Of a stretch of DNA of 64,000 bases, positions 1 through 64,000 are shown in pieces; within the stretch, counting starts at the first letter, position 1, and the number at the start of each line of letters is the position of its first letter. Made by a program: the position numbers and the translations under genes. Source of the DNA: Terriglobia bacterium (GTDB lineage: Bacteria; Acidobacteriota; Terriglobia; 2-12-FULL-54-10). The stretch covers positions 2,208,001 through 2,272,000 of the forward strand of contig CAXVYR010000004.1 of NCBI GenBank assembly GCA_963666975.2. The letters are read 5' to 3'. The notes beneath the pieces are model-generated. The model saw only the letters and a program-made list of their open reading frames with translations. It ran no database searches and was not told the DNA's origin.

Positions 1-117
1 GTCCCGCCGCTCGACGGCTCGGTGCAGGAAGAAACAGACATGATCCCCTCCCAACACATCTCGCACACTGGGCGGCAGCAGATACCCTTGCTCCGGATTG
101 TAGATCAAGAATTTCAT
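1..117 (-). CDS. IS1182-family transposase, N-terminal part (runs off window edge)
   Basis: Manual translation MKFLIYNPEQGYLLPPSVRDVLGGDHVCFFLHRAVERRD matches the IS1182 N-terminal pattern (Q.xLLPPSx.D.L..DH). AAGGAGG RBS upstream. Not in the ORF track. Confidence 0.75.
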   Translation of the reverse strand, partial: MKFLIYNPEQGYLLPPSVRDVLGGDHVCFFLHRAVERRD

Positions 118-175
118 CGCGCCTCCTTGAGGTGCATTATACAAACTTGTCAAGGGTGGTTTTCACACACACTCT
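1..175 (-). mobile_element. End of an IS1182-family element
   Basis: GGTTTTCACACACACTCT at ~158-175 resembles IS1182-type termini and lies just upstream of the transposase start. Confidence 0.6.
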
Positions 176-444
176 TTAGCCGCTGCGCCTAACAGAAACT
201 GACCCACTACCGACTCTTCCGCTTTGCGAGGAAGCGGGACGGCCGGACCATCGGGAGGTATTCAGCCATCTTTCTATACCAGAACCAGGGCAAAACCCGC
301 CAGGTACAATCGAGGGATGGGCGGACGAGTCGGGAGCTAATTTGCTATAGTAAATTCCTAGTACATGCGTTATCATATTATTGACTAAACTTTCCAGGAA
401 CAACATGCAAGCCAAACGGGAATTGGAGGCTCCCAATAAAATTA

Positions 445-1165
445 GGGGCTGTCCTAGCTAAGGGTGATTCTGTCTCGATTTGATCCATGTCTTCAATTGG
501 TTAAGCAGTGTCCGGTGGTTACCGCCATTGAAGCGCCATTCGCACTCCTTCAGGAAGAGGTGAAAACTCTGTTTGGGCACCCCGTTGAAGCGCCGAAGAT
601 GCCGCTTTGCCTGGTTCCAGAAGTTCTCGATCCCATTGATGTGGTTCCGTTCGTCGACGAACCGTTCCGAGTGGTTGATCCGAACATGGTGGAAGTCCGA
701 CACATCCAGAGCATCGTAGCTCGAAAAGCCATCCGTGTAGACGATGCTGTCGGGCTGGATCAGGCGCTCCATGATCGGCATCAACGTGTCCGTACGGGCA
801 TTGGGGATCATCACCGTGTAGACCCTTCCTCCACGCTTCAAAAGCCCGAAAACCGGGACTTTCCCGCCAGCACCACGACCGCGTTTGCCCTTGCGGCGAC
901 CACCGAAGTAACTCTCGTCCACTTCGATTTCGCCGCAAACCGAAGAGGCTTTCTGGGTCTCCTCGGCAATCACCGTGCGAATCCGTGTATAGAACGAAGC
1001 GGCCGTGTTCCGATGAACCCCGACAAGCTCAGCCGCCGCCCGTGCCGTCGTCCCGGCAACGAAGTGCTCCACCAACCGATCCCGCTTCGCCTTGCTCAGC
1101 CGACTACGCCGTTCGTACATATCGCCATCCTATCCCTAAGCAATCTGCTTAGCTAGGACAGCCCC
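445..1165 (-). mobile_element. Complete IS1595-family (IS1016-like) element, 721 bp
   Basis: Perfect 18-bp TIRs GGGGCTGTCCTAGCTAAG (445-462) and CTTAGCTAGGACAGCCCC (1148-1165). 8-bp TSD TAAAATTA at 437-444 and 1166-1173. Confidence 0.95.
458..1120 (-). CDS. IS1595-family (ISXO2-like) DDE transposase
   Basis: Motifs EVDESYFGG, GKRGRGAGGK, VYTDG, HINGIENFW, LKECEWRFN. Confidence 0.95.
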   Translation of the reverse strand: MYERRSRLSKAKRDRLVEHFVAGTTARAAAELVGVHRNTAASFYTRIRTVIAEETQKASSVCGEIEVDESYFGGRRKGKRGRGAGGKVPVFGLLKRGGRVYTVMIPNARTDTLMPIMERLIQPDSIVYTDGFSSYDALDVSDFHHVRINHSERFVDERNHINGIENFWNQAKRHLRRFNGVPKQSFHLFLKECEWRFNGGNHRTLLNQLKTWIKSRQNHP

Positions 1166-1541
1166 TAAAATTATACAGGCTTTGGGGTTCTTATTCCTGG
1201 CCTTTTCATCAATGCTCTTTCCCAGTTGTACCTTGTGGAAGGGGAAAGCCGCTTATCTGAGAACGGCTAAGTTCCGACACGCTCTGACGGCGGAACAACT
1301 CTCGAACGCTGTCTTGTTGACCGATAAGATGACCGATAAGGCGTTAGATACCCTGGGAAAGTATGATTCTGTAAAGCTTAGAGAGACCTATACCTCACGG
1401 CTGAGTTACATGCTGATCGCGCACGGCTCATGCGCAACCGCAGGAATCGCTAGCCTCTGCGTATCGGTTGAATTTCTCTGAGCGTCCAGACAGTGCCCGG
1501 CCTGCTGGACCAATCCTCCTGAACCGGAACGCAAATTTGCC

Positions 1542-4500
1542 GTGAGCAGCTTCACACAACTGAAAAATTGGATATCGCCGAGACTTGCGGTCCTTGTCGC
1601 CTTCGGTGTGGCATCACTTTCCGTGGTCCTATGGCATGCCCTCGTCACCCGGGAGCACGCACAAATCAAGCTGGCAGTTGAGCAAACAACTCACGCCCTA
1701 AGTGCCGAGATCAAGGAGCGAGTTGAACCGAAGATCCTGGCGCTGGTGCGCATGGCTAGGCGCTGGGAGGCACAAGGCGGAACATCCCGCGAGGAGTGGG
1801 AAGCTGACGCATTGCTTTATTTGACTCATCAGACCGGACAGCAAAGCATCTCTTGGGTGGACTCTTCCTACCATGTGCGGTGGCCTGCTCCTTTGGAGGG
1901 AAGAGAAATCTATGAAGGCGTGAACGTTGCGAGAGAGGAACAGAGACGTTTGGTTCTCGATACAGCACGGGAACGGGGGGAAGTTGGGGTGACGCGTGTT
2001 GTCGAACTGTTCGGGGGCGAGATGGGATTCCTTGTTTTTGTACCCCTGTTCGTGGGTGAGCGCTTCGATGGGTACATGACGGGCACTTTTTGGATACAGC
2101 AATTGCTTGAACCCTTCTTAGCCGATCGCGCTTTACTTGGCTACTCCATCGCGCTCTTCGAAGGCGAGGAGGAAATCGTCAATCGTTCCGAGACCAGCAG
2201 CCAGGATCATCCGGAATGGCTCCAGGAGATGGAAGTTGAGATTCGCAATGTAACTTGGCGCGTTCAAGTCCGGCCGAGGCCGGAACTGATCGCCAAAATG
2301 AGATCGTGGCTTCCGGAGGCGACCTTAGCGGTTGGATTCCTGTTGGCATTGCTGATGTCGCTCACGATTCGTCTGGCCCAATCGGCGAGGCTTCGCTCAC
2401 GAGAAGTTGGGTTAGCCAACCGGGAACTAGAGGCACAAATCACCGAGCGCAAGCGGGCAGAAGAGGTGCTGCGGCAGAGCGAAGAAAGGTTCCGGAACCT
2501 GCTGGAATCCGCTCCCGACGCTATCGTGGGGACCCGGGAAGACGATCGTATTATGCTCGTCAACGCTCAAACCGAACTCCTGTTCGGTTACAGCCGGGAC
2601 GAATTGCTCGGACAACCCGTTGAAATGCTGCTGCCCGAGCAATTTCGCGAACAGCACGGGCAGCATCGCGCGAACTACAATGCGAATCCCCGCATGCGGA
2701 GCATGGGAGGCGGCCTTACACTGGCAGGACGCCGGAAGGATGGCAGCGAGTTTCCGGTGGAGATCAGCCTCAGCCCCATGCAAAAGGACAGTGGGGGCGG
2801 CGTCACGAGCATTATCCGCGATATCACCAGGCGCGAACGGGCGGAAGAAACGCTCCGCGCGAGTGAGGAGCGGTATAGCCTCGCCGTGCGCGGGACGAGC
2901 GACGGTCTGTGGGACTGGAATATTAAAAGCGGCGAAGAGTATTTCTCCCCGAGGTGGAAGGAGATGCTGGGGTATCAGGATCACGAGCTCAAAGGCCATT
3001 ACAAGGAGTGGTTCGATAGGATTCATCCCGAAGATCGTTCCCGGGTAATGCGCTGCCTGGACGACTACTTGGCGGACCAGTCTCATACTTTCGATTTAGA
3101 ACACCGTTTATTACATAAGGACGGAACCTACCGTTGGTTCTGGACTCGCGGGATTTGCCTGCGCGATGCCGAGGGCAAGCCCTATCGCATGGCGGGTTCC
3201 ATCACTGACATCACCGGCAGCAAGCAGGCGGAACAGGCTTTACGGGAAAGCGAAGACAGGTTTCGCGCCCAATACAAAGGAATTCCGATTCCTACCTACT
3301 CCTGGCGGTTGACCGGGGAGGATTTTGTCCTGATGGAATACAACGATGCTGCCCTCGACTTATCGCGGGGTGCTATCGCTGACTTTGCTGGGAAAACCGC
3401 CCGGAAATTCTTCTCAGACAGGCCGGACATCATAGAGAGCATGTGGCGATGCTATCGGGAAAGAAAATCCCACAGGGAGGAGACGGTCCTTCGGATGCGG
3501 ACTACAGGCGAGACAAAGCCTTTCGCTTTTACCCGCACTTTTATTCCGCCCGATCTGGTTATGGTTCATGCCGAAGATCTCACCGAGCGCAAGCGGGCGG
3601 AGGATGCCTTGCGGCAGAAAGAGGAGCAACTCCGCCAGGCGCAGAAAATGGAGGCCATCGGGCAATTGGCGGGCGGGGTGGCGCATGACTTCAACAACCT
3701 GCTCACGGGCATCATCGGATACAGCGGTATCCTCATGGACAAACTGGGACCCGCCCATCCTCTCTTGACAAAAGCGGAGCAAATCAAAAAAGCGGGGGAC
3801 CAAGCCGCTTCCCTCACCAACCAACTGCTGGCCTTCAGCCGGAAACAAGTGTTGCAACCCCAGATCATCGACCTGAATGACATCATCACCGATATGAACG
3901 AGATGCTGCGCCGCCTGATCGGCGAGGATATCGATCTGGTAACCGATCTCGGCACGGAGTTGGGAAAAACCAAAGCCGATCCAGCCCAGATCAAGCAGAT
4001 TATTCTGAATCTGGCGAGCAACGCCCGCGGCGCGATGCCAAAAGGAGGCAGGCTGATCATTACGACGGACAACGTGGAACGGAAGCAGACCGATGGCTAC
4101 CCCAACTTGGGCGCCCAAGACAGACAGCAAGTAATGCTCACCGTGAGCGACACGGGCAGCGGCATGGACACGGAGACACTGAGCCACATCTTTGAGCCCT
4201 TCTTCACGACGAAAGAGCCGGGAAAGGGAACCGGACTGGGGCTGGCCAGCGTTTACGGGGTTGTGCAGCAGAGCGGTGGCCACATTCAGGTTTCCAGCAC
4301 TCCCGGGCACGGCACGAAATTTCATATCTACTTTCCCCGGGTCAGCGGGACCGTCCGCCAGCAGAAGCTGCCCGTTGAAGTTCGGGAATCTTTCAGCGGT
4401 TCGGAAACCGTGTTGCTGGTGGAGGACGCCGATGTCGTCCGGGAATTGGCAAAGGAAGGCCTGGCAGAGGAGGGCTACACTGTACTGGATGCGCGGAACC

Positions 4501-4844
4501 CCGCCGAAGCCATTCGCATCTGCAGTCAGAAGCAGACGATTCACCTGTTGCTGACCGATGTAGTCATGCCGGGGATGAGCGGACCCGAATTAGCTCAGCT
4601 TCTCACAGCCCAGCATAAAGATTTGAAGGTGCTTTATACCTCGGGTTATGCGAGTCATTCCTTGGTCCACCACGATCTTCCGAAGCAGGAGCTTGCTTTT
4701 ATCTCCAAGCCATTCGCTTTAAAGGCTCTGCAACGCAAGGTGCGCGAGGTGCTAGACGCGCCAAAAACAGCCATGCGCAAACGAGACAAGCAATCGATCA
4801 GCCCTGGCAAAAAGCCGCCATCCGGGAGGCGGCCACACCTATGA
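1542..4844 (+). CDS. Membrane hybrid sensor histidine kinase (CHASE-PAS-PAS-PAS-HisKA-HATPase-REC)
   Basis: Two TM segments flank a CHASE-like domain. PAS motifs RRKDGSEFPVEISLS and DGLWDWN..HPEDR; H-box LAGGVAHDFNNLL; PFFTTKEPGKGTGLGL; receiver LLVED...TDVVMPGMSG. Confidence 0.93.
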   Translation: MSSFTQLKNWISPRLAVLVAFGVASLSVVLWHALVTREHAQIKLAVEQTTHALSAEIKERVEPKILALVRMARRWEAQGGTSREEWEADALLYLTHQTGQQSISWVDSSYHVRWPAPLEGREIYEGVNVAREEQRRLVLDTARERGEVGVTRVVELFGGEMGFLVFVPLFVGERFDGYMTGTFWIQQLLEPFLADRALLGYSIALFEGEEEIVNRSETSSQDHPEWLQEMEVEIRNVTWRVQVRPRPELIAKMRSWLPEATLAVGFLLALLMSLTIRLAQSARLRSREVGLANRELEAQITERKRAEEVLRQSEERFRNLLESAPDAIVGTREDDRIMLVNAQTELLFGYSRDELLGQPVEMLLPEQFREQHGQHRANYNANPRMRSMGGGLTLAGRRKDGSEFPVEISLSPMQKDSGGGVTSIIRDITRRERAEETLRASEERYSLAVRGTSDGLWDWNIKSGEEYFSPRWKEMLGYQDHELKGHYKEWFDRIHPEDRSRVMRCLDDYLADQSHTFDLEHRLLHKDGTYRWFWTRGICLRDAEGKPYRMAGSITDITGSKQAEQALRESEDRFRAQYKGIPIPTYSWRLTGEDFVLMEYNDAALDLSRGAIADFAGKTARKFFSDRPDIIESMWRCYRERKSHREETVLRMRTTGETKPFAFTRTFIPPDLVMVHAEDLTERKRAEDALRQKEEQLRQAQKMEAIGQLAGGVAHDFNNLLTGIIGYSGILMDKLGPAHPLLTKAEQIKKAGDQAASLTNQLLAFSRKQVLQPQIIDLNDIITDMNEMLRRLIGEDIDLVTDLGTELGKTKADPAQIKQIILNLASNARGAMPKGGRLIITTDNVERKQTDGYPNLGAQDRQQVMLTVSDTGSGMDTETLSHIFEPFFTTKEPGKGTGLGLASVYGVVQQSGGHIQVSSTPGHGTKFHIYFPRVSGTVRQQKLPVEVRESFSGSETVLLVEDADVVRELAKEGLAEEGYTVLDARNPAEAIRICSQKQTIHLLLTDVVMPGMSGPELAQLLTAQHKDLKVLYTSGYASHSLVHHDLPKQELAFISKPFALKALQRKVREVLDAPKTAMRKRDKQSISPGKKPPSGRRPHL

Positions 4845-4940
4845 AGGGCGACCCAAGGCGTTTCTAAATGCTCTCCTTTCGCAGGCGAATATTCTTTGGA
4901 GCTTGCCGGTGATCCGCCCGATCAAATGCTTTTTCTTGCC

Positions 4941-5168
4941 TACAGCATTTTACGGATTGATGTATAGGGGTTCGTCAGGGCACGACTTCAGTCGTGCCGC
5001 AACGAGGCCAGCCATTAGGGGGTTTAACCCCTGACGGGACCCGATAGAAACATATGAACCTCAGCGGCTAAAGCCGCTCTGCCCCCCCTGCTTTTTTCGG
5101 CACGGTTAAAACCGTGCCCTGACGCAGATCTCAGTTTCCCTCTATACACCAATTTGAAAAATGCTCTG
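4941..5168. mobile_element. MITE-like element with imperfect ~30-bp TIRs enclosing four REP-like hairpins
   Basis: TACAGCATTTTACGGATTGATGTATAGGGG vs reverse complement of the right end CAGAGCATTTTTCAAATTGGTGTATAGAGG (23/30). Internal hairpins GGCACGAC-TTCA-GTCGTGCC, AGGGG-GTTTAA-CCCCT, AGCGGC-TAAA-GCCGCT and GGCACGGT-TAAA-ACCGTGCC. Confidence 0.7.
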
Positions 5169-5409
5169 GCCGGACTTCCTATTTTCAGACCCAACGCTAA
5201 AGCGTTCCCCGGTTGTTCTAAAGTGTGTCCGATCCGCGACGGTCGACGGCGCGGCCATCAGAGCCGTTCCTCATAGTAAAAAAGCTGGGTTTGCCAGGAC
5301 CCGGAAAGCGGTTCATTATGGCGCTGAGGGTGTGGCAGTTTAGCTCGAAACTCTTTCGCTAATCGTGTCCCTTTGGCGACGGCAACGGATCGGTTCATCG
5401 CATCTTCGC

Positions 5410-5469
5410 TTCGACAAACATGGATTCGACAAACATGGATTCGGCAAACGGGGTTTCGATAAACGGTGA
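5410..5469 (+). repeat. 15-bp tandem repeat x4 (TTCGACAAACATGGA, last two copies degenerate)
   Basis: Units at 5410, 5425, 5440 and 5455. Confidence 0.8.
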
Positions 5470-5541
5470 TAATGTCAGCAATGACTTCTGCGGGAGACAG
5501 AGAAACGAAAACAGTGAAGCAGAGGAGGCTGGAGAAAAGCC

Positions 5542-6278
5542 ATGCTGAGTATCGATGAACTTCACGAATTGCTGAAGACCCGAAGGAGTATCCGAGGGTA
5601 CCAGAAGGACAAGGACGTTTCCGAGGAGCACATCCGGCAAATATTGGAGGCCGCTCGCTGGGCCCCCTCTGGCGGAAACGGGCAGCCGTGGGAATTTATC
5701 GTGATCCGGGACGCGGCGACCAGAAACAAGATCGCTGATTTGTTCCTCAAACAACAGGAGCCTAAAAGGGAGATGGAAATAGCGGTGCGGGGGGAAGCGA
5801 AGATGACGGGAGCCGGGTTCCGGGACGCCCCGTTTGCATCATCGTGCTGGGAGACCCGAGAGTGAATGCATCGTATCCTGTCCGCACAATGGAGGAAAAG
5901 TCGGATTCTCATTTTTACAGCGGACTGGCCAACGCCACTCTGCTGATCCAATTGGCGGCTGCCAGCCTGGGTTTGGGCTCGCAATACGTGAGCGATGCCA
6001 GTTCCCCGTATATGTCAGTCATGCTCAAGGTGCTTTTGGGCGTGCCGGAACCGCTGAAGGTTTATCATTTGATCCCCATTGGGTTTCCTTCCACTCCGGT
6101 CGCTCTTATGCCGCGCAGGGAACTGGAAGAGATAGTTAACTATGAGAAGTACGACCGGCAGCACTGCCGGGACGACCAAGCAATAGAGAAGTTTCTGATG
6201 ACGCTTACCCGCAGAGGGTCCTATGGTAAAAAGAGCTGGGTAGAGGTAGAGGATGATGCCGGGAAGGCCGGCCAGTAA
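5542..6278 (+). pseudogene. Nitroreductase-family protein, frameshifted near 5832
   Basis: [24 protein letters not shown] in the first ORF; LAAASLGLGSQ, LIPIGFP in the second. Adding one G gives [14 protein letters not shown]. Confidence 0.85.
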
Positions 6279-6410
6279 ATCCGGCGAGGTGATTTTTTCG
6301 CGCTCCGATTTATCTTTATTTGGACACTACTATCCAGGCCGTACCATCCGGACAATACCGTTATTCCGGCAATACCTTTTTGGGATCAGGTTAAGGATCA
6401 AGGATCAGCG

Positions 6411-7325
6411 ATGGGCATTCTGATCGGAATATTGGCAGGAACCGTTGTCGCCATTGTTTTTCCGCAGTGGTTTGTGTGGATGCAGCCGGTGTTACAACCC
6501 GCCTTCGCCGTCACGATGCTTTTCGTCGGCACGCTGGTCCGGCCGGAACAGGTGCGCGCCTTCTCTAAAAAGTCTTCCCGGGCGCTGGCGGGGTTGCTCA
6601 CCCAGTACACCGTCATGCCGCTGATCGCCTGGACGGTATCGCTGGCTTTTGACGATCCGCTGGTGCGTGTCGGAATCGTGCTGGTAGGCTGCATGCCCGG
6701 AGCCATGGCTTCCAACGTCATGACCGTATTGTTTCAGGGAGACCTGATCCTGTCGGTGACGATGACGACGCTGGCCACGTTGCTCAGCCCCCTGATGCTG
6801 GCGTTCTGGCTTCCCTTTTTGGCGGATGCGCGGGTGGATGTACCCTCGGGAGCGCTGGCGTGGAATGCCGCCTGGATGGTGGTGTTTCCGGTAACGGCGG
6901 GAATCCTGATGCGCCGCTTCCAGCCCCGCATGCCGCCATGGTGGGACCGAACGGCCACCGTCCTGGCCTCGGCGACGATTGTGCTGATCATATTGGTCGT
7001 GGTGGCTACCAACCATTCTCGTCTGGCGGCTATCGGGCCCCAGTTAGCGCTGGCCATGCTGGCGATCAATCTCTGCGGTTACGGTCTGGCGTTTATCGTA
7101 GCGACGCGGCTCCGCTGGCCGCCGGAACAACGCCGCACCCTGGTAATAGAGGTAGGAATGCAGAATGCCGGTCTGGGCTCCGTGCTGGCGATCGCACATC
7201 TGGGTGAAGCGGCCGCCATTCCGAGCGCCTTTTATACGGCGCTCTGCGTCTTCACCACCTCTCTGGCTCTACCGCTCCGCCGCCGTACGGAAGGTGTCTC
7301 GGAAATGCGGCGTCTGGACGAGTAG
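6411..7325 (+). CDS. Bile acid:sodium symporter (BASS/SBF) family transporter
   Basis: QYTVMPL, VGCMPGAMASNV, IEVGMQNAGLG; polytopic hydrophobic protein. Confidence 0.92.
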   Translation: MGILIGILAGTVVAIVFPQWFVWMQPVLQPAFAVTMLFVGTLVRPEQVRAFSKKSSRALAGLLTQYTVMPLIAWTVSLAFDDPLVRVGIVLVGCMPGAMASNVMTVLFQGDLILSVTMTTLATLLSPLMLAFWLPFLADARVDVPSGALAWNAAWMVVFPVTAGILMRRFQPRMPPWWDRTATVLASATIVLIILVVVATNHSRLAAIGPQLALAMLAINLCGYGLAFIVATRLRWPPEQRRTLVIEVGMQNAGLGSVLAIAHLGEAAAIPSAFYTALCVFTTSLALPLRRRTEGVSEMRRLDE

Positions 7326-7471
7326 AGACATTCAAGTCGAACACAACCTCGGTGGAAGATGCTCGGCCTAAGATCGAGTCGTCCGGCGCTTCTGTGGACT
7401 GACCTGCTGCGTGAGCCGATGTCGCAGCAGCGCGCACTTCTGGGACCGCGTCTAAATCAGGTTTCTTCGCC

Positions 7472-9136
7472 TCAACTAAACATTCCGAATCCCAACCTTC
7501 GGCTCCATGCCCAGCGCCATAGGAACATGGCCAGGATGGCCATAGCCACGCCAGTGATCAGGGTGCTCCACAACGCCAGGTTCCAAAAAACAGCGGGGTC
7601 AATTGTCGTAGCCTCCTCGTAACGTTGCTGGGAGACTACAACAAACCCGGTATCTCCAATTAGCGCGAACCCGGCGATCCAACGTCCCTCGTAACCTTTA
7701 TCAGCCGACGAAACAGGGTCTTGGTAATCATCCACCGGAGGAATCCCCAAATCGTCTGTGTCAGAGCCAGGCGCTGGTTTGAGTTCGATCAGGCTTGTAT
7801 CTGGGAATTCGACGGCTGGAACCCCATGCCGATAGGCAGGATGAAAGAGGACGACATATTTGCCCAGGCTGCTTTCCGGGCCGGCTTCTGCGCTGTCAAT
7901 ATCTCTGGGCGCGATGAGCGCCACATCGGAACGCTCGGTAATCACAAGGCCCATGGTTGCGTCAGTAGCAACTGAGATGGCTATGACCCCAAGGAAACTC
8001 CCTTCGGCATCCAGGATCGGCGCTGAAATTGCAAACTTGTAAAGATCGTCACTCCGGCCACGGTAAACGCGCGAGATGTAGACCTCCCCGCTGCGGCCCT
8101 GATCACCCAGCCTCTTTTAGTCCCGCCACGCGACGTTCAGCCCAATGACATCTATGACGTCAGTCGCGTTAGTCGCGTGCGCCACCAGGATGGCATCTGC
8201 ATCAACGATATAGCAGCTCGCGAAAGGGCTGGGTTGACCGCTGCACATGTCATCCAGAATCGGCTGCAAGCCAGGGCGGTCGTCTCTTGCCAGCAAAACC
8301 GCCAGGCGTTCGTCCGCGACCGCCATCTCAACGCTCCTGCTCAAAGAGCCTAATTGCAGGAGCGCGGTGGTGGCTAAATCCTTTGCGGCAAGGCGATTGC
8401 TTTCGAGGGCTGCTTTGAGAAGGGCTCCTTTGCGAGCCTGGGCGACCGAGAGAGCCATTACAATAGCGAGTATCGAAATTGCGCCAACTGCCGCCACCAA
8501 GCTCGCCAGAACAGGGTTTCTCCGGCGCCAGCGAACGAAGCGTTCGCGTCGTCTTAAAGGCAGCGCTATTGTTTCTTCCCCAGCTTGGTAGCGGGCGAGG
8601 TCTCGCGCCAGAGCATTGGCGGAGGCATAGCGCTGATCTTTGTCCTTGCTGAGGCACTTCAGACAGATGGCTTCCAATTCTCTATCTACATTTGGATTGA
8701 TGTTGCTGGGCGGTTCGGGAAGTTCCTCTCGCACCAGCCGCAAGGTTTCCTGGACTGTCTCACCCTGAAAAGGCGGCCTGCTTGTAAGCAGCGCATACAA
8801 TACCGCTCCCAGCTCGTACACGTCACTCGCGGTGGTTAATTCCCTGTCACCAGCAGCCTGTTCCGGGGACATGAAACTGGCCGTGCCGGCAATTGCGCCC
8901 GACGCCGATGAGCTAGCCTCTTCTCCCAAGCGCATGGCCAAACCAAAGTCAGTGACATGGGGCTTGCCTTCTTCGTCTAGCAGGATGTTGCCAGGCTTCA
9001 GGTCATTGTGCAGAACGCGTCTCTGATGAGCATGGTGCACCGCTTGGGCCACCGTCTCCAGCAAGTTGGCAGCCTCGTTTCCCGCAGCGATCTCCCCGAG
9101 AAGCATTGTGATTTCTTCCTGTGGTTCTTCCGGCAT
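7472..9136 (-). pseudogene. Membrane Ser/Thr kinase with Cache-like sensor; N-lobe deleted and replaced by an ECF-sigma-like N-terminus; internal stop
   Basis: HNDLKPGN, DFGLA, GTASFMSPEQ and SDVY present; GxGxxG and VAIK absent. In-frame TAA at 8117-8119 is followed in the same frame by VYISRVYRGRSDDLYKFAISAPILDAEGSFLGV and a final TM. Confidence 0.82.
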
Positions 9137-9520
9137 GGATACCGTTACCCCTGGAGAAACGAACAAAATAGCGTTATGCAGGATGAGATCTTTCTGTCCA
9201 ACATGGCCCGCCCTCCCGAGAAACAGGAATGCGTGTAGCTCTTTGATCCAGGACATTTGGAGAGTCACGGAACAGCTTACAGCAACTCCTGTTCTACGAC
9301 TATATGCGAACAATTACTGCTAAACCCGTAATGCGGTTTTCCCCTTATACAAGCAGTCGGCAACCCACAGAAAAGCCGTAGCTTAACAGGTTGTTGAATC
9401 GCCTTAGGGAAATAGCAAGCCAGCTTTACGGGTTCCGGGCCGAATCTTCGCATGTAGTGGTGAATGCGGCAGATTCATGCGGAGCAGATCACGAAAACAC
9501 AGAACCAAAGGAGGATTACG

Positions 9521-10306
9521 ATGACCAACGAAATAGCCTATAACGAGCAATTGACAATCGGCGATAAGCTGTGAGGCCAGACCGCGCTCGAAGCAGATCG
9601 GAGCGAGGTTATCAAGAAAACCTATCTGTGATAAGCTGTGAGGCCAGACCGCGCTCGAAGCAGATCGGAGCGAGGTTATCAAGAAAACCTATCTGTTGCT
9701 GGCGCTCAGTGTTGCTGCTGGCATCGTGGGAGGCGCGGTTGGCGCAAGCTCGCCGGCGATGGTTCAACTGTTTTCCGGATGGATGGGCTGGATTCTTGCC
9801 ATGGTTGTGCTGAACGTAATGCCACAAATTGCCATGGCAGCTCGGCGGGATCCGATCCTAGGCGTCACTGCGCTGGTAGCGGACGGGTTTGTGTCAGGGC
9901 TGGTTCTGGCTCCCATGCTTTATCTTGCCAGTGTCATCGCGCCCGGAGTCGTGCAAACCGCGTTGCTGCTGACCGCTATTGTTTTCGGCGGCGTGACGTG
10001 CTATGTCATGACCACGCGGAAAACGTATTCCGCGCCGCGCGGCCTGATGACGGGCATTTTCTTCAGTATCGTCGGCGTTATCGTCTTGAACGGTTTTCTG
10101 CACTTCGGTATTGTGAGCATGCTGATTGCTGGCGCCATCGGGATTTTCGGCGTCTTTGTGCTGGTTCACGCCACCAGCGAGGTGTTGAACAACCCCGAGG
10201 CCGATAGCCCGATTCTGTGCGCCTTGATGCTGTTCGCCGGTCTGTTCAACGTCTTCGTCGCCGCTCTCATATTTTGCTATCGCTGGCCGAGAATGTGGAT
10301 GAGTGA
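9521..10306 (+). pseudogene. Bax inhibitor-1/YccA-family membrane protein, disrupted
   Basis: GGAGG RBS, ATG at 9521. IKKTYLLLA, QTALLLTAIVFGGVTCYVMTTRK and ALMLFAGLFNVF motifs. Lesions: TGA at 9572, a 67-bp duplication, and a frameshift near 10269 (restored tail ILLSLAENVDE*). Confidence 0.8.
9563..9696 (+). repeat. Perfect 67-bp tandem duplication
   Basis: 9563-9629 is identical to 9630-9696. Confidence 0.95.
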
Positions 10307-10355
10307 TGGCGACTACCATGGGGACTGCGATTTGAATTTCGAGGGAGGGAGAGTG

Positions 10356-11594
10356 ATGACCCAGAAGAAACGGCTATCCTGGCTTGCAGCGTTTCTTCCA
10401 GGCATTCTGGTGGTCGCCACCGGCGTGGGGGCGGGCGATCTGCTGACCGCCACTCTGGCGGGTTCTGAAGTCGGGCTGGCTCTGCTCTGGGCGGCGGCGG
10501 CGGGCGCTCTGCTAAAGTGGACCCTCAACGAGGGGATCGCACGCTGGCAGATGTCCACCGACACGACCTTGCTCGAAGGTTGGATGCTCCGCCTGGGAGG
10601 CTGGACACAGTGGGTCTTCATGCCCTATTTCTTCTTGTGGACGTTCATGGTGGGCGGCGCGCTGGTGAACGCTTGTGGCGTGGCTGGCGCCAGTCTGCTG
10701 CCGCTGGGCGACATGGAGATCTCCAAGATTATTTGGGGCATTGCTCACTCACTAGCAGGCTTGGTGTTGGTCTGGTGGGGAGGGTATAAGGTTTTTGAAA
10801 AGATGATGGCGGCATGTATTGCCGTAATGTTCGTCGGCGTCCTGCTGACGGCGGTGCTGATCGGGCCGGACTGGGGGGCCGTGCTCCGTGGCGTCCTGAT
10901 CCCCACTATTCCACCGGGCAGCACGCTCTGGATATTGGGAGTTCTCGGCGGCGTGGGAGGGACCGTCACCCTGCTTGCTTATGGATATTTCCTGCGCGAG
11001 ATAGGCCGCAAAGGCGAGAGTGGCCTGAAGGTCAGCCGGATTGACTTGGGAGTTGCCTATGGGCTCACGGCGCTGTTCGGCATGGCGATGATCATCATCG
11101 GGTCGCGGATCACAATCGAAGGCGGGGGAACAGGGCTATTCCTGGAGATCGCCGGGCAGTTGGAACTGGTGCTGGGGCCGGCAGGCAAGTGGCTGTTCCT
11201 GGCCGGGGCCTGGGGGGCGGTCTTTTCCAGCTTGCTGGGAGTTTGGTATGTCTCCCCCTACATTTTTGCGGACTTCATTGCCCTGCGCCGGGGCATGGCG
11301 CCCGGGGAGTACGAGAAGCTGGAACTTCCGAAGACTTGGTCCTACCGCGCCTACCTGATTGGAATTTCCATCGTCCCGTTGGCGCTGTTGTGGTTATCGG
11401 TGCGGCAGATTCAGCTTGCCTATGCCGTCATGGGCGCGCTGTTCATGCCGCTGCTGGCCCTGACGCTGCTGATAATGAACAACCGCGAGTCCTGGGTCCG
11501 CGCGTGGTTCCGCAACGGCCGGTTTATTAACGCCGTATTAGTCATCACGCTGTTGTTCTTTACCTATATCGGCATCCGGCAACTGGGAGGGTAA
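10356..11594 (+). CDS. Nramp/MntH-like divalent metal (or related solute) transporter
   Basis: Own RBS (GAGGGAGG) and ATG at 10356; PGILVVATGVGAGDL, LKWTLNEGIARWQ, AVFSSLLG; about 11 TM segments. Confidence 0.8.
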   Translation: MTQKKRLSWLAAFLPGILVVATGVGAGDLLTATLAGSEVGLALLWAAAAGALLKWTLNEGIARWQMSTDTTLLEGWMLRLGGWTQWVFMPYFFLWTFMVGGALVNACGVAGASLLPLGDMEISKIIWGIAHSLAGLVLVWWGGYKVFEKMMAACIAVMFVGVLLTAVLIGPDWGAVLRGVLIPTIPPGSTLWILGVLGGVGGTVTLLAYGYFLREIGRKGESGLKVSRIDLGVAYGLTALFGMAMIIIGSRITIEGGGTGLFLEIAGQLELVLGPAGKWLFLAGAWGAVFSSLLGVWYVSPYIFADFIALRRGMAPGEYEKLELPKTWSYRAYLIGISIVPLALLWLSVRQIQLAYAVMGALFMPLLALTLLIMNNRESWVRAWFRNGRFINAVLVITLLFFTYIGIRQLGG

Positions 11595-11788
11595 TGTTCC
11601 CCCCTCTGCGGATAGGCGGCGCAGGTGACTGTTCCCCTTCTACTTCCCGAACTTTGTTTACGCGCTACGGAGCGTAGTAATTCTCCAGGGGTTTTGTCTC
11701 CCATGTCACCGGCCCGACCGGCTGCATTCCATTCTCCCCGGCCACGGAAGGCATCAAACGGAAGCCGAATCTCGGCGCATCTTTATTA

Positions 11789-13642
11789 TTACCATTGAGC
11801 CGCCGGTCCGCCGAGTTCTACCTGGGCTCCCGTGGCCTGCATGCCGAATTCGCGGGCCAGCGACGGAACCAGGTGTGCCACCTTGCCTCCTACCATCGTC
11901 ATCAACACCCGGACATTCCTAATGTCATCCTCAGGAATGGTCAGGTAATCCCGATCGAGCACAATCAGGTCCGCCAATTTGCCCGGCTCCAGCGATCCCA
12001 ATACGTCCTCCTTCTTCGAGCCATAGGCCCCCCACAGCGTCGCGGACTTCAACATTGCCCGGCGATCCACCCCCTGTTGCGGCGCGGTAACGTTGCCGTC
12101 CCAATCCTTCCGTGTCACCCCGGAATACAGAACATGGAAGAGGGTCAGATTGGTGGAAGCAATCGCCCGGTCCAACTCCATGCTGTTGATAATCCCAGCG
12201 TCATTGAGACTCTTCCGGGGAACCACCTGCATCGCCCCTCGTTCGCCGTAGTCTCTCAGAATATCCTGGCCCCTGGCCTCCCAGATGTAGAAGTCCCAAC
12301 CGCTGGTCATTATGCCCAGCTTCTGGAAGCGGGGGATCTGGTCGGGACGAGGATACATGGCCATGTGCTCGGTGACGTGTCGTTTGGATCGAATCTCTTC
12401 CAGTGTCATGCCGGCATCTTTCCCCGCCTTCTCGATGATGTCCAGGATCAGGTCTATCTCTCCGTCCGCCATGATATGGTCCCCCGATAACCGGCCGCCA
12501 GCTTTCATATACTCGTAAAAGGCACGCGAAACGAGCGGGTCTTCGAAGAGGCAGGGACGCTCCCGCTGCTTGACCTCAGGCGAGGTGCCGGGCAGTTTGC
12601 TGCAGTTCCCGCCCATGCGAGGCGTCATGCCATTCACCCATAAATAGTCGGAACCCCGGCCTTCTTGAGCCGCTACAGCCTCAACAAAGTAAGGATCCTG
12701 AAAAAAATCGTTCCTATAAGGCCAGTACCAACCCCAACCCATGCGGATGGCCATTTTCCCTTGGCGTTCCAACCGGTTGTAGGCACGGATTGCACCCCCC
12801 GTGTAGAGGGAAGTTGCGTTCAGGGTTTGACCGTAGCCAGCCATCCAGGACAACCCCAGACGATAAATCTCCGCCAACACATCCGGCGGGAAACCTGCAT
12901 CCTGCTCGATATAGCGATAACAAGTGCTGCAAACTCCCCTTTCTGCATCCTGCGGGGGAATGGGCTTGATCAGAAACTTTTCCCACTGGTCGCCGTAATA
13001 CTTCTTGGTCTCTTCGACGACTTTCTCGTTAAATAAAGTCCCCACAAAGTTGGTGCGCACAACCACCGGATTGTTGGGCGCCGCCAGGTCCAGCATTTCC
13101 TTGGTGAGTTGCCGTCCCAAGAACGCGGTAATTTCTTCTCTCCAGCGGTAGTCCTTTCCGAACAACATCACAATTCGGACCCACTGGCCCGGCTTTGCCT
13201 TTCGAACCGCCTCCTCCAATACGCGAGGGAATTGCTGGAGCTGCTGCTGCGGGGGCGCATCCAGAAAACGGTGGACCATGATGTCGTCGGTAACAACCTT
13301 CTTCATGATGTAAGGATTCAGCGGGTCCCAGTCCTGGGGATGATCGTGGGTGAGCGCGATGCCCGGCATGACCATCCTGCCCTTCAGGTCATAGGACTTG
13401 GTGTTGCTGCCCGCCAGGCGACGAACCTGAGAATCGCTTCCCACGGCAACAATCTTTCCGTCCTGAAGCGCAATCGCCTGAGCCGAAGTGCCCAAGTTCG
13501 AATTGACCTCATGGTTGTCCACCGTCACGATCTTTCCATTGTGGAGAATGGTATCCGGACCTTGCTGGGCCCGAAGAAGATCCTGTCCAGTCCAGATTAG
13601 CCACATCATTAGCGCAAATCGCAGAATCCATCGGCTTTTCAT
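11789..13642 (-). CDS. Exported YtcJ-like amidohydrolase (Amidohydro_3), paralog A
   Basis: Signal peptide ..LRA|QQ; NGKIVTVD, DLKGRMVMPG, THDHP, GSLEPGKLADLIVLDRD. Confidence 0.88.
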   Translation of the reverse strand: MKSRWILRFALMMWLIWTGQDLLRAQQGPDTILHNGKIVTVDNHEVNSNLGTSAQAIALQDGKIVAVGSDSQVRRLAGSNTKSYDLKGRMVMPGIALTHDHPQDWDPLNPYIMKKVVTDDIMVHRFLDAPPQQQLQQFPRVLEEAVRKAKPGQWVRIVMLFGKDYRWREEITAFLGRQLTKEMLDLAAPNNPVVVRTNFVGTLFNEKVVEETKKYYGDQWEKFLIKPIPPQDAERGVCSTCYRYIEQDAGFPPDVLAEIYRLGLSWMAGYGQTLNATSLYTGGAIRAYNRLERQGKMAIRMGWGWYWPYRNDFFQDPYFVEAVAAQEGRGSDYLWVNGMTPRMGGNCSKLPGTSPEVKQRERPCLFEDPLVSRAFYEYMKAGGRLSGDHIMADGEIDLILDIIEKAGKDAGMTLEEIRSKRHVTEHMAMYPRPDQIPRFQKLGIMTSGWDFYIWEARGQDILRDYGERGAMQVVPRKSLNDAGIINSMELDRAIASTNLTLFHVLYSGVTRKDWDGNVTAPQQGVDRRAMLKSATLWGAYGSKKEDVLGSLEPGKLADLIVLDRDYLTIPEDDIRNVRVLMTMVGGKVAHLVPSLAREFGMQATGAQVELGGPAAQW

Positions 13643-13908
13643 TATTCACTCATCCTTTCATCACTTACTTTTGCCATCATGTTCGAAGATCGATTGCCCG
13701 GACGGTTTCGCTGACTTCACCTTAACAACATCCAGTATGCTAAGTCAAACAATGCGCTGCAAGTATCCCAAAACAACTCCTGACCCCAACCAACACCAGC
13801 CGAAGCGAGGTTTGTATCACGGCAGAATGCCCCCCTAGACTCCAATGGCCGGGAGCAAAAATTCTCTATTCGAAAACAGCGACCCATTCGAACCGGGTTT
13901 TTCCCGCT

Positions 13909-14910
13909 CTACCAGCCAGGCGGGATCTTGTCATTCCATGTGGTCGCGCCTACGGGTTGCATCCCGGTCTCAGTGGCAAAGGAAGAAGCTAGATGCACGA
14001 CCTTCCCTCCTACGGCCGACATCAGCACGCGAATGCTTGGGATCTGCTCCTCCGGGATGGTCAGGAAATCTTTATCCAACACAATAAAATCCGCAAGCTT
14101 ACCCGGTTCGAGCGTTCCCAACAGGTCTTCCCGCAAGATGTAATAGGACCCCCAGCGGGTCAGGGCCTTCAACTGGATAATCCTGTCCGTCCTTTGATCC
14201 GCTCCATTCTATCCCTGTATTCCCGCCCGGGGTCCAAAACGCATCGCGAAAGGCTGTCTGCGGCCTCCTGCCCGTGAGTTGCCACCCAATCCGGCCGAAC
14301 GGGGACGCTCATACAGTTCGTGCCGGATCTGCCCCACGCCCCCACTAACCAGAGGTGATCGGTGCCGTGCCCCTGGATGGCTGCCAAATACCGCAACGTA
14401 TCTACGTCCCAGTTGGGCCCCGTATAGCCCCAGGCGAAGCGGCCCGGCATTTCTCCCTTCCGGTCCAGGTAGTCCAGAGCATGTAAGTTCCGGTAGGCAT
14501 AGGGAGAGGAACCGAAGGTCGTGATCCCCCAGCTCGCCCACAACTCCATTTCCGCCTTCAGAATCTCGGCGAGCAGCGGCAGCTTGTCCTGGAGCATCAC
14601 ATCGGGTTCCACCGGCCGGTTGAAGCTAAAACCCGAGCTCAACCATTGTTCGATAGCCGGCGTACTATTCTCTACGCCATTGGTAAATACGGATAGCGTA
14701 GGGTGGACCTCGCGCAGCGCGTCAATGGCTTTCTGGTTGACCACGGAAAAAATAAACCCGCTCTTCACCTTCAATGGGTTGTTCGGAGCCAACTGATCCA
14801 GCCACGTCCACCTGCTGGGCCCGTCCCCCCGCGCTGCATAGAATTACGGCTATCACCAGAGTGAATGTTTTCTTTATCCCGCTGATCTCCGCATCAAAAA
14901 ACTGACCCAC
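13909..14910 (-). pseudogene. YtcJ-like amidohydrolase paralog with two large internal deletions
   Basis: Signal peptide (..GGRA|QQVDV) jumps out of frame to LDQLAPNNP; a second jump goes from RMERIK to TDRIIQLKALTRWGSYY..GTLEPGKLADF. The HxH motif region is lost. Confidence 0.8.
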
Positions 14911-14911
14911 G

Positions 14912-14958
14912 AAAAAAGGCGCTTCCTAAATGAGGAATCCCCCATTTTGAAAGCGCCT
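14912..14958 (-). terminator. Intrinsic terminator after the TonB-dependent transporter gene
   Basis: Minus strand AGGCGCTT..AAGCGCCT stem followed by a T-tract. Confidence 0.65.
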
Positions 14959-15017
14959 CCTTTTCTCTTCTCTTTCTTTTCTTCTCTTTCTCTTCTTCTC
15001 TTTCTCTTCTTCTCTTT
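14959..15017. repeat. Pure pyrimidine (C/T) tract with a TTCTCTTTCTC-like unit
   Basis: About 59 bp with no purines on the + strand. Confidence 0.85.
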
Positions 15018-15040
15018 AGGCCCTCAGAACTATCGGCCCA

Positions 15041-18000
15041 TCAAAAGGTGAACTTCAACCCGAACTGAATCTGCCGCGACACGTTGAGCGTGTTGCTGAC
15101 CCTTCCCGCAGAGCCGACATCAATGAACGCGCCCGGACGGGCAAAAGTGGGACGATTGAAGATATTAAAGAACTCCGACCGGAATTCCAAGTTCATCTGC
15201 TCGCCAAAGGAAAAGTTCTTTCCCAACACCAAGTCGACGTTGTTGACTCCCGGGCCTGAAATGGTGTTTTTAGCCACGTTGCCTAAGAATCCACGCTCCT
15301 GGAGTACAAAAGCACTCGGGTCAAAGTAATTGTCAGGACCTCCCAAAACGGGGTTATTGGTGGATCCCGCTTGATCCGGGCGGCTAGTAAAACGAGCCGA
15401 ACCATTTTCGTGTCGCTGGGCACGCGTTAGTGCGGAAAATGGGTTGCCGTCCGAGAGCTTCAAGATTCCATTTACTTGCCAACCTCCTAACACTGCTTGC
15501 GCGACACCGCTCTGGAAGGCTGGGGTTGGTATCTCGTAAGAGAAATTGAGAATAAATCTGTTTCTTGTGTCGAAATCGGACAATCCTCGCTCGCTCTTGT
15601 GGTCATCCGGGTCCGGTCCTCCAGAGGCGCCATTTCCGTTATTCCCAACCTGATCCCACCTGTCATAACCTTCATCAATCGACTTGGAGAACGTGTAGGC
15701 GACCCCGAACTGTAATCCCCGGCTGAAGCGGCGATCCAGATTCACCTGCAGGGAGTTGTAAAAGGATTGAGCCCAGCTGGATTGGCGAGCATCGTTCGCA
15801 AAGTTGGGATTGCGCCGGCTAGTGGGGCCGTTAGGGCAGCTTGGGTTTCCGCCTGTGTAGTTGAAGCACTTGCGGCCATCGGAAAGGATGGTGGGTTGCT
15901 TGATATTGGCGGTTCTCATCATCAACAGGTGATTTCCCCTGGATCCGGCATAAGACACCTTTAACGAGGTTCCCTCCATAATCTCCCGCTGGACGGTCAG
16001 GTTGTACTGCATGATATAGGGGTGGTCGAGGTCAAAATCGTTGACTTGCAACGACGGCACCCCGCTAACAGCAGGGTCGACCCCTCTGTAGACTCCCAAG
16101 AAGGACGGGTTTGTGACGCTCCCAATACTGAAAAAAGGAGGGTTGCGAACCGAATTGATGAACCAAACGTTGGAAAGCAGATACTGCCGGAACATCCCGA
16201 ATCCCCCTCGGAGAGCGGTTTTGCCGTCCCCCCGCATATCCCAGGCAAAGCCAACGCGAGGCTGGAAATTTAGCCACTGGTCGGCTTGCTTAAAGAACGG
16301 TCCGATCGTGACCTCGGGGTCCAGGTTGTCCCTGACGTTCGCCAAAAGACCTTGGTTTTCCGTCGGAACAGTTGCCATTTCATATCGCATCCCAAAGTTC
16401 AAGGTGAAGCTCGGTCTGACTTGGTAAGAATCCTCTATGTGGAGACCAAACATAGACTGGCGCATACTGCGGACCGCGCCAGAGCCTATGGCGGCGCCGG
16501 TAAACCGCCGGGTTTCGGCCCTCAAAAAATTCTCCAGCGAACGAAAGAAGTAGCTTCCACCCTGAGAGGTGGGGGCGTTGAGATTGGCCTGATATCGCTT
16601 GATGTTCACTCCCATTTTTAACTGGTGTGCTCCCAGACTGCTGCTGACATCGTCCATGAACTGGAAGTTGTTCGTAATGTAAAGCTTCGGATAATTCCCA
16701 AAACCCCCAATAGACGTATGCGCGCCGCCATCGAACTGTAAGTCGGAACTGTCGCCAAATTGGAAGCCAGGAGTAATATCAAACTGAGACGGCAAAGGCG
16801 TGAAATTGAGTGTGTCGTCAACGCCTTGGAACGCGCGGGCGAACCCAAACCGCGCGGTATTGATCCAGATGGGCGAAAAGATGTGGTTGTGTTCCAACGT
16901 GGCGTACTGCCATCTATATCTTGCCTCCTGAGTGGTTGCGTTGAGTCTACCCGGACCACTAATCGTGGAATTGTCGTAGGTATAGCGGAAAAAAATGTTA
17001 TCGCTATCCGAGATGCGGTGGTCCACCCGCGTCATCCAAAACAATTGATCAGTCGGCTGACTGAAAGCTTGGACAAACTGTCCTGTGCCATCTCCATTAT
17101 TTATCGGGGTGTTCACTCGAGGCACAATCGCCTCGATGTAAGGCGCGATATCCGGATGGACCCCGATGTCGCCAAGACCAGGAAGGATTCCCATCCGGGC
17201 ATTGTCGTCCATGACTGTTTCGTTGGTGTCTTTGGCCAACCGCTCCCGGAGCAGTTCTATTGTTCCGAAAAAGAAAGTCCGGTCTCGGACAATGGGCCCT
17301 CCCGCGGCGCCCCCGAACTGGTTGCGCTTAAACGCTCCTTTGGGCTTCCCGGCCGCATTGAGGAAAAATTGATTGGCATCGAGCGAACTGTTGCGAAGAA
17401 ATTCAAACGCCGAGCCGTGTATCTCATTGGTCCCAGATTGAGTCACCGCATTGACCACCGCGCCGCCCTGGCTGCTGAAGGAGGCGGTGTAGCTATTGGT
17501 CATGACCGAAAACTCTCGAATGGCTTCGATACCCAATCCACCCCCATTCACTGCTCCGGGGACCTGACGGTGAACGTCGGAGACCTCCGTGCCGTCCATC
17601 AGAAACAAATTGGCGGACACCCTGGCCCCGCCGGAGGAGATTCTTTTTCCGGAACCGGTCCCGCCAGGGATAGATCCAGCCGCACCTTGGGAGTTCATCA
17701 CCGGGTTCATGCCGGTTTGCAGCAGTACGAGCTGGGTATAATCGCGGCCATTTAAGGGCAAATCGCGGATCTGTTTATCGTCAACCAGCTGCGACAGGGC
17801 AGAGGTCGTGGTCTCCACCACGGGAGCCTCCCCGGTTATGGTCACGCTTTCCGTGACCGCCCCTACGCTGAGCGTAATATTGATGGTCGCTTCCTGGCCC
17901 ACCGTTAACTGGATGCCAGCGCGAATCGACGCTTGAAACCCCGACAATTCCGCTCTCACGTCATACATTCCTACCTGCAGTTGCCGCAGGTGATAGACAC

Positions 18001-18253
18001 CTCTGGCATCGGTCTCCCCCCTGCGGACGGCTCCCGTGCCGGTGTTATTGGATGTCACGGCCACTCCCGGTATGACCGCCCCGGTGTCGTCGGTCACTGT
18101 GCCGGAAATCGTGGCAGTGGTCATCTGCGAATACCCGGTGGCGAGGAAAAGCACCACGGCAAGAACCGAGGTTGCCGCCGCTTTAGTCAGAGCACCGCCC
18201 TTATCACTGCCTCTATCAACGAGCCGCCTCGAAAAGAATCCATTCCGCTGCAT
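15041..18253 (-). CDS. Oar-like TonB-dependent outer-membrane transporter 1 (CarboxypepD_reg N-domain)
   Basis: TISGTVTDDTGAVIPG, DLPLNGRDY, FEFLRNSSLDA, RNQFGG, C-terminal RQIQFGLKFTF; GGAGG RBS before ATG 18253. Confidence 0.93.
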   Translation of the reverse strand: MQRNGFFSRRLVDRGSDKGGALTKAAATSVLAVVLFLATGYSQMTTATISGTVTDDTGAVIPGVAVTSNNTGTGAVRRGETDARGVYHLRQLQVGMYDVRAELSGFQASIRAGIQLTVGQEATINITLSVGAVTESVTITGEAPVVETTTSALSQLVDDKQIRDLPLNGRDYTQLVLLQTGMNPVMNSQGAAGSIPGGTGSGKRISSGGARVSANLFLMDGTEVSDVHRQVPGAVNGGGLGIEAIREFSVMTNSYTASFSSQGGAVVNAVTQSGTNEIHGSAFEFLRNSSLDANQFFLNAAGKPKGAFKRNQFGGAAGGPIVRDRTFFFGTIELLRERLAKDTNETVMDDNARMGILPGLGDIGVHPDIAPYIEAIVPRVNTPINNGDGTGQFVQAFSQPTDQLFWMTRVDHRISDSDNIFFRYTYDNSTISGPGRLNATTQEARYRWQYATLEHNHIFSPIWINTARFGFARAFQGVDDTLNFTPLPSQFDITPGFQFGDSSDLQFDGGAHTSIGGFGNYPKLYITNNFQFMDDVSSSLGAHQLKMGVNIKRYQANLNAPTSQGGSYFFRSLENFLRAETRRFTGAAIGSGAVRSMRQSMFGLHIEDSYQVRPSFTLNFGMRYEMATVPTENQGLLANVRDNLDPEVTIGPFFKQADQWLNFQPRVGFAWDMRGDGKTALRGGFGMFRQYLLSNVWFINSVRNPPFFSIGSVTNPSFLGVYRGVDPAVSGVPSLQVNDFDLDHPYIMQYNLTVQREIMEGTSLKVSYAGSRGNHLLMMRTANIKQPTILSDGRKCFNYTGGNPSCPNGPTSRRNPNFANDARQSSWAQSFYNSLQVNLDRRFSRGLQFGVAYTFSKSIDEGYDRWDQVGNNGNGASGGPDPDDHKSERGLSDFDTRNRFILNFSYEIPTPAFQSGVAQAVLGGWQVNGILKLSDGNPFSALTRAQRHENGSARFTSRPDQAGSTNNPVLGGPDNYFDPSAFVLQERGFLGNVAKNTISGPGVNNVDLVLGKNFSFGEQMNLEFRSEFFNIFNRPTFARPGAFIDVGSAGRVSNTLNVSRQIQFGLKFTF

Positions 18254-19236
18254 ATAAGCCCTCCAACATAATTTTGTAAGACTGTGGGAAGCGCACCTTC
18301 CAAAGCAATAACTAAACGACACCCCGCCTCATAAGGAACGACTCGACCCAAAATTCTCCAGTTGCTACCTTTTTACGCCTGTTCCTAACAGTCTGTCAAG
18401 GGTTTTTTATTGGAGTGTGTAATTAAAATTTAAGGATGATATGTCCTGTGGAATTAGCAAGTTAAGTGTTCTCTAGTAGGCGGCCTGGGGTAAGACCTCC
18501 TGTCCGGGAAGTGGAGATGGATGTTTGACTTCAGCGGAAATGGGAGCGATTTGAGACGGGGGGTAAGATACACAGTTTGAAGTTTGGTTCACCCCAAACT
18601 TAGGGATTAGACTGACGGAGCGAGCAGAGGCAGTCTAAGGCGGCCTTCGGGGCTCCATGCGGGCCGGAAAGGGTGAACAGGAAGGGCGAAAGCGAGCCGA
18701 GGGCCCAAGGGGTCTGGGGGATCAGAGATCCTGCCGGCGCCATTCCCCGGCCAAGGCCAGTTGGAAGCTGCAGGCTTTCACCGCCAGGATCACCGGCTAC
18801 CGGGCGAAGTAACTTCGCAGGGCGCTCGGGGTCGTTGGCGCCGCGACCCTGTAAGGAGAATTTATCCGGTTGCATCTATGGCGATCCTGTAACAAAATCG
18901 TCGGTGAAGGTCTACTCCGATGTAGACCATCCCGTGCGTGCTGGCTGTGAAATGGTTTCTTGCTCGCAACCATTCCTGTCGCCTCCAGGCACGGCGTCTT
19001 CATTTTATCTAAGGGGATGGACGGACTCCTGCGAGGCTCAGATGTGCGGTGACTTCCCTCATGCGCTACAGCGCGGCGAACATCCCGCGATTGGCGGCAT
19101 GCGACGCCACGGTTGAACTCATGCCCTGACGGTTCAGATCGTCACCGTATTCTATAATCCTCAATAGCAGATCAAGACTTCTAGCCGTAGGACAGGCCTC
19201 CAGGGACTGTTCTCCAATCACCCCGGGAGGAACGCC

Positions 19237-21060
19237 ATGAGGAAACTCCGTGATTCCTGGCTTGCCGCTTGCCTAATTTCTCTTCTCTGGATCCTCCCCG
19301 TTTCCGCTGCTCCTCAAGGCGAACAGCCGGGCATCCTGGTGATCGAAGGGGGGACCCTGATTGACGGCAACGGAGGAGAGCCTGTGCCGGATGCCGTAGT
19401 CGTCATCCGGGGAAACAGGATCGAGAGTGTGTCTCGAAAGGGGCAAGCGCGCTACCCGGCGGACGCGCAGGTACTTCAAGCCGACGGAAAGTTCATCCTG
19501 CCCGGCTTGATGGACGCGCATGTTCACTACGCTGGATGGATGCCGGAACTGATGCTCTCTCACGGCGTGACGTCGATCTTTTCAATCGGCACCGGAGGCC
19601 AGTGGGCCGTTGCCCAACGCGAGGCGATTGACCGGGGCAAGATTCCCGGTCCCAGAACCTTTGTGGCAGTGGGCACCGTGCTTGGGCCGTGGCACACGGA
19701 AATGGCCCCGATGACGAGTCGCCAGGTGATTGACTCGCCTGAAAAGGCAAGAGAAGCCGTGAAACGTTATATTGCCGCTGGGGCCGATATGGTCAATGTG
19801 CAACGGGGACTCACGCTGGAAGCCTGGAAGGCGGTCATCGAGGAGGCTCATCAAGCAGGCTTGCCCGTCGTGGCCCAGCCCATAGGACCCACGGTTTACG
19901 CGAGGGAAGCCATCCTGGCCGGGGCCGATATTCTGGAGCATGCGGCCGGAGTGGGTTACTCGATCGTCAAAGACCCTTCCCAGTGGGAGGGCTACGGCGA
20001 CGTCGAAGTGCACTCGATCGATCCGACTCCTTTTGCCGACATGGACGAGAGGAAGGCTGCGGAACTGATCCAACTGATGGTAGAGCGCAACGTCTATTTG
20101 GAACCGGACATGATCGCCGTGGGGCGGGGATTTCAAGCAGGCCGTGAGCGCTTTGAGTTGCAAGACCGCAGGTTGCTGGACAACCCGGGCCTTGCCTATG
20201 TTCCCGAACAGAACCGCCAAAAGATTTTCATGACCTACAGAGAATTTGAGCATCTGGAGCCTGCCGAATGGGAACGCAAGCAAAAGGGTTACCAGAACAT
20301 GCTGCGGTTTATCCGGCAGTTCGCGCAGGCTGGAGGAAAGGTGATGACCGGGACAGACGCCGCAGGCTGGGATGTGCCCGGTCTAGGCTTGCATCATGAG
20401 ATGGAGATACTAGTGGAGGAGGCCGGGCTGACCCCGATGCAAGCCATCGTGGCGGCGACCCGGAATCCTGCCGAGGGGTTCCGGGTGCTGGATCGCTTAG
20501 GAACTATCGAGGCAGGCAAGCTGGCTGACTTGGTCATCGTCAATGACGATCCCCTGGAAAACATCCGCAACCTGCAGGACATCGAGTGGGTGGTCAAAGA
20601 TGGGAAGGTGGTGGATCGAACTTACCATGCCTGGTTTCAGAACCCGTTGCCGCGCGGCAGGGCAACAGCTCAGGACTGGTTCGCAGCCCTGAAGCGACAG
20701 TCCCTGCAAGGGATTCGAACACGGGCCGGCTTGAGGGACCCCACCTGGTCGTTTGGGCAGCCCACCCCGGGGATCGAATCGATCTCTCCGAGCATGGTTA
20801 CGGAAGGAGAACCGACCCGGACCCTGACCATCAAGGGAGTGAACTTCACCACCAGATCGCTGGCCTATTTTGACGGCAAGCCCGTACCCACCCGTCTAGC
20901 GAGTGAAACGGAGCTGAGAGTTACAATCGACGCCGGCTTCATCGCACGCGTTGGGACATATCCTATCGTAGTAAGGAATCCGGGACTGTCCCAGCAACCG
21001 CAATGGGGGGGAGATACGTCGAACACGGCTCACCTCCTGGTGAATTTTAAACCAGAATAA
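19237..21060 (+). CDS. Exported metal-dependent amidohydrolase with C-terminal IPT/TIG-like domain
   Basis: Signal peptide; PGLMDAHVH, ILEH, GTD, GTIEAGKLADLV; C-terminal PGIESISPS..LTIKGVNF..GTYPIVVRNP. Confidence 0.88.
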   Translation: MRKLRDSWLAACLISLLWILPVSAAPQGEQPGILVIEGGTLIDGNGGEPVPDAVVVIRGNRIESVSRKGQARYPADAQVLQADGKFILPGLMDAHVHYAGWMPELMLSHGVTSIFSIGTGGQWAVAQREAIDRGKIPGPRTFVAVGTVLGPWHTEMAPMTSRQVIDSPEKAREAVKRYIAAGADMVNVQRGLTLEAWKAVIEEAHQAGLPVVAQPIGPTVYAREAILAGADILEHAAGVGYSIVKDPSQWEGYGDVEVHSIDPTPFADMDERKAAELIQLMVERNVYLEPDMIAVGRGFQAGRERFELQDRRLLDNPGLAYVPEQNRQKIFMTYREFEHLEPAEWERKQKGYQNMLRFIRQFAQAGGKVMTGTDAAGWDVPGLGLHHEMEILVEEAGLTPMQAIVAATRNPAEGFRVLDRLGTIEAGKLADLVIVNDDPLENIRNLQDIEWVVKDGKVVDRTYHAWFQNPLPRGRATAQDWFAALKRQSLQGIRTRAGLRDPTWSFGQPTPGIESISPSMVTEGEPTRTLTIKGVNFTTRSLAYFDGKPVPTRLASETELRVTIDAGFIARVGTYPIVVRNPGLSQQPQWGGDTSNTAHLLVNFKPE

Positions 21061-21107
21061 TCAAGCATTGTGCTTGGCGGAAGAGCCAGGCTTGCAACGA
21101 GGCTTTT

Positions 21108-23210
21108 ATGAATCTAAGAAAAATATCGGCGATGATGGTCAGCCTGTTTATGGGAGCGGCTCTGTGCGGAGGGGGGCTGATCGGAGAATCGGCCAAGGGA
21201 CAGACTCCCTCCCAGCAAGCGGCAACAGGCAATTTCCAGCGCTCGGTGGAAATCTATAACTTTACGATGGGCGCCACCAGTGGTCCGCAGCGCGGAGAAG
21301 AAATTTATTACTTCAAATGTTGGGTGTGCCACAACGACTACACCATAAAGGCGGGAACTCCTGCTCCTCCGCTCAAGGACCTCTTCCAGCGTCCCAGGCT
21401 GATGACAGGACAACCGGTGAATGAGGAAACGGTAGCGGAGAAAATCCGCGACGGCGGGCCCCTGATGCCGGCGTACCGTCACACTTTGGCCGATGCGGAC
21501 ATCGCGGATTTGATGAGCTATTTCCGGGATGAGAAGTGTTGCTTCGACGGGGAGGAGCCACCGGCTAACCCCCGGTATCGCGCGACCTCCGGGGCGAGGA
21601 TGGAGTTCCCAGGCCGGAACAACCTGCGGGGAGGACCCAGGGGAGCGGTGCAATCTGCCTCGACGATCCCGCTAGAGGGGATCCTGGTGCAGTTAATCGC
21701 CCACGAGAACTCCATCCGGACCACCGTATATAGCAACGAGGAAGGGCGCTACGAATTCCCCAAACTGCCGACGGGAGTCTATACGCTGCGAATCGCGCGG
21801 CCGCTGGAATTCCGGCCCTACCAGAAGGACTCGGTTCGGATCGACGGAGCAACGGAGTTGGAGGACATTGTTCTGGAGCGGGTGACCGATTCCGATCTGC
21901 TGCCCCCCACGCGGGAGATCAAGGCCCAACTCGCCGGGGCGGAGTGGCTGATGAACCTTCCGGGCACAGGACAGGAGAAAAGGGTGTTCAGCCATGCCTG
22001 CGGGTTTGGGTGCCATTCCTACCAGCAGGTTTTTCGCAATCAGTATGACGAGCACAGTTGGCGTCTGATTGTGGACCGGATGGTCAATTACATAGGCTCG
22101 CCACTCATCCTTCCCTTTCGACAACTCAGCGAGGTTCCGGAAAGCGAACGTCGGGGTCGCTCGGGGTTGCCCTTCCAGGAGGAACTAGACCTCCTGGTGA
22201 AATGGCTGGCGAGGGTTCGAGGACCCGGGTCAGAAGATGCACCGTTCGAGGTATTACCTGGACCGCGCGGGGCAGCCACGCGGGTGATCGTAACCGAGTA
22301 CGAGTTGCCACGGTTGCTGCTCGCTCCGCATGATGTGGTGGGGGACTCCAAGGGGAATATCTGGTATACCCCCCATCGTAGCCCTTACATCGGAAAACTG
22401 GACCCGCGCACGGGAATGGTTACCGAGTACCGGGTTCCGGATATCCCCGGCGCTCTTCCGGGAACACACTCGATCTGGGCGGATCGGGATGATGTGCTCT
22501 GGATGTCAGAAGTCTGGGCGGGCGCACTCACCAGTTTTGATCCCCGCACAGAAGAGTTCAATCAGGTGCGGTTGGAGACAGGCAGACCTTTCAATGCCCC
22601 GGGCTTTGCGAATTATGCGCTGGCTCCGGACGGTTACGCCTGGAAGGTGATCGGGGGAAAGATTACCAGGATCCATCCCAAAACAGGCAGGTTCGTCAAC
22701 CAATATCCTCTCCAGAAAATCACCTCCACCTACGGCAGCTTGATCAGCGCGGATGGCAATTTCTGGGCTGGAGGCCTGTGGCCGGGAAATCTAGTCGGGG
22801 TGCTGGATATCCGGACGGGGGAAGTAATGGAACTGGAAACCCGCTCCCCCTTGGCAAGCCCCGCGAAAGGATATTTCGATCCGGAGGGGAATGCCTGGTT
22901 TGGAGGCAGGGGTGGCCCGCTGATCAAAGCGGACATCCAGAAACGCCGGACTACGGAGTACTATCCGCCCACCCCCTACGTGACCTTCTACGAGGCGCTG
23001 GCAGACAAGCACGGAGAAATATGGGGCGGAGAATTGCATGGAGGTCGATTCGTCCGATTGAATCCCCGGACGGAGCGGTTGATCGAATACGTGCTGCCAG
23101 AGCCATATGCACACAATCGGAGGACTTGGATTGACAATTCTACCGACCCGGTCACGGTTTGGTATGTCGACCACAATGGATACATGGTTCGCATTCAGCC
23201 TTTGGAATAA
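21108..23210 (+). CDS. Exported cytochrome c + CarboxypepD_reg-like + Vgb-lyase-like beta-propeller fusion
   Basis: Signal peptide; CWVCH with distal MPAY; VYSNEEGRYEFPKLPTGVYTLRI; second motif CGFGCH; repeated blades (PHDVVGDSKGNIWYT..IGKLDPRTGMVTEY). Confidence 0.8.
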   Translation: MNLRKISAMMVSLFMGAALCGGGLIGESAKGQTPSQQAATGNFQRSVEIYNFTMGATSGPQRGEEIYYFKCWVCHNDYTIKAGTPAPPLKDLFQRPRLMTGQPVNEETVAEKIRDGGPLMPAYRHTLADADIADLMSYFRDEKCCFDGEEPPANPRYRATSGARMEFPGRNNLRGGPRGAVQSASTIPLEGILVQLIAHENSIRTTVYSNEEGRYEFPKLPTGVYTLRIARPLEFRPYQKDSVRIDGATELEDIVLERVTDSDLLPPTREIKAQLAGAEWLMNLPGTGQEKRVFSHACGFGCHSYQQVFRNQYDEHSWRLIVDRMVNYIGSPLILPFRQLSEVPESERRGRSGLPFQEELDLLVKWLARVRGPGSEDAPFEVLPGPRGAATRVIVTEYELPRLLLAPHDVVGDSKGNIWYTPHRSPYIGKLDPRTGMVTEYRVPDIPGALPGTHSIWADRDDVLWMSEVWAGALTSFDPRTEEFNQVRLETGRPFNAPGFANYALAPDGYAWKVIGGKITRIHPKTGRFVNQYPLQKITSTYGSLISADGNFWAGGLWPGNLVGVLDIRTGEVMELETRSPLASPAKGYFDPEGNAWFGGRGGPLIKADIQKRRTTEYYPPTPYVTFYEALADKHGEIWGGELHGGRFVRLNPRTERLIEYVLPEPYAHNRRTWIDNSTDPVTVWYVDHNGYMVRIQPLE

Positions 23211-23493
23211 CGGGGCTTGCTTCGAGGTGGCCGAAAACTATTGAGAATCACAGAATAGGGTGACGCCAACGGAAATCCGGACCGCCATCGCCCCCAAAGC
23301 CTGGTTCGCCAATAATGCCAGCGACGGTTGAGATCATCCTGTCCGGGCCGACCTTATGAATGACGCTTGGAGATCTGTTGGAGCTGTAGAAATGGCGGAA
23401 GGCATGGTTCCATTAAATGGGGATCCGCAATACTGAGCGGTATGATTCAATCTCTTTTCTTCTCATAGGAATAATAATAATATCGTCCCCGTA

Positions 23494-23977
23494 TTATTCC
23501 TCGGCTCCAGCCTTCTTGAGGATTTCGACCACTTCGGTTTGCCCGAGCACCCGCGCCGCCATCAATGCCGTCACTCCATTCTGAGTTTTGGCATTGATGT
23601 CCGCGCCCGCTTCAAGCAAGGCTCGTACGATCGCAGTGTGGCCGCCCACTGCCGCCAGGACCAAGGCCGTTCTGCCGTCCTTGTCTTCGTCGTTGTCTTT
23701 GACTGGAGCATCGACATTTGCCCCCGCGTCGAGCAACACCTGCACGGTATCGGCGTGGCCATTGGATGCTGCCCATATCAAGGCGGTCCTGCCCTCCATG
23801 TCATCTTTCGGCATTGACATCTGCCCCTGCGTCGAGCAGCGCCTGCACGGCAGCGGCGTCACCCTGAATGGCCGCGCCAATCAGTTCTTGGCCACTCGGC
23901 CTGCTGCATCCCGTTCGCGTGAGCAGGAGCGTGGCCAGAAGTGCAAGAAGCAAAAGTATTTGACGGGCGCGCCGCAT
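23494..23977 (-). pseudogene. Exported ankyrin-repeat protein (possible lipoprotein), +1 frameshift near 23810
   Basis: GAGGAGG RBS; MRRARQILLLLALLATLLLTRTGC..GDAAAVQALLDAGADVNA, then a frame change to DDMEGRTALIWAASNGH; about 4 ankyrin repeats. Confidence 0.82.
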
Positions 23978-24074
23978 AACGCCTCCTCAAATGCCATACC
24001 CGACAGGTCAGCCTTGCAATGATTGTACACTTGTGGCGCGGCCATGGCGATTGCCGAGGCGCTGGTCAATTTGC

Positions 24075-27000
24075 TTAGAACGAGAATCGCAACGCAAACT
24101 GAATCTGTCGGGCAGTGGTGGCGGTGCTTCCAATCCTTCCCGCGGAGGGGTTGAGGCGTCCGGAAGATCCTGAGAAGATTATCGCGGCTCCGCCAAAAGT
24201 CTGATCAAAATTGGTATGGTTTGGCAGGTTGAAAAATTCCGCTCGAAATTGAAGCCGCCTCTTGGAATCCAGCACAATTTCCCGCTGAAGGGAAATATCC
24301 ATAGTAAAGACGCTAGGCGCGGTGATGGTGTTGCGCCCGACATTCCCCAGGGTGCCCGGCGGGGGCAAGCTGTACACCGAGGGGTCGAAATATTGTTCGG
24401 GGTCACCCAGAATGGGGTTATTGCTCCGGCCGGGAAGCAAGTTAGGCCGGCTGGCGGCAAACAGGAACCCGGGGCTGCGGGCATTAACTGCGGGGGTATA
24501 AGGGATTCCAGTGCGAAACCTGACAATTCCTCCCATCCGCCACCCTCCGAGAATTTGCGAAAGGACGCCGGAGTTCAGCCAGCGCTGTCCACCACCTAGT
24601 GGCGGCGTGTAAAAGTAGTTAATTACGAAACGATGGCGCACGTCGAAATTGGAAAGGCCTCGATCCAGATTGCGCCTCAGCCCATACTGGGAGGAACTCC
24701 CAACAAAGGAAGTAAAGGAATGAGAGGAGGCGTCATCCACGCTCTTACTGAAGGTGTAGCCGGCACGCAAGGAAATTCCCCGACTGAGGCTCTTGTCAGC
24801 GGAGAGCTGAAGAGAATTATAAAAAGATTGCGCATCACTATTTAGAATGCTAATCCCTCCGAACGCAGGATTCACCGGGCCGGCATTAGGTCGGCAATCC
24901 GGAATGGCGGTCTCCCCCGGCGGAGGGCATGCCGCAGGAAAGAACAATGATCCGTCTCCCCTGATTTCCGGGACAGGAAACAGGTTCGCTTCGTAGCCAC
25001 GGAACAGATGATTGCCCCTGGCCCCCACGTAGGAGGCACGGGCACGCCAGCCTCCGGGGAGCTGCTGTTGCAGAGTGAAGTTGTAACGCAGCACCATTGG
25101 GGTGGTCGTGTGCTGGTAATCCAGGATTCGAGCTTCAAGGGGGGTTCCTGCGACGGCCGCTACCGCGTCGGGGAAGCTCTCCGAGGAATCAAAATTGGTT
25201 CTCACCGCTTTCCGGAAAAAAGGAAGCGTGCTTTTGAGCTGGTCTACCACATATTCAAGCATTTGATCGTAGTAAATCCCAAAGCCGCCGCTCAGCATCG
25301 TGTTTCCGCTGTTTCCAGGAGACCAGGAAATACCCAGGCGCGGAGAAAGATTGCGCAACGAGGGGTTATTCTTCAAAAAGGGCCCCACCTGCACCTCGGA
25401 GTCCCGCACCGGGTCAGGGAGAAAAGAGGTCTTGCCATCCTTGTCGTGGATGAGCGTGGCAAATTCATAGCGGACGCCCAAGTTGAGCTGAAGCCGGGAA
25501 CTCAACGCATATGCATCCTGAACATAGAAGCCCACCAGGGTCTGGCGGAAAGCCTTTCTGTTATCCGCTCCCGGAAAAGCAACCGTCAAGTTGGTTCCCT
25601 CCGGTCCCCCCTGGAGAAAGCTCTCTATGCTATTGAAAGACCACTTGCCTCCTTTGTCCGATCCGGAGAACACATCCCAGCGATAGCGGTGAATGTCGAA
25701 TCCCATCTTCAGCGCGTGGCCTCCCCGCTGGGTCACCAGATCGTCCGCAAACTGAAATGTATTCATTATCCTGTCTTGGGGTGTGTATGTCTGAGGGCCG
25801 AAAGGAGTCAAACCTGGGACGTCGAACCGTCCGAACTGGGGAGCGTCGGGAACAAAATATAACGAACGGGGGATCTCAATAGAGGATGAACTCTCTTGTG
25901 CTAACACCGGCCTGGTGTATCCAACGCGGAACGAGTTCAATAGGCGAGGATTAAATATATGGGTTTCCACGAGAGTCAGATACTGTTGGCGGCTGTTGTT
26001 CAGGGCGGTGAAGATAAATGAGGCCTGTCCGCCATGACTGGTGGCGTCGTCAAAGGTATAGCGGGCAAAGAGGCTGTCCCGCTCGGAAATCTGGTGATCC
26101 AGCCGAACGGTGAAAAAATTTTCATTGGTGGGCAAGAACAGCGGGGCGGCGTTTTGCTGGATCCCTCCCCCCAGCGGAACCGAGTTGGGTAAAGGATAAA
26201 GCTCCAGGTAAGGTACCACCCTCGGGTTCACCGGAACGGTCTGAATCACTGCTCCGGAAGCGTCGGTGATCATCCCCTGCCGGGCCAGCTCGTCTGGAAA
26301 GAAGTCAATTTCCGTCTTGGTCAGCCGGTCGCGCAACCCCTCAAAGCTGCCCATGAAAAAGGTCCTTTCCTTCACCACCGGACCCGTGAGGGTGAAGCCG
26401 AATTGGTTGCGCTTGAAGGGGGTAGGCTCCGGGCCGGGGTCAAAGAAATTCCGGGCATCGAGCTTGCTGTTGCGTAAGAACTCGAAAAAGGTGCCGTGGA
26501 ACTCGGGCGTCCCGGAGCGGCTGATGGAGTTCAGAACACCACCGCTAGCGCGGCCATATTCCGCCCCGTAGTTGCTGCTGAATACCAGAACCTGGAGAAC
26601 CGCGTCAGAACCCAACTGCCCACCGGCCGCGCTTCGGGGAACCCGGTTCTCGCTGTTCATTATATTGGTCCCGTCCAATAAAAAGGCGTTCGAGGTAGAC
26701 CGCCCTCCTGCGACGGTCAACCCCCCGCTGCCGCCTCCCCGCGAGCCTGAACCGGCAAAAGGATCGCTCACACCGGCCTGGAGAGTCGCCAGTTGGCTAT
26801 AACTGCGACCGTTGAGAGGAAGACCGACTAGCTGGCTTTCACTGATCTGGCCTGCATTGATGGCAGAGGACTCCCTGTCTGTACCCGCGCCCTGGGCCGT
26901 TCGTTCCTGATCTCCGGAATCTCGTTCCAACACCAAATCCAAAGTCACCAACTGCTCTGCGCCCAGTTCCAACCCTTCCTGCAACCGGCTGACAAAGCCA

Positions 27001-27287
27001 GCATGGGAAGTCTGGACTTCGTAAGTACCAGGAACCAATCGTTGGATTTCAAACTGTCCCTCTGCGTCGCTGCTGACGGTACGGCTCAATCCCGTCGCCA
27101 GATGCTTCACCCTCACCGCCGTCCCCGCGAGGGGCGCTCCTGACTGATCCTGCACCGTACCCCGCAGCGTCGCCATGCTCCCCTGTGCCAGCGCCCCTGT
27201 CCTTGCCCAGAAAAGCAGCGTGATCAGGAGCGCTGCCGAAAGAGCCAAACCTTGCATTACTGATTTGTATGCGTGCATGTTTCTCAT
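24075..27287 (-). CDS. Oar-like TonB-dependent transporter 2 (start uncertain, 27287 or 27278)
   Basis: LRGTVQDQSGAPL, GLPLNGRSY, FEFLRNSKLDARNFF, RQIQFALRFSF. Confidence 0.93.
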   Translation of the reverse strand: MRNMHAYKSVMQGLALSAALLITLLFWARTGALAQGSMATLRGTVQDQSGAPLAGTAVRVKHLATGLSRTVSSDAEGQFEIQRLVPGTYEVQTSHAGFVSRLQEGLELGAEQLVTLDLVLERDSGDQERTAQGAGTDRESSAINAGQISESQLVGLPLNGRSYSQLATLQAGVSDPFAGSGSRGGGSGGLTVAGGRSTSNAFLLDGTNIMNSENRVPRSAAGGQLGSDAVLQVLVFSSNYGAEYGRASGGVLNSISRSGTPEFHGTFFEFLRNSKLDARNFFDPGPEPTPFKRNQFGFTLTGPVVKERTFFMGSFEGLRDRLTKTEIDFFPDELARQGMITDASGAVIQTVPVNPRVVPYLELYPLPNSVPLGGGIQQNAAPLFLPTNENFFTVRLDHQISERDSLFARYTFDDATSHGGQASFIFTALNNSRQQYLTLVETHIFNPRLLNSFRVGYTRPVLAQESSSSIEIPRSLYFVPDAPQFGRFDVPGLTPFGPQTYTPQDRIMNTFQFADDLVTQRGGHALKMGFDIHRYRWDVFSGSDKGGKWSFNSIESFLQGGPEGTNLTVAFPGADNRKAFRQTLVGFYVQDAYALSSRLQLNLGVRYEFATLIHDKDGKTSFLPDPVRDSEVQVGPFLKNNPSLRNLSPRLGISWSPGNSGNTMLSGGFGIYYDQMLEYVVDQLKSTLPFFRKAVRTNFDSSESFPDAVAAVAGTPLEARILDYQHTTTPMVLRYNFTLQQQLPGGWRARASYVGARGNHLFRGYEANLFPVPEIRGDGSLFFPAACPPPGETAIPDCRPNAGPVNPAFGGISILNSDAQSFYNSLQLSADKSLSRGISLRAGYTFSKSVDDASSHSFTSFVGSSSQYGLRRNLDRGLSNFDVRHRFVINYFYTPPLGGGQRWLNSGVLSQILGGWRMGGIVRFRTGIPYTPAVNARSPGFLFAASRPNLLPGRSNNPILGDPEQYFDPSVYSLPPPGTLGNVGRNTITAPSVFTMDISLQREIVLDSKRRLQFRAEFFNLPNHTNFDQTFGGAAIIFSGSSGRLNPSAGRIGSTATTARQIQFALRFSF

Positions 27288-27780
27288 TTCCTCGATAAGG
27301 CGGACTTCAACCGGAATTAGTTTTTTGACCCGCCGACGATTGCGATTGTACACCCATCTGCCTCCAACTGCGCCCTTCCAGCGCAGTTTTGCTGTCAGCG
27401 GCTCTCCGCCTCCCTTTCCGGGTCCCCTATCAGCATCCAGAATCAGCTTTTTCAGACACCTTCCCATTGCAAATGATGCAATTTCATCAAATTCAGGGTA
27501 ACGCGACAAATCTCTTTACTTTCACCCAAAGTTGTGCCATAAGTCCTCGCATTGGCCGAGCGTCAGAGCGGCGCTAGGTACGAGCAGAAGCAATGCGCAG
27601 AGAGTTCACAATGCGAGCTTTTTTTCTAAGGCAAATCTGCGCGGCATTGTTTGACAACAACTTCTGCTTCGTTTGGGTTAAAGCGTCTTTTTTTACGACC
27701 GGCCTGAAATCGCATTAGAAAAATGGCGAGTGGATTATTGCAGCCGTAAGGCTTGATACTTTCACAAGGAGGAGGCATCT

Positions 27781-30700
27781 ATGCAGGGGCAGAAACGCTT
27801 TTGGCAAATTTTGGTGTGTGTGTTTTTCTTTGGTGGAATCACTCTGGCTCAGGTCACCACGGGAACGATTTCGGGAACGGTGAGCGACTCTACTGGAGCC
27901 ATTATTCCCGGGGCCAGCATTACCATCCTGAATGTGGATACGGGAATTAGCCGCACGCTGACGACCGACGCGGAAGGCCGCTACCGAGCGCCGCAGTTGG
28001 GGCTGGGCAGCTATGATGTGACGGCCGGGTCGACGGGCTTTCAGACTTCCGTGCGTTCCGGCATCACGCTAACCGTGGGCCGCGAGGCCGTCTTGGAGTT
28101 TACCCTTCAGGTAGGGGCCGTGACCGAGAGGGTCACTGTCACAGGAGAAGCTCCGTTGGTGAACACAACCTCATCGACGGTATCCAGCTTGGTAGATTCG
28201 AGACAGGTGCAGGAGCTGCCCTTGGCCGGGCGCAGCTATACGGACCTGACCGCCATCCAGCCAGGGGCTATTTACCTAACCACTGTGACCCCCAGCACCC
28301 GTACAGGCGGGGGACGTAAAATATCCGTCAACGGGGCGCGACCGGCACAGACGCTTTACCTGCTGGATGGGGTAGAGACCATGAACATTGCGGCCAACAT
28401 GGCTCCTTCCAGCGTGTTGGGAAGGCAATTGGGGACAGAGGCCGTGCGCGAGTTCAAAGTTCTGATCAACAACTATGGGGCGCAGTACGGACGCGCGATT
28501 GGCGGAGTGGTGAATGCTGTCACGCGCTCCGGCACCAATGAGTGGCACGGAGGCGCCTTTGAGTTCTTCCGCAACGACAAGCTCGATGCGAACGACTTTT
28601 TTGTGCCCACCGACGCTCCCAAAACCCCATTGAAACAGAACCAGTTCGGAGGGAGCTTGGGGGGCCCCATTCGCAAAGACAGCACCTTCTTTTTCGCGGC
28701 ATTTGAGGCCGAGCGGGCACGCCGGGGGATTACCGATTTCGCGCAGGTGTTTGATGAGGACGCCTTGGAGGGGCTGATCACAAAACACGTGGACGACAAT
28801 GGCAATCCCTTACCCGTGGGGTTGTGGAGGGTCGATCCCGCGGTGATCATAGAAGACTACCGCCCGGTTCATCCCTGGACCCAGGCCGTCTTGGAGGATT
28901 TGACGGTCCCGGGCAACGGGGAGCGGCTGGGAGGCGGGGCGCGGCGCTATGCGGGTTCCCGCGTCCGAAAAGGGACAGAAAATTACGGGACGATTCGATT
29001 TGACCAGACGCTTTCCGCTAGTGATACCCTCTTCGGGCGCTTCACAGCAGACCGGAGCGATGCGTCTCAGTTAGACATCGGCAACGATCCGGACTGGACA
29101 CACGCTGACGACGGCGCTTATTATTTTGCCACCATTCAGCACACCCACATCCTCTCTCCCTCGGCGATCAATGTGGCCAGCGTCGGTTTCATGCGCACCA
29201 GGATGGCCTCCAAATTTACTGTCGCCGACGGTCTCAATCCCCTTTTACCCTGCATTCCAGGAACGCCCCTATGTAACGGCATAGCGCCGCGCGGTACGGG
29301 AATCGCGGGCGTTCGCGCGTCGGATCTGAGCTTGCCCTTCGAGCTGATCGACAACACATTTCTTTACCAGGATCAGCTTTCCTACAACTGGGGAAACCAT
29401 TCGATTAGCACCGGGGTGGAGGTCAAGAGGTATCAGATGAATGAGTTCCAGAACATCTGGTTCAGCGGACAGATGCGGATGAGTGGGTTTTCGCGCTTTT
29501 TCTCTGCTCGTCCGTCCTCTATTACCGGCCCGGTACCGCAATCGCTAGATCCGCTTGTTGCACCCGACGTCTATCGGGGTTACCGGCAGACCTTCACGGG
29601 GCTGTATCTCCAGGACGATATCAAAGTGTTGCCTAACCTGACGCTGAACGTCGGGCTGCGCTGGGAGAAGATGACCGATCCCTCGGAGGTAAACGGTAAG
29701 GCCGGCTCGGTGGTGGACATCTTGCGGGATACAGGCTTTACACTCGGAAAGGTGTTTGAGATCAATTCGGACTGGAAGGGTTTTGCTCCTCGCGTTGGCT
29801 TGGCCTGGACGCCGTTTAGCAGCGGCAACACGGTGGTGCGGGCCGGTTGGGGAGTCTTTACGGAGTGGCCCTTGAGCTATCTCTATACGCTATCGAGCTA
29901 CATTGTGCCGTTCGCAGACCGGGTTCAGATTCGCAATCCAGTCATGCCTCGCAGTCTAGCGGAGCCTTGCCCCGTTTGCGGTATCGTGACGGGCGATCCT
30001 GCCTTTGCCGGCGTCCGGGACCCGATTATCAACGCATATGACTGGCATCCCGCTTACAGCTACCAATGGAACTTCGGGCTCGAGCAGCAACTGGGCCAGG
30101 CCTATGTGGCCAAAGTGGGCTATATAGGAACCCGCAGCCTGCATTTGACGGGGAACAATAACTCCAATCCTCCGGTACCCGTACAGGATTCGGAGGGTAG
30201 ATGGTATACCCCTTCGGACGCGGTACCTCTCAACCCGAACTTCGGCTCATTCCGCTATATCAGCAACGCCGGAGATGGCTGGTATAACGCCTTGCAGTTA
30301 AGCATGGAGCGGAGATTCAGTGGCGGATTTGGATACCGAGCTTCGTTCCAATGGTCCAAGAACCTGGACACCGCCGGGATTGGGCAGCAGACCGCCGACA
30401 CTCCCGGTTCCATTAACAACGCAAATTCTTTCGACATCCGAGGGGACAAAGGGTTGGCCTCCGTAGACAACAGGAGGAATTTTTCTTTCAACTTCAACTA
30501 CGAGTTGCCGGTGGGGTCGGGAAAGCCCTTTGGGAATAGCATGGCAGGCGTGCTCGACCATGTGGTCGGTGGCTGGCAGTTGAACGGAGTGATGCGGTTC
30601 CGGGATGGAACACCGATCAATATCTCCAGCTCCAATCGTTGTACGGGAAACCGGGTGAGCAGCAGCGGGACGGACCGACCCGACCTGGCGCCCGGGGCCA

Positions 30701-31194
30701 GCAACAACCCGGTCATCGATGGCCCGCGAGACTTTAGGCAGAATGACCCGTATTTTGACGTGAATGCCTTCGTGGCTCCGCCCAGTTGCCATAGCTCGGA
30801 TAGCAGCGGTGATGTTGCGGAAAAGCGAGGCTACTTCGGCAACCTCGGTCGGCAGACCCTGATCGGGCCGGGGATTGTGGGCATGGACTTCTCCATCTTC
30901 AAGAACTTCCGAGTTGGGGAAGGAAAAGGCCTGCAGTTTCGGGCGGAGTTCTTCAACATCCTCAATCGCCCGAACTTCAGAATCACACAGGGCGGAGCGC
31001 GTGTTATCAGCGGCGGCCGGACCTTTGCAGAAGACAGCGCGGGCAATGTGCTCATTGATCCCGGCACCGGGCGTGCTGTTCCCGGCGGCGCTAATCCCGA
31101 GGGTCGGCGCAATAACAGTGCGGGAAGAATTAGTGCCTTGGCAGCCGGCACGACGATGCGGCAGATTCAGTTGGCGCTGAAGTTCACGTTCTGA
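27781..31194 (+). CDS. Oar-like TonB-dependent transporter 3
   Basis: AGGAGG RBS; TISGTVSDSTGAIIPG, ELPLAGRSY, FEFFRNDKLDA, RQIQLALKFTF; several Cys pairs in loops. Confidence 0.93.
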   Translation: MQGQKRFWQILVCVFFFGGITLAQVTTGTISGTVSDSTGAIIPGASITILNVDTGISRTLTTDAEGRYRAPQLGLGSYDVTAGSTGFQTSVRSGITLTVGREAVLEFTLQVGAVTERVTVTGEAPLVNTTSSTVSSLVDSRQVQELPLAGRSYTDLTAIQPGAIYLTTVTPSTRTGGGRKISVNGARPAQTLYLLDGVETMNIAANMAPSSVLGRQLGTEAVREFKVLINNYGAQYGRAIGGVVNAVTRSGTNEWHGGAFEFFRNDKLDANDFFVPTDAPKTPLKQNQFGGSLGGPIRKDSTFFFAAFEAERARRGITDFAQVFDEDALEGLITKHVDDNGNPLPVGLWRVDPAVIIEDYRPVHPWTQAVLEDLTVPGNGERLGGGARRYAGSRVRKGTENYGTIRFDQTLSASDTLFGRFTADRSDASQLDIGNDPDWTHADDGAYYFATIQHTHILSPSAINVASVGFMRTRMASKFTVADGLNPLLPCIPGTPLCNGIAPRGTGIAGVRASDLSLPFELIDNTFLYQDQLSYNWGNHSISTGVEVKRYQMNEFQNIWFSGQMRMSGFSRFFSARPSSITGPVPQSLDPLVAPDVYRGYRQTFTGLYLQDDIKVLPNLTLNVGLRWEKMTDPSEVNGKAGSVVDILRDTGFTLGKVFEINSDWKGFAPRVGLAWTPFSSGNTVVRAGWGVFTEWPLSYLYTLSSYIVPFADRVQIRNPVMPRSLAEPCPVCGIVTGDPAFAGVRDPIINAYDWHPAYSYQWNFGLEQQLGQAYVAKVGYIGTRSLHLTGNNNSNPPVPVQDSEGRWYTPSDAVPLNPNFGSFRYISNAGDGWYNALQLSMERRFSGGFGYRASFQWSKNLDTAGIGQQTADTPGSINNANSFDIRGDKGLASVDNRRNFSFNFNYELPVGSGKPFGNSMAGVLDHVVGGWQLNGVMRFRDGTPINISSSNRCTGNRVSSSGTDRPDLAPGASNNPVIDGPRDFRQNDPYFDVNAFVAPPSCHSSDSSGDVAEKRGYFGNLGRQTLIGPGIVGMDFSIFKNFRVGEGKGLQFRAEFFNILNRPNFRITQGGARVISGGRTFAEDSAGNVLIDPGTGRAVPGGANPEGRRNNSAGRISALAAGTTMRQIQLALKFTF

Positions 31195-31212
31195 AGCTTG
31201 AAAACTGGCATG

Positions 31213-31256
31213 AGGCGCTTTGGCAGGGGCTAACACCCTTTGCCGAAGCGCCTTTT
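31213..31256 (+). terminator. Hairpin/terminator after transporter 3
   Basis: AGGCGCTTTGGCAGGGG-CTAACA-CCCTTTGCCGAAGCGCCT followed by TTT. Confidence 0.65.
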
Positions 31257-31376
31257 GCTTGAATGTCATAAATTTTTGCAAATTGAATGCGGGTTGCCGT
31301 TGAAGCAAGTTGGAGTGAGCATGGGCAACCGGGCGGAGTTCCATATTCGGTTCGATTCGTCACGGAGGGCTAAATC

Positions 31377-33260
31377 ATGAAAAGCCAGTGGGTTTTTTAC
31401 TTTGCAGTAATGGCAGTGGCCATCTGGAGTGGACAGGGCCTTCTATGGGCCCAACAGGCGCCGGACACCATTCTCTACAATGGGAAGATCGTCACGGTGG
31501 ACGACCATGAAGTTAATGAGAACGTAGGCACGATCACTCAGGCTTTGGCCATCCGTGGCGATACGATCCTGGCCTTGGGAACCAACGCCCAGGTGCGGGC
31601 TTTGGCGGGCGGTAACACGAAATCCATTGATCTGAAGGGTCGGATGGTTATCCCCGGTTTAGCTGGCACGCACGATCACCCGATGGACTGGGATACGATC
31701 AATCCTCTGATCGTCAAAAAAGTGATCACCGATGATATGCACATTGAGCGGTTTTTGAACATTCATCCGGATGAGGTAATCATACAGTTTCCGCTGGTTT
31801 TGGATGAAGCGGTCCAGAAGGCCAAACCCGGTCAATGGATTCGAATCAGCGTGCTGTTTGGGAAAGAATATCGGTGGGGAGACCAGATCATGGATCTCTT
31901 CGGGCGCCAGATCAACAAGCAGATGCTGGATCTGGGGGCTCCCAACAATCCGGTGGAAGTTCGCGGGGGGTTTACCGGAATGGTGGTGAACCAAAATGCA
32001 ATTGACATTATCAGAGAGCACTACGCGGACCAACTGGCAAATTTTGTTGATCCCAATATCCCGCTGCCACAGGATATTGATGAAACAGGAGTCTGCGGCA
32101 CCTGCTATCGCTATCCGGAGCAGGACATTATTTACCCGCCGGAGGTGTTGCGGGAGCTCTACCGCCTGGGTTTGTCCTGGATGACAGGTTATGGGATGAC
32201 CTTGAACGGATCGAGCCTTTACACGGCCGGAGCCATTGCGGCTTACACATCGCTGGATGAGGCTGGAGAAATGGCTCAGCGCTTCGCTTGGGACTGGTAC
32301 TGGCCGCCACGAAAGGATTTCTTCCTGGATACCTATTTTGCTACCGCTGTGAGCGCGATGGTGGGGAAAGGATCCGATTACCTCTGGATGAACGGAGCAG
32401 TTCCTGCTCTGAATGGCCGGGCCTGCACTACCCTGCCAGGCACTTCTCCCGAAGTGAAAGAGCGGGAGCGGCGAGGCGGCTGCGCCTATGATCCGGACAC
32501 TGCCGCCGGCAGGCTGAATCGGCAAGTCTTGTATAGCTTCATCAAGGCGGGAGGGCGGTTGGCCGGCGATCATACCATCGGCGATAAGGACATCGACCAC
32601 ACGCTGGATATCATTGAGAAGGCCAGCCTCGACGCGGGGATGAGTTTGGAGCAGATTCGGGCCAAGCGGCATGCTTATGACCACATGGCGATGAGTCCCC
32701 GTCCGGATCAGGTCCCGCGGATCAAGCATCTGGGCATGCAAACCAGCGGCTGGGACATCTCCATTTGGGAAGGCAGAGGGCAACAGATCTTACGGGACTA
32801 CGGAGAGGAGGCGGCTCAATGGGTGGTCCCGCGGAAAAGCCTCCTCGATGCCGGAATCAGAAATAGTGTCGAGATTGACCGGCCCATTGGCTACACGAAC
32901 CTGACCTTCTTCCACGTCCTTTATTCCGGGATTACCCGGAAGGACCAAGACGGGGTAGTCACAGCGCCGCAACAGGCGGTGAGCCGGGAAGCCATGTTAA
33001 AGTCGGCAACGCTTTGGGGGGCTTATTACGGCAAACACGAGGATACGAATGGTTCGCTGGAACCAGGTAAGTTTGCCGACTTGACCGTGCTGGACCGGGA
33101 TTATCTGACTATCCCCGTGGAAGAAATTCTGAAGATCCGGGTCTTGATGACCCTAGTGGGAGGCAAAGTAGAACACTTGGCGCCATCGCTGGCGAAAGAG
33201 CTTGGCATGCAGCCTACCGGAGCTCAGGTGGAACTCGGTGGACCTGCCTCGCAATGGTGA
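31377..33260 (+). CDS. Exported YtcJ-like amidohydrolase, paralog B
   Basis: Signal ..LWA|QQ; THDHP; DHTIGD; GSLEPGKFADL; tail GAQVELGGPASQW. Confidence 0.88.
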   Translation: MKSQWVFYFAVMAVAIWSGQGLLWAQQAPDTILYNGKIVTVDDHEVNENVGTITQALAIRGDTILALGTNAQVRALAGGNTKSIDLKGRMVIPGLAGTHDHPMDWDTINPLIVKKVITDDMHIERFLNIHPDEVIIQFPLVLDEAVQKAKPGQWIRISVLFGKEYRWGDQIMDLFGRQINKQMLDLGAPNNPVEVRGGFTGMVVNQNAIDIIREHYADQLANFVDPNIPLPQDIDETGVCGTCYRYPEQDIIYPPEVLRELYRLGLSWMTGYGMTLNGSSLYTAGAIAAYTSLDEAGEMAQRFAWDWYWPPRKDFFLDTYFATAVSAMVGKGSDYLWMNGAVPALNGRACTTLPGTSPEVKERERRGGCAYDPDTAAGRLNRQVLYSFIKAGGRLAGDHTIGDKDIDHTLDIIEKASLDAGMSLEQIRAKRHAYDHMAMSPRPDQVPRIKHLGMQTSGWDISIWEGRGQQILRDYGEEAAQWVVPRKSLLDAGIRNSVEIDRPIGYTNLTFFHVLYSGITRKDQDGVVTAPQQAVSREAMLKSATLWGAYYGKHEDTNGSLEPGKFADLTVLDRDYLTIPVEEILKIRVLMTLVGGKVEHLAPSLAKELGMQPTGAQVELGGPASQW

Positions 33261-33416
33261 AACATCGCGGCGGGACCGCGCCGATTCAGCCGGTTTTGAA
33301 ATTTGAGTGCCAGCTAATTGTATGGCGATACTTGTCAGAACGAAGAGGCAATAGGCTGTTCTGACCGACAAGCACAGCACGGCTAACATTAACAATCCGA
33401 AAGGGTGGGTAAATGT

Positions 33417-35279
33417 ATGATGGGTCAATGGGTGTTGCGAATAGGAGTGCTGCTGGGAGTAATCTGGGCTGGAGGAGGTCTCCTCCGGGCCCAACAGACG
33501 CCGGATACGATTCTCTACAACGGGAAGATCGTTACGATAGACAACCATGAGGTCAATGGGGATTTAGGCACCATTGCTCAGGCACTGGCGATCCAGGACA
33601 ATGAGATCGTGGCTGTGGGAACCAACGCCCAGGTGCGTGCTTTGGCCGGCGGTAACACGAAATCCATCGACCTGAAAGGGCGGACTGTGGTGCCGGGTTT
33701 TGGCGGCACGCACGATCACCCCATGGACTGGGACACGATCAATCCGTCCATCGTAAAAAAAGTAGTCACCGACGACATGCACATTGAGCGGTTTTTGAAT
33801 GATTCTCCGGATGAGCAGTTGCGACAGTTTCCGCGGGTTTTAGAGGAAGCGGTACGGACGGCCAAACCCGGCCAATGGATTCGGATTAGTCTGCTGTTTG
33901 GCGAGGAATATCGGGGGGGGCCTGAGATTCGGCAGTTTTTTGGGAGGCAGATCAACAAGGAGATGCTGGACCTGGCGGCTCCCAACAATCCGGTGCAGAT
34001 CCGCGGCGGTTTTACCGGAATGGTGGTGAACCAAAGAGCGATTGACCTGACCAAACAGTTCTACGGGGATCAATGGGATGCGTTCGTCTGGAATCCGTAT
34101 GGAGAAGTTGAGAAAACAGGCGTCGGAGGCACCGCCTATCGGTGGTTGGAGCAGGACGTGCTCTACCCGCAGGAGGTCTTGCAGGAGATCTATCGCCTGG
34201 GTTTGTCCTGGATGGCGGGTTATGGAGTGACCCTGAACGCCTCGGGTCTTTACACGCCGGGAGCGGTTGCTGCCTACCATGCATTGGACGAGAGGGGAGA
34301 GCTGGCCATTCGAATGCCGTGGAGTTGGCAGTGGAGGCCGCGTCCTGATTTATGGTCCGATCCTTATTTTCCCAAGGTGATGGCCGGCATGTTGGACAAA
34401 GGGTCAGATCACCTCTGGCTGACCGGGTTGTGGCCTTCTGACAACGGGGCCGGTTGCTCCACTCTGCCCGGCACCTCTCCGGAGGTAAAAGAGCGGGAAG
34501 TTTGCCACTTCAGTCAGGATTATCGGAACGGGGAAACAGCCACGGCCTTGTACCATATGGTCAAGGCAGGCGGTCGATTAGCCGGGATACACACCGGCGG
34601 CGACAAGGACATCGATTACCTTCTCGACACCATTGAGAGGGCCAGCAAGGACGCCGGGATGAGTCTGGACCAGATTCGGGCCAAACGGCACGCGTATGAC
34701 CATATGGGGATGAGCCCTCGTAAGGACCAGATTGAACGGCTCAAGAATCTCGGTATGATCGTGGGCGGTTATAATATGCAACTCTGGGAAGGAGGAGGCG
34801 AGCGGTTGCTTGCGAATTACGGAGAGCAGGCGGTCGAATGGATGCAACCGCGGAAAGACCTCCTCGATGCGGGATTGATGAATAGCGTGGAGATCGACCG
34901 CCCCATTGGATACACCAATCTCACCTATTTCACCGTCCTCTATGCGGGCATTACCCGGAAGGATCAGAACGGCAAGATCTGGGGGCCGCGTCAGGCGATC
35001 GGTCGGGAAGCCATGTTAAAGTTCGCCTCGCTTGGCGGAGCTTATTACGCCAAACGCGAGGATAAGCTGGGGTCGCTCGAGCCCGGCAAGTGGGCCGACC
35101 TGGTCGTATTGGACCGCGATTATCTGACGATTCCCGTGGATGACATTCTAAATGTCAGGGTCCTGATGACTATGGTGGGAGGCAAGGTGGTGCACTTGGT
35201 TCCCTCCATGGCCCGAGAAAACGGGATGCAGCCCACCGGGGCGCAAGTGGAGCTCGGCGGGGCGGCGGCTCAATGGTAG
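33417..35279 (+). CDS. Exported YtcJ-like amidohydrolase, paralog C
   Basis: Signal ..LRA|QQ; THDHP; IHTGGD; GSLEPGKWADL; tail GAQVELGGAAAQW. Confidence 0.88.
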   Translation: MMGQWVLRIGVLLGVIWAGGGLLRAQQTPDTILYNGKIVTIDNHEVNGDLGTIAQALAIQDNEIVAVGTNAQVRALAGGNTKSIDLKGRTVVPGFGGTHDHPMDWDTINPSIVKKVVTDDMHIERFLNDSPDEQLRQFPRVLEEAVRTAKPGQWIRISLLFGEEYRGGPEIRQFFGRQINKEMLDLAAPNNPVQIRGGFTGMVVNQRAIDLTKQFYGDQWDAFVWNPYGEVEKTGVGGTAYRWLEQDVLYPQEVLQEIYRLGLSWMAGYGVTLNASGLYTPGAVAAYHALDERGELAIRMPWSWQWRPRPDLWSDPYFPKVMAGMLDKGSDHLWLTGLWPSDNGAGCSTLPGTSPEVKEREVCHFSQDYRNGETATALYHMVKAGGRLAGIHTGGDKDIDYLLDTIERASKDAGMSLDQIRAKRHAYDHMGMSPRKDQIERLKNLGMIVGGYNMQLWEGGGERLLANYGEQAVEWMQPRKDLLDAGLMNSVEIDRPIGYTNLTYFTVLYAGITRKDQNGKIWGPRQAIGREAMLKFASLGGAYYAKREDKLGSLEPGKWADLVVLDRDYLTIPVDDILNVRVLMTMVGGKVVHLVPSMARENGMQPTGAQVELGGAAAQW

Positions 35280-35309
35280 CCTTCGAGGCTTGGTTTTTTG
35301 CCTAACCGA

Positions 35310-35566
35310 AGAGGTTGTTGGAAAACTGGTGTATGGGTCCGCTTGCTAATCCCTCGGCTTCGCTCCCTTCGGCTATGCTCCCTTCGACTTCGCTCAGGGC
35401 AGGCAGGGCAGGCGCGCGCGGCTCTGCAACTGCAGCCCAATCAGCACGCCCATTCCGAGCCGCGATAGCCTGCCCCGAGCGAAGCCGAGGGGTGAGGGAG
35501 CGGACAAATGGCGTTTTTCAACAACCTTCTGCTTTTCAACAACCTTCTACTTTTCAACAACCTCCT
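35310..35566. mobile_element. MITE-like element with IS5-like ends, nested REP-like repeats and a triplicated right end
   Basis: AGAGGTTGTTGGAAAA at 35310; TTTTCAACAACCT(T/C)CT x3 at 35515, 35533 and 35551; internal inverted palindromic repeats. Confidence 0.7.
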
Positions 35567-35598
35567 AAATGCGGCAACACTTCCCGCGGAGTAAATTT

Positions 35599-37524
35599 AT
35601 GAACAGCCGGTCGGTTTTGCGACTTGTGGTGACGGCGTGGGCATTCTGGGCTGGAGCAGTCCTCCTCCATGCCCAACAGACGCCCGACACCATTCTCTAC
35701 AATGGCAAGATCGTCACCGTGGATGACCACAGTTTCAATTCCCGCTTGGGGACAATCGCGCAAGCGATGCATGTCCGGAATGGCAAAATCCTGCACCTGG
35801 GCAACGATGCGGAAATTCGTGCGATGGCAGGGGCCAACACCAGAGTAATGGATCTGAAAGGACGTACGGTGATTCCGGGGATCATTCTCACCCATGAACA
35901 TCCATACGATTGGGGGTCGGTTGACATCTATGCGCTGAAAAAATATCTCACCGACGACCAGGTTGTTGTCAGGATTCTGGAAGATAGTCCCCAGGAAAAT
36001 GTGAAGGCATTCCCTGGAGTGCTGGCGGAGGCTGTTTCGAAGGCGAAGCCTGGCCAGTGGATATACATTGTTATCACTTCTGGAAAGAACTTCGAATATC
36101 ACGCGATGAGCAACGGTGGTTTGGGACGCAGTTTGCTGGACCCCTCCCTGCGAATACCCGAAGAGATGCAAATCACAAAAGAACAATTAGACGCGGCGGC
36201 GCCCAATAATCCAGTCTATGTCGGTGGCTGGCTTTCGGTAACGGGTGTTCGTCGCGGAGAAGGGTTGAACCAGAGAGGGATTGAGGAAGCCGAGAAGGTG
36301 TTGCCCCCCGGCCCAGCCTACCAATCTGAGGAGATTAGCGGCCGCACCATTTTCGCAGAAGTGATTATGAAGGACTATTACCCGCAGCTCGTCCAGATCA
36401 TGCGGAGTGGTCTGGAGTGGTGGGCGGGATACGGGATGACGACCTATGCATCGCACCTCTATACCCCTTCCAATCTCAGGATCTGGCGGGAACTGGACCG
36501 CAAAGGACAGATGCCGGTCCGGAATATGTGGACCTTTCGATGGAACTCCGAGTACTTGCTTTCCGATCTATTTTTCATCACTGACATAGCTACCCGGTTA
36601 GGCGAAGGATCGGATTACTTCTGGAATGGAGGAGCGGCTTTTAGAACTCTCGGTGGCGGCGGTGACTGCACGTCTGCGCAGCCTGTGCCTTCCTCGAAAA
36701 TAATGCAGGAAGAGGAATTCGCTGCGGAAATGAGGGAACGCCGGCAAAGAAACTGCCGGTTCGCCCCCAACTCAAAGGAATTTGAGATCCTCGAGAAGTT
36801 TATCCGCGCGGGGGGACGGTTCGTGAATCTGCATACGACGGGAGACGGCACGGTGGACGGTATGCTGATGGCTATTGAACAGGCCAGTAAAGCCGCTGGC
36901 ATGACCGAGGAGGAGATTCGCGCCAAGCGGCATGGGGCGGACCATACGGTGATGTGGCCCCGGCCCGATCAGATTCCGGTTCTAAAACGGCTGGGTATGG
37001 TTGTCAGCAGTGATGGCTATGAGATTGTGATGGCCTCCCCGTCCGTTTTTGACCTTTACGGGGAACGATCTGCCAGGTGGGTTGCGCCCAAGAAAAGCCT
37101 CACGCAGGCAGGAATCTACAACTCTCTAGAGATAGATCGCCCCCTTCAGACGACTACAAACCTGACAATTTTCTCCGCCGGCATTGACCCGATCATCACG
37201 CGGAGAGCCTGGGATGGCAAGGTGTACGCACAAAATGAGGCGGTGGATCGGGAATCGGCTCTAAAGATCGCCACTTACTATGGAGCCTACTATGTCTTGC
37301 GGGAAAACGTCCTGGGTTCCCTGGAGCCGGGGAAATGGGCGGATATGCTTGTGCTCGACCGGGATTATCTGACCATTCCAGAGGATGACATCAGGAACAT
37401 CCGCGTTTTGATGACGATGGTAGGTGGAAAGGTCGTTCACCTGGTGCCCTCTCTGGCCCGAGAAATCGGGATAGAGCCGGCGGGGGCGCAGGTAGAACTC
37501 GGCGGTCCTGCGGCTCAATGGTGA
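35599..37524 (+). CDS. Exported YtcJ-like amidohydrolase, paralog D
   Basis: GGAG RBS, ATG 35599; THEHP; LHTTGD; tail GAQVELGGPAAQW. Confidence 0.88.
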   Translation: MNSRSVLRLVVTAWAFWAGAVLLHAQQTPDTILYNGKIVTVDDHSFNSRLGTIAQAMHVRNGKILHLGNDAEIRAMAGANTRVMDLKGRTVIPGIILTHEHPYDWGSVDIYALKKYLTDDQVVVRILEDSPQENVKAFPGVLAEAVSKAKPGQWIYIVITSGKNFEYHAMSNGGLGRSLLDPSLRIPEEMQITKEQLDAAAPNNPVYVGGWLSVTGVRRGEGLNQRGIEEAEKVLPPGPAYQSEEISGRTIFAEVIMKDYYPQLVQIMRSGLEWWAGYGMTTYASHLYTPSNLRIWRELDRKGQMPVRNMWTFRWNSEYLLSDLFFITDIATRLGEGSDYFWNGGAAFRTLGGGGDCTSAQPVPSSKIMQEEEFAAEMRERRQRNCRFAPNSKEFEILEKFIRAGGRFVNLHTTGDGTVDGMLMAIEQASKAAGMTEEEIRAKRHGADHTVMWPRPDQIPVLKRLGMVVSSDGYEIVMASPSVFDLYGERSARWVAPKKSLTQAGIYNSLEIDRPLQTTTNLTIFSAGIDPIITRRAWDGKVYAQNEAVDRESALKIATYYGAYYVLRENVLGSLEPGKWADMLVLDRDYLTIPEDDIRNIRVLMTMVGGKVVHLVPSLAREIGIEPAGAQVELGGPAAQW

Positions 37525-37640
37525 GCGTCAGGGTGGCGCCGTGACCTTTGCTGTCACGATCCGCCGGACAGGCGGCAGCGGCCTTCCGCTTCGCTTGCCT
37601 TTCTTATTTAATCTTCTGAAAATAACCGTGGGGTGAATTG

Positions 37641-39503
37641 ATGAAAACTCGATGGATTTTGCGACTGGCAGTGACGGCATGGGTAATCTGGGCCGGAGAG
37701 GGCCTCCTCCGGGCCCAACAGACGCCCGATACCATTCTTTACAATGGGAAGATCGTTACGGTGGACAACCATGAGGTCAATGAGCAGTTAGGCACTGTCA
37801 CCCAGGCTCTGGCCATCACAGGCGATACGATTGTGGCCGTGGGAGACAACTCTCGAATTCGAGCTATGGCTGGCCCCAGCACCAAGAGCATTGATCTGAG
37901 GGGACGGACGGTGGTGCCGGGCTTTAGCGGCACGCACGATCACCCCATGGACTGGGACACGATCAATCCGTTCATCGTAAAAAAAGTAGTCAGCGATGAC
38001 ATGCACATTGAGCGGTTTTTGAATGTTGCTCCGGATGAGGCATTGCAACAGTTTCCGCAGGTTTTAGAGGAAGCGGTACGGACGGCCAGACCCGGCCAAT
38101 GGATTCGGATTAGTCTGCTTTATGGAAAGGAATATCGCTGGGGAAGTCAGATCATGGCGTTTTTCGGGCGGCAGATTAACAAGCAAATGCTGGATCTGGC
38201 TGCACCCGACAATCCGGTGGAAATTCGCGGCGGTTTTATTGGATTGGTGTTGAACCAAAGAGCGATTGAGCTGACCAAGGCGCACTATGGGGACCAATGG
38301 GATAAGTTTGTCTGGAATCCCTATGGTGACATTGAGAACACAGGAACCGGAGCCACCGCCTATAGGTGGTTGGAACAGGATGTGCTCTATCCGCCCGAGG
38401 TCTTGCAGGAGATCTATCGGCTAGGTCTGTCCTGGATGGCGGGCTATGGGGTGACGCTGAACGCATCGGGTCTTTACACCCCCGGAGCCGTTGCCGCCTA
38501 CCGCGCATTGGACCAGGGAGGGAAAATGGCTATCCGAGTCCCCTGGAGCTGGCAGTGGAGGCCGCGCCCTGACTTCTGGTCCGATCCATATCTTCCGGAG
38601 GTGATGGCAACCATGGTGGGAAGCGGGTCGGACCACCTCTGGCTGAATGGACTGTGGCCCTCAGACAACGCCTCGAGTTGTTCCACACTGCCCGGTACCT
38701 CCCCGGAGGTGAAGCAGCGGGAAGTCTGCCACTTTGGTTCTGACTTTCGCGACGGTGAGAATGCGGTAGCATTGTACAACATGGTCAAGGCGGGCGGCCG
38801 ATTAGCAGGGATACACACCGAGGCCGACAAGGATATAGACCTTATTCTGGACATCATCGAGAAGGCGAGCAAAGACGCCGGGATGACTTTGGACCAGATT
38901 CGGGCCAAGCGGCACGTCTATGACCATATGGGGATGAGTCCTCGGCCGGATCAGATCCCTCGGATCAAAAATCTGGGCATGATGACGGGCGGTTACAACA
39001 TGTTCCTTTGGGAAGGGGCAGGGGCGCAGGTGTTGAAGGATTACGGAGAACAGGCGGCTCAATGGGTGCAACCACGCAAGAGCCTCCTCAATGCCGGAGT
39101 GATGAATAGCGTAGAGATCGACCGGCCCATTGGATACACCGACCTGACTTACTTTACCGTCCTCTATGCAGGGATTACGCGGAAGGATCAAGACGGAAGG
39201 ATCATCGCGCCGAGTGAGGCCGTGAGCCGGGAAGCTATGCTGAAGTCGGCAACGATTTGGGGAGGGTACTACTCCAAGCGCGAGGATAAACTAGGGTCGA
39301 TCGAGCCCGGCAAGTGGGCTGACCTGGTCGTGCTGGACCGGGATTACCTGACCATTCCCGTGGACGACATTTTGAATATCCGGGTTTTGATGACCATGGT
39401 GGGAGGCGAGGTTGTGCACCTGGTGCCCTCCCTGGCCCGCGAAATCGGGATGCCGCCTGCTGGGGCGCAAGTGGAGCTCGGCGGGCTGGCGGCGCAATGG
39501 TAA
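37641..39503 (+). CDS. Exported YtcJ-like amidohydrolase, paralog E
   Basis: Signal ..LRA|QQ; THDHP; IHTEAD; tail GAQVELGGLAAQW. Confidence 0.88.
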   Translation: MKTRWILRLAVTAWVIWAGEGLLRAQQTPDTILYNGKIVTVDNHEVNEQLGTVTQALAITGDTIVAVGDNSRIRAMAGPSTKSIDLRGRTVVPGFSGTHDHPMDWDTINPFIVKKVVSDDMHIERFLNVAPDEALQQFPQVLEEAVRTARPGQWIRISLLYGKEYRWGSQIMAFFGRQINKQMLDLAAPDNPVEIRGGFIGLVLNQRAIELTKAHYGDQWDKFVWNPYGDIENTGTGATAYRWLEQDVLYPPEVLQEIYRLGLSWMAGYGVTLNASGLYTPGAVAAYRALDQGGKMAIRVPWSWQWRPRPDFWSDPYLPEVMATMVGSGSDHLWLNGLWPSDNASSCSTLPGTSPEVKQREVCHFGSDFRDGENAVALYNMVKAGGRLAGIHTEADKDIDLILDIIEKASKDAGMTLDQIRAKRHVYDHMGMSPRPDQIPRIKNLGMMTGGYNMFLWEGAGAQVLKDYGEQAAQWVQPRKSLLNAGVMNSVEIDRPIGYTDLTYFTVLYAGITRKDQDGRIIAPSEAVSREAMLKSATIWGGYYSKREDKLGSIEPGKWADLVVLDRDYLTIPVDDILNIRVLMTMVGGEVVHLVPSLAREIGMPPAGAQVELGGLAAQW

Positions 39504-39607
39504 GCGGCCAGAAGGGACAACCCCAACTGGAATTCCGCTTTGTCGGCCGCCGCTAGCGCTCGTCAGGTTCGGTTCGCACTCAGGTTTGAATAAGGAGGTA
39601 ATAATCC

Positions 39608-41557
39608 ATGAGAAAAATTTCTTTTTTGAACTGTTCGTTTTTCTTCGTCCTCGTTTTTCTTTTGCTGCCGGTGAAGGGAGCACAAGGGCAAAACGCTGCC
39701 GATTTAGCCAGGAAGCTGGAGCGGCTCCAGGCTTATCCGGAGTTGATCGTCGTCAACGGCAAGATATCCACCATGGATGAACGGCTTACCGAGGTGGAAG
39801 CTATGGCCGTTAAGAACACACGGATTCTGGCGCTGGGAAGCAATGATGATATCCAGTTTCTGGCCGGTCCGAACACGAGGGTGCTGGACGCGAAGGGGCG
39901 GAGGGTGTTGCCGGGCCTAATAGATGGTCACACTCATCCGCATCTTTGGGCCGTAGAGCACTGGCTCGGGGCGGAAGGAGATTTTACCTCCCAGAAATAC
40001 AACGACCCGCAGCTGAAGATCACCTACGCCAAGGGGAATGACGGGGCCGAAGTGTTGCAGTCGCTGGAACGGGCCGTTCGCCAGAGGGCCCAGGAATTAG
40101 GTCCCGGCAAGTGGATTTGGATCGGCTTGTTTGGGAAAAACACGCTCGTCGAATCCAGAGAGGTTGTCTACCCCCTCTTCCAGCGGGCAACCGGAGAACC
40201 GGGAACGATTACCCGAGAGTTTTTGGACACGCTGGCCCCCGACAACCCCCTGATGGTGTTTGGAAGCGAAGCCATCGGGCCGGCCGCCAACAATACCAAA
40301 GCCAAGGAGGAGATGGAAAAATATCTGGGCGTGGAAGTGAGGGGGTTGTCGGCCCGCAATTCGGTAACCTACGACATTCTGTTCCGCGGAAAAACAGAGG
40401 AAAAGCTGGACTTCCTCAAGCGCGAGTTGCTCGAATGCGTGGTGGCCCAAGGGATCACCACTTTTAGCAACCATTATTACAACTCCCCCTCCATTATGAA
40501 TATCTACCGTTTACTGTACGAACGGGACGAACTGCCCGTGCGGTGGGCTTGGTGGGTGGGCGGAGGCCTCGGCGCTAGCCGTGTGCAAAGTGATTCCTCC
40601 TTCAGCGCCCAATATCCCAGTCTCTTTTATAACGATCTGGGAGACTTCCGGGGAATCGGAAACGATTACATATGGAATGTCGGTGTTTCCAACGAAGGCT
40701 GGGAAGGCGGGATTTCGTGCACCAAAGCCACTTTGCCGGCTAACGCGCAAGCGCCTAGCTCCGGGATTGCCCGGGTGCATCGGGATGGCATTCTTCGCCC
40801 ATCCTGTTCCGAGCCGATTGACTATGACAATCAGCCGGGATACCGGCGGGTGAAGGCGGCAATGGAAGCCGGCCTGCGCATCGGGTTCCTGCACCATTAC
40901 AGCGATGGAACGTTCGATGCTTTATTTCACATGATCGAAGAGGCGATTGCCGAGGGTAAGATGACCCTGGAGCAGGTGCGAGCGCTTCGGATCAGCACGG
41001 AGCATACCCCGATGGTTCGCCCGGATCAGGTGGAGAAGATAGCCCGCTATGGGATCATGCCGGCTTTTAATGGTTACCAGGTTCAGGGGAACATTAAAGG
41101 TGGCGCGTTCCTGAAGGCCTTTGGCGAGCAATACATGAGCTGGATGGCGCCCATGAAGAGCCTGGTCGATGCCGGGGCGCATCCGGTGTTCAACACCGAT
41201 GCCCACTTGCATAAGGTTCCGATCGAATCCAAGGACATGGACTACCCGCCGCAGTGGGATGGCAACATCTGGGGGTTCATTGAATTTTTTGTAACCCGCC
41301 GGATGCCCCATGACGGGATCACTTACGCCAGCCAGGAGGCAATGGATCGGACTGCCCTGATGAAGGCGGCTACCATTTGGGGAGCTGAGCAGGTCCTGCG
41401 CGAGGACCACATTGGTTCGCTGGAGGTGGGAAAGCTGGCCGATTTTATCGTCATTGACAAGGACTACTTCGCAATTCCCGGAGACCAAATTGGCACCATC
41501 AAGACATTACTGACCGCCGTGGGTGGAAAGACAGTGTTCCAGGCTCCAAACTACTAA
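39608..41557 (+). CDS. Exported YtcJ-like amidohydrolase, divergent paralog F
   Basis: AAGGAGGT RBS; canonical PGLIDGHTHP; LHHYSD; ISTEH; FNTD; GSLEVGKLADF; lacks the AQW tail. Confidence 0.88.
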   Translation: MRKISFLNCSFFFVLVFLLLPVKGAQGQNAADLARKLERLQAYPELIVVNGKISTMDERLTEVEAMAVKNTRILALGSNDDIQFLAGPNTRVLDAKGRRVLPGLIDGHTHPHLWAVEHWLGAEGDFTSQKYNDPQLKITYAKGNDGAEVLQSLERAVRQRAQELGPGKWIWIGLFGKNTLVESREVVYPLFQRATGEPGTITREFLDTLAPDNPLMVFGSEAIGPAANNTKAKEEMEKYLGVEVRGLSARNSVTYDILFRGKTEEKLDFLKRELLECVVAQGITTFSNHYYNSPSIMNIYRLLYERDELPVRWAWWVGGGLGASRVQSDSSFSAQYPSLFYNDLGDFRGIGNDYIWNVGVSNEGWEGGISCTKATLPANAQAPSSGIARVHRDGILRPSCSEPIDYDNQPGYRRVKAAMEAGLRIGFLHHYSDGTFDALFHMIEEAIAEGKMTLEQVRALRISTEHTPMVRPDQVEKIARYGIMPAFNGYQVQGNIKGGAFLKAFGEQYMSWMAPMKSLVDAGAHPVFNTDAHLHKVPIESKDMDYPPQWDGNIWGFIEFFVTRRMPHDGITYASQEAMDRTALMKAATIWGAEQVLREDHIGSLEVGKLADFIVIDKDYFAIPGDQIGTIKTLLTAVGGKTVFQAPNY

Positions 41558-41930
41558 ATCCGGAACCGCCAAGTCTGGATTCGTTCTACATACGTCGCCT
41601 GCGGGCAAAGCGCAAAAGAAACGATGAATCGGGCGTGAAGCCGTATCCCCCGGACTGACTGGGTAAGCCAGACGCAGAACGGGTTGGAACTGGATGCAGG
41701 TCAGTTGGGGAACCTAGAGTTCGTGCTGGAACGTTCTAAACCCCAGCAGGGAGGGGTTCAAGGCACGGTCGAGGAAGCGGCAGAGTCGCCCTCCGCCACC
41801 ACTGCCTGGCAGGTTTGGTTGGCCTTGCGATTGTCGTTCTAGCATTACAGATTCCGAATCCGATAGAATTCCCACGTCTCATGGAGTCCAACACAGGCGG
41901 GAGACATTACCGAAGGGGGTATTCATTCAA

Positions 41931-43064
41931 ATGTTGTCACGAATTTTTTGCCTGGCTGCCCTGAGTTTAGCTTTTCTACTCCAGAGTGCTTGCACCGGGG
42001 AGATAAGTCCTGAGCTGATTTGGGTTCCTCCTGATGACACCCGGTTGCAGTGGTTGAATGTTGCCGGTTGGGAACAGGAAGGAGAAGCATTTCGTCCGGC
42101 GCGCGTACCCCGAGATTGGCGAGACCGATTCCCGGAGAGGACCGCCCAGACAGCCATGGCACCTGCCGGGGTCGTATTACGAGTTGCAACAGACGCCCGG
42201 AAAGTAGCCCTGCGCATCAGTGTAGATCCACCCCGGCCAAGGCCGGCAGGCGCTCCGACGAGGCCACCGTCTGTAACTGCAACTGCCTTTGATGTTTACC
42301 GGAATAACGAATTTCTACTCAGCGCGGACACTTCGGGAGAACCCGGTGCCCAGGAAATCACGCTTTATGAAAACCCTCCGAATGGCAGCGGCGAAATCGC
42401 CGTTTTGTTTCCTGCTGGCCTCTCGTTCGTGGTGCAGAGTGTGGGCTTTTCGAGCGACGCACAGTTTGCTCCTCCGAACCGGCCGGCCCAACCACGGGTT
42501 CTCTTCCATGGCGATTCGATTACGCAGGGAACCGGCGCCACCCACAGCAGAAATACGTACGCGTGGGTGACCTGCGAGAAGATCGGGTGCGAGCCGATCA
42601 ATCTGGGTTTTGGGGGAAGCGCTTGGGGCGATCAACCCGTGGCAGAATATATCGCCAGCCGAAACGATTGGAATGCGCTTGTGGTCGCTTACGGCACAAA
42701 CACCTACCGTCGAGCCCACGAGGATCCGGAACAGTTTGCTCAAACCTACGATACTTTCCTGGCCACGGTTCGGGCCGAACACCCCGACGCACCGATCCTG
42801 TGCATCACGCCCCTGTGGCGCATCCAAGACACGACGAACGAGAAAAACGAGGGCGGATACACCCAACAACAGTATCGGGAGGCAGTCACACAGGTCGTCA
42901 GCCGCCGCCAGAGCTCCGATTCTAACCTGCACCTATTAGAAGGCAAAGATTTGGTCCCGGAAAATCTTTTCACTGCCGACCAGGTTCATCCCAACAATGA
43001 AGGTGCGGCACAAATGGCCGAAGCTATCGCGAACGCATTAAGACCACTGCTCGGACCCTTGTAG
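41931..43064 (+). CDS. SGNH/GDSL hydrolase, probable lipoprotein
   Basis: Lipobox-like LQSAC; GDSITQG, NLGFGG, GTN, DQVHPN. Confidence 0.88.
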   Translation: MLSRIFCLAALSLAFLLQSACTGEISPELIWVPPDDTRLQWLNVAGWEQEGEAFRPARVPRDWRDRFPERTAQTAMAPAGVVLRVATDARKVALRISVDPPRPRPAGAPTRPPSVTATAFDVYRNNEFLLSADTSGEPGAQEITLYENPPNGSGEIAVLFPAGLSFVVQSVGFSSDAQFAPPNRPAQPRVLFHGDSITQGTGATHSRNTYAWVTCEKIGCEPINLGFGGSAWGDQPVAEYIASRNDWNALVVAYGTNTYRRAHEDPEQFAQTYDTFLATVRAEHPDAPILCITPLWRIQDTTNEKNEGGYTQQQYREAVTQVVSRRQSSDSNLHLLEGKDLVPENLFTADQVHPNNEGAAQMAEAIANALRPLLGPL

Positions 43065-43139
43065 GCCCATTGGGGATTGCAAGAGATTGTGGCGTGTCCA
43101 CTGGTTATTAAAACCCTGTTGCAGGCCACCCAGGCGTTC

Positions 43140-43228
43140 GGCCGTGCGGCTTTTTTCTAATCCGGGGCCACTGCTGTTTCACCCAGCGTTAGATCACTTC
43201 CTCATCCCGTTCGATGGCCCGTCGCTCC
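43140..43228 (-). pseudogene. IS630-family transposase remnant (winged-HTH end)
   Basis: Manual translation ERRAIERDEEVI*RWVKQQWPRIRKK with an A-run at the usual frameshift position. Confidence 0.65.
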
Positions 43229-43309
43229 GTCAGTCTATTCCTGTTTGGGGTGAACCAAACCTTAAACCGTGTAACTTCCGCTCCGCCTCATGGCGCTCCC
43301 ATTTCCGCT

Positions 43310-43607
43310 GATGTCCAACACTGCGAAGCGGCAGGGTTACCGGGTCACTGGCTGCACGATCTCCGAAGGAGTTGTGTCCGGCGTATGGAGCAAAGAGGTA
43401 TCCCCCGATCTTGCGATGAAGTTAATTGGGCACAAGACAGAGAGTATCTACCGACGCAACGCCATCGTTAGCGAATCGGATCATGCTGAGGGAGTGGCCA
43501 GGCTGGCAGCCCCGTATGAATCCCAAACGGATGGCCATGGCCACAATGCCGTCGCGCATTTTCCACTGCGTTCCGTCAAAGCACCGTCAAACCAAGGGCA
43601 AAGTTGA
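43310..43607 (+). pseudogene. Tyrosine integrase C-terminal remnant, frameshifted
   Basis: LHDLRRSCVRRMEQRGIP (HxxR box), then another frame with AMKLIGHKTESIYRRNAIVSESD. Confidence 0.8.
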
Positions 43608-43650
43608 CAATGTGCCCTGGATGTCAGCCAGCGCTAAATATAACGAAAGA

Positions 43651-43739
43651 TGGTGCCCGGGGCCGGAATCGAACCGGCACGGACTTTACAGTCCGAGGGA
43701 TTTTAAGTCCCTTGCGTCTACCAGTTCCGCCACCCGGGC
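43651..43739 (-). tRNA. tRNA-Leu (anticodon TAA), CCA encoded
   Basis: GCCCGGG acceptor stem, D-arm GGCGGAACTGGTAGACGC, AGGGA-CTTAAAA-TCCCT anticodon arm, long variable arm, GGTTCGATTCC, ACCA. Confidence 0.96.
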
Positions 43740-43755
43740 ATAAACCGGATGTCCA

Positions 43756-43764
43756 ATTATATCA
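43756..43764 (-). promoter_or_regulatory. Extended -10 promoter (TGnTATAAT) for tRNA-Leu
   Basis: Minus strand TGATATAAT, 16 nt upstream of the tRNA 5' end. Confidence 0.6.
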
Positions 43765-43896
43765 GTTTATTACGAAATCTGGCTGAGCCGCCTTGGACCT
43801 TGAAGCAGCCGGAAGTGTCCCCAAAGCGTCCATCACCTTCACGGCTTCATGCGTATCAGCCCGCGAAAGGTGAGCGTAACGCTGCGTCATCAGGAT
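43762..43896 (-). pseudogene. Second tyrosine-recombinase C-terminal remnant, truncated by IS3
   Basis: Manual translation ILMTQRYAHLSRADTHEAVKVMD..*; the MTQRYAHL box carries the catalytic Tyr. Not in the ORF track. Confidence 0.75.
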
Positions 43897-43970
43897 CTGT
43901 ACGTCGTCAGATAATGTTGGACACAGAGCATAAAAAGATAAGGTGGCGTTCAGGCTCCTCTGGGTTGATG

Positions 43971-44954
43971 TTAGGCTGCCCTTCTTTTGAAGTGCAACCG
44001 TTTTCTTAAGATCATAGTTTTCTCTTTGATGCGATCCCGTTTTTGCAGGATGGCACTGCCTTGGCCTGTAAAAACGTCATACGGTGTCAGGTTGTTCAGG
44101 CTTTCATGGTATCGGTTGGTGTTGTAGTGGTTGACGAAGGCATCGATCTGCCGCTCCAGCTCTTCTGGCAGGTAATAGTTGTTGAGCAGGATGCGGTCTT
44201 TCAGAGTTCGGTGCCAGCGTTCGATCTTGCCCTGCGTCATGGGGTGATAGGGCTTGCCGCGAGTATGCGGCACGCTGTTTTCTGCCAGCCATGATTGCAG
44301 TTCGGAAGAGACGTAGCACGGCCCGTTGTCGCTCAGGAGGCGAGGTCTGTGCCGGGCGCCCACGCGGTCGAGGCCGGTGGCTTGCAAAGCATCCCGCAAC
44401 GTGGCCGAGACGTCACTTGCGCTCATGGTTTTGCACAGCCGCCAGGCGATGATATAGCGCGAGAAGTCGTCCAGCACCGTGGACAGGTAGAACCAGCCCC
44501 AACCGATGACTTTCAGGTAGGTGAAGTCGGTCTGCCAGAGCTGGTTGACCGCCGTGGTCGGGTTGGCGAACCGTTCCGCCGCTTTCAGGACAATAAAGGC
44601 TGGCGCGGTAATCAGGTCATGGCTTTTCAGGACGCGGTAAACCGTCGATTCAGAAAGGTAATACCGCCTTTCCTCGGTAAAACGCACCGCCAGCTCGCGT
44701 GACGACAGATCGGGCTCGGCCAGGGCTAACGTCACCAACTGCTGAGTTATCTCCTCCGGCACCTTGTTCCAGACAGGGCCAGGATCGGGTTTTTTGTCTT
44801 CCAGCCCATCAAAGCCTTCCGACACATAGCGGTCGTACCAGTTGTAAAACGTCGATCTGGGAATGCCAACCTGCTGCAGCGTCCGGCGCACCCCCAGGGC
44901 AGATTGCTCCACCGTGCAGATGATCTCCAGCTTCTCCGAGGCAGGGTATCTCAT
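43971..44954 (-). CDS. IS3-family transposase OrfB (rve integrase core)
   Basis: WQTDFTY, LDDFSR, LSDNGPCY, TQGKIERWHRTLK. Confidence 0.95.
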   Translation of the reverse strand: MRYPASEKLEIICTVEQSALGVRRTLQQVGIPRSTFYNWYDRYVSEGFDGLEDKKPDPGPVWNKVPEEITQQLVTLALAEPDLSSRELAVRFTEERRYYLSESTVYRVLKSHDLITAPAFIVLKAAERFANPTTAVNQLWQTDFTYLKVIGWGWFYLSTVLDDFSRYIIAWRLCKTMSASDVSATLRDALQATGLDRVGARHRPRLLSDNGPCYVSSELQSWLAENSVPHTRGKPYHPMTQGKIERWHRTLKDRILLNNYYLPEELERQIDAFVNHYNTNRYHESLNNLTPYDVFTGQGSAILQKRDRIKEKTMILRKRLHFKRRAA

Positions 44955-45322
44955 GTATGTTCCTCCCCATCCCCGATCACGCTTTTTTTTAGCAGGCGAT
45001 TTTCCAGCATAGCCTCGGCCAGGGCCTCTTTCAGCTGTACGGCCTGCTCCCGCAGAGTCTTGACTTCGCCACTGGTTGCCTCACGGTCTATGTCGCCCGC
45101 CAGCCGCTTGCGGCCAGCCTCCAGAAACTCCTTGCTCCAGCGGTAATACTGGTTCTGGTGCAGCCCCTCGCGGCGGCACAGCTCCGCGATGCTGTCCTCG
45201 CCGCGAAGTCCCTGCAATACAATGCGGATTTTGTCTTCCGGGCTGAACCTGCGCCGCGTCCTGCGTTTGATCTCCCGGACGGCCTTCTCGACCGCCCCCC
45301 TGTCGTCTTGTTTTTGTCTCAT
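44951..45322 (-). CDS. IS3-family OrfA (HTH)
   Basis: RRRFSPEDKIRIV..IAELCRREG..YYRWSKEFLEAG; ATGA overlap with OrfB. Confidence 0.92.
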   Translation of the reverse strand: MRQKQDDRGAVEKAVREIKRRTRRRFSPEDKIRIVLQGLRGEDSIAELCRREGLHQNQYYRWSKEFLEAGRKRLAGDIDREATSGEVKTLREQAVQLKEALAEAMLENRLLKKSVIGDGEEHT

Positions 45323-45409
45323 CTTCGTTCCTTTCAGTCTCTACGATGAGCCAAAAACATCACCTTAACTATTACCCTCTACCTGTCCAACAAGCCCTGA
45401 CGGGGCACA

Positions 45410-46100
45410 ATCGCCGTCTGTGGGAGACTCCACCGTCATGCTGGCGAGCATGCCTTGCGTGGTCATCGCCCCCAGTAGCGTGAGGGTGCGCTAGTGACCG
45501 GCGGGCGTGGCTTCCCGCACCCGTTCCCCGCGAGGGGCGCGTCCATACCGCCGGGTCATCTGGGTGGTCGCGCCTCGCTCGTCCACAAACACCCACTGCC
45601 GGGGATCCATCAGCTGGCTCTGCTCCTGCCACGCCTCGCGGCGCTCCCGGTTTTCCGGCCTGTCCTGCTCTTGAGCGTGGAGCGACTTTTTTTGAGCGGC
45701 AGTTGGAGGTCCCGGAGCACCTCCCAGAGCCGCCCGATGCTGACTTGTAACCGCATCGTCCTCCGGAGCCGCTGCTGCAACTCGGCCAACGTCAACTCGG
45801 GCTGCTGACGAATCCAGGAACGCAGATGGCTTTCCGCCACCCCCGTGACCTTGCGGACCGGCCCATACCGCTGCTCCGCCCTCTCGATCTGACCCGTTCG
45901 CCGCCGCTGCCAGGAAATCTTCCATGCCCACGGGCAACTCACCCCAAATCGACTCGCCAGTTCCCGCAAGCTTCCCTCTCCCCGGTCCTGCGCCTCCAAA
46001 ATCTTCCGACGCAAATCGTCCGAGTATGCTTTCGCCAGGGTGTGCTTGGATCGCCAGAGAACCTCGCTCCATGGTATACACCATCGGGAGAAATGCTCTA
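45410..46100 (-). mobile_element. Truncated IS630-family element
   Basis: End TAGAGCATTTCTCCCGATGGTGTATA; OrfA AKAYSDDLRRKIL; A7 frameshift site at 45687-45693; OrfB WVFVDERG..YGRAPRGER; nonsense TAG at 45491; cut by IS3. Confidence 0.88.
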
Positions 46101-46190
46101 AGGGTGCTGACAGTGATGGGTGTGGCATTGATCGGGTATGGTTCGGCTGGTGTGCCGAGGTAAGGGTAAAAGCAAAGTCAGACGGCGGAA

Positions 46191-46454
46191 TCAGGCCGAT
46201 TTGCGGGCTTTCAAACGGGCAAGACTTTCCCGGCGGATTTCATCCCACTCCGCATCCATCATCTCGGTGGCTTCCCCGCTTCCCAGACCTCCCACCAAGC
46301 GTGCTTCGAGTTGTTCTTGAGCTTTTCGTTTTTGGTCTTCTCGCACGAGCGTCCGAATGTACTCGCTGATGCTGCTGTACCCGCCAGCGGATACCTGCTC
46401 TTCAATAAACTGCTTCATGGTTTCCGGCAGGGAGATATCTCTCAGAAGGATCAC
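46191..46454 (-). CDS. ParD-like ribbon-helix-helix antitoxin (CC2985-type), no adjacent toxin
   Basis: ISLPETMKQFIEEQVSAGGYSSISEYIRTLVREDQKRKA. Confidence 0.8.
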   Translation of the reverse strand: MILLRDISLPETMKQFIEEQVSAGGYSSISEYIRTLVREDQKRKAQEQLEARLVGGLGSGEATEMMDAEWDEIRRESLARLKARKSA

Positions 46455-47590
46455 AGCCCCTTCTCCATCCGCAGCACGCGGAACGCTTCCCCCATCCCTT
46501 GGGGAAGGATCAGCGTCTTCAGCAGTTGGGAGCGGCGGAGGCGCGCCGCCTCCGAATCGCAGTCGGCGAACACCTCTCCGAACTCATCCTCCTCGCCGAG
46601 TTCCATCAGGAAGCTGGCCTGTGATTGCAAGCCGTGCACGCGCATGCCGGAGTGCTCTGCCGCCGCCGTTAATTGCGAAAAGTTCACGTGCGCCGTGAGG
46701 TCCTGTTCGCCGGGGCACGAGAGCAGATCATAAACCGCCCGATGCTTGCGATAGCCCAGGGCGCTTCCCTGGGGAAAACGGCCCCGCTGCCACTCCTCCA
46801 GGGTGTATCCGTAGTCGATCAGCAGAATCTCGCCCCTGCGCATGCACCCGCCGATTCTTTCGATCCACGTTCCAGCCTGGGGAGAGATTTCGGCGACCCA
46901 CCCGTCTTTACTTTCTCCTTCCGGGCTTTCTCCATCCGGCAACTCCATACCGGGAGCGAAGCGCAGGTCGGCCTCCTGCGCCAAATCCGGCGTGCTCGGC
47001 TCGCCTTCGCTCCACTGCAACTGGTCGTCGCGGAGCGACACATATTGTTCCCTCCAGCGGTCATCCCTCCAGACCAGCAGATGAACGGGAAGGGCGTCGA
47101 AGAATTCATTGGCGAAGACGCAGCCTTGGAATCCCGCTTCGGACGCTGCCGCCAAGTCCGCAACGATTCTGGTTCGGTCGCTGTAATGGCTAAGGCTTTC
47201 CTCTAAGCGTTTCCGGAAGTGCGCGCTCTGCTCCACTGCGGTATAGCGCAGGCAGGCGGACATCTCGGGGAACCGCTGGCCGATCCGGGATAACAGCTCG
47301 CTTGCCAGCAGTCCGTCACCGGGTCCCAACTCTACAAGGTCAAAGGTTGCCGGCCTGCCGAGCGAAACCCATGTCCGTTGGAAGTGCCGCGACAGAATGC
47401 GCGCGAACACCGGAGCGACGTGCGCACTGGTGTAGAAATCTCCGGCGGCTCCCAGCCGGACCTTGCCGGCGTTGTAGTATCCGTGTTGCGGATGATAGAG
47501 GCATTGCTCCATGAAGCGATGAAACGTGATGGGACCGGAGGCGCGGATCAGGTCTCGAATGACCGGCAACAGAGGCGGTGGGGAGGCCAT
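46451..47590 (-). CDS. SAM-dependent methyltransferase, MidA/NDUFAF7 family
   Basis: GPITFHRFMEQCLYHPQHGYY, GDFYTS, VELGPGDG, ANEFFDALP, IDYG, DLTAHVNF. Confidence 0.93.
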   Translation of the reverse strand: MASPPPLLPVIRDLIRASGPITFHRFMEQCLYHPQHGYYNAGKVRLGAAGDFYTSAHVAPVFARILSRHFQRTWVSLGRPATFDLVELGPGDGLLASELLSRIGQRFPEMSACLRYTAVEQSAHFRKRLEESLSHYSDRTRIVADLAAASEAGFQGCVFANEFFDALPVHLLVWRDDRWREQYVSLRDDQLQWSEGEPSTPDLAQEADLRFAPGMELPDGESPEGESKDGWVAEISPQAGTWIERIGGCMRRGEILLIDYGYTLEEWQRGRFPQGSALGYRKHRAVYDLLSCPGEQDLTAHVNFSQLTAAAEHSGMRVHGLQSQASFLMELGEEDEFGEVFADCDSEAARLRRSQLLKTLILPQGMGEAFRVLRMEKGL

Positions 47591-47608
47591 AGATCACTTC
47601 ATCTACTT

Positions 47609-47887
47609 TTACTTCGTGTTGGGTGTGCGGGTGAACATCTCCACGATGTAATCATGCAGGCAATCGTAGATCTGCCGCTCGAAGGTCCAGGGGAACTGCG
47701 CGTGGGCCAGGTCGCGGGGGTGGACTTCGTAATAGTATGTATGAATCCCCATGTCCTGATTCCGAAAATCGATCACCACCTCCACCGCTTCGCCCTTCTC
47801 CCTGGCGGAAAATTCAAACAGCGGGTGCTCGTACCGCGCCAGTTCCCGGCGCACCTTTTCGATGCCGGAGTTTTCGTTCATCTTCAT
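47609..47887 (-). CDS. Hypothetical protein
   Basis: Co-oriented within the operon, coding-like composition. Confidence 0.7.
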   Translation of the reverse strand: MKMNENSGIEKVRRELARYEHPLFEFSAREKGEAVEVVIDFRNQDMGIHTYYYEVHPRDLAHAQFPWTFERQIYDCLHDYIVEMFTRTPNTK

Positions 47888-47914
47888 TGGACCCTTTCAA
47901 GGTTTCCTTAGCAG

Positions 47915-48436
47915 CTATTGCTTCGCGAGCGCCTTCCATGTCTCCTCAAAAATCTCACGGCTCTGGCTGTCGAACAGGATAAAGACAACCCGTTCGAGAG
48001 AGGTCTCTCCCTTCATGTGTTCTGTAACGGTCCGCAGCATGATCCCGGCACAGCGCCGGGTGTCAAAGCCTGCAATCCCGGTTCCGACGGCAGGGAAGGC
48101 AATGCTTCGGATTTTTTTCTCCTCGGCCCGCAGCATGCTGTTGCGGGTGGAGGCTTCCAGGTTTTCCGCCGTCGTCTGCCCGCCGAGTTGCATGCTGGCG
48201 GCGTGGATCACGTAGGCGGCTTTTAGCTGCCCCCCGCCGGTGATGGCCGCCTCGCCCAGGGGCACGCGGCCGATGCGGTCGCACTCCTCCTGTATGGACG
48301 GCCCGCCTTTCCGCCGGATGGCCCCGGCGACGCCGCCGCCCAGTTGCAGGTCATTGTTGGCGGCGTTCACCACGGCATCGACGTCAGCCTCGGTGATGTC
48401 TCCCTGGAGAATGATAACTTCGACCTGCGGCGTCAT
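47915..48436 (-). CDS. Macrodomain protein (ADP-ribose binding/hydrolase, YmdB-like)
   Basis: QGDIT..DAVVNAAN..GGGVAGAI, IAFPAVGTGIAGF. Confidence 0.93.
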   Translation of the reverse strand: MTPQVEVIILQGDITEADVDAVVNAANNDLQLGGGVAGAIRRKGGPSIQEECDRIGRVPLGEAAITGGGQLKAAYVIHAASMQLGGQTTAENLEASTRNSMLRAEEKKIRSIAFPAVGTGIAGFDTRRCAGIMLRTVTEHMKGETSLERVVFILFDSQSREIFEETWKALAKQ

Positions 48437-48470
48437 TCCTTGTTCCTTGTTCCTTGCTCCTTGTTCCTTT
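48436..48470. repeat. Heptamer tandem repeat TTCCTTG x~5
   Basis: Visible directly upstream of the macrodomain ATG. Confidence 0.8.
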
Positions 48471-48557
48471 TCACCATCATCCGTGCCCACCTGACGATTG
48501 CAAATAGCGCGCCAGCGAGTGTGAGAGCTACCTTACTTACCACTACCCGACTTACCA

Positions 48558-49331
48558 CTACTCGCCGGTAAAATGAGATTTGCGCTTTTCGAGATATGCG
48601 GTCATCCCTTCGTACTTGTCCTTGGATTCAAACAGGATGCCCTGCGCCAGCATCTCAATCGTCAGACCGCTGTCGAGCGGAGTGCGAGAGGAGGCGTTGA
48701 GTGCGAGTTTGGCCAGCCGCACGGCCAGAGGCGCGCGGCTCAGGATTTTGCGCGCCAGCTCCTTGGCCGTCTCCATCAGTTTTTCCTGCGGCACCACGCG
48801 GCTGATCAATCCCAGGCGCTCGGCCTCCTTGGCGTCATAGATATCGCCGGTCAGGATCCATTCCTTGGCGCGCGCCAGGCCCATCAGCCGGGGCAGACGC
48901 TGCGTGCCTCCGGCGCCGGGGATGATCCCCAGGCTGGTCTCCGGAAAACCGAAGCGGGCGTTCTCGCTGGCGATCCGGATGTCGCAGGCCAGCGTCAGCT
49001 CGCAGCCTCCCCCCAGCGCATATCCGTTGATGGCGCCGATCACCGGCCATGCGAAATTCTCCACCTCCGCAAACAGGCCGGTGTTGATGGCCTCGAGCGC
49101 CTGTTTTTTGGTGCGCCCGCGCAGGTCGCCGATGTCCGCTCCGGAAACAAATGCCTTGTTGCCCGACCCGGTCAGGATCAAGACCCCGGCTTTTCCCGTG
49201 TCCAAACTGCCGAGCGCTTCCCGAAACTCCTTTACCGTGGGCGCGTCGAGCGCGTTGCGCATCTCGGGGCGGTTGATCGTCAGGGTCCAAATTCCATTGT
49301 CCTGTTCGAGCTTAATGTTTTCCCACGCCAC
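48558..49331 (-). CDS. Enoyl-CoA hydratase/isomerase
   Basis: INRPEMRNAL, AFVSGADI, GYALGGGCEL, FPETSLGIIPGAGGTQRL; GAGGAGG RBS before GTG 49331. Confidence 0.93.
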   Translation of the reverse strand: MAWENIKLEQDNGIWTLTINRPEMRNALDAPTVKEFREALGSLDTGKAGVLILTGSGNKAFVSGADIGDLRGRTKKQALEAINTGLFAEVENFAWPVIGAINGYALGGGCELTLACDIRIASENARFGFPETSLGIIPGAGGTQRLPRLMGLARAKEWILTGDIYDAKEAERLGLISRVVPQEKLMETAKELARKILSRAPLAVRLAKLALNASSRTPLDSGLTIEMLAQGILFESKDKYEGMTAYLEKRKSHFTGE

Positions 49332-49370
49332 AGAGAGCCTCCTCGTCATCATCAGTTCCGACAAAACGGA

Positions 49371-50246
49371 TCAGGATTTTTTCTGAGCCTTTGCCTGGGG
49401 ATATTCATGCACCCCCCGGCCGGTTTTGCGGCCCAGCCGCCCGGCCTTCACGTACTGCACCATCAGCGGGGAGGGGCGGAACTTCTCTCCCAGCGTTTTG
49501 TGGAGATACTCGAGCACGTGCAGGCGCGTATCCAGGCCCACCAAGTCCGCCATCTCAAAAGGCCCCATGGGATGGTTCAGCCCGAGCTTGCAGGCCTTGT
49601 CGATGTCCTCAGCGGTGGCGACGCCTTCCTGCAGCATATAAAACGCTTCGTTGCCGATCATGGCGTTGATGCGGCTGGTGATGAACCCCGGCGCTTCGTT
49701 CACCACGACGGTCTCTTTGCCCATCTGTTTTCCCACCTGCTCGGCGATCTGGATCGTTTCCTTTGTGGTCTCGAGACCCGCCACAATCTCCAGCAGCTTC
49801 ATCTTGTGGACGGGATTGAAAAAGTGCATCCCCAAGAAGCGCGAGGCGCGGCCGGTCACCGCAGCCATCTCCGTGACGCTCATCGAGGAGGTGTTCGAGG
49901 CCAGGATCGTATGCGTGGGCGCGGCCTTGTCCAGGCGCGTGAAGGTGTCGGTCTTGATCTTCATATCTTCCGGGACGGCTTCGATGATCAGGTCGGCGTC
50001 TTGGGCGGCCTTTTCCGGGCTGGTTTCAAGCGTCAGTTGCGCCAGCGCCTTGTCTTTGGCCTCCGCAGCCAGCTTGCCGCGCGCAACCCCCTTTTCCATC
50101 TCGCTTTTTATGTTCGACAGCGCGGCTTGCAGAATTTCGTCGGTGACATCCACCATCGTGGTCCGGTAGCCGCCGAGCGCCGCCACGTGCGCGATGCCGC
50201 GGCCCATCAGGCCGGCTCCGATTACGGTTACGTTATGAATGGCCAT
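49371..50246 (-). CDS. 3-hydroxyacyl/3-hydroxybutyryl-CoA dehydrogenase
   Basis: GAGLMGRGIA, IEAVPE, SNTSS, GMHFFNP, PMGPF. Confidence 0.93.
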   Translation of the reverse strand: MAIHNVTVIGAGLMGRGIAHVAALGGYRTTMVDVTDEILQAALSNIKSEMEKGVARGKLAAEAKDKALAQLTLETSPEKAAQDADLIIEAVPEDMKIKTDTFTRLDKAAPTHTILASNTSSMSVTEMAAVTGRASRFLGMHFFNPVHKMKLLEIVAGLETTKETIQIAEQVGKQMGKETVVVNEAPGFITSRINAMIGNEAFYMLQEGVATAEDIDKACKLGLNHPMGPFEMADLVGLDTRLHVLEYLHKTLGEKFRPSPLMVQYVKAGRLGRKTGRGVHEYPQAKAQKKS

Positions 50247-50494
50247 GGGTCCTCCGAGTGTGTCGATGATTTAATGATCGTGAATCGATGATTGCTTCCC
50301 AGCCGGTCTTGTTGCGGCGTCAGCTTCTGCGGACTGATCCAGACAGCAATGTCAAAAACAAAAGGCGGCCGGATTGCAGAGAGAAATTAAAACATATTTC
50401 GTGCTCTGGTTGCACGGACCAAAGTTCATCTGTCCAGCAGAGTACACGTAAGGTAAGGTCACCGATGGAATTTATTAGAAGCGGTCCTGCGCGC

Positions 50495-52402
50495 TTACTC
50501 CACGGCCAGGGTCAGGCCGGGCTGGCTGCTGGCGTTGCCGATGGTGAGCGTTACCGGAACGGCGACACCGGGAACTACACCAGCAGGAATCCGCGCATTG
50601 ACCTGTAACAGTCCCGCAAGGCCGGGAGCGGCGGCGGCAAACAGTATCTCCTCAGCCAGCAAGCCGCCGATCATCACAGACACCGGAAGAAGAGGCGGCG
50701 GGAAAGGTTCTTCTGCCAGCTTGCCGTCTATCCCGGCAGGATTGGTTTGTCCTTCTCCTGTGGCATAGAACACCACGATGGAATCTCTCGGCGCGGGGTT
50801 GGCGGATGAGTTGAGCGTCATGTCCTGGTTGAAGATCACTCCCTGGCCTGTTCCGCCGGCCAGGGCGAAGATGGCCGGGGCGCTCTCGGTGACCGGCAGC
50901 GTCACCGGGTTCGTCGGTACCCCCTTGTAGTGAACTTGCATGGCGGTGCTGGTTTGTCCCGCTACGGCGTAAGGAACCTGGGCGTTGATTTGATCGGTCC
51001 GGACAAAAAACAGCGGGGCCGGGACGCCGTCAAACAGCACCAACGTTTCGGCTAACAAGCTGTCCACACGCCCGAAGGAGTCCAGACGGGTGCCTACTCC
51101 CTGGCTGGGCCCGATGCTCGACCCGAATATGCTCGCGATCTGGCCGGGAGCAACCGGCGTAGGAAGGAAGCTGGCGGCATTGACCACGCCCCCGGCATTC
51201 ACGGCAGGCTGGGGCGCGCCGGGCTCAACGATCCGCCAGACGCTGCCGCCGAGGTCCACCACATAGACCTCGCCGTTGTCGTCTTCCCCGAACGAGCTGA
51301 TCGAAAGTCCGGTCGCCAGCAGTTGTTCTCTTTGCCACTGGCCGGGCGAGACCTCCGTCAGCGCCCATAGGCGCCCTGAGCCGAAGTCGGCAAATACGTA
51401 TTTCCCCCATAGCGAAGGGGCGGAAGGTCCCCGATAGACATAGCCTCCAGTGACCGAGAAACCGAGGCCCCGGCCGTATTCGTCGATGGGAAGAATCAGG
51501 CCAGCCGTGTTGCAGTTGCTGGAGGGAGAAAAGCACAGCGTGCCCTCCATGGTATTCCAGCCGTAGTTGCCGCCTTTGACAATGACATCCACCTCCTCCC
51601 GGCTGTTCTGGCCCACATCGGCTGCGAACAAGCGGCTCGTCATGCGGTCGAAGGAAAAACGCCAGGGATTGCGGAGGCCGTAGGCCCAGACCTCAGCGCG
51701 TCCCGGTGATCCTACAAAAGGGTTGTCGGGCGGCACGGCGAACAGGCTGCCGGAACCGGCGTCGAGATCAATATCAATTCGCAGGATTTTGCCCAGCAGC
51801 GTTTCCAGGTTTTGGCCGTTGCCCTGCGGATCGCCGCCCGATCCGCCGTCCCCGGTTCCGATGTAAAGAAAACCGTCCGGCCCGAAGGCAATCATCCCGC
51901 CATTGTGGTTGGAGAAGGGCTGCCCAAAGCTGAGAAGAATCTGTTCCGACGCCGGAAGGGCCAGATTGGCGTTTCCCGGCGAGACGGCGAATTCCGCTAC
52001 CACTGTCTCAAGACCTCCCGGACCGTCGCGGGTATAGTTGACAAAGAAGCGCCCGTTGACAGGGTAGCTTGGATGGAAGGCCAGCCCCAGCAGTCCGCGC
52101 TCGCCGCCGAAGCGCACACGGCCGGAGATATCGAGAAAGGGCGTGTCGGGTAATTCGCCGCCGGAAAGAATTCGAATGCGGCCCGCTTGTTCCACAATAA
52201 ACAACCGCCCGCTCCCGTCCCCGGCCGAGGTGAGATAGAGCGGAGAGGAGAGTCCGTCTGCCACAGGTTGGAGTTCGATGGCCGCTGCGGCATCGCCTGC
52301 CGCTGTGGTGAGCGAAATCAACACCAGCCAAAGGAGGGAGCGCGCGCAAGTAGAGCGGGAATGTATCGCAGACCTCAATTCCGCGTTTAGTTCACTGACC
52401 AA
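50495..52402 (-). CDS. PQQ-dependent sugar dehydrogenase (GSDH) fused to a TIGR03437-type acidobacterial C-terminal domain
   Basis: GERGLLGLAFHP, NHNGG, YGLRNPWR; C-terminal VVNAASF..APGQIASIFG..QINAQVP..GLLQVN. Confidence 0.88.
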   Translation of the reverse strand: MVSELNAELRSAIHSRSTCARSLLWLVLISLTTAAGDAAAAIELQPVADGLSSPLYLTSAGDGSGRLFIVEQAGRIRILSGGELPDTPFLDISGRVRFGGERGLLGLAFHPSYPVNGRFFVNYTRDGPGGLETVVAEFAVSPGNANLALPASEQILLSFGQPFSNHNGGMIAFGPDGFLYIGTGDGGSGGDPQGNGQNLETLLGKILRIDIDLDAGSGSLFAVPPDNPFVGSPGRAEVWAYGLRNPWRFSFDRMTSRLFAADVGQNSREEVDVIVKGGNYGWNTMEGTLCFSPSSNCNTAGLILPIDEYGRGLGFSVTGGYVYRGPSAPSLWGKYVFADFGSGRLWALTEVSPGQWQREQLLATGLSISSFGEDDNGEVYVVDLGGSVWRIVEPGAPQPAVNAGGVVNAASFLPTPVAPGQIASIFGSSIGPSQGVGTRLDSFGRVDSLLAETLVLFDGVPAPLFFVRTDQINAQVPYAVAGQTSTAMQVHYKGVPTNPVTLPVTESAPAIFALAGGTGQGVIFNQDMTLNSSANPAPRDSIVVFYATGEGQTNPAGIDGKLAEEPFPPPLLPVSVMIGGLLAEEILFAAAAPGLAGLLQVNARIPAGVVPGVAVPVTLTIGNASSQPGLTLAVE

Positions 52403-52480
52403 GCTTTGTGTTCCTCTTCATAATATATCGATTCTAGGCCGCACGGGTCTCGATTCCGAGTTGATACTGCAAGACCCTTG

Positions 52481-52508
52481 TTGACACTATAAAACTAGGG
52501 AGTAGAAT
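52481..52508 (+). promoter_or_regulatory. Sigma70-type promoter for the ADH gene
   Basis: TTGACA-16 nt-TAGAAT. Confidence 0.55.
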
Positions 52509-52592
52509 CTTCCCTCGGTCGGAAAGTCACATTACCGGGAGGGCTAGGTATTGATTTTCCCCTGCGGCTTTTCTGCCCGGAGGTTGTTCGCC

Positions 52593-52661
52593 GAGACAGG
52601 TAAATAGCGAGACAGGTAAACAGAAAGATTAGGTAAAAAGAAAGCTAGGTAAACAGAAAGA
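52593..52661 (+). repeat. ~16-bp degenerate repeat x4 with an AGGTAAA core in the ADH leader
   Basis: AGGTAAA at 52598, 52614, 52631 and 52647. Confidence 0.8.
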
Positions 52662-52674
52662 CGGGAGGGTATTG

Positions 52675-53796
52675 GTGGCAGAGTTACCCAAAAAAAGCAG
52701 GGCGGCGGTACTGAAGGCTCCTCGCGAGCGGGTGGAGATCCGCGAGATTGAGATACTGCCTCCCGAGCCGGGAGCCATTGTCGTCCAAGTGGAGGCGGCG
52801 ACCGTTTGCGGCACCGACGTCCACATCTGGCAGGGCGACCTGGTGCCGGAATGGCCCGTCGGCATGGGCCATGAGATGGTAGGCCGCATCGCCGCGCTCG
52901 GCAAGGGGGTGGTGCGCGATGCCGGCGATCAGCCCTTGCATGAAGGCGACCGGATCGTGTGGGCCTATGCATGGTGCGGGAAGTGCTACTACTGCACAGT
53001 CGCCCGCCAGCCCTCCCTATGCCCCTACGCGAACAAGAATGGATGGCGCAGCGCGGAAAAGTACCCTTATCTGTGCGGCGGCTTTGCCGACTATTGCTAC
53101 GTCCTGCCGGAATGCCGGCCGGTTCGCGTCCCCGACGATGTGGACGCCAGAGTGGCCGCCTCGGCGACCTGCGCCCTGCGGACCGTGGTCCACGGCTTTG
53201 AGCGTCTGCACGCCATGGGTGGCCTCGGCGTACAGCCCACGGTGGTTGTGCTGGGGACGGGCCCGGTGGGGCTCTATGCGGTGGCCATGAGCATCGCTTC
53301 CGGGGCGGGACAGACCATCAGCATCGGCGCGCCCGCTGCCAGGGTTGATCTCGCCCAAAAATGGGGCGCCGCCCGCACCATCAACCTGGAAGAGGTCGCC
53401 GACCCGCGCGAGCGCATTGAGATGGTCAAGCAGTGGACCGGAGGCCGTGGCGCGGATATCGTGATTGAGGCTGCCGGACCTGCAGCGGCTTTCCAGGAAG
53501 GGCTGGAGATGATCCGCCGCGGAGGACAGTATCTGGTCATCGGGCAGACATCCAAACAAACCATCGAGTTCTCTCCGCGCAGGATCAATCTGGACATGCT
53601 GCAGATCGTCGGGGTCCTCTCCGCGCACGTGGAGCACTTCTACAAGGCCATTGAGTTTCTGAAGAACAACCGGGACCGGTTCCGCTTTGACGATATGATC
53701 ACCAACACCTATCCGCTGGAACAAGTGAACGAGGCGCTGGAGTCGATGGCGGCGCTGCGGGAGATCAAGCCGGCGATTGTCCCTGCGCTCGGGTAG
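52675..53796 (+). CDS. Zn-dependent alcohol dehydrogenase (MDR family)
   Basis: CGTD, GHE, CGKCYYC..C structural Zn site, GTGPVG. Confidence 0.93.
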   Translation: MAELPKKSRAAVLKAPRERVEIREIEILPPEPGAIVVQVEAATVCGTDVHIWQGDLVPEWPVGMGHEMVGRIAALGKGVVRDAGDQPLHEGDRIVWAYAWCGKCYYCTVARQPSLCPYANKNGWRSAEKYPYLCGGFADYCYVLPECRPVRVPDDVDARVAASATCALRTVVHGFERLHAMGGLGVQPTVVVLGTGPVGLYAVAMSIASGAGQTISIGAPAARVDLAQKWGAARTINLEEVADPRERIEMVKQWTGGRGADIVIEAAGPAAAFQEGLEMIRRGGQYLVIGQTSKQTIEFSPRRINLDMLQIVGVLSAHVEHFYKAIEFLKNNRDRFRFDDMITNTYPLEQVNEALESMAALREIKPAIVPALG

Positions 53797-53847
53797 CGGC
53801 GAGGCGGCATTGGAGATGAAAGGAATTTGGAGAGGAGGGAGGCGAGT

Positions 53848-54603
53848 ATGTCATTCACGGAGAAGGGTGTCCAGGAGGAACTGGCGGGGTTGATGGATGT
53901 CTTTACGGGAGCTGTGTATCGGGTGGCGTGGGCGTATTCGGAGCGGAGAAACCGCGACCGGGATATTTATTGGCTGGCTTTGCAGGCCACCAAAGAATAT
54001 GGCGCGATGGTCTACCACTCCCGTGTAATGTTCCGCAAGGCAAAGGAGATGGACGCGCTCGACAGCATCCAGAAGTCCAGCGCCGACAGCTTTGAGGAGG
54101 CCGAGCATTACTGGGGTTACATGAAGATTCTGGATTGGTATCTGGAAGGCAAGCCTTGCGAAGTGCCGGAGATGTGGGGCTATGGAGATTTTACCGAAGC
54201 ACTCGGGCCGGGGCCGGGCATGAAAAAATCCCTCTGGCCGGAGAGTCACTGCTATTTTGATCTGGCCCAGCAGCAGATGCAGCAGACTCGCTCCCCCTGG
54301 GTCCAGAGGGTGATCGCCACCAACATTGAAGGGGCGGCGGTGGGCTTCCACTACGTGATGACGAAGCTTTCCGTGACCGATGAATTCACCGAGCGATTTA
54401 TCCGGCACGAGCGCACCGTCGTCCAAGACGAGTTGCACCACGGCCCCGAATTGATTCAGGAACTGGCCAAAACCCTGGAATCACAGGAAGAGTTGGAAGA
54501 GGCCAAACAGAAAGTCACCGAGCTGCGCGTGCAGGAGTTGCGCCAACGCAACGAGCAGTTCCTGCATCCTTTGACAGAGGCGGAGATGAATCAGCTCGAG
54601 TAG
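53848..54603 (+). CDS. Hypothetical helical protein with ferritin-like di-metal motifs
   Basis: Strong RBS; KEY..EEAEH and NIEG..DELHH motifs. Confidence 0.65.
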   Translation: MSFTEKGVQEELAGLMDVFTGAVYRVAWAYSERRNRDRDIYWLALQATKEYGAMVYHSRVMFRKAKEMDALDSIQKSSADSFEEAEHYWGYMKILDWYLEGKPCEVPEMWGYGDFTEALGPGPGMKKSLWPESHCYFDLAQQQMQQTRSPWVQRVIATNIEGAAVGFHYVMTKLSVTDEFTERFIRHERTVVQDELHHGPELIQELAKTLESQEELEEAKQKVTELRVQELRQRNEQFLHPLTEAEMNQLE

Positions 54604-54643
54604 GATTTTCGCCAAAGGCGGATCGAACCCATTCCCTTGTTCT

Positions 54644-55672
54644 CTACGGGGGTAGCGACGTAGCGGCTGCATCCGGCTCGTGGAAGTAGCCGGGGCGGGT
54701 GCGCACCGTCAACTTTCCTCTCTTTGCAGCCCGCACCTTCACCTGGATAGAGCGAAATCCGGGTTTCGATCCGGAAGGGACGGGATAGGCCAGCACATAT
54801 TGATTTCGGATATCGCGGGCGATGCCGCCCGCCACGGCCGCTACCTGATGCAGGCTGGCGGGGAAGTAAGCCTCTCCGCCGGAAACTTCGGCGATCGCTT
54901 GGAGCATTTTCTCTGCGTTGCGCCGCGCACGCGACCGCTGCTGGCTCAAGATGCCGATGGCGTAGACGGTGACATCGGCCTTTTGCAGGCGGACCAGCAG
55001 GTCCTGGAGCTCGAAGCTGCTGGCGTCGTCCTCTCCATCGGTGATGGCCAGCAGAACTTTTTTGTCCCGGCTTGCTTGGAGTGAATGTTCCACTGCCAGA
55101 TAGAGCGAATCGACCAGCGCCGTCCCTCCCCACATCCGGACTTCGGACAAGCCCCGCTCCAGGGCGGCAATATCGCTGGTATAGTCCTGCGCCAGTTCCG
55201 GGGTGTCCCGGAAGTTCAGGATGAAGACTTCGTCCTCCGGGTTGCTGGCCCTCACAAGCTGCAACGCCGCAGCGTTTACAGAAGCGCGCTTGTCGATCAT
55301 GCTGGCGCTCGAGTCCATCACGATGCCCATCGAGACGGGGATGTCGCGGTTGGAGAACTGCGTTACGCGCTGCTCGTTCCCGTCCTGAAAAACCTGGAAA
55401 GCTTCCTGCGGCAGGCCCGTTACCAGACGGCGGTTGCGGTCGTGCACCGTGGCATGCAGAACCACCAAGTTAACTTGAGTCTTAAAGAGGGCTTCTGCGG
55501 TGGCCGCCGTGTCATTGCCAGATTGGGGGCCAGAATGGGGGGCAGTAGAGGCAGGGGCGGATTGCTGACGGCGCGGTGCCGCCAGCGCCGTGACCAAAAG
55601 CAGCAGCCCGGCAACAACGGTCAGCCTGCCCAGTGTCCCCGGCACCTGAATAAGACGTCGGTTTTCCTGCAT
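54644..55672 (-). CDS. Acidobacterial VWFA-domain protein (TIGR03436-like)
   Basis: VNLVVLHATVHD, MIDAS DSSASM, GGTAL, ITDGED, SGG, RNQYVLAY, VRTRPGY. Confidence 0.88.
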   Translation of the reverse strand: MQENRRLIQVPGTLGRLTVVAGLLLLVTALAAPRRQQSAPASTAPHSGPQSGNDTAATAEALFKTQVNLVVLHATVHDRNRRLVTGLPQEAFQVFQDGNEQRVTQFSNRDIPVSMGIVMDSSASMIDKRASVNAAALQLVRASNPEDEVFILNFRDTPELAQDYTSDIAALERGLSEVRMWGGTALVDSLYLAVEHSLQASRDKKVLLAITDGEDDASSFELQDLLVRLQKADVTVYAIGILSQQRSRARRNAEKMLQAIAEVSGGEAYFPASLHQVAAVAGGIARDIRNQYVLAYPVPSGSKPGFRSIQVKVRAAKRGKLTVRTRPGYFHEPDAAATSLPP

Positions 55673-55939
55673 CGGCTTACCTTATCTGCAAAAGTTCTCA
55701 TCCCGCAACTAGATCCGGCAACCAGATTCCATAACCGGTCGGGATAAAGCGAACACGGCCTGAGCTTCCAAAATTGACATACACGGCCAACAGTGTGCAA
55801 GGGTTAGCCGTATGCTCCCAGTCCACTGAAAAGTTCCCCCCATTCAGAAATACTGTTCGCAGGATTCACTATCCGCTGGCGGCAGGCGGCGCGGACGCGG
55901 TGGAACCAGGACCGGCGACGACGCGCGACCGGAAGGCGA

Positions 55940-56104
55940 CTAGGCGTCGGAGAGGTCTTCTTGTGGTTCGGAATCTTCCTGTGGCTCGGATTCTCCCATC
56001 TCGCTTGTTTCGAAGATCTCTTTGCAGTCCAGGCATTCGACAAACTCGCCATTGTCGTCATGGGCGATTACCTGGAGGCGAGCATGGTTGCAAGAGGGTT
56101 TCAT
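55940..56104 (-). CDS. Small CxH...CxxC metal-binding protein (54 aa), missed by the ORF track
   Basis: MKPSCNHARLQVIAHDDNGEFVECLDCKEIFETSEMGESEPQEDSEPQEDLSDA*. Confidence 0.7.
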   Translation of the reverse strand: MKPSCNHARLQVIAHDDNGEFVECLDCKEIFETSEMGESEPQEDSEPQEDLSDA

Positions 56105-56421
56105 CGGTCAGTTCTCTTTATCGCCGGCGAAGACGGCTTGACGCTCCCAACCGGCAGTTCGGCAAAGAAGATTTTCCGCAGGGCGCGCAGCGCCAAGGAG
56201 CAAACGGAGAGTGGTGTTCCGTGTGGTCACCATAGCTAAGAGAGAATGGCGGTACCAAAACAGCCTTTGTCCTCTGTCCTCCAGGAAATTTTCTAAAAAC
56301 AGCGGGTGATTTGTCAAGCGGTTCGAGGCGGGCGGCAGTGGGGTTTTGCAATCTCGGCGGGCCAAAAGGAAATAATGGTGATGAACTAGAGCGTTTTCAC
56401 AGTGGGTGTAAATCACAACGC

Positions 56422-56544
56422 GCTGTCATACCGAGCCCCTTCGCTGTCATCATGAGGAACCTTTCGACTGCGCCCAGGGTAAACTCCGCGACGAAGGATC
56501 TGCTTTCCCCGCTCAGGGCAGGCGCGGCGAGGAATCTGTTTTTC
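56422..56544. repeat. Nested palindromic intergenic repeats (GTCAT..GAG / GA(A/G)GATCT family)
   Basis: GCTGTCATACCGAGC, GCTGTCATCATGAGG, CTTTCGACTGCGCCCAGGGT, GAAGGATCTG, GCTCAGGGCAGGC, GAGGAATCTG. Confidence 0.6.
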
Positions 56545-56601
56545 CGCCGGGATAAGGACCAATCCCAGGCACTGCTTCACTCATCAACCGGGCGATTACA
56601 A

Positions 56602-56700
56602 AATCTTGACTTATTTGTATACATTCCATAAGTTGGTTTCAGGATATAGAAAAGAGGAACACATTTCAATCTTGACAGAATTGTATAGATTATATAGTAT
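56602..56700 (+). promoter_or_regulatory. suf promoter region with two operator-like boxes
   Basis: AATCTTGAC-N4-TTGTATAnATT at 56602-56625 and 56668-56691; TTGACA-17-TAGTAT (56672-56700). Confidence 0.7.
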
Positions 56701-56738
56701 GCCACTGAGAGAAGGCTTTTCAGCCTATAGGAGGACCC

Positions 56739-58187
<1,449 letters not shown>

Positions 58188-58212
58188 TTCCAAACGCACG
58201 ACGAGAAACCAT

Positions 58213-58998
58213 ATGCTATCGATCCGAAACCTGCATGCCCGTGTAAGCGGCCGGGAAATCCTGCGAGGAATTGATCTCGAGGTCAAGGCGGGAGAAGTCC
58301 ACGCCATTATGGGCCCGAACGGCTCCGGCAAGAGCACGCTGGCGCAGGTGCTGGCTGGGCGGGACACTTACGAAGTCACGGCTGGCGAGGTGGTCTTTGA
58401 GAAACACAACCTGGAAAAACAGGACCTGCTGGCGATGAAGCCGGAGGACCGCGCGCGGGAAGGAATCTTCATGGCGTTTCAGTATCCGGTGGAGATTCCC
58501 GGCGTCAGCAATATGTATTTCCTGAGGGCGGCGCTCAATGCCACCCGCAAGCACCGCGGGCAGGAGGAGTTGGACGCGGTGGATTTCCTGGATGTGGTCG
58601 GCAAGAAGATGAAGGCGCTCGCAATGGATTCCGATTTCCGGGAGCGGCAAGTCAACGTGGGATTTTCGGGCGGAGAGAAGAAGCGCAACGAGATTTTCCA
58701 GATGGCGGTGCTGGAGCCGAAGCTTGCCCTGCTCGATGAAACCGACTCGGGGCTCGATATCGACGCCTTGAAGGTGGTGGCCAAAGGCGTCAACGCCATG
58801 CGCAGTCCGGAACGGGCCATTATCGTCATCACGCACTACCAGCGCCTGCTCGACTACATCGTCCCGGATTTCGTGCATGTGCTGTTAAACGGCCGGATTG
58901 CGAAGTCAGGGAGCAAGGAACTGGCGTTGGAACTGGAGCAGAAGGGCTACGCGGAATTGGAAGGCGCGGCTGAGAAGGCCCAGTCAGTGAGCATCTGA
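58213..58998 (+). CDS. sufC: Fe-S assembly ABC ATPase SufC
   Basis: GPNGSGKST, FSGGEKKRNE, LDETDSGLDID. Confidence 0.97.
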   Translation: MLSIRNLHARVSGREILRGIDLEVKAGEVHAIMGPNGSGKSTLAQVLAGRDTYEVTAGEVVFEKHNLEKQDLLAMKPEDRAREGIFMAFQYPVEIPGVSNMYFLRAALNATRKHRGQEELDAVDFLDVVGKKMKALAMDSDFRERQVNVGFSGGEKKRNEIFQMAVLEPKLALLDETDSGLDIDALKVVAKGVNAMRSPERAIIVITHYQRLLDYIVPDFVHVLLNGRIAKSGSKELALELEQKGYAELEGAAEKAQSVSI

Positions 58999-59015
58999 AA
59001 CAGAGGGGATTTGCG

Positions 59016-60446
59016 GTGACGGCAGCAATGGAACGGGATGTGAGGGAACAAAAAGTGCCAGGAAGAAGTTTGCCGGAACGAAATGAGAATGAACAGCAGG
59101 ATATTTTTATGGTGAGCTTTCGCGAGCTGGGAAAAAGGCTCGCCGGAAAGCAGCCCGCCTGGCTCAGCCGAATCCGCCGGGAGGCGATCGAGCGCTTCGC
59201 GGAACTTGGCTTTCCCACGACCCGGAATGAAGAATGGAAGTTCACTAGCGTCGCACCGCTTGCCAAAATTTCCTTCAGCCCGGCAGCGCAAGAATCCTTG
59301 GCGGGGTTCTCGAAAGACATGTCGCAAGAGTGGCTGGGAGAGGGCTTGCGCAACCGTCTGGTATTCGTCAACGGGCACTACTCTGAATCGCTTTCTTCCA
59401 TAGGGAATCTGCCGCGCGGGGTCCTGGGGGGCAGTCTGGCGGCTGCCCTCCAGCAGACCGATAGCCAGTTGGAGGCGCACCTGGCGCGCTATGCGAACTA
59501 CCGCAACCACGCTTTTGCGGCCCTGAACACGGCGCTCTGGGAAGATGGCGCCTATCTGCGGATTCCCCAAGGGACCGTCGTGGAAGAGCCGGTCCATGTG
59601 CTCTATATCTCGACCGCGGGAAAACAAGCCATCGTTTCCCATCCCCGCACCCTGGTCGTGGCGGACCGGGATGCGCAGGTGACTCTCATCGAGAGCTACG
59701 TTGGCTTGCCGGAGGGCGTCTGCTTTTCCAACGCCGTAACCGAGATTGTGGCCGGCGAAAACTCCGCCATCGACCATTACAAGCTGCAAAAGGAAAACGG
59801 GCAGTCCTTTCATGTTGCCATGCTTCAGGTGCATCAGGAACAGAGCGCGCGGGTTTCTTCCTGTTCCATTTCTCTCGACGGCGCCCTGGTTCGCAACGAT
59901 GTCAACGTGGCGCTCGATGCGGAAGGCGCCGAGTGCACCCTGAATGGCCTCTATATGGCGGGCGACCGGCAGCATGTGGACAACCACACGACCATTGACC
60001 ACGCCAAGCCGCACGGCACCAGCCGGCAGCTCTACAAGGGCATTCTGAGCGGCCGGGCCGCTGGAGTTTTCAACGGCAAGATCATTGTGCGGAAGGACGC
60101 GCAGAAGACCAACGCCGTCCAAAACAACAAGAACTTATTGTTGTCCGAGAACGCCGCTGTGAACACCAAGCCGCAGTTGGAAATTCTTGCCAACGACGTC
60201 CGATGCACCCACGGGGCGACCGTCGGCCAGATTGACCCGGAAGCGGTCTTCTACCTGCGTTCTCGCGGCATCGCACAGCAAGAGGCGCAGAACCTGCTGA
60301 CCTACGCCTTTGCCGGCGAGATCATCGAGCGCATCCGGCCCGAGCCGGTCCGGACGCAGGTGCAAAACGCTTTGTTCGCCCGTTTGTCCGCGACTACGTC
60401 TATAACTGCGTCTCTCACCCCGTCTCTCGGGGGGGAGGCCGTATGA
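59016..60446 (+). CDS. sufD: Fe-S assembly protein SufD
   Basis: FPTTRNEEWKFT, KPQLEILANDVRCTHGATVG, FYLRSRGI. Confidence 0.96.
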   Translation: MTAAMERDVREQKVPGRSLPERNENEQQDIFMVSFRELGKRLAGKQPAWLSRIRREAIERFAELGFPTTRNEEWKFTSVAPLAKISFSPAAQESLAGFSKDMSQEWLGEGLRNRLVFVNGHYSESLSSIGNLPRGVLGGSLAAALQQTDSQLEAHLARYANYRNHAFAALNTALWEDGAYLRIPQGTVVEEPVHVLYISTAGKQAIVSHPRTLVVADRDAQVTLIESYVGLPEGVCFSNAVTEIVAGENSAIDHYKLQKENGQSFHVAMLQVHQEQSARVSSCSISLDGALVRNDVNVALDAEGAECTLNGLYMAGDRQHVDNHTTIDHAKPHGTSRQLYKGILSGRAAGVFNGKIIVRKDAQKTNAVQNNKNLLLSENAAVNTKPQLEILANDVRCTHGATVGQIDPEAVFYLRSRGIAQQEAQNLLTYAFAGEIIERIRPEPVRTQVQNALFARLSATTSITASLTPSLGGEAV

Positions 60447-61729
60447 CGACTCCCGCAACCGCGAAAGACGCCGCTGCCGCCTCCGTAGCAACGCAGGAAA
60501 CGCCGTCGCGCGGGTTCGACGCCCAGAAAATCCGGGAAGACTTTCCCATCCTGAAGCAAACGGTTCATGGCAAGCCGCTCGTTTATCTGGACAACGCCGC
60601 CACCGCCCAGACACCGCAAACGGTCATCGATGCCATTGATCGGTTCTATCTAGCCCAGTGCGCCAACATTCATCGCGGGATTCATCTGTTGAGCGAGCGC
60701 TCGACGGCCGAGTACGAGGAGACCCGCGCGAAAGCACAGAGGTTTCTCGGGGCGGCGGAGACCTGGGAAATTGTTTTCGTCCGGGGGACCACCGAGGCCA
60801 TCAATCTGGTTGCCAGCAGTTACGGCCGGAAACACGTCGGAGCCGGAGACGAAATTCTCATCACGGCCATGGAGCACCACTCGAACATCGTTCCCTGGCA
60901 GTTGTTGTGCGAGGAAAAGGGAGCGGTGTTGCGCGTGGCGCCGATCAACGATGCCGGAGAACTGGTGCTGGATGAGTTTGAAAAGCTGCTGAATCGCCGG
61001 ACCCGTTTGGTCTCCGTAAGCCATGTTTCAAACGCCCTGGGGACCGTCAACCCGGTCGAGCGGATGATCGAGATGGCTCACGGAAAGGGCGTGCCGGTGA
61101 TGATCGACGGGGCCCAGGCCGCCCCGCACAGGAAGGTAAACGTCCAGGAGTTGGATTGCGACTTCTATGCTTTTTCCGGACACAAGCTCTATGGACCCAC
61201 CGGCATCGGCATCCTGTACGGCAAAGCCGGCCTGCTCGAGGCGATGCCTCCCTACCAGGGAGGCGGCGACATGATCCTCTCCGTTTCTTTTGAGAAAACG
61301 ACATACAACGCGCTGCCCTACAAGTTTGAAGCGGGGACACCGAACATCGCCGGGACGATTGGATTAGGCGCCGCAATCGATTACCTGAGCCATCTCGGCC
61401 TGGAACAGGCTGCCGCTTACGAACACGAGTTGCTGGCCTATGCCACGAAGAAAGTTTCCCAACTCCCCGGCTTGCGAATCATCGGAACCGCGCGGGAAAA
61501 GGCGAGCGTGCTCTCGTTTGTCATTGATGGAGTGCATCCGCACGATGCCGGCACCATCCTGGACCAGCAGGGCATCGCGGTGCGCGCCGGCCACCACTGC
61601 GCCATGCCGGTGATGGAGCGCTTCGGGATTGCGGCCACCACGCGGGCCTCGTTCGCCTTTTACAATACCACCGAAGAGGTGGACGCATTGGTGTCGGGAA
61701 TCGAAAAGGTCCGGGAGGTTTTTTCCTGA
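60443..61729 (+). CDS. sufS: Cysteine desulfurase SufS
   Basis: YLDNAAT, FSGHKLYGPTG, RAGHHCA. Confidence 0.97.
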   Translation: MTTPATAKDAAAASVATQETPSRGFDAQKIREDFPILKQTVHGKPLVYLDNAATAQTPQTVIDAIDRFYLAQCANIHRGIHLLSERSTAEYEETRAKAQRFLGAAETWEIVFVRGTTEAINLVASSYGRKHVGAGDEILITAMEHHSNIVPWQLLCEEKGAVLRVAPINDAGELVLDEFEKLLNRRTRLVSVSHVSNALGTVNPVERMIEMAHGKGVPVMIDGAQAAPHRKVNVQELDCDFYAFSGHKLYGPTGIGILYGKAGLLEAMPPYQGGGDMILSVSFEKTTYNALPYKFEAGTPNIAGTIGLGAAIDYLSHLGLEQAAAYEHELLAYATKKVSQLPGLRIIGTAREKASVLSFVIDGVHPHDAGTILDQQGIAVRAGHHCAMPVMERFGIAATTRASFAFYNTTEEVDALVSGIEKVREVFS

Positions 61730-62181
61730 TGTCGGACCTGGGCGAACTCTATCAAGAGCTGATTGTGGACCACAGCAGAAGGCCCCGGAACTTTCGGAAA
61801 ATTGCGGGAGCCGATCACCAGGCGGAGGGGTATAATCCGCTTTGCGGGGATAAGGTCACAATCTATTTGAAACTGAAAGACGACGTAGTTCAGGAGATCG
61901 GCTTCCAGGGCTCGGGCTGCGCTATTTCCACAGCCTCGGCCTCGCTGATGACGGAGAGGGCCAAGGGCAAGACGCCGGCCGAGGCCGAAGCGCTTTTCGA
62001 TGTCTTTCACAAACTGGTAACGGAGGGGCCGACGGAAGAGTTGGACACGTCGCAGTTGGGAAAGCTGGCCGTGTTCTCCGGTGTCTGCGAGTATCCCACT
62101 CGCGTCAAGTGCGCCATCCTGGCGTGGCACGCTTTGCGGGCAGCTCTCCAGGGCGCTGCAGAGGTTGTATCAACAGAGTGA
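61729..62181 (+). CDS. sufU: SufU (NifU-like) sulfur-transfer protein
   Basis: NPLCGD, GCAISTASAS, RVKCA. Confidence 0.95.
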   Translation: MSDLGELYQELIVDHSRRPRNFRKIAGADHQAEGYNPLCGDKVTIYLKLKDDVVQEIGFQGSGCAISTASASLMTERAKGKTPAEAEALFDVFHKLVTEGPTEELDTSQLGKLAVFSGVCEYPTRVKCAILAWHALRAALQGAAEVVSTE

Positions 62182-62190
62182 GGTGAGGAA

Positions 62191-62529
62191 ATGGCCGACA
62201 GCAATTCTCTGGGGTTCATGGAAATCATAACGATCGAAGAAAAGGTAGTGGAGGCACTGCGGACTTGTTACGATCCGGAGATTCCCGTCAATATTTATGA
62301 ACTGGGACTGATCTACGAGGTCAAAGTGCAGCCCTCCGGAGAGGTGGACATCAAGATGACGCTCACCTCGCCCAACTGTCCGGTGGCGGGCTCCCTGCCC
62401 AAGGATGTGGAGACCAAGGCGAAGGGTGTTTCGGGTGTGACCGACGCCAAGGTGGATCTGGTCTGGGATCCCCCCTGGGATCCCAAAAAGATGTCCGAAG
62501 CAGCCAGGCTGCAGCTCGGCATGTTGTGA
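62191..62529 (+). CDS. sufT: DUF59/SufT Fe-S maturation protein
   Basis: DPEIPVNIYELGLIY, MTLTSPNCP, WDPPW. Confidence 0.9.
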   Translation: MADSNSLGFMEIITIEEKVVEALRTCYDPEIPVNIYELGLIYEVKVQPSGEVDIKMTLTSPNCPVAGSLPKDVETKAKGVSGVTDAKVDLVWDPPWDPKKMSEAARLQLGML

Positions 62530-62588
62530 GGATTGATGTGAGGATGAAGGGCAAACCCTGCGCGGCATACCGTGGGAGGTTTTAGGCT

Positions 62589-63074
62589 GTGAAATTCAGC
62601 GCTCAGGAAGAATACGGACTGCGTTGCCTGCTACAGATCGGGAGGCAAGGCGAAGGAGACAGCCGCACCATCCCCGAGATCAGCTCGGCGGAAGGGCTCT
62701 CGGGTCCCTATGTGGCGAAACTGATGCGGGTGCTGCGGCAGGGCGGGTTCGTCCAAAGCACGCGCGGCCAAGCCGGGGGCTATGTTCTTTCCCGCCCGCC
62801 GGGGCAGATTGTGGTTGGCGAGGTTCTGAATCTGCTGGGGGGGCGTTTCTATGAGCCGGAGTTTTGCGAGCGCTATCCCGGGAGCGAAGAAACCTGCACG
62901 CACACGGTGGATTGTTCCGTTCGTTCTCTGTGGAGCGCGGTTCAGGGCGTCGTGGACAGGGTGCTGAGCAAGACGACACTCCAGGACCTTCTCGGCAATG
63001 AACAGGAGACCGTCGCATTGGTGAGCGGTCTGATTCAGATTGACGAAATCCCCACCCGGCCGCCCGTCTGCTAG
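62589..63074 (+). CDS. Rrf2-family (IscR-like) transcriptional regulator with three C-terminal Cys
   Basis: YGLRCL, STRGQAGGYVL, C..C..C in FCERYPGSEETCTHTVDCSV. Confidence 0.92.
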   Translation: MKFSAQEEYGLRCLLQIGRQGEGDSRTIPEISSAEGLSGPYVAKLMRVLRQGGFVQSTRGQAGGYVLSRPPGQIVVGEVLNLLGGRFYEPEFCERYPGSEETCTHTVDCSVRSLWSAVQGVVDRVLSKTTLQDLLGNEQETVALVSGLIQIDEIPTRPPVC

Positions 63075-63310
63075 GATAATTGGCAAGTGAAGCAGCGGCG
63101 TGAAAACTTTCCTCCTGCACGGATCAGTCAGCAGAACATTCCCTTTTCCATCCCTGTTTCCATTTCCTGCCAAAGTAGATCATCGGACTTGCTGCCAAAC
63201 GAAGGTCCCAAAACGCTAGTACTCAGGTCCGGCCCTGTAAATGTGGCTTGCGTTCCATTGTCATGGATTCGCCGGTGTTCTAACCTTGTGACTGTAACGA
63301 GGAGGCTGTC

Positions 63311-63535
63311 ATGAGCAACACGCCGGTAGAAGTCCTGGAACTGATAAAAATTCGAAGGAATGTTCGGCGGAGCGTAGAATCGCTGGAACTCTGCTGGGCC
63401 TGCCAAAGGATCTGCGAATGCGAGCATCGGATGGTGGAAAACGGCCCTGCGGTATGGCTCTGCCAGGCGTGCCTGCAAAGACTGCAAATCCGGAGCCGGA
63501 AAATAGCTTCGGCTGCGCTGGCACCCGTCAGCTAG
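63311..63535 (+). CDS. Small Cys-rich (CxxC...CxxC) protein
   Basis: GGAGG RBS; CWAC..ICEC..WLCQAC. Confidence 0.65.
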   Translation: MSNTPVEVLELIKIRRNVRRSVESLELCWACQRICECEHRMVENGPAVWLCQACLQRLQIRSRKIASAALAPVS

Positions 63536-63704
63536 ACGGCCACCGCAAGCTCGCGGCTCCGCGAGCGGAAATTCCCGCCTAAATTTCAGAACACAAAATT
63601 CTCTTTCCTCTCTGTTTCCAGTTTTTGGTATAGTTTCATCATAGGTCAGCAGGCGAAAAGCTGCTGACGAGCAGATTTGTTCATTGGGTGCTTTGGAAAC
63701 GCAT

Positions 63705-64000
63705 ATGCAAGAAACCGCAAAAGCTTCTGAAAGAAGGCGCGTCCCCCGTATTTCGGTCGATCTTCCGGCTACCGTCACATGGAGCCGTAAACGGCGTCCG
63801 TGGAGGGCCAGGGAACTGAGCGAATTCGGGGTGTTTCTCGCCCCCAAACGAAAAGAACCGGCGAAAGAGAAAGGGACGAAAGAGCAGGGGACGAAAGAGA
63901 AGGGGGCGAAAGAGGAAGCAACGATAAAAGAAAGGGAAGAGGTGCTGGTTGATTTGGGTTTGGAACCGAAGACCTCCCCGCTTTCTCTGGCAGGAGTTGT
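63705..64000 (+). CDS. PilZ-domain protein, partial at window end
   Basis: Manual translation MQETAKASERRRVPRISVDLPATVTW..RELSEFGVFL (RxxxR and xSxxG motifs). Confidence 0.7.
   Translation, partial: MQETAKASERRRVPRISVDLPATVTWSRKRRPWRARELSEFGVFLAPKRKEPAKEKGTKEQGTKEKGAKEEATIKEREEVLVDLGLEPKTSPLSLAGV
63861..63920 (+). repeat. In-frame 15-bp repeat x4 (A/T-K-E-x-G)
   Basis: GCGAAAGAGAAAGGG, ACGAAAGAGCAGGGG, ACGAAAGAGAAGGGG, GCGAAAGAGGAAGCA. Confidence 0.8.

Follow-up and report, generated by a model that had tools for sequence, protein, structure and literature searches.

Clustering of Oar-type TonB-dependent transporters with a large family of predicted exported amidohydrolases in a Terriglobia bacterium

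In polysaccharide-utilization loci (PULs) and other carbohydrate loci centered on TonB-dependent transporters (TBDTs), the gene of an outer-membrane TBDT lies beside a battery of exported hydrolases, with many such loci per genome and diversified paralogs. Among amidohydrolases of the YtcJ-like type (Amidohydro_3, PF07969), the Pyrococcus proteins 3ICJ and 3IGH have solved structures and are uncharacterized. A preliminary description of the DNA analyzed here assumed that characterized Amidohydro_3 members are single cytoplasmic enzymes, a premise outdated by Bilophila wadsworthia BwBSH1 and BwBSH2, described as secreted, metal-dependent PF07969 bile salt hydrolases with Sec signals and encoded as adjacent paralogs (bioRxiv 10.64898/2026.04.05.716592). 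The Myxococcus xanthus transporter Oar has a known role in protein export, the secretion of PopC from the periplasm being reported to require it (PMC6434023).

We analyzed a window of 64,000 nucleotides (the whole stretch, positions 2,208,001 to 2,272,000 of contig CAXVYR010000004.1, assembly GCA_963666975.2) from a Terriglobia bacterium with a genome of 4.2 Mb (G000), with emphasis on positions 11789-43064. A profile search of open reading frames (ORFs) found in these ~31 kb three Oar-type TBDTs and six intact, apparently exported Amidohydro_3 proteins (AH), plus the remnant of one further AH copy. It also found an IPT-containing amidohydrolase of the Cc2672-like kind, a protein with cytochrome c and propeller parts, and an SGNH lipoprotein; all of these lie at or near the positions first assigned to them. 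The absence of recognizable glycoside hydrolases was likewise borne out, with zero matches to such families among the 14 ORFs scanned. The features are as follows:

11789-13642, minus strand: AH1, predicted exported YtcJ-like amidohydrolase, 617 aa (PF07969, E 1.9e-29; 62% identity to AH5)
13942-14804, minus strand: AH remnant (pseudogene) in two pieces matching AH5 residues 184-352 and 529-611
14912-14963, minus strand: terminator-like hairpin 3' of TBDT1 (24-nt arms; -32.9 kcal/mol, then TTTTTT)
15041-18322, minus strand: TBDT1, Oar-type (PF25183 OMP_b-brl_4, E 8.8e-173; PF13620 CarboxypepD_reg, E 6.9e-20)
19237-21060, plus strand: AH_IPT, predicted exported Amidohydro_1 (COG1228-type) with C-terminal IPT/TIG domain (PF01979, E 2.4e-23; TIG, E 6.5e-07)
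21108-23210, plus strand: predicted exported cytochrome c with CarboxypepD_reg and Vgb_lyase-like beta-propeller (PF24684, E 2.2e-15; PF13620, E 3.8e-11; PF13442, E 5.8e-08)
24075-27509, minus strand: TBDT2, Oar-type (PF25183, E 6e-179; PF13620, E 1.6e-18)
27781-31194, plus strand: TBDT3, Oar-type, with signal peptide, N-terminal extension, plug and barrel (PF25183, E 3.1e-174; PF13620, E 5.9e-22; Plug PF07715, E 5.4e-06)
31208-31258, plus strand: terminator-like hairpin between TBDT3 and AH2 (18-nt arms; -38.5 kcal/mol, then TTTTGCTT)
31377-33260, plus strand: AH2 (PF07969, E 7.4e-30; 68% identity to AH5)
33405-35279, plus strand: AH3 (PF07969, E 2e-37; 79% identity to AH5)
35569-37524, plus strand: AH4 (PF07969, E 5.4e-33; 50% identity to AH5)
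37638-39503, plus strand: AH5, the copy used for the structure model (PF07969, E 1.7e-38)
39608-41557, plus strand: AH6, divergent subfamily member (PF07969, E 1.3e-31; 31% identity to AH5)
41931-43064, plus strand: SGNH/GDSL hydrolase with lipoprotein-like signal (PF13472, E 1e-20)

All six AH proteins scored above the PF07969 gathering threshold (E 2e-29 to 2e-38), and each TBDT matched both PF25183 and PF13620. Aligned with the family, AH6 lacks the GAQVELGG..W tail. The first in-frame ATG of TBDT1, at 18253, coincides with the start proposed previously and is likely the true one; TBDT2, whose coordinates are those of the longest ORF, probably starts at an internal Met shortly before the signal segment. 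The deleted AH copy proved real: the pieces at 14301-14804(-) and 13942-14190(-) (G000:C4:2222301-2222804 and 2221942-2222190) match the first and second AH5 stretch, respectively, and the copy lacks its first 183 codons and ~175 more from the interior. Within it, a 207-aa ORF (14169-14792) aligns solely to the central part of the AH proteins and gave zero Pfam matches in the profile search. The translated cytochrome/propeller protein contains two CxxCH motifs.

Inspection of the translations revealed signal-like N-terminal segments in the six AH proteins (AH1: MKSRWILRFALMMWLIWTG..LLRAQQ), AH_IPT, the cytochrome protein, TBDT3 and SGNH, the last beginning ..LAFLLQSAC, where LLQSAC is lipobox-like. 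Among the 87 full-length AH paralogs of the genome, 73 carry a signal segment by a strict heuristic, 11 more have one evident by eye, and none has a lipobox. Their metal-site residues are HxH (87/87), His393 (86/87), His430 (87/87) and Asp495 (83/87), and a Cys pair is near-invariant (83/87 and 82/87). Lys occurs in none of the 87 at the position of the Lys in the 3ICJ GVKLFVDG strand, presumably the carbamylated metal-bridging residue; Tyr, His or Phe aligns there, and the Lys-less site is probably mononuclear. The AlphaFold2 model of AH5 (pLDDT 95.0, pTM 0.92) adopts a confident amidohydrolase fold, best matched by 3icj (E 2.8e-24) and 3igh (E 8.1e-24), with target-relative TM of 0.77 and 0.76. 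AH genes are under purifying selection (dN/dS ~0.2; 0.20 at dS 0.67 for AH3/AH5, the least saturated pair), and paralogs differ in variable, indel-rich segments alternating with the conserved catalytic strands. Judged from their sequences, the AH enzymes look exported and catalytically intact, and we infer a periplasmic location.

An aromatic residue ends 75 of the 87 paralogs, despite otherwise different tails. This would suit an alternative in which Oar-type TBDTs carry the Sec-exported AH proteins out of the periplasm and through the outer membrane for extracellular hydrolysis, as in the Myxococcus Oar/PopC case, and the PF13620 N-terminal extension common to the window TBDTs and Oar (PMC6434023) points the same way. 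We regard such export as highly improbable: it has a single experimental precedent, in which PopC is described as lacking a signal peptide (PMC6434023), the AH5 C-terminal tail is modeled as folded onto the protein (pLDDT 89-97), and the majority of AH genes have no adjacent TBDT, 53 of 94 lying more than 5 kb from any.

The region had been described as a single PUL-like unit, a view that comparison with the congener G001 contradicts. At least four modules lie side by side in it (AH1-remnant-TBDT1; AH_IPT plus the gene of the cytochrome/propeller protein; TBDT2; and TBDT3-AH2..AH6-SGNH), and in G001 these are found on different contigs or in different places. Only the fourth is syntenic there, with gene order kept at ~90% identity, headed by a TBDT3 ortholog and ending with SGNH (each 86% identical). 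The hairpins reported after TBDT1 and TBDT3 are real and strong; they resemble intrinsic terminators, so TBDT and AH genes need not share one operon. RNA-library contigs from four metatranscriptome runs of one study, in which DNA carry-over is possible, cover TBDT3, AH2, AH3 and parts of AH5 and AH6 at 100% identity to the window; they bridge TBDT3 to AH2 and AH2 to AH3, one of them (30628-31442) crossing the hairpin at 31208-31258.

Nor is the region the one dedicated locus first proposed, being one of many clusters of a family of 94 ORFs (E<=1e-30) that occupies 171 kb, or 4.0% of genome bases. Such a share of an Acidobacteria genome is devoted to ~90 copies of one exported, predicted amide-cleaving enzyme. 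The same genome encodes 40 Oar-type TBDTs and 25 Cc2672-like ORFs, and has five TonB_C matches. An AH gene occurs no more than 5 kb from 26 of the 40 TBDTs, whereas 2000 random placements gave 7.4±2.4 and never more than 17; at 1 kb the count is 14 (4.2±2.0 expected). A TBDT is found within 3 kb of four of the five arrays of at least four AH copies and of 8 of the 38 singletons. AH-linked TBDTs are spread over several deep clades (branch lengths 0.2-0.6), and TBDT1, TBDT2 and TBDT3 sit in three different clades; the linkage has therefore survived long divergence.

Conservation of the linkage in other genomes, on which the original proposal depended, held in part. In the unrelated lineage G135, four of 13 TBDTs lie within 1 kb of an AH gene (0.67 expected; 0.34% of 5000 placements reach four), with 31 of 34 AH genes not near a TBDT, and a TBDT adjoins an AH gene on 13 of 80 metagenome contigs; more distant YtcJ-like genes are rarely TBDT-linked (4/80). 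In two genomes of the same family as G000 the counts were at chance (G003: of 34 TBDTs, 3 had an AH gene within 5 kb, with 2.3±1.4 expected) or low (G009: 3 of 21, a count without simulated expectation). The linkage is thus facultative, preferential rather than obligatory.

The latter counts, the 30 singletons without a TBDT within 3 kb, the dispersal of modules in G001 and the hairpins 3' of TBDT genes would all fit proximity without coupling, in which AH and Oar-type TBDT families expanded independently and were gathered in IS-rich, recombination-prone regions or copied as blocks, each working alone, e.g., AH on small porin-entering compounds. Transposases are indeed the commonest neighbors of AH genes, with 13 of 40 IS481, 9 of 59 Mutator and 7 of 21 DDE copies within 4 kb of AH clusters. 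TBDT identity mirrors adjacent AH identity weakly (r 0.26; 23 of 1000 permutations as high), so block duplication may account for part of the linkage. We nevertheless consider this explanation rather unlikely as a whole, since the enrichment in G000 far exceeds random placement, linkage recurs in G135 and on metagenome contigs and spans deep TBDT clades, and the order of the TBDT3-AH array is conserved in G001.

Among the matches listed (25 of 43) for 40 same-strand neighbors of AH arrays, no family occurred more than once and no inner-membrane permease or regulator recurred, which counts against the import reading favored below. SGNH and other esterases are found near AH genes, and Vgb_lyase-family propellers recur, with one in the window and 3 of 10 members of one paralog family near AH genes. 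Propellers and esterases could serve as ring-openers if AH enzymes acted in defense, detoxification or signal degradation, hydrolyzing competitor- or host-derived cyclic (depsi)peptides, N-acyl compounds or lactam/lactone signals; the cleavage of N-acyl taurine conjugates described for a secreted PF07969 enzyme (bioRxiv 10.64898/2026.04.05.716592) would agree. Such a role seems to us decidedly unlikely, because ~90 maintained paralogs taking up 4% of a genome are more typical of nutrient scavenging than of resistance, neither efflux nor regulator genes recur among the matches listed for neighbors of the arrays, and the Vgb_lyase match of the window protein is weak (56.7 bits, the cut-off being 50).

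The explanation we favor, and to which we give an even chance of being correct, is that AH represents a lineage-specific, genome-wide expansion of Sec-exported YtcJ-like metallo-amidohydrolases that form TBDT-fed periplasmic batteries of C-N hydrolases for bulky amide substrates. TonB-energized TBDTs would import into the periplasm organic-nitrogen compounds that contain amide-type C-N bonds and are scarce or too bulky for porins, most plausibly peptide-like or N-acylated ones. AH paralogs sharing a metal site and differing in barrel-mouth loops would cleave them there, and the Cc2672-like carboxypeptidase-type amidohydrolase and SGNH esterase would trim the products for assimilation. The substrate class is a guess because a close characterized homolog is absent; small formamides, suggested earlier, would presumably need no TBDT. 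The original idea of import with periplasmic C-N cleavage is partly supported, by enzymes that look exported and catalytically intact, are under purifying selection and are statistically TBDT-linked, and loses its one-locus form. A description of TBDT-linked exported AH arrays was not found in the literature searched.

Compared with PULs and other TBDT-centered loci, the likeness lies in a TBDT next to an exported hydrolase battery, repeated genome-wide with diversified paralogs. The ORFs scanned include neither a SusD-like gene nor a dedicated regulator, so the region does not strictly qualify as a PUL; moreover, its hydrolases belong to the amidohydrolase superfamily, glycoside hydrolases are absent, terminator-like hairpins follow TBDTs, and linkage is facultative. 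Likened by domain order, the window TBDTs share with Oar the succession of signal, PF13620 extension, plug and large barrel (PMC6434023), whereas the role known for Oar itself is protein export. AH_IPT resembles the Cc2672/Sgx9260-type peptide-cleaving amidohydrolases (COG1228), its best solved relative being the L-Arg carboxypeptidase Cc2672 (3mtw, E 8.4e-29), followed by 3be7 (E 1.3e-24) and the Xaa-Pro dipeptidase 2qs8 (E 3.2e-23); it falls below the NCBIfam Xaa-Pro dipeptidase equivalog cut-off (154 vs. 500 bits) and differs in its additional IPT/TIG domain and 25 paralogs in the genome. Compared by description, AH proteins share PF07969, a Sec signal and adjacent paralogs with BwBSH1/2, for which non-cytoplasmic N-acyl amide cleavage is reported; BwBSH1 has 945 aa and an extra C-terminal domain described as important for activity, whereas AH proteins have 617-651 aa, and BwBSH genes adjoin a type II secretion system, whereas AH arrays adjoin TBDTs (bioRxiv 10.64898/2026.04.05.716592). 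With 3ICJ and 3IGH, AH proteins share the fold and the HxH/His/His/Asp residues at just 18-19% identity; they differ in an extra ~130 residues, in a Sec-type signal, in having the Cys pair in addition to a site without the strand Lys, and in reaching ~90 copies per genome.

The gene inventory of the preliminary description was borne out by open reading frame (ORF) listing and Pfam scans of the region, which holds six intact genes for exported YtcJ-like amidohydrolases of the Amidohydro_3 family (AH1-AH6) and three Oar-type TonB-dependent transporters (TBDT1-TBDT3).

Genes of the region and flanking transposases (window coordinates)
458-1120: IS1595 transposase, flanking the region
11789-13642, minus strand: AH1, amidohydrolase with a PF07969 match
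14301-14804 and 13942-14190: decayed AH copy between AH1 and TBDT1; its pieces match AH5 residues 184-352 and 529-611
15041-18322, minus strand: TBDT1, full-length PF25183 barrel behind a PF13620 (CarboxypepD_reg) N-terminal extension
19237-21060: AH_IPT, Amidohydro_1 protein with a C-terminal IPT/TIG domain
21108-23210, plus strand: cytochrome/propeller protein (cytochrome c, CarboxypepD_reg and Vgb_lyase-like propeller)
24075-27509, minus strand: TBDT2, full-length PF25183 barrel behind a PF13620 N-terminal extension
27781-31194, plus strand: TBDT3, full-length PF25183 barrel and PF13620; PF07715 Plug scored separately only here
31377-41557, plus strand: AH2-AH6, head-to-tail array with PF07969 matches
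41931-43064: SGNH hydrolase with a lipobox-like signal
43971-44954: IS481-type transposase, flanking the region

All six intact AH proteins (617-651 aa) match PF07969 with E-values of 2e-29 to 2e-38 (103.9-133.8 bits; curated cut-off, 29.7); AH1 and AH2-AH5 share 50-79% mutual identity, and AH6 is about 31% identical to these. Signal-like N-termini are visible in every exported candidate of the region. The barrel (PF25183, E 9e-173 to 6e-179) with a PF13620 extension is present in 3/3 window TBDTs, resembling Myxococcus Oar, a large barrel behind a PF13620 extension (PMC6434023, available in part). The proposed likeness to polysaccharide-utilization loci does not hold in the Bacteroidota sense of a SusC/SusD-like pair with glycoside hydrolases and a regulator among the ORFs at 11789-43064: no glycoside hydrolase, SusD-like protein or regulator was matched by Pfam among the 14 region ORFs scanned, and the two larger gaps contain just one ORF with ankyrin repeats and some short ORFs that lack support.

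The best solved relatives of AH_IPT are peptide-cleaving enzymes, namely the L-Arg carboxypeptidase Cc2672 (3mtw, 8.4e-29) and also prolidases; its assignment as a Xaa-Pro dipeptidase/Cc2672 equivalog was rejected (NCBIfam NF051886, 154.3 bits, below the cut-off of 500), leaving it a relative only. The cytochrome/propeller protein carries CxxCH twice (CWVCH, CGFGCH) ahead of the propeller and has 10 paralogues in the genome at E<=1e-10. Between its gene and TBDT2 lies a small ankyrin-repeat protein (23494-23977, minus strand; repeats recognized by eye) with a lipoprotein-like signal (..LLLTRTGC), encoded in two overlapping ORFs that may be frameshifted. Elsewhere in the window, one 632-aa frame (9696-11594, plus strand) contains Bax1-I (residues 2-192) and Nramp (251-599) domains and could be a real fusion or a read-through of two genes, and positions 56739-63074 carry a SUF operon for iron-sulfur assembly (SufB/D, SufC-like ABC ATPase, SufS-type aminotransferase, NifU-like) with an Rrf2 regulator behind it, which is ordinary housekeeping outside the AH/TBDT finding.

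Searched with AH5, the genome assembly containing the window (G000; 4.23 Mb, 4 contigs, 98.9% complete) returned 108 matches. At E<=1e-30 it encodes 94 AH ORFs (87 of at least 560 aa; 171 kb, 4.0% of the genome), 40 Oar-type TBDT ORFs (2.8%) and 25 Cc2672-like ORFs. Five TonB_C (PF03544) matches above cut-off also occur in G000. The AH genes form 57 arrays, comprising 38 singletons, 14 arrays with 2-3 copies and five with 4-7 copies; one stretch, C2:306638-330927, holds seven AH genes, two TBDTs and one more AH gene. This expansion is a family-level trait: many AH copies occur in 13/13 further genomes of this family, only 4/17 genomes from elsewhere in the class show 1-3 matches at 1e-20, and an even sample of the phylum gave matches at 1e-60 in 1/120 other genomes (G135, of another class). 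Every named relative in the database is a protein of an "Acidobacteria bacterium" metagenome-assembled genome, and a protein-language-model atlas returned unnamed Acidobacteriota amidohydrolase clusters only. In a separate cluster (G000:C4:198266-221821), seven Amidohydro_1 genes of the Cc2672-like type accompany two AH genes and one TBDT, giving a second family of exported amidohydrolases lined up next to a transporter.

An AlphaFold2 model of AH5 built with 70 homologues (pLDDT 95.0, pTM 0.92) found as its top Foldseek matches two uncharacterized Pyrococcus YtcJ-like structures, 3icj (E 2.8e-24, target TM 0.77) and 3igh (8.1e-24), at 18-19% identity, followed by folds of the mononuclear deaminase/triazine-hydrolase and imidazolonepropionase types. 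The predicted fold is a (beta/alpha)8 barrel with a small beta-sandwich, as in 3ICJ/3IGH. No D-aminoacylase-type or NfdA-type structure appeared among the sequence hits or top fold hits, and membership in either type was rejected. The putative metal ligands, which the model places as an HxH after strand 1, His after strands 5 and 6 and Asp after strand 8, are invariant across the 70 homologues and nearly so in the 87 full-length paralogues of G000 (H100/H102 87/87, H393 86/87, H430 87/87, D495 83/87 with three Glu). Position 333 aligns with the Lys of the 3ICJ GVKLFVDG strand, which we take to be the strand-4 carbamylated Lys bridging two metals; it is Tyr in 57 paralogues, His in 19, Phe in 6, Leu in 2, Trp in 2, Arg in 1 and Lys in none (n=87). 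The canonical binuclear subtype was rejected on the absence of this Lys in 87/87, and, judged from the alignment, the unusual Lys-less site is probably mononuclear.

The Cys348/Cys364 pair, kept in 83/87 and 82/87 paralogues, fits a disulfide in an exported protein. Conserved catalytic strands alternate with variable, indel-rich segments (161-180, 211-250, 301-320, 341-380, 451-470, 501-510), a pattern that would be expected of paralogues differing in specificity, and the least saturated pair, AH3-AH5, has a dN/dS of 0.20 at dS 0.67. About 90 intact exported paralogues under purifying selection in a 4.2-Mb genome point to a large substrate space. That the battery is instead defensive or degrades signals seems improbable to us.

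The premise that characterized Amidohydro_3 members are single cytoplasmic enzymes has been overturned by an exported PF07969 enzyme, the sole one characterized so far, which cleaves N-acyl taurine conjugates (bioRxiv 10.64898/2026.04.05.716592, available in part). Metallo bile salt hydrolases (BwBSH), as far as the available part of their description goes, are about 945 aa long, with a C-terminal domain and taurine-conjugate binding residues; the AH proteins (617-651 aa) are shorter, which argues against their belonging to the BwBSH cluster. Some 4.5 kb from AH1 lies an SBF (sodium/bile acid symporter family) transporter (6411-7325, plus strand; E 1e-27), a curious observation given that bile-salt hydrolases are the only exported PF07969 enzymes characterized. 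The available text of the same preprint describes PF07969 as mostly uncharacterized (bioRxiv 10.64898/2026.04.05.716592), which makes the Lys-less AH subfamily a clearly delimited target in the search for new enzymes.

Linkage between TBDT and AH genes was counted in several data sets.

TBDT genes near AH genes
G000, within 5 kb: 26/40; random placement 7.4±2.4, maximum 17 in 2000 placements
G000, within 1 kb: 14/40; random placement 4.2±2.0
G135 (another class), within 1 kb: 4/13, a count reached in 0.34% of 5000 placements; expected 0.67
G135, within 5 kb: 5/13; expected 1.2
G003 (same family, other genus), within 5 kb: 3/34; expected 2.3±1.4
G009 (same family, other genus), within 5 kb: 3/21, a count without simulated expectation
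Metagenome loci with a TBDT beside AH: 13/80, a count without matched null
Distant YtcJ-like loci from many phyla with a TBDT: 4/80, all Acidobacteria, a count without matched null

The last set comes from a contig scan, lies mostly at 23-30% identity to AH and is usable as a far control only. The metagenome loci, some of which alternate AH and TBDT genes, include a TBDT in 4/26 cases at >=38% identity and in 9/54 more distant ones. Conservation of the linkage in other genomes thus stood in part, with enrichment in G135 and recurrence in the metagenome loci, whereas G003 was close to expectation. Within G000, a TBDT lies within 3 kb of 4/5 arrays of four or more AH copies and of 8/38 singletons, and 53/94 AH genes are more than 5 kb from any TBDT. 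Taken across the data sets, the linkage is therefore recurrent and enriched, yet facultative.

Proximity could also arise without functional coupling, which we consider rather unlikely given the enrichment in G000 and G135, while the G003 count and the many AH genes remote from any TBDT speak for it. AH-linked TBDTs are scattered over several deep clades, the three of the window falling in three different ones, and the linkage label changes 7 times on the TBDT tree against 10.5 in shuffles. Identities of adjacent TBDT/AH pairs are weakly correlated (r 0.26; 23/1000 permutations as high), and block duplication therefore explains the pattern only in part. The commonest AH neighbours genome-wide, by multi-copy neighbour analysis, are transposases; G000 is rich in insertion sequences (blastp clusters of 40 IS481-type, 59 Mutator-type and 21 DDE_Tnp_1_4 ORFs), of which 13/40, 9/59 and 7/21, respectively, lie within 4 kb of AH. 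Forty of 47 candidate same-strand neighbours were scanned (two of the other seven, a Vgb_lyase propeller and a TPR protein, were profiled separately); no family, whether of permeases, peptidases, regulators or other proteins, recurred among the 25 of 43 matches listed, which include one Na:alanine symporter, one DASS-type symporter, several esterases and one S9 peptidase.

The region, described before as a single 31-kb locus, is composite. In the same-genus genome G001 only TBDT3, the AH array and the SGNH gene are syntenic (86-94% protein identity), with seven AH copies against the five of the window, so AH copy number turns over within the genus; the extra copies (G001:C4:788549-808067 vs window 27626-43186) lie between the AH4/AH5 and AH5/AH6 orthologs. 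AH1, the remnant and TBDT1 are found on a different contig at 89-94% nucleotide identity, the ortholog of TBDT2 sits in a different place adjoining a different AH gene, and AH_IPT and the cytochrome/propeller gene have just ~69% nucleotide matches in reversed order.

The hairpins noted earlier proved strong and terminator-like after TBDT3 (-38.5 kcal/mol, then TTTTGCTT) and TBDT1 (-32.9 kcal/mol, then TTTTTT). Across G000, hairpins of -25 kcal/mol or stronger occur within 100 nt downstream of 7/34 TBDT genes, 4/150 other genes and 1/87 AH genes; TBDT genes and AH genes may thus belong to transcription units that are separate or attenuated. Consensus promoter and terminator scans gave the same counts as shuffles, missed both strong hairpins and were not used. 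Four metatranscriptome runs of a single study contained 41-58% of sampled words, and RNA-library contigs identical to the window cover TBDT3, AH2 and AH3, and AH5 and AH6 in part, joining TBDT3 to AH2 across the hairpin (30628-31442) and AH2 to AH3 (32795-33468); such contigs are blind to strand and expression level and may include DNA carry-over. One run labelled as an animal-host metagenome contained 0.06 of sampled words, from which no habitat was inferred.

We give an even chance to the reading that the arrays are TBDT-fed periplasmic batteries of C-N hydrolases for bulky or scarce amide compounds. Peptide-like or N-acylated compounds are the most likely substrate class, because TBDTs deal with compounds whose size or scarcity puts them out of reach of porins (available part of PMC11658791), because the co-located Amidohydro_1 enzyme resembles peptide-cleaving amidohydrolases, and because of the taurine-conjugate activity of the exported PF07969 enzyme (bioRxiv 10.64898/2026.04.05.716592, as partly available).

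By analogy, the Oar-type TBDTs adjoining the arrays might instead be TonB-powered outer-membrane gates exporting Sec-exported AH proteins, with an aromatic C-terminus in the recognition signal. This appears very improbable to us; it draws on Oar carrying PopC across the outer membrane (PMC6434023, in the part available). The final residue is aromatic in 75/87 AH paralogues (W 39, Y 20, F 16), in subfamilies whose tails otherwise differ, and a tail G.Q[VIL].[LIVM]GG is common to 32/87; the AH5 C-terminus at window position 39501 is an example of the aromatic ending. Complex prediction pairing mature AH2 with the TBDT3 N-terminal extension returned no support and weighs neither way. If true, export would mean that the genome encodes dozens of enzyme-secretion modules of a kind known from a single protein.

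In the literature searched we came across no account of amidohydrolase arrays linked to TBDTs, and the available portions of work on sponge Acidobacteria symbionts, including PMC5649159, had no bearing on them. Should import and periplasmic hydrolysis prove functionally coupled, some Acidobacteria would treat organic nitrogen as Bacteroidota do polysaccharides, through many transporter-plus-hydrolase units, each tuned to its own amide compound. Transporter-linked hydrolase loci and the amidohydrolase superfamily are both kinds already known, and the AH/TBDT arrays are a variant of these.
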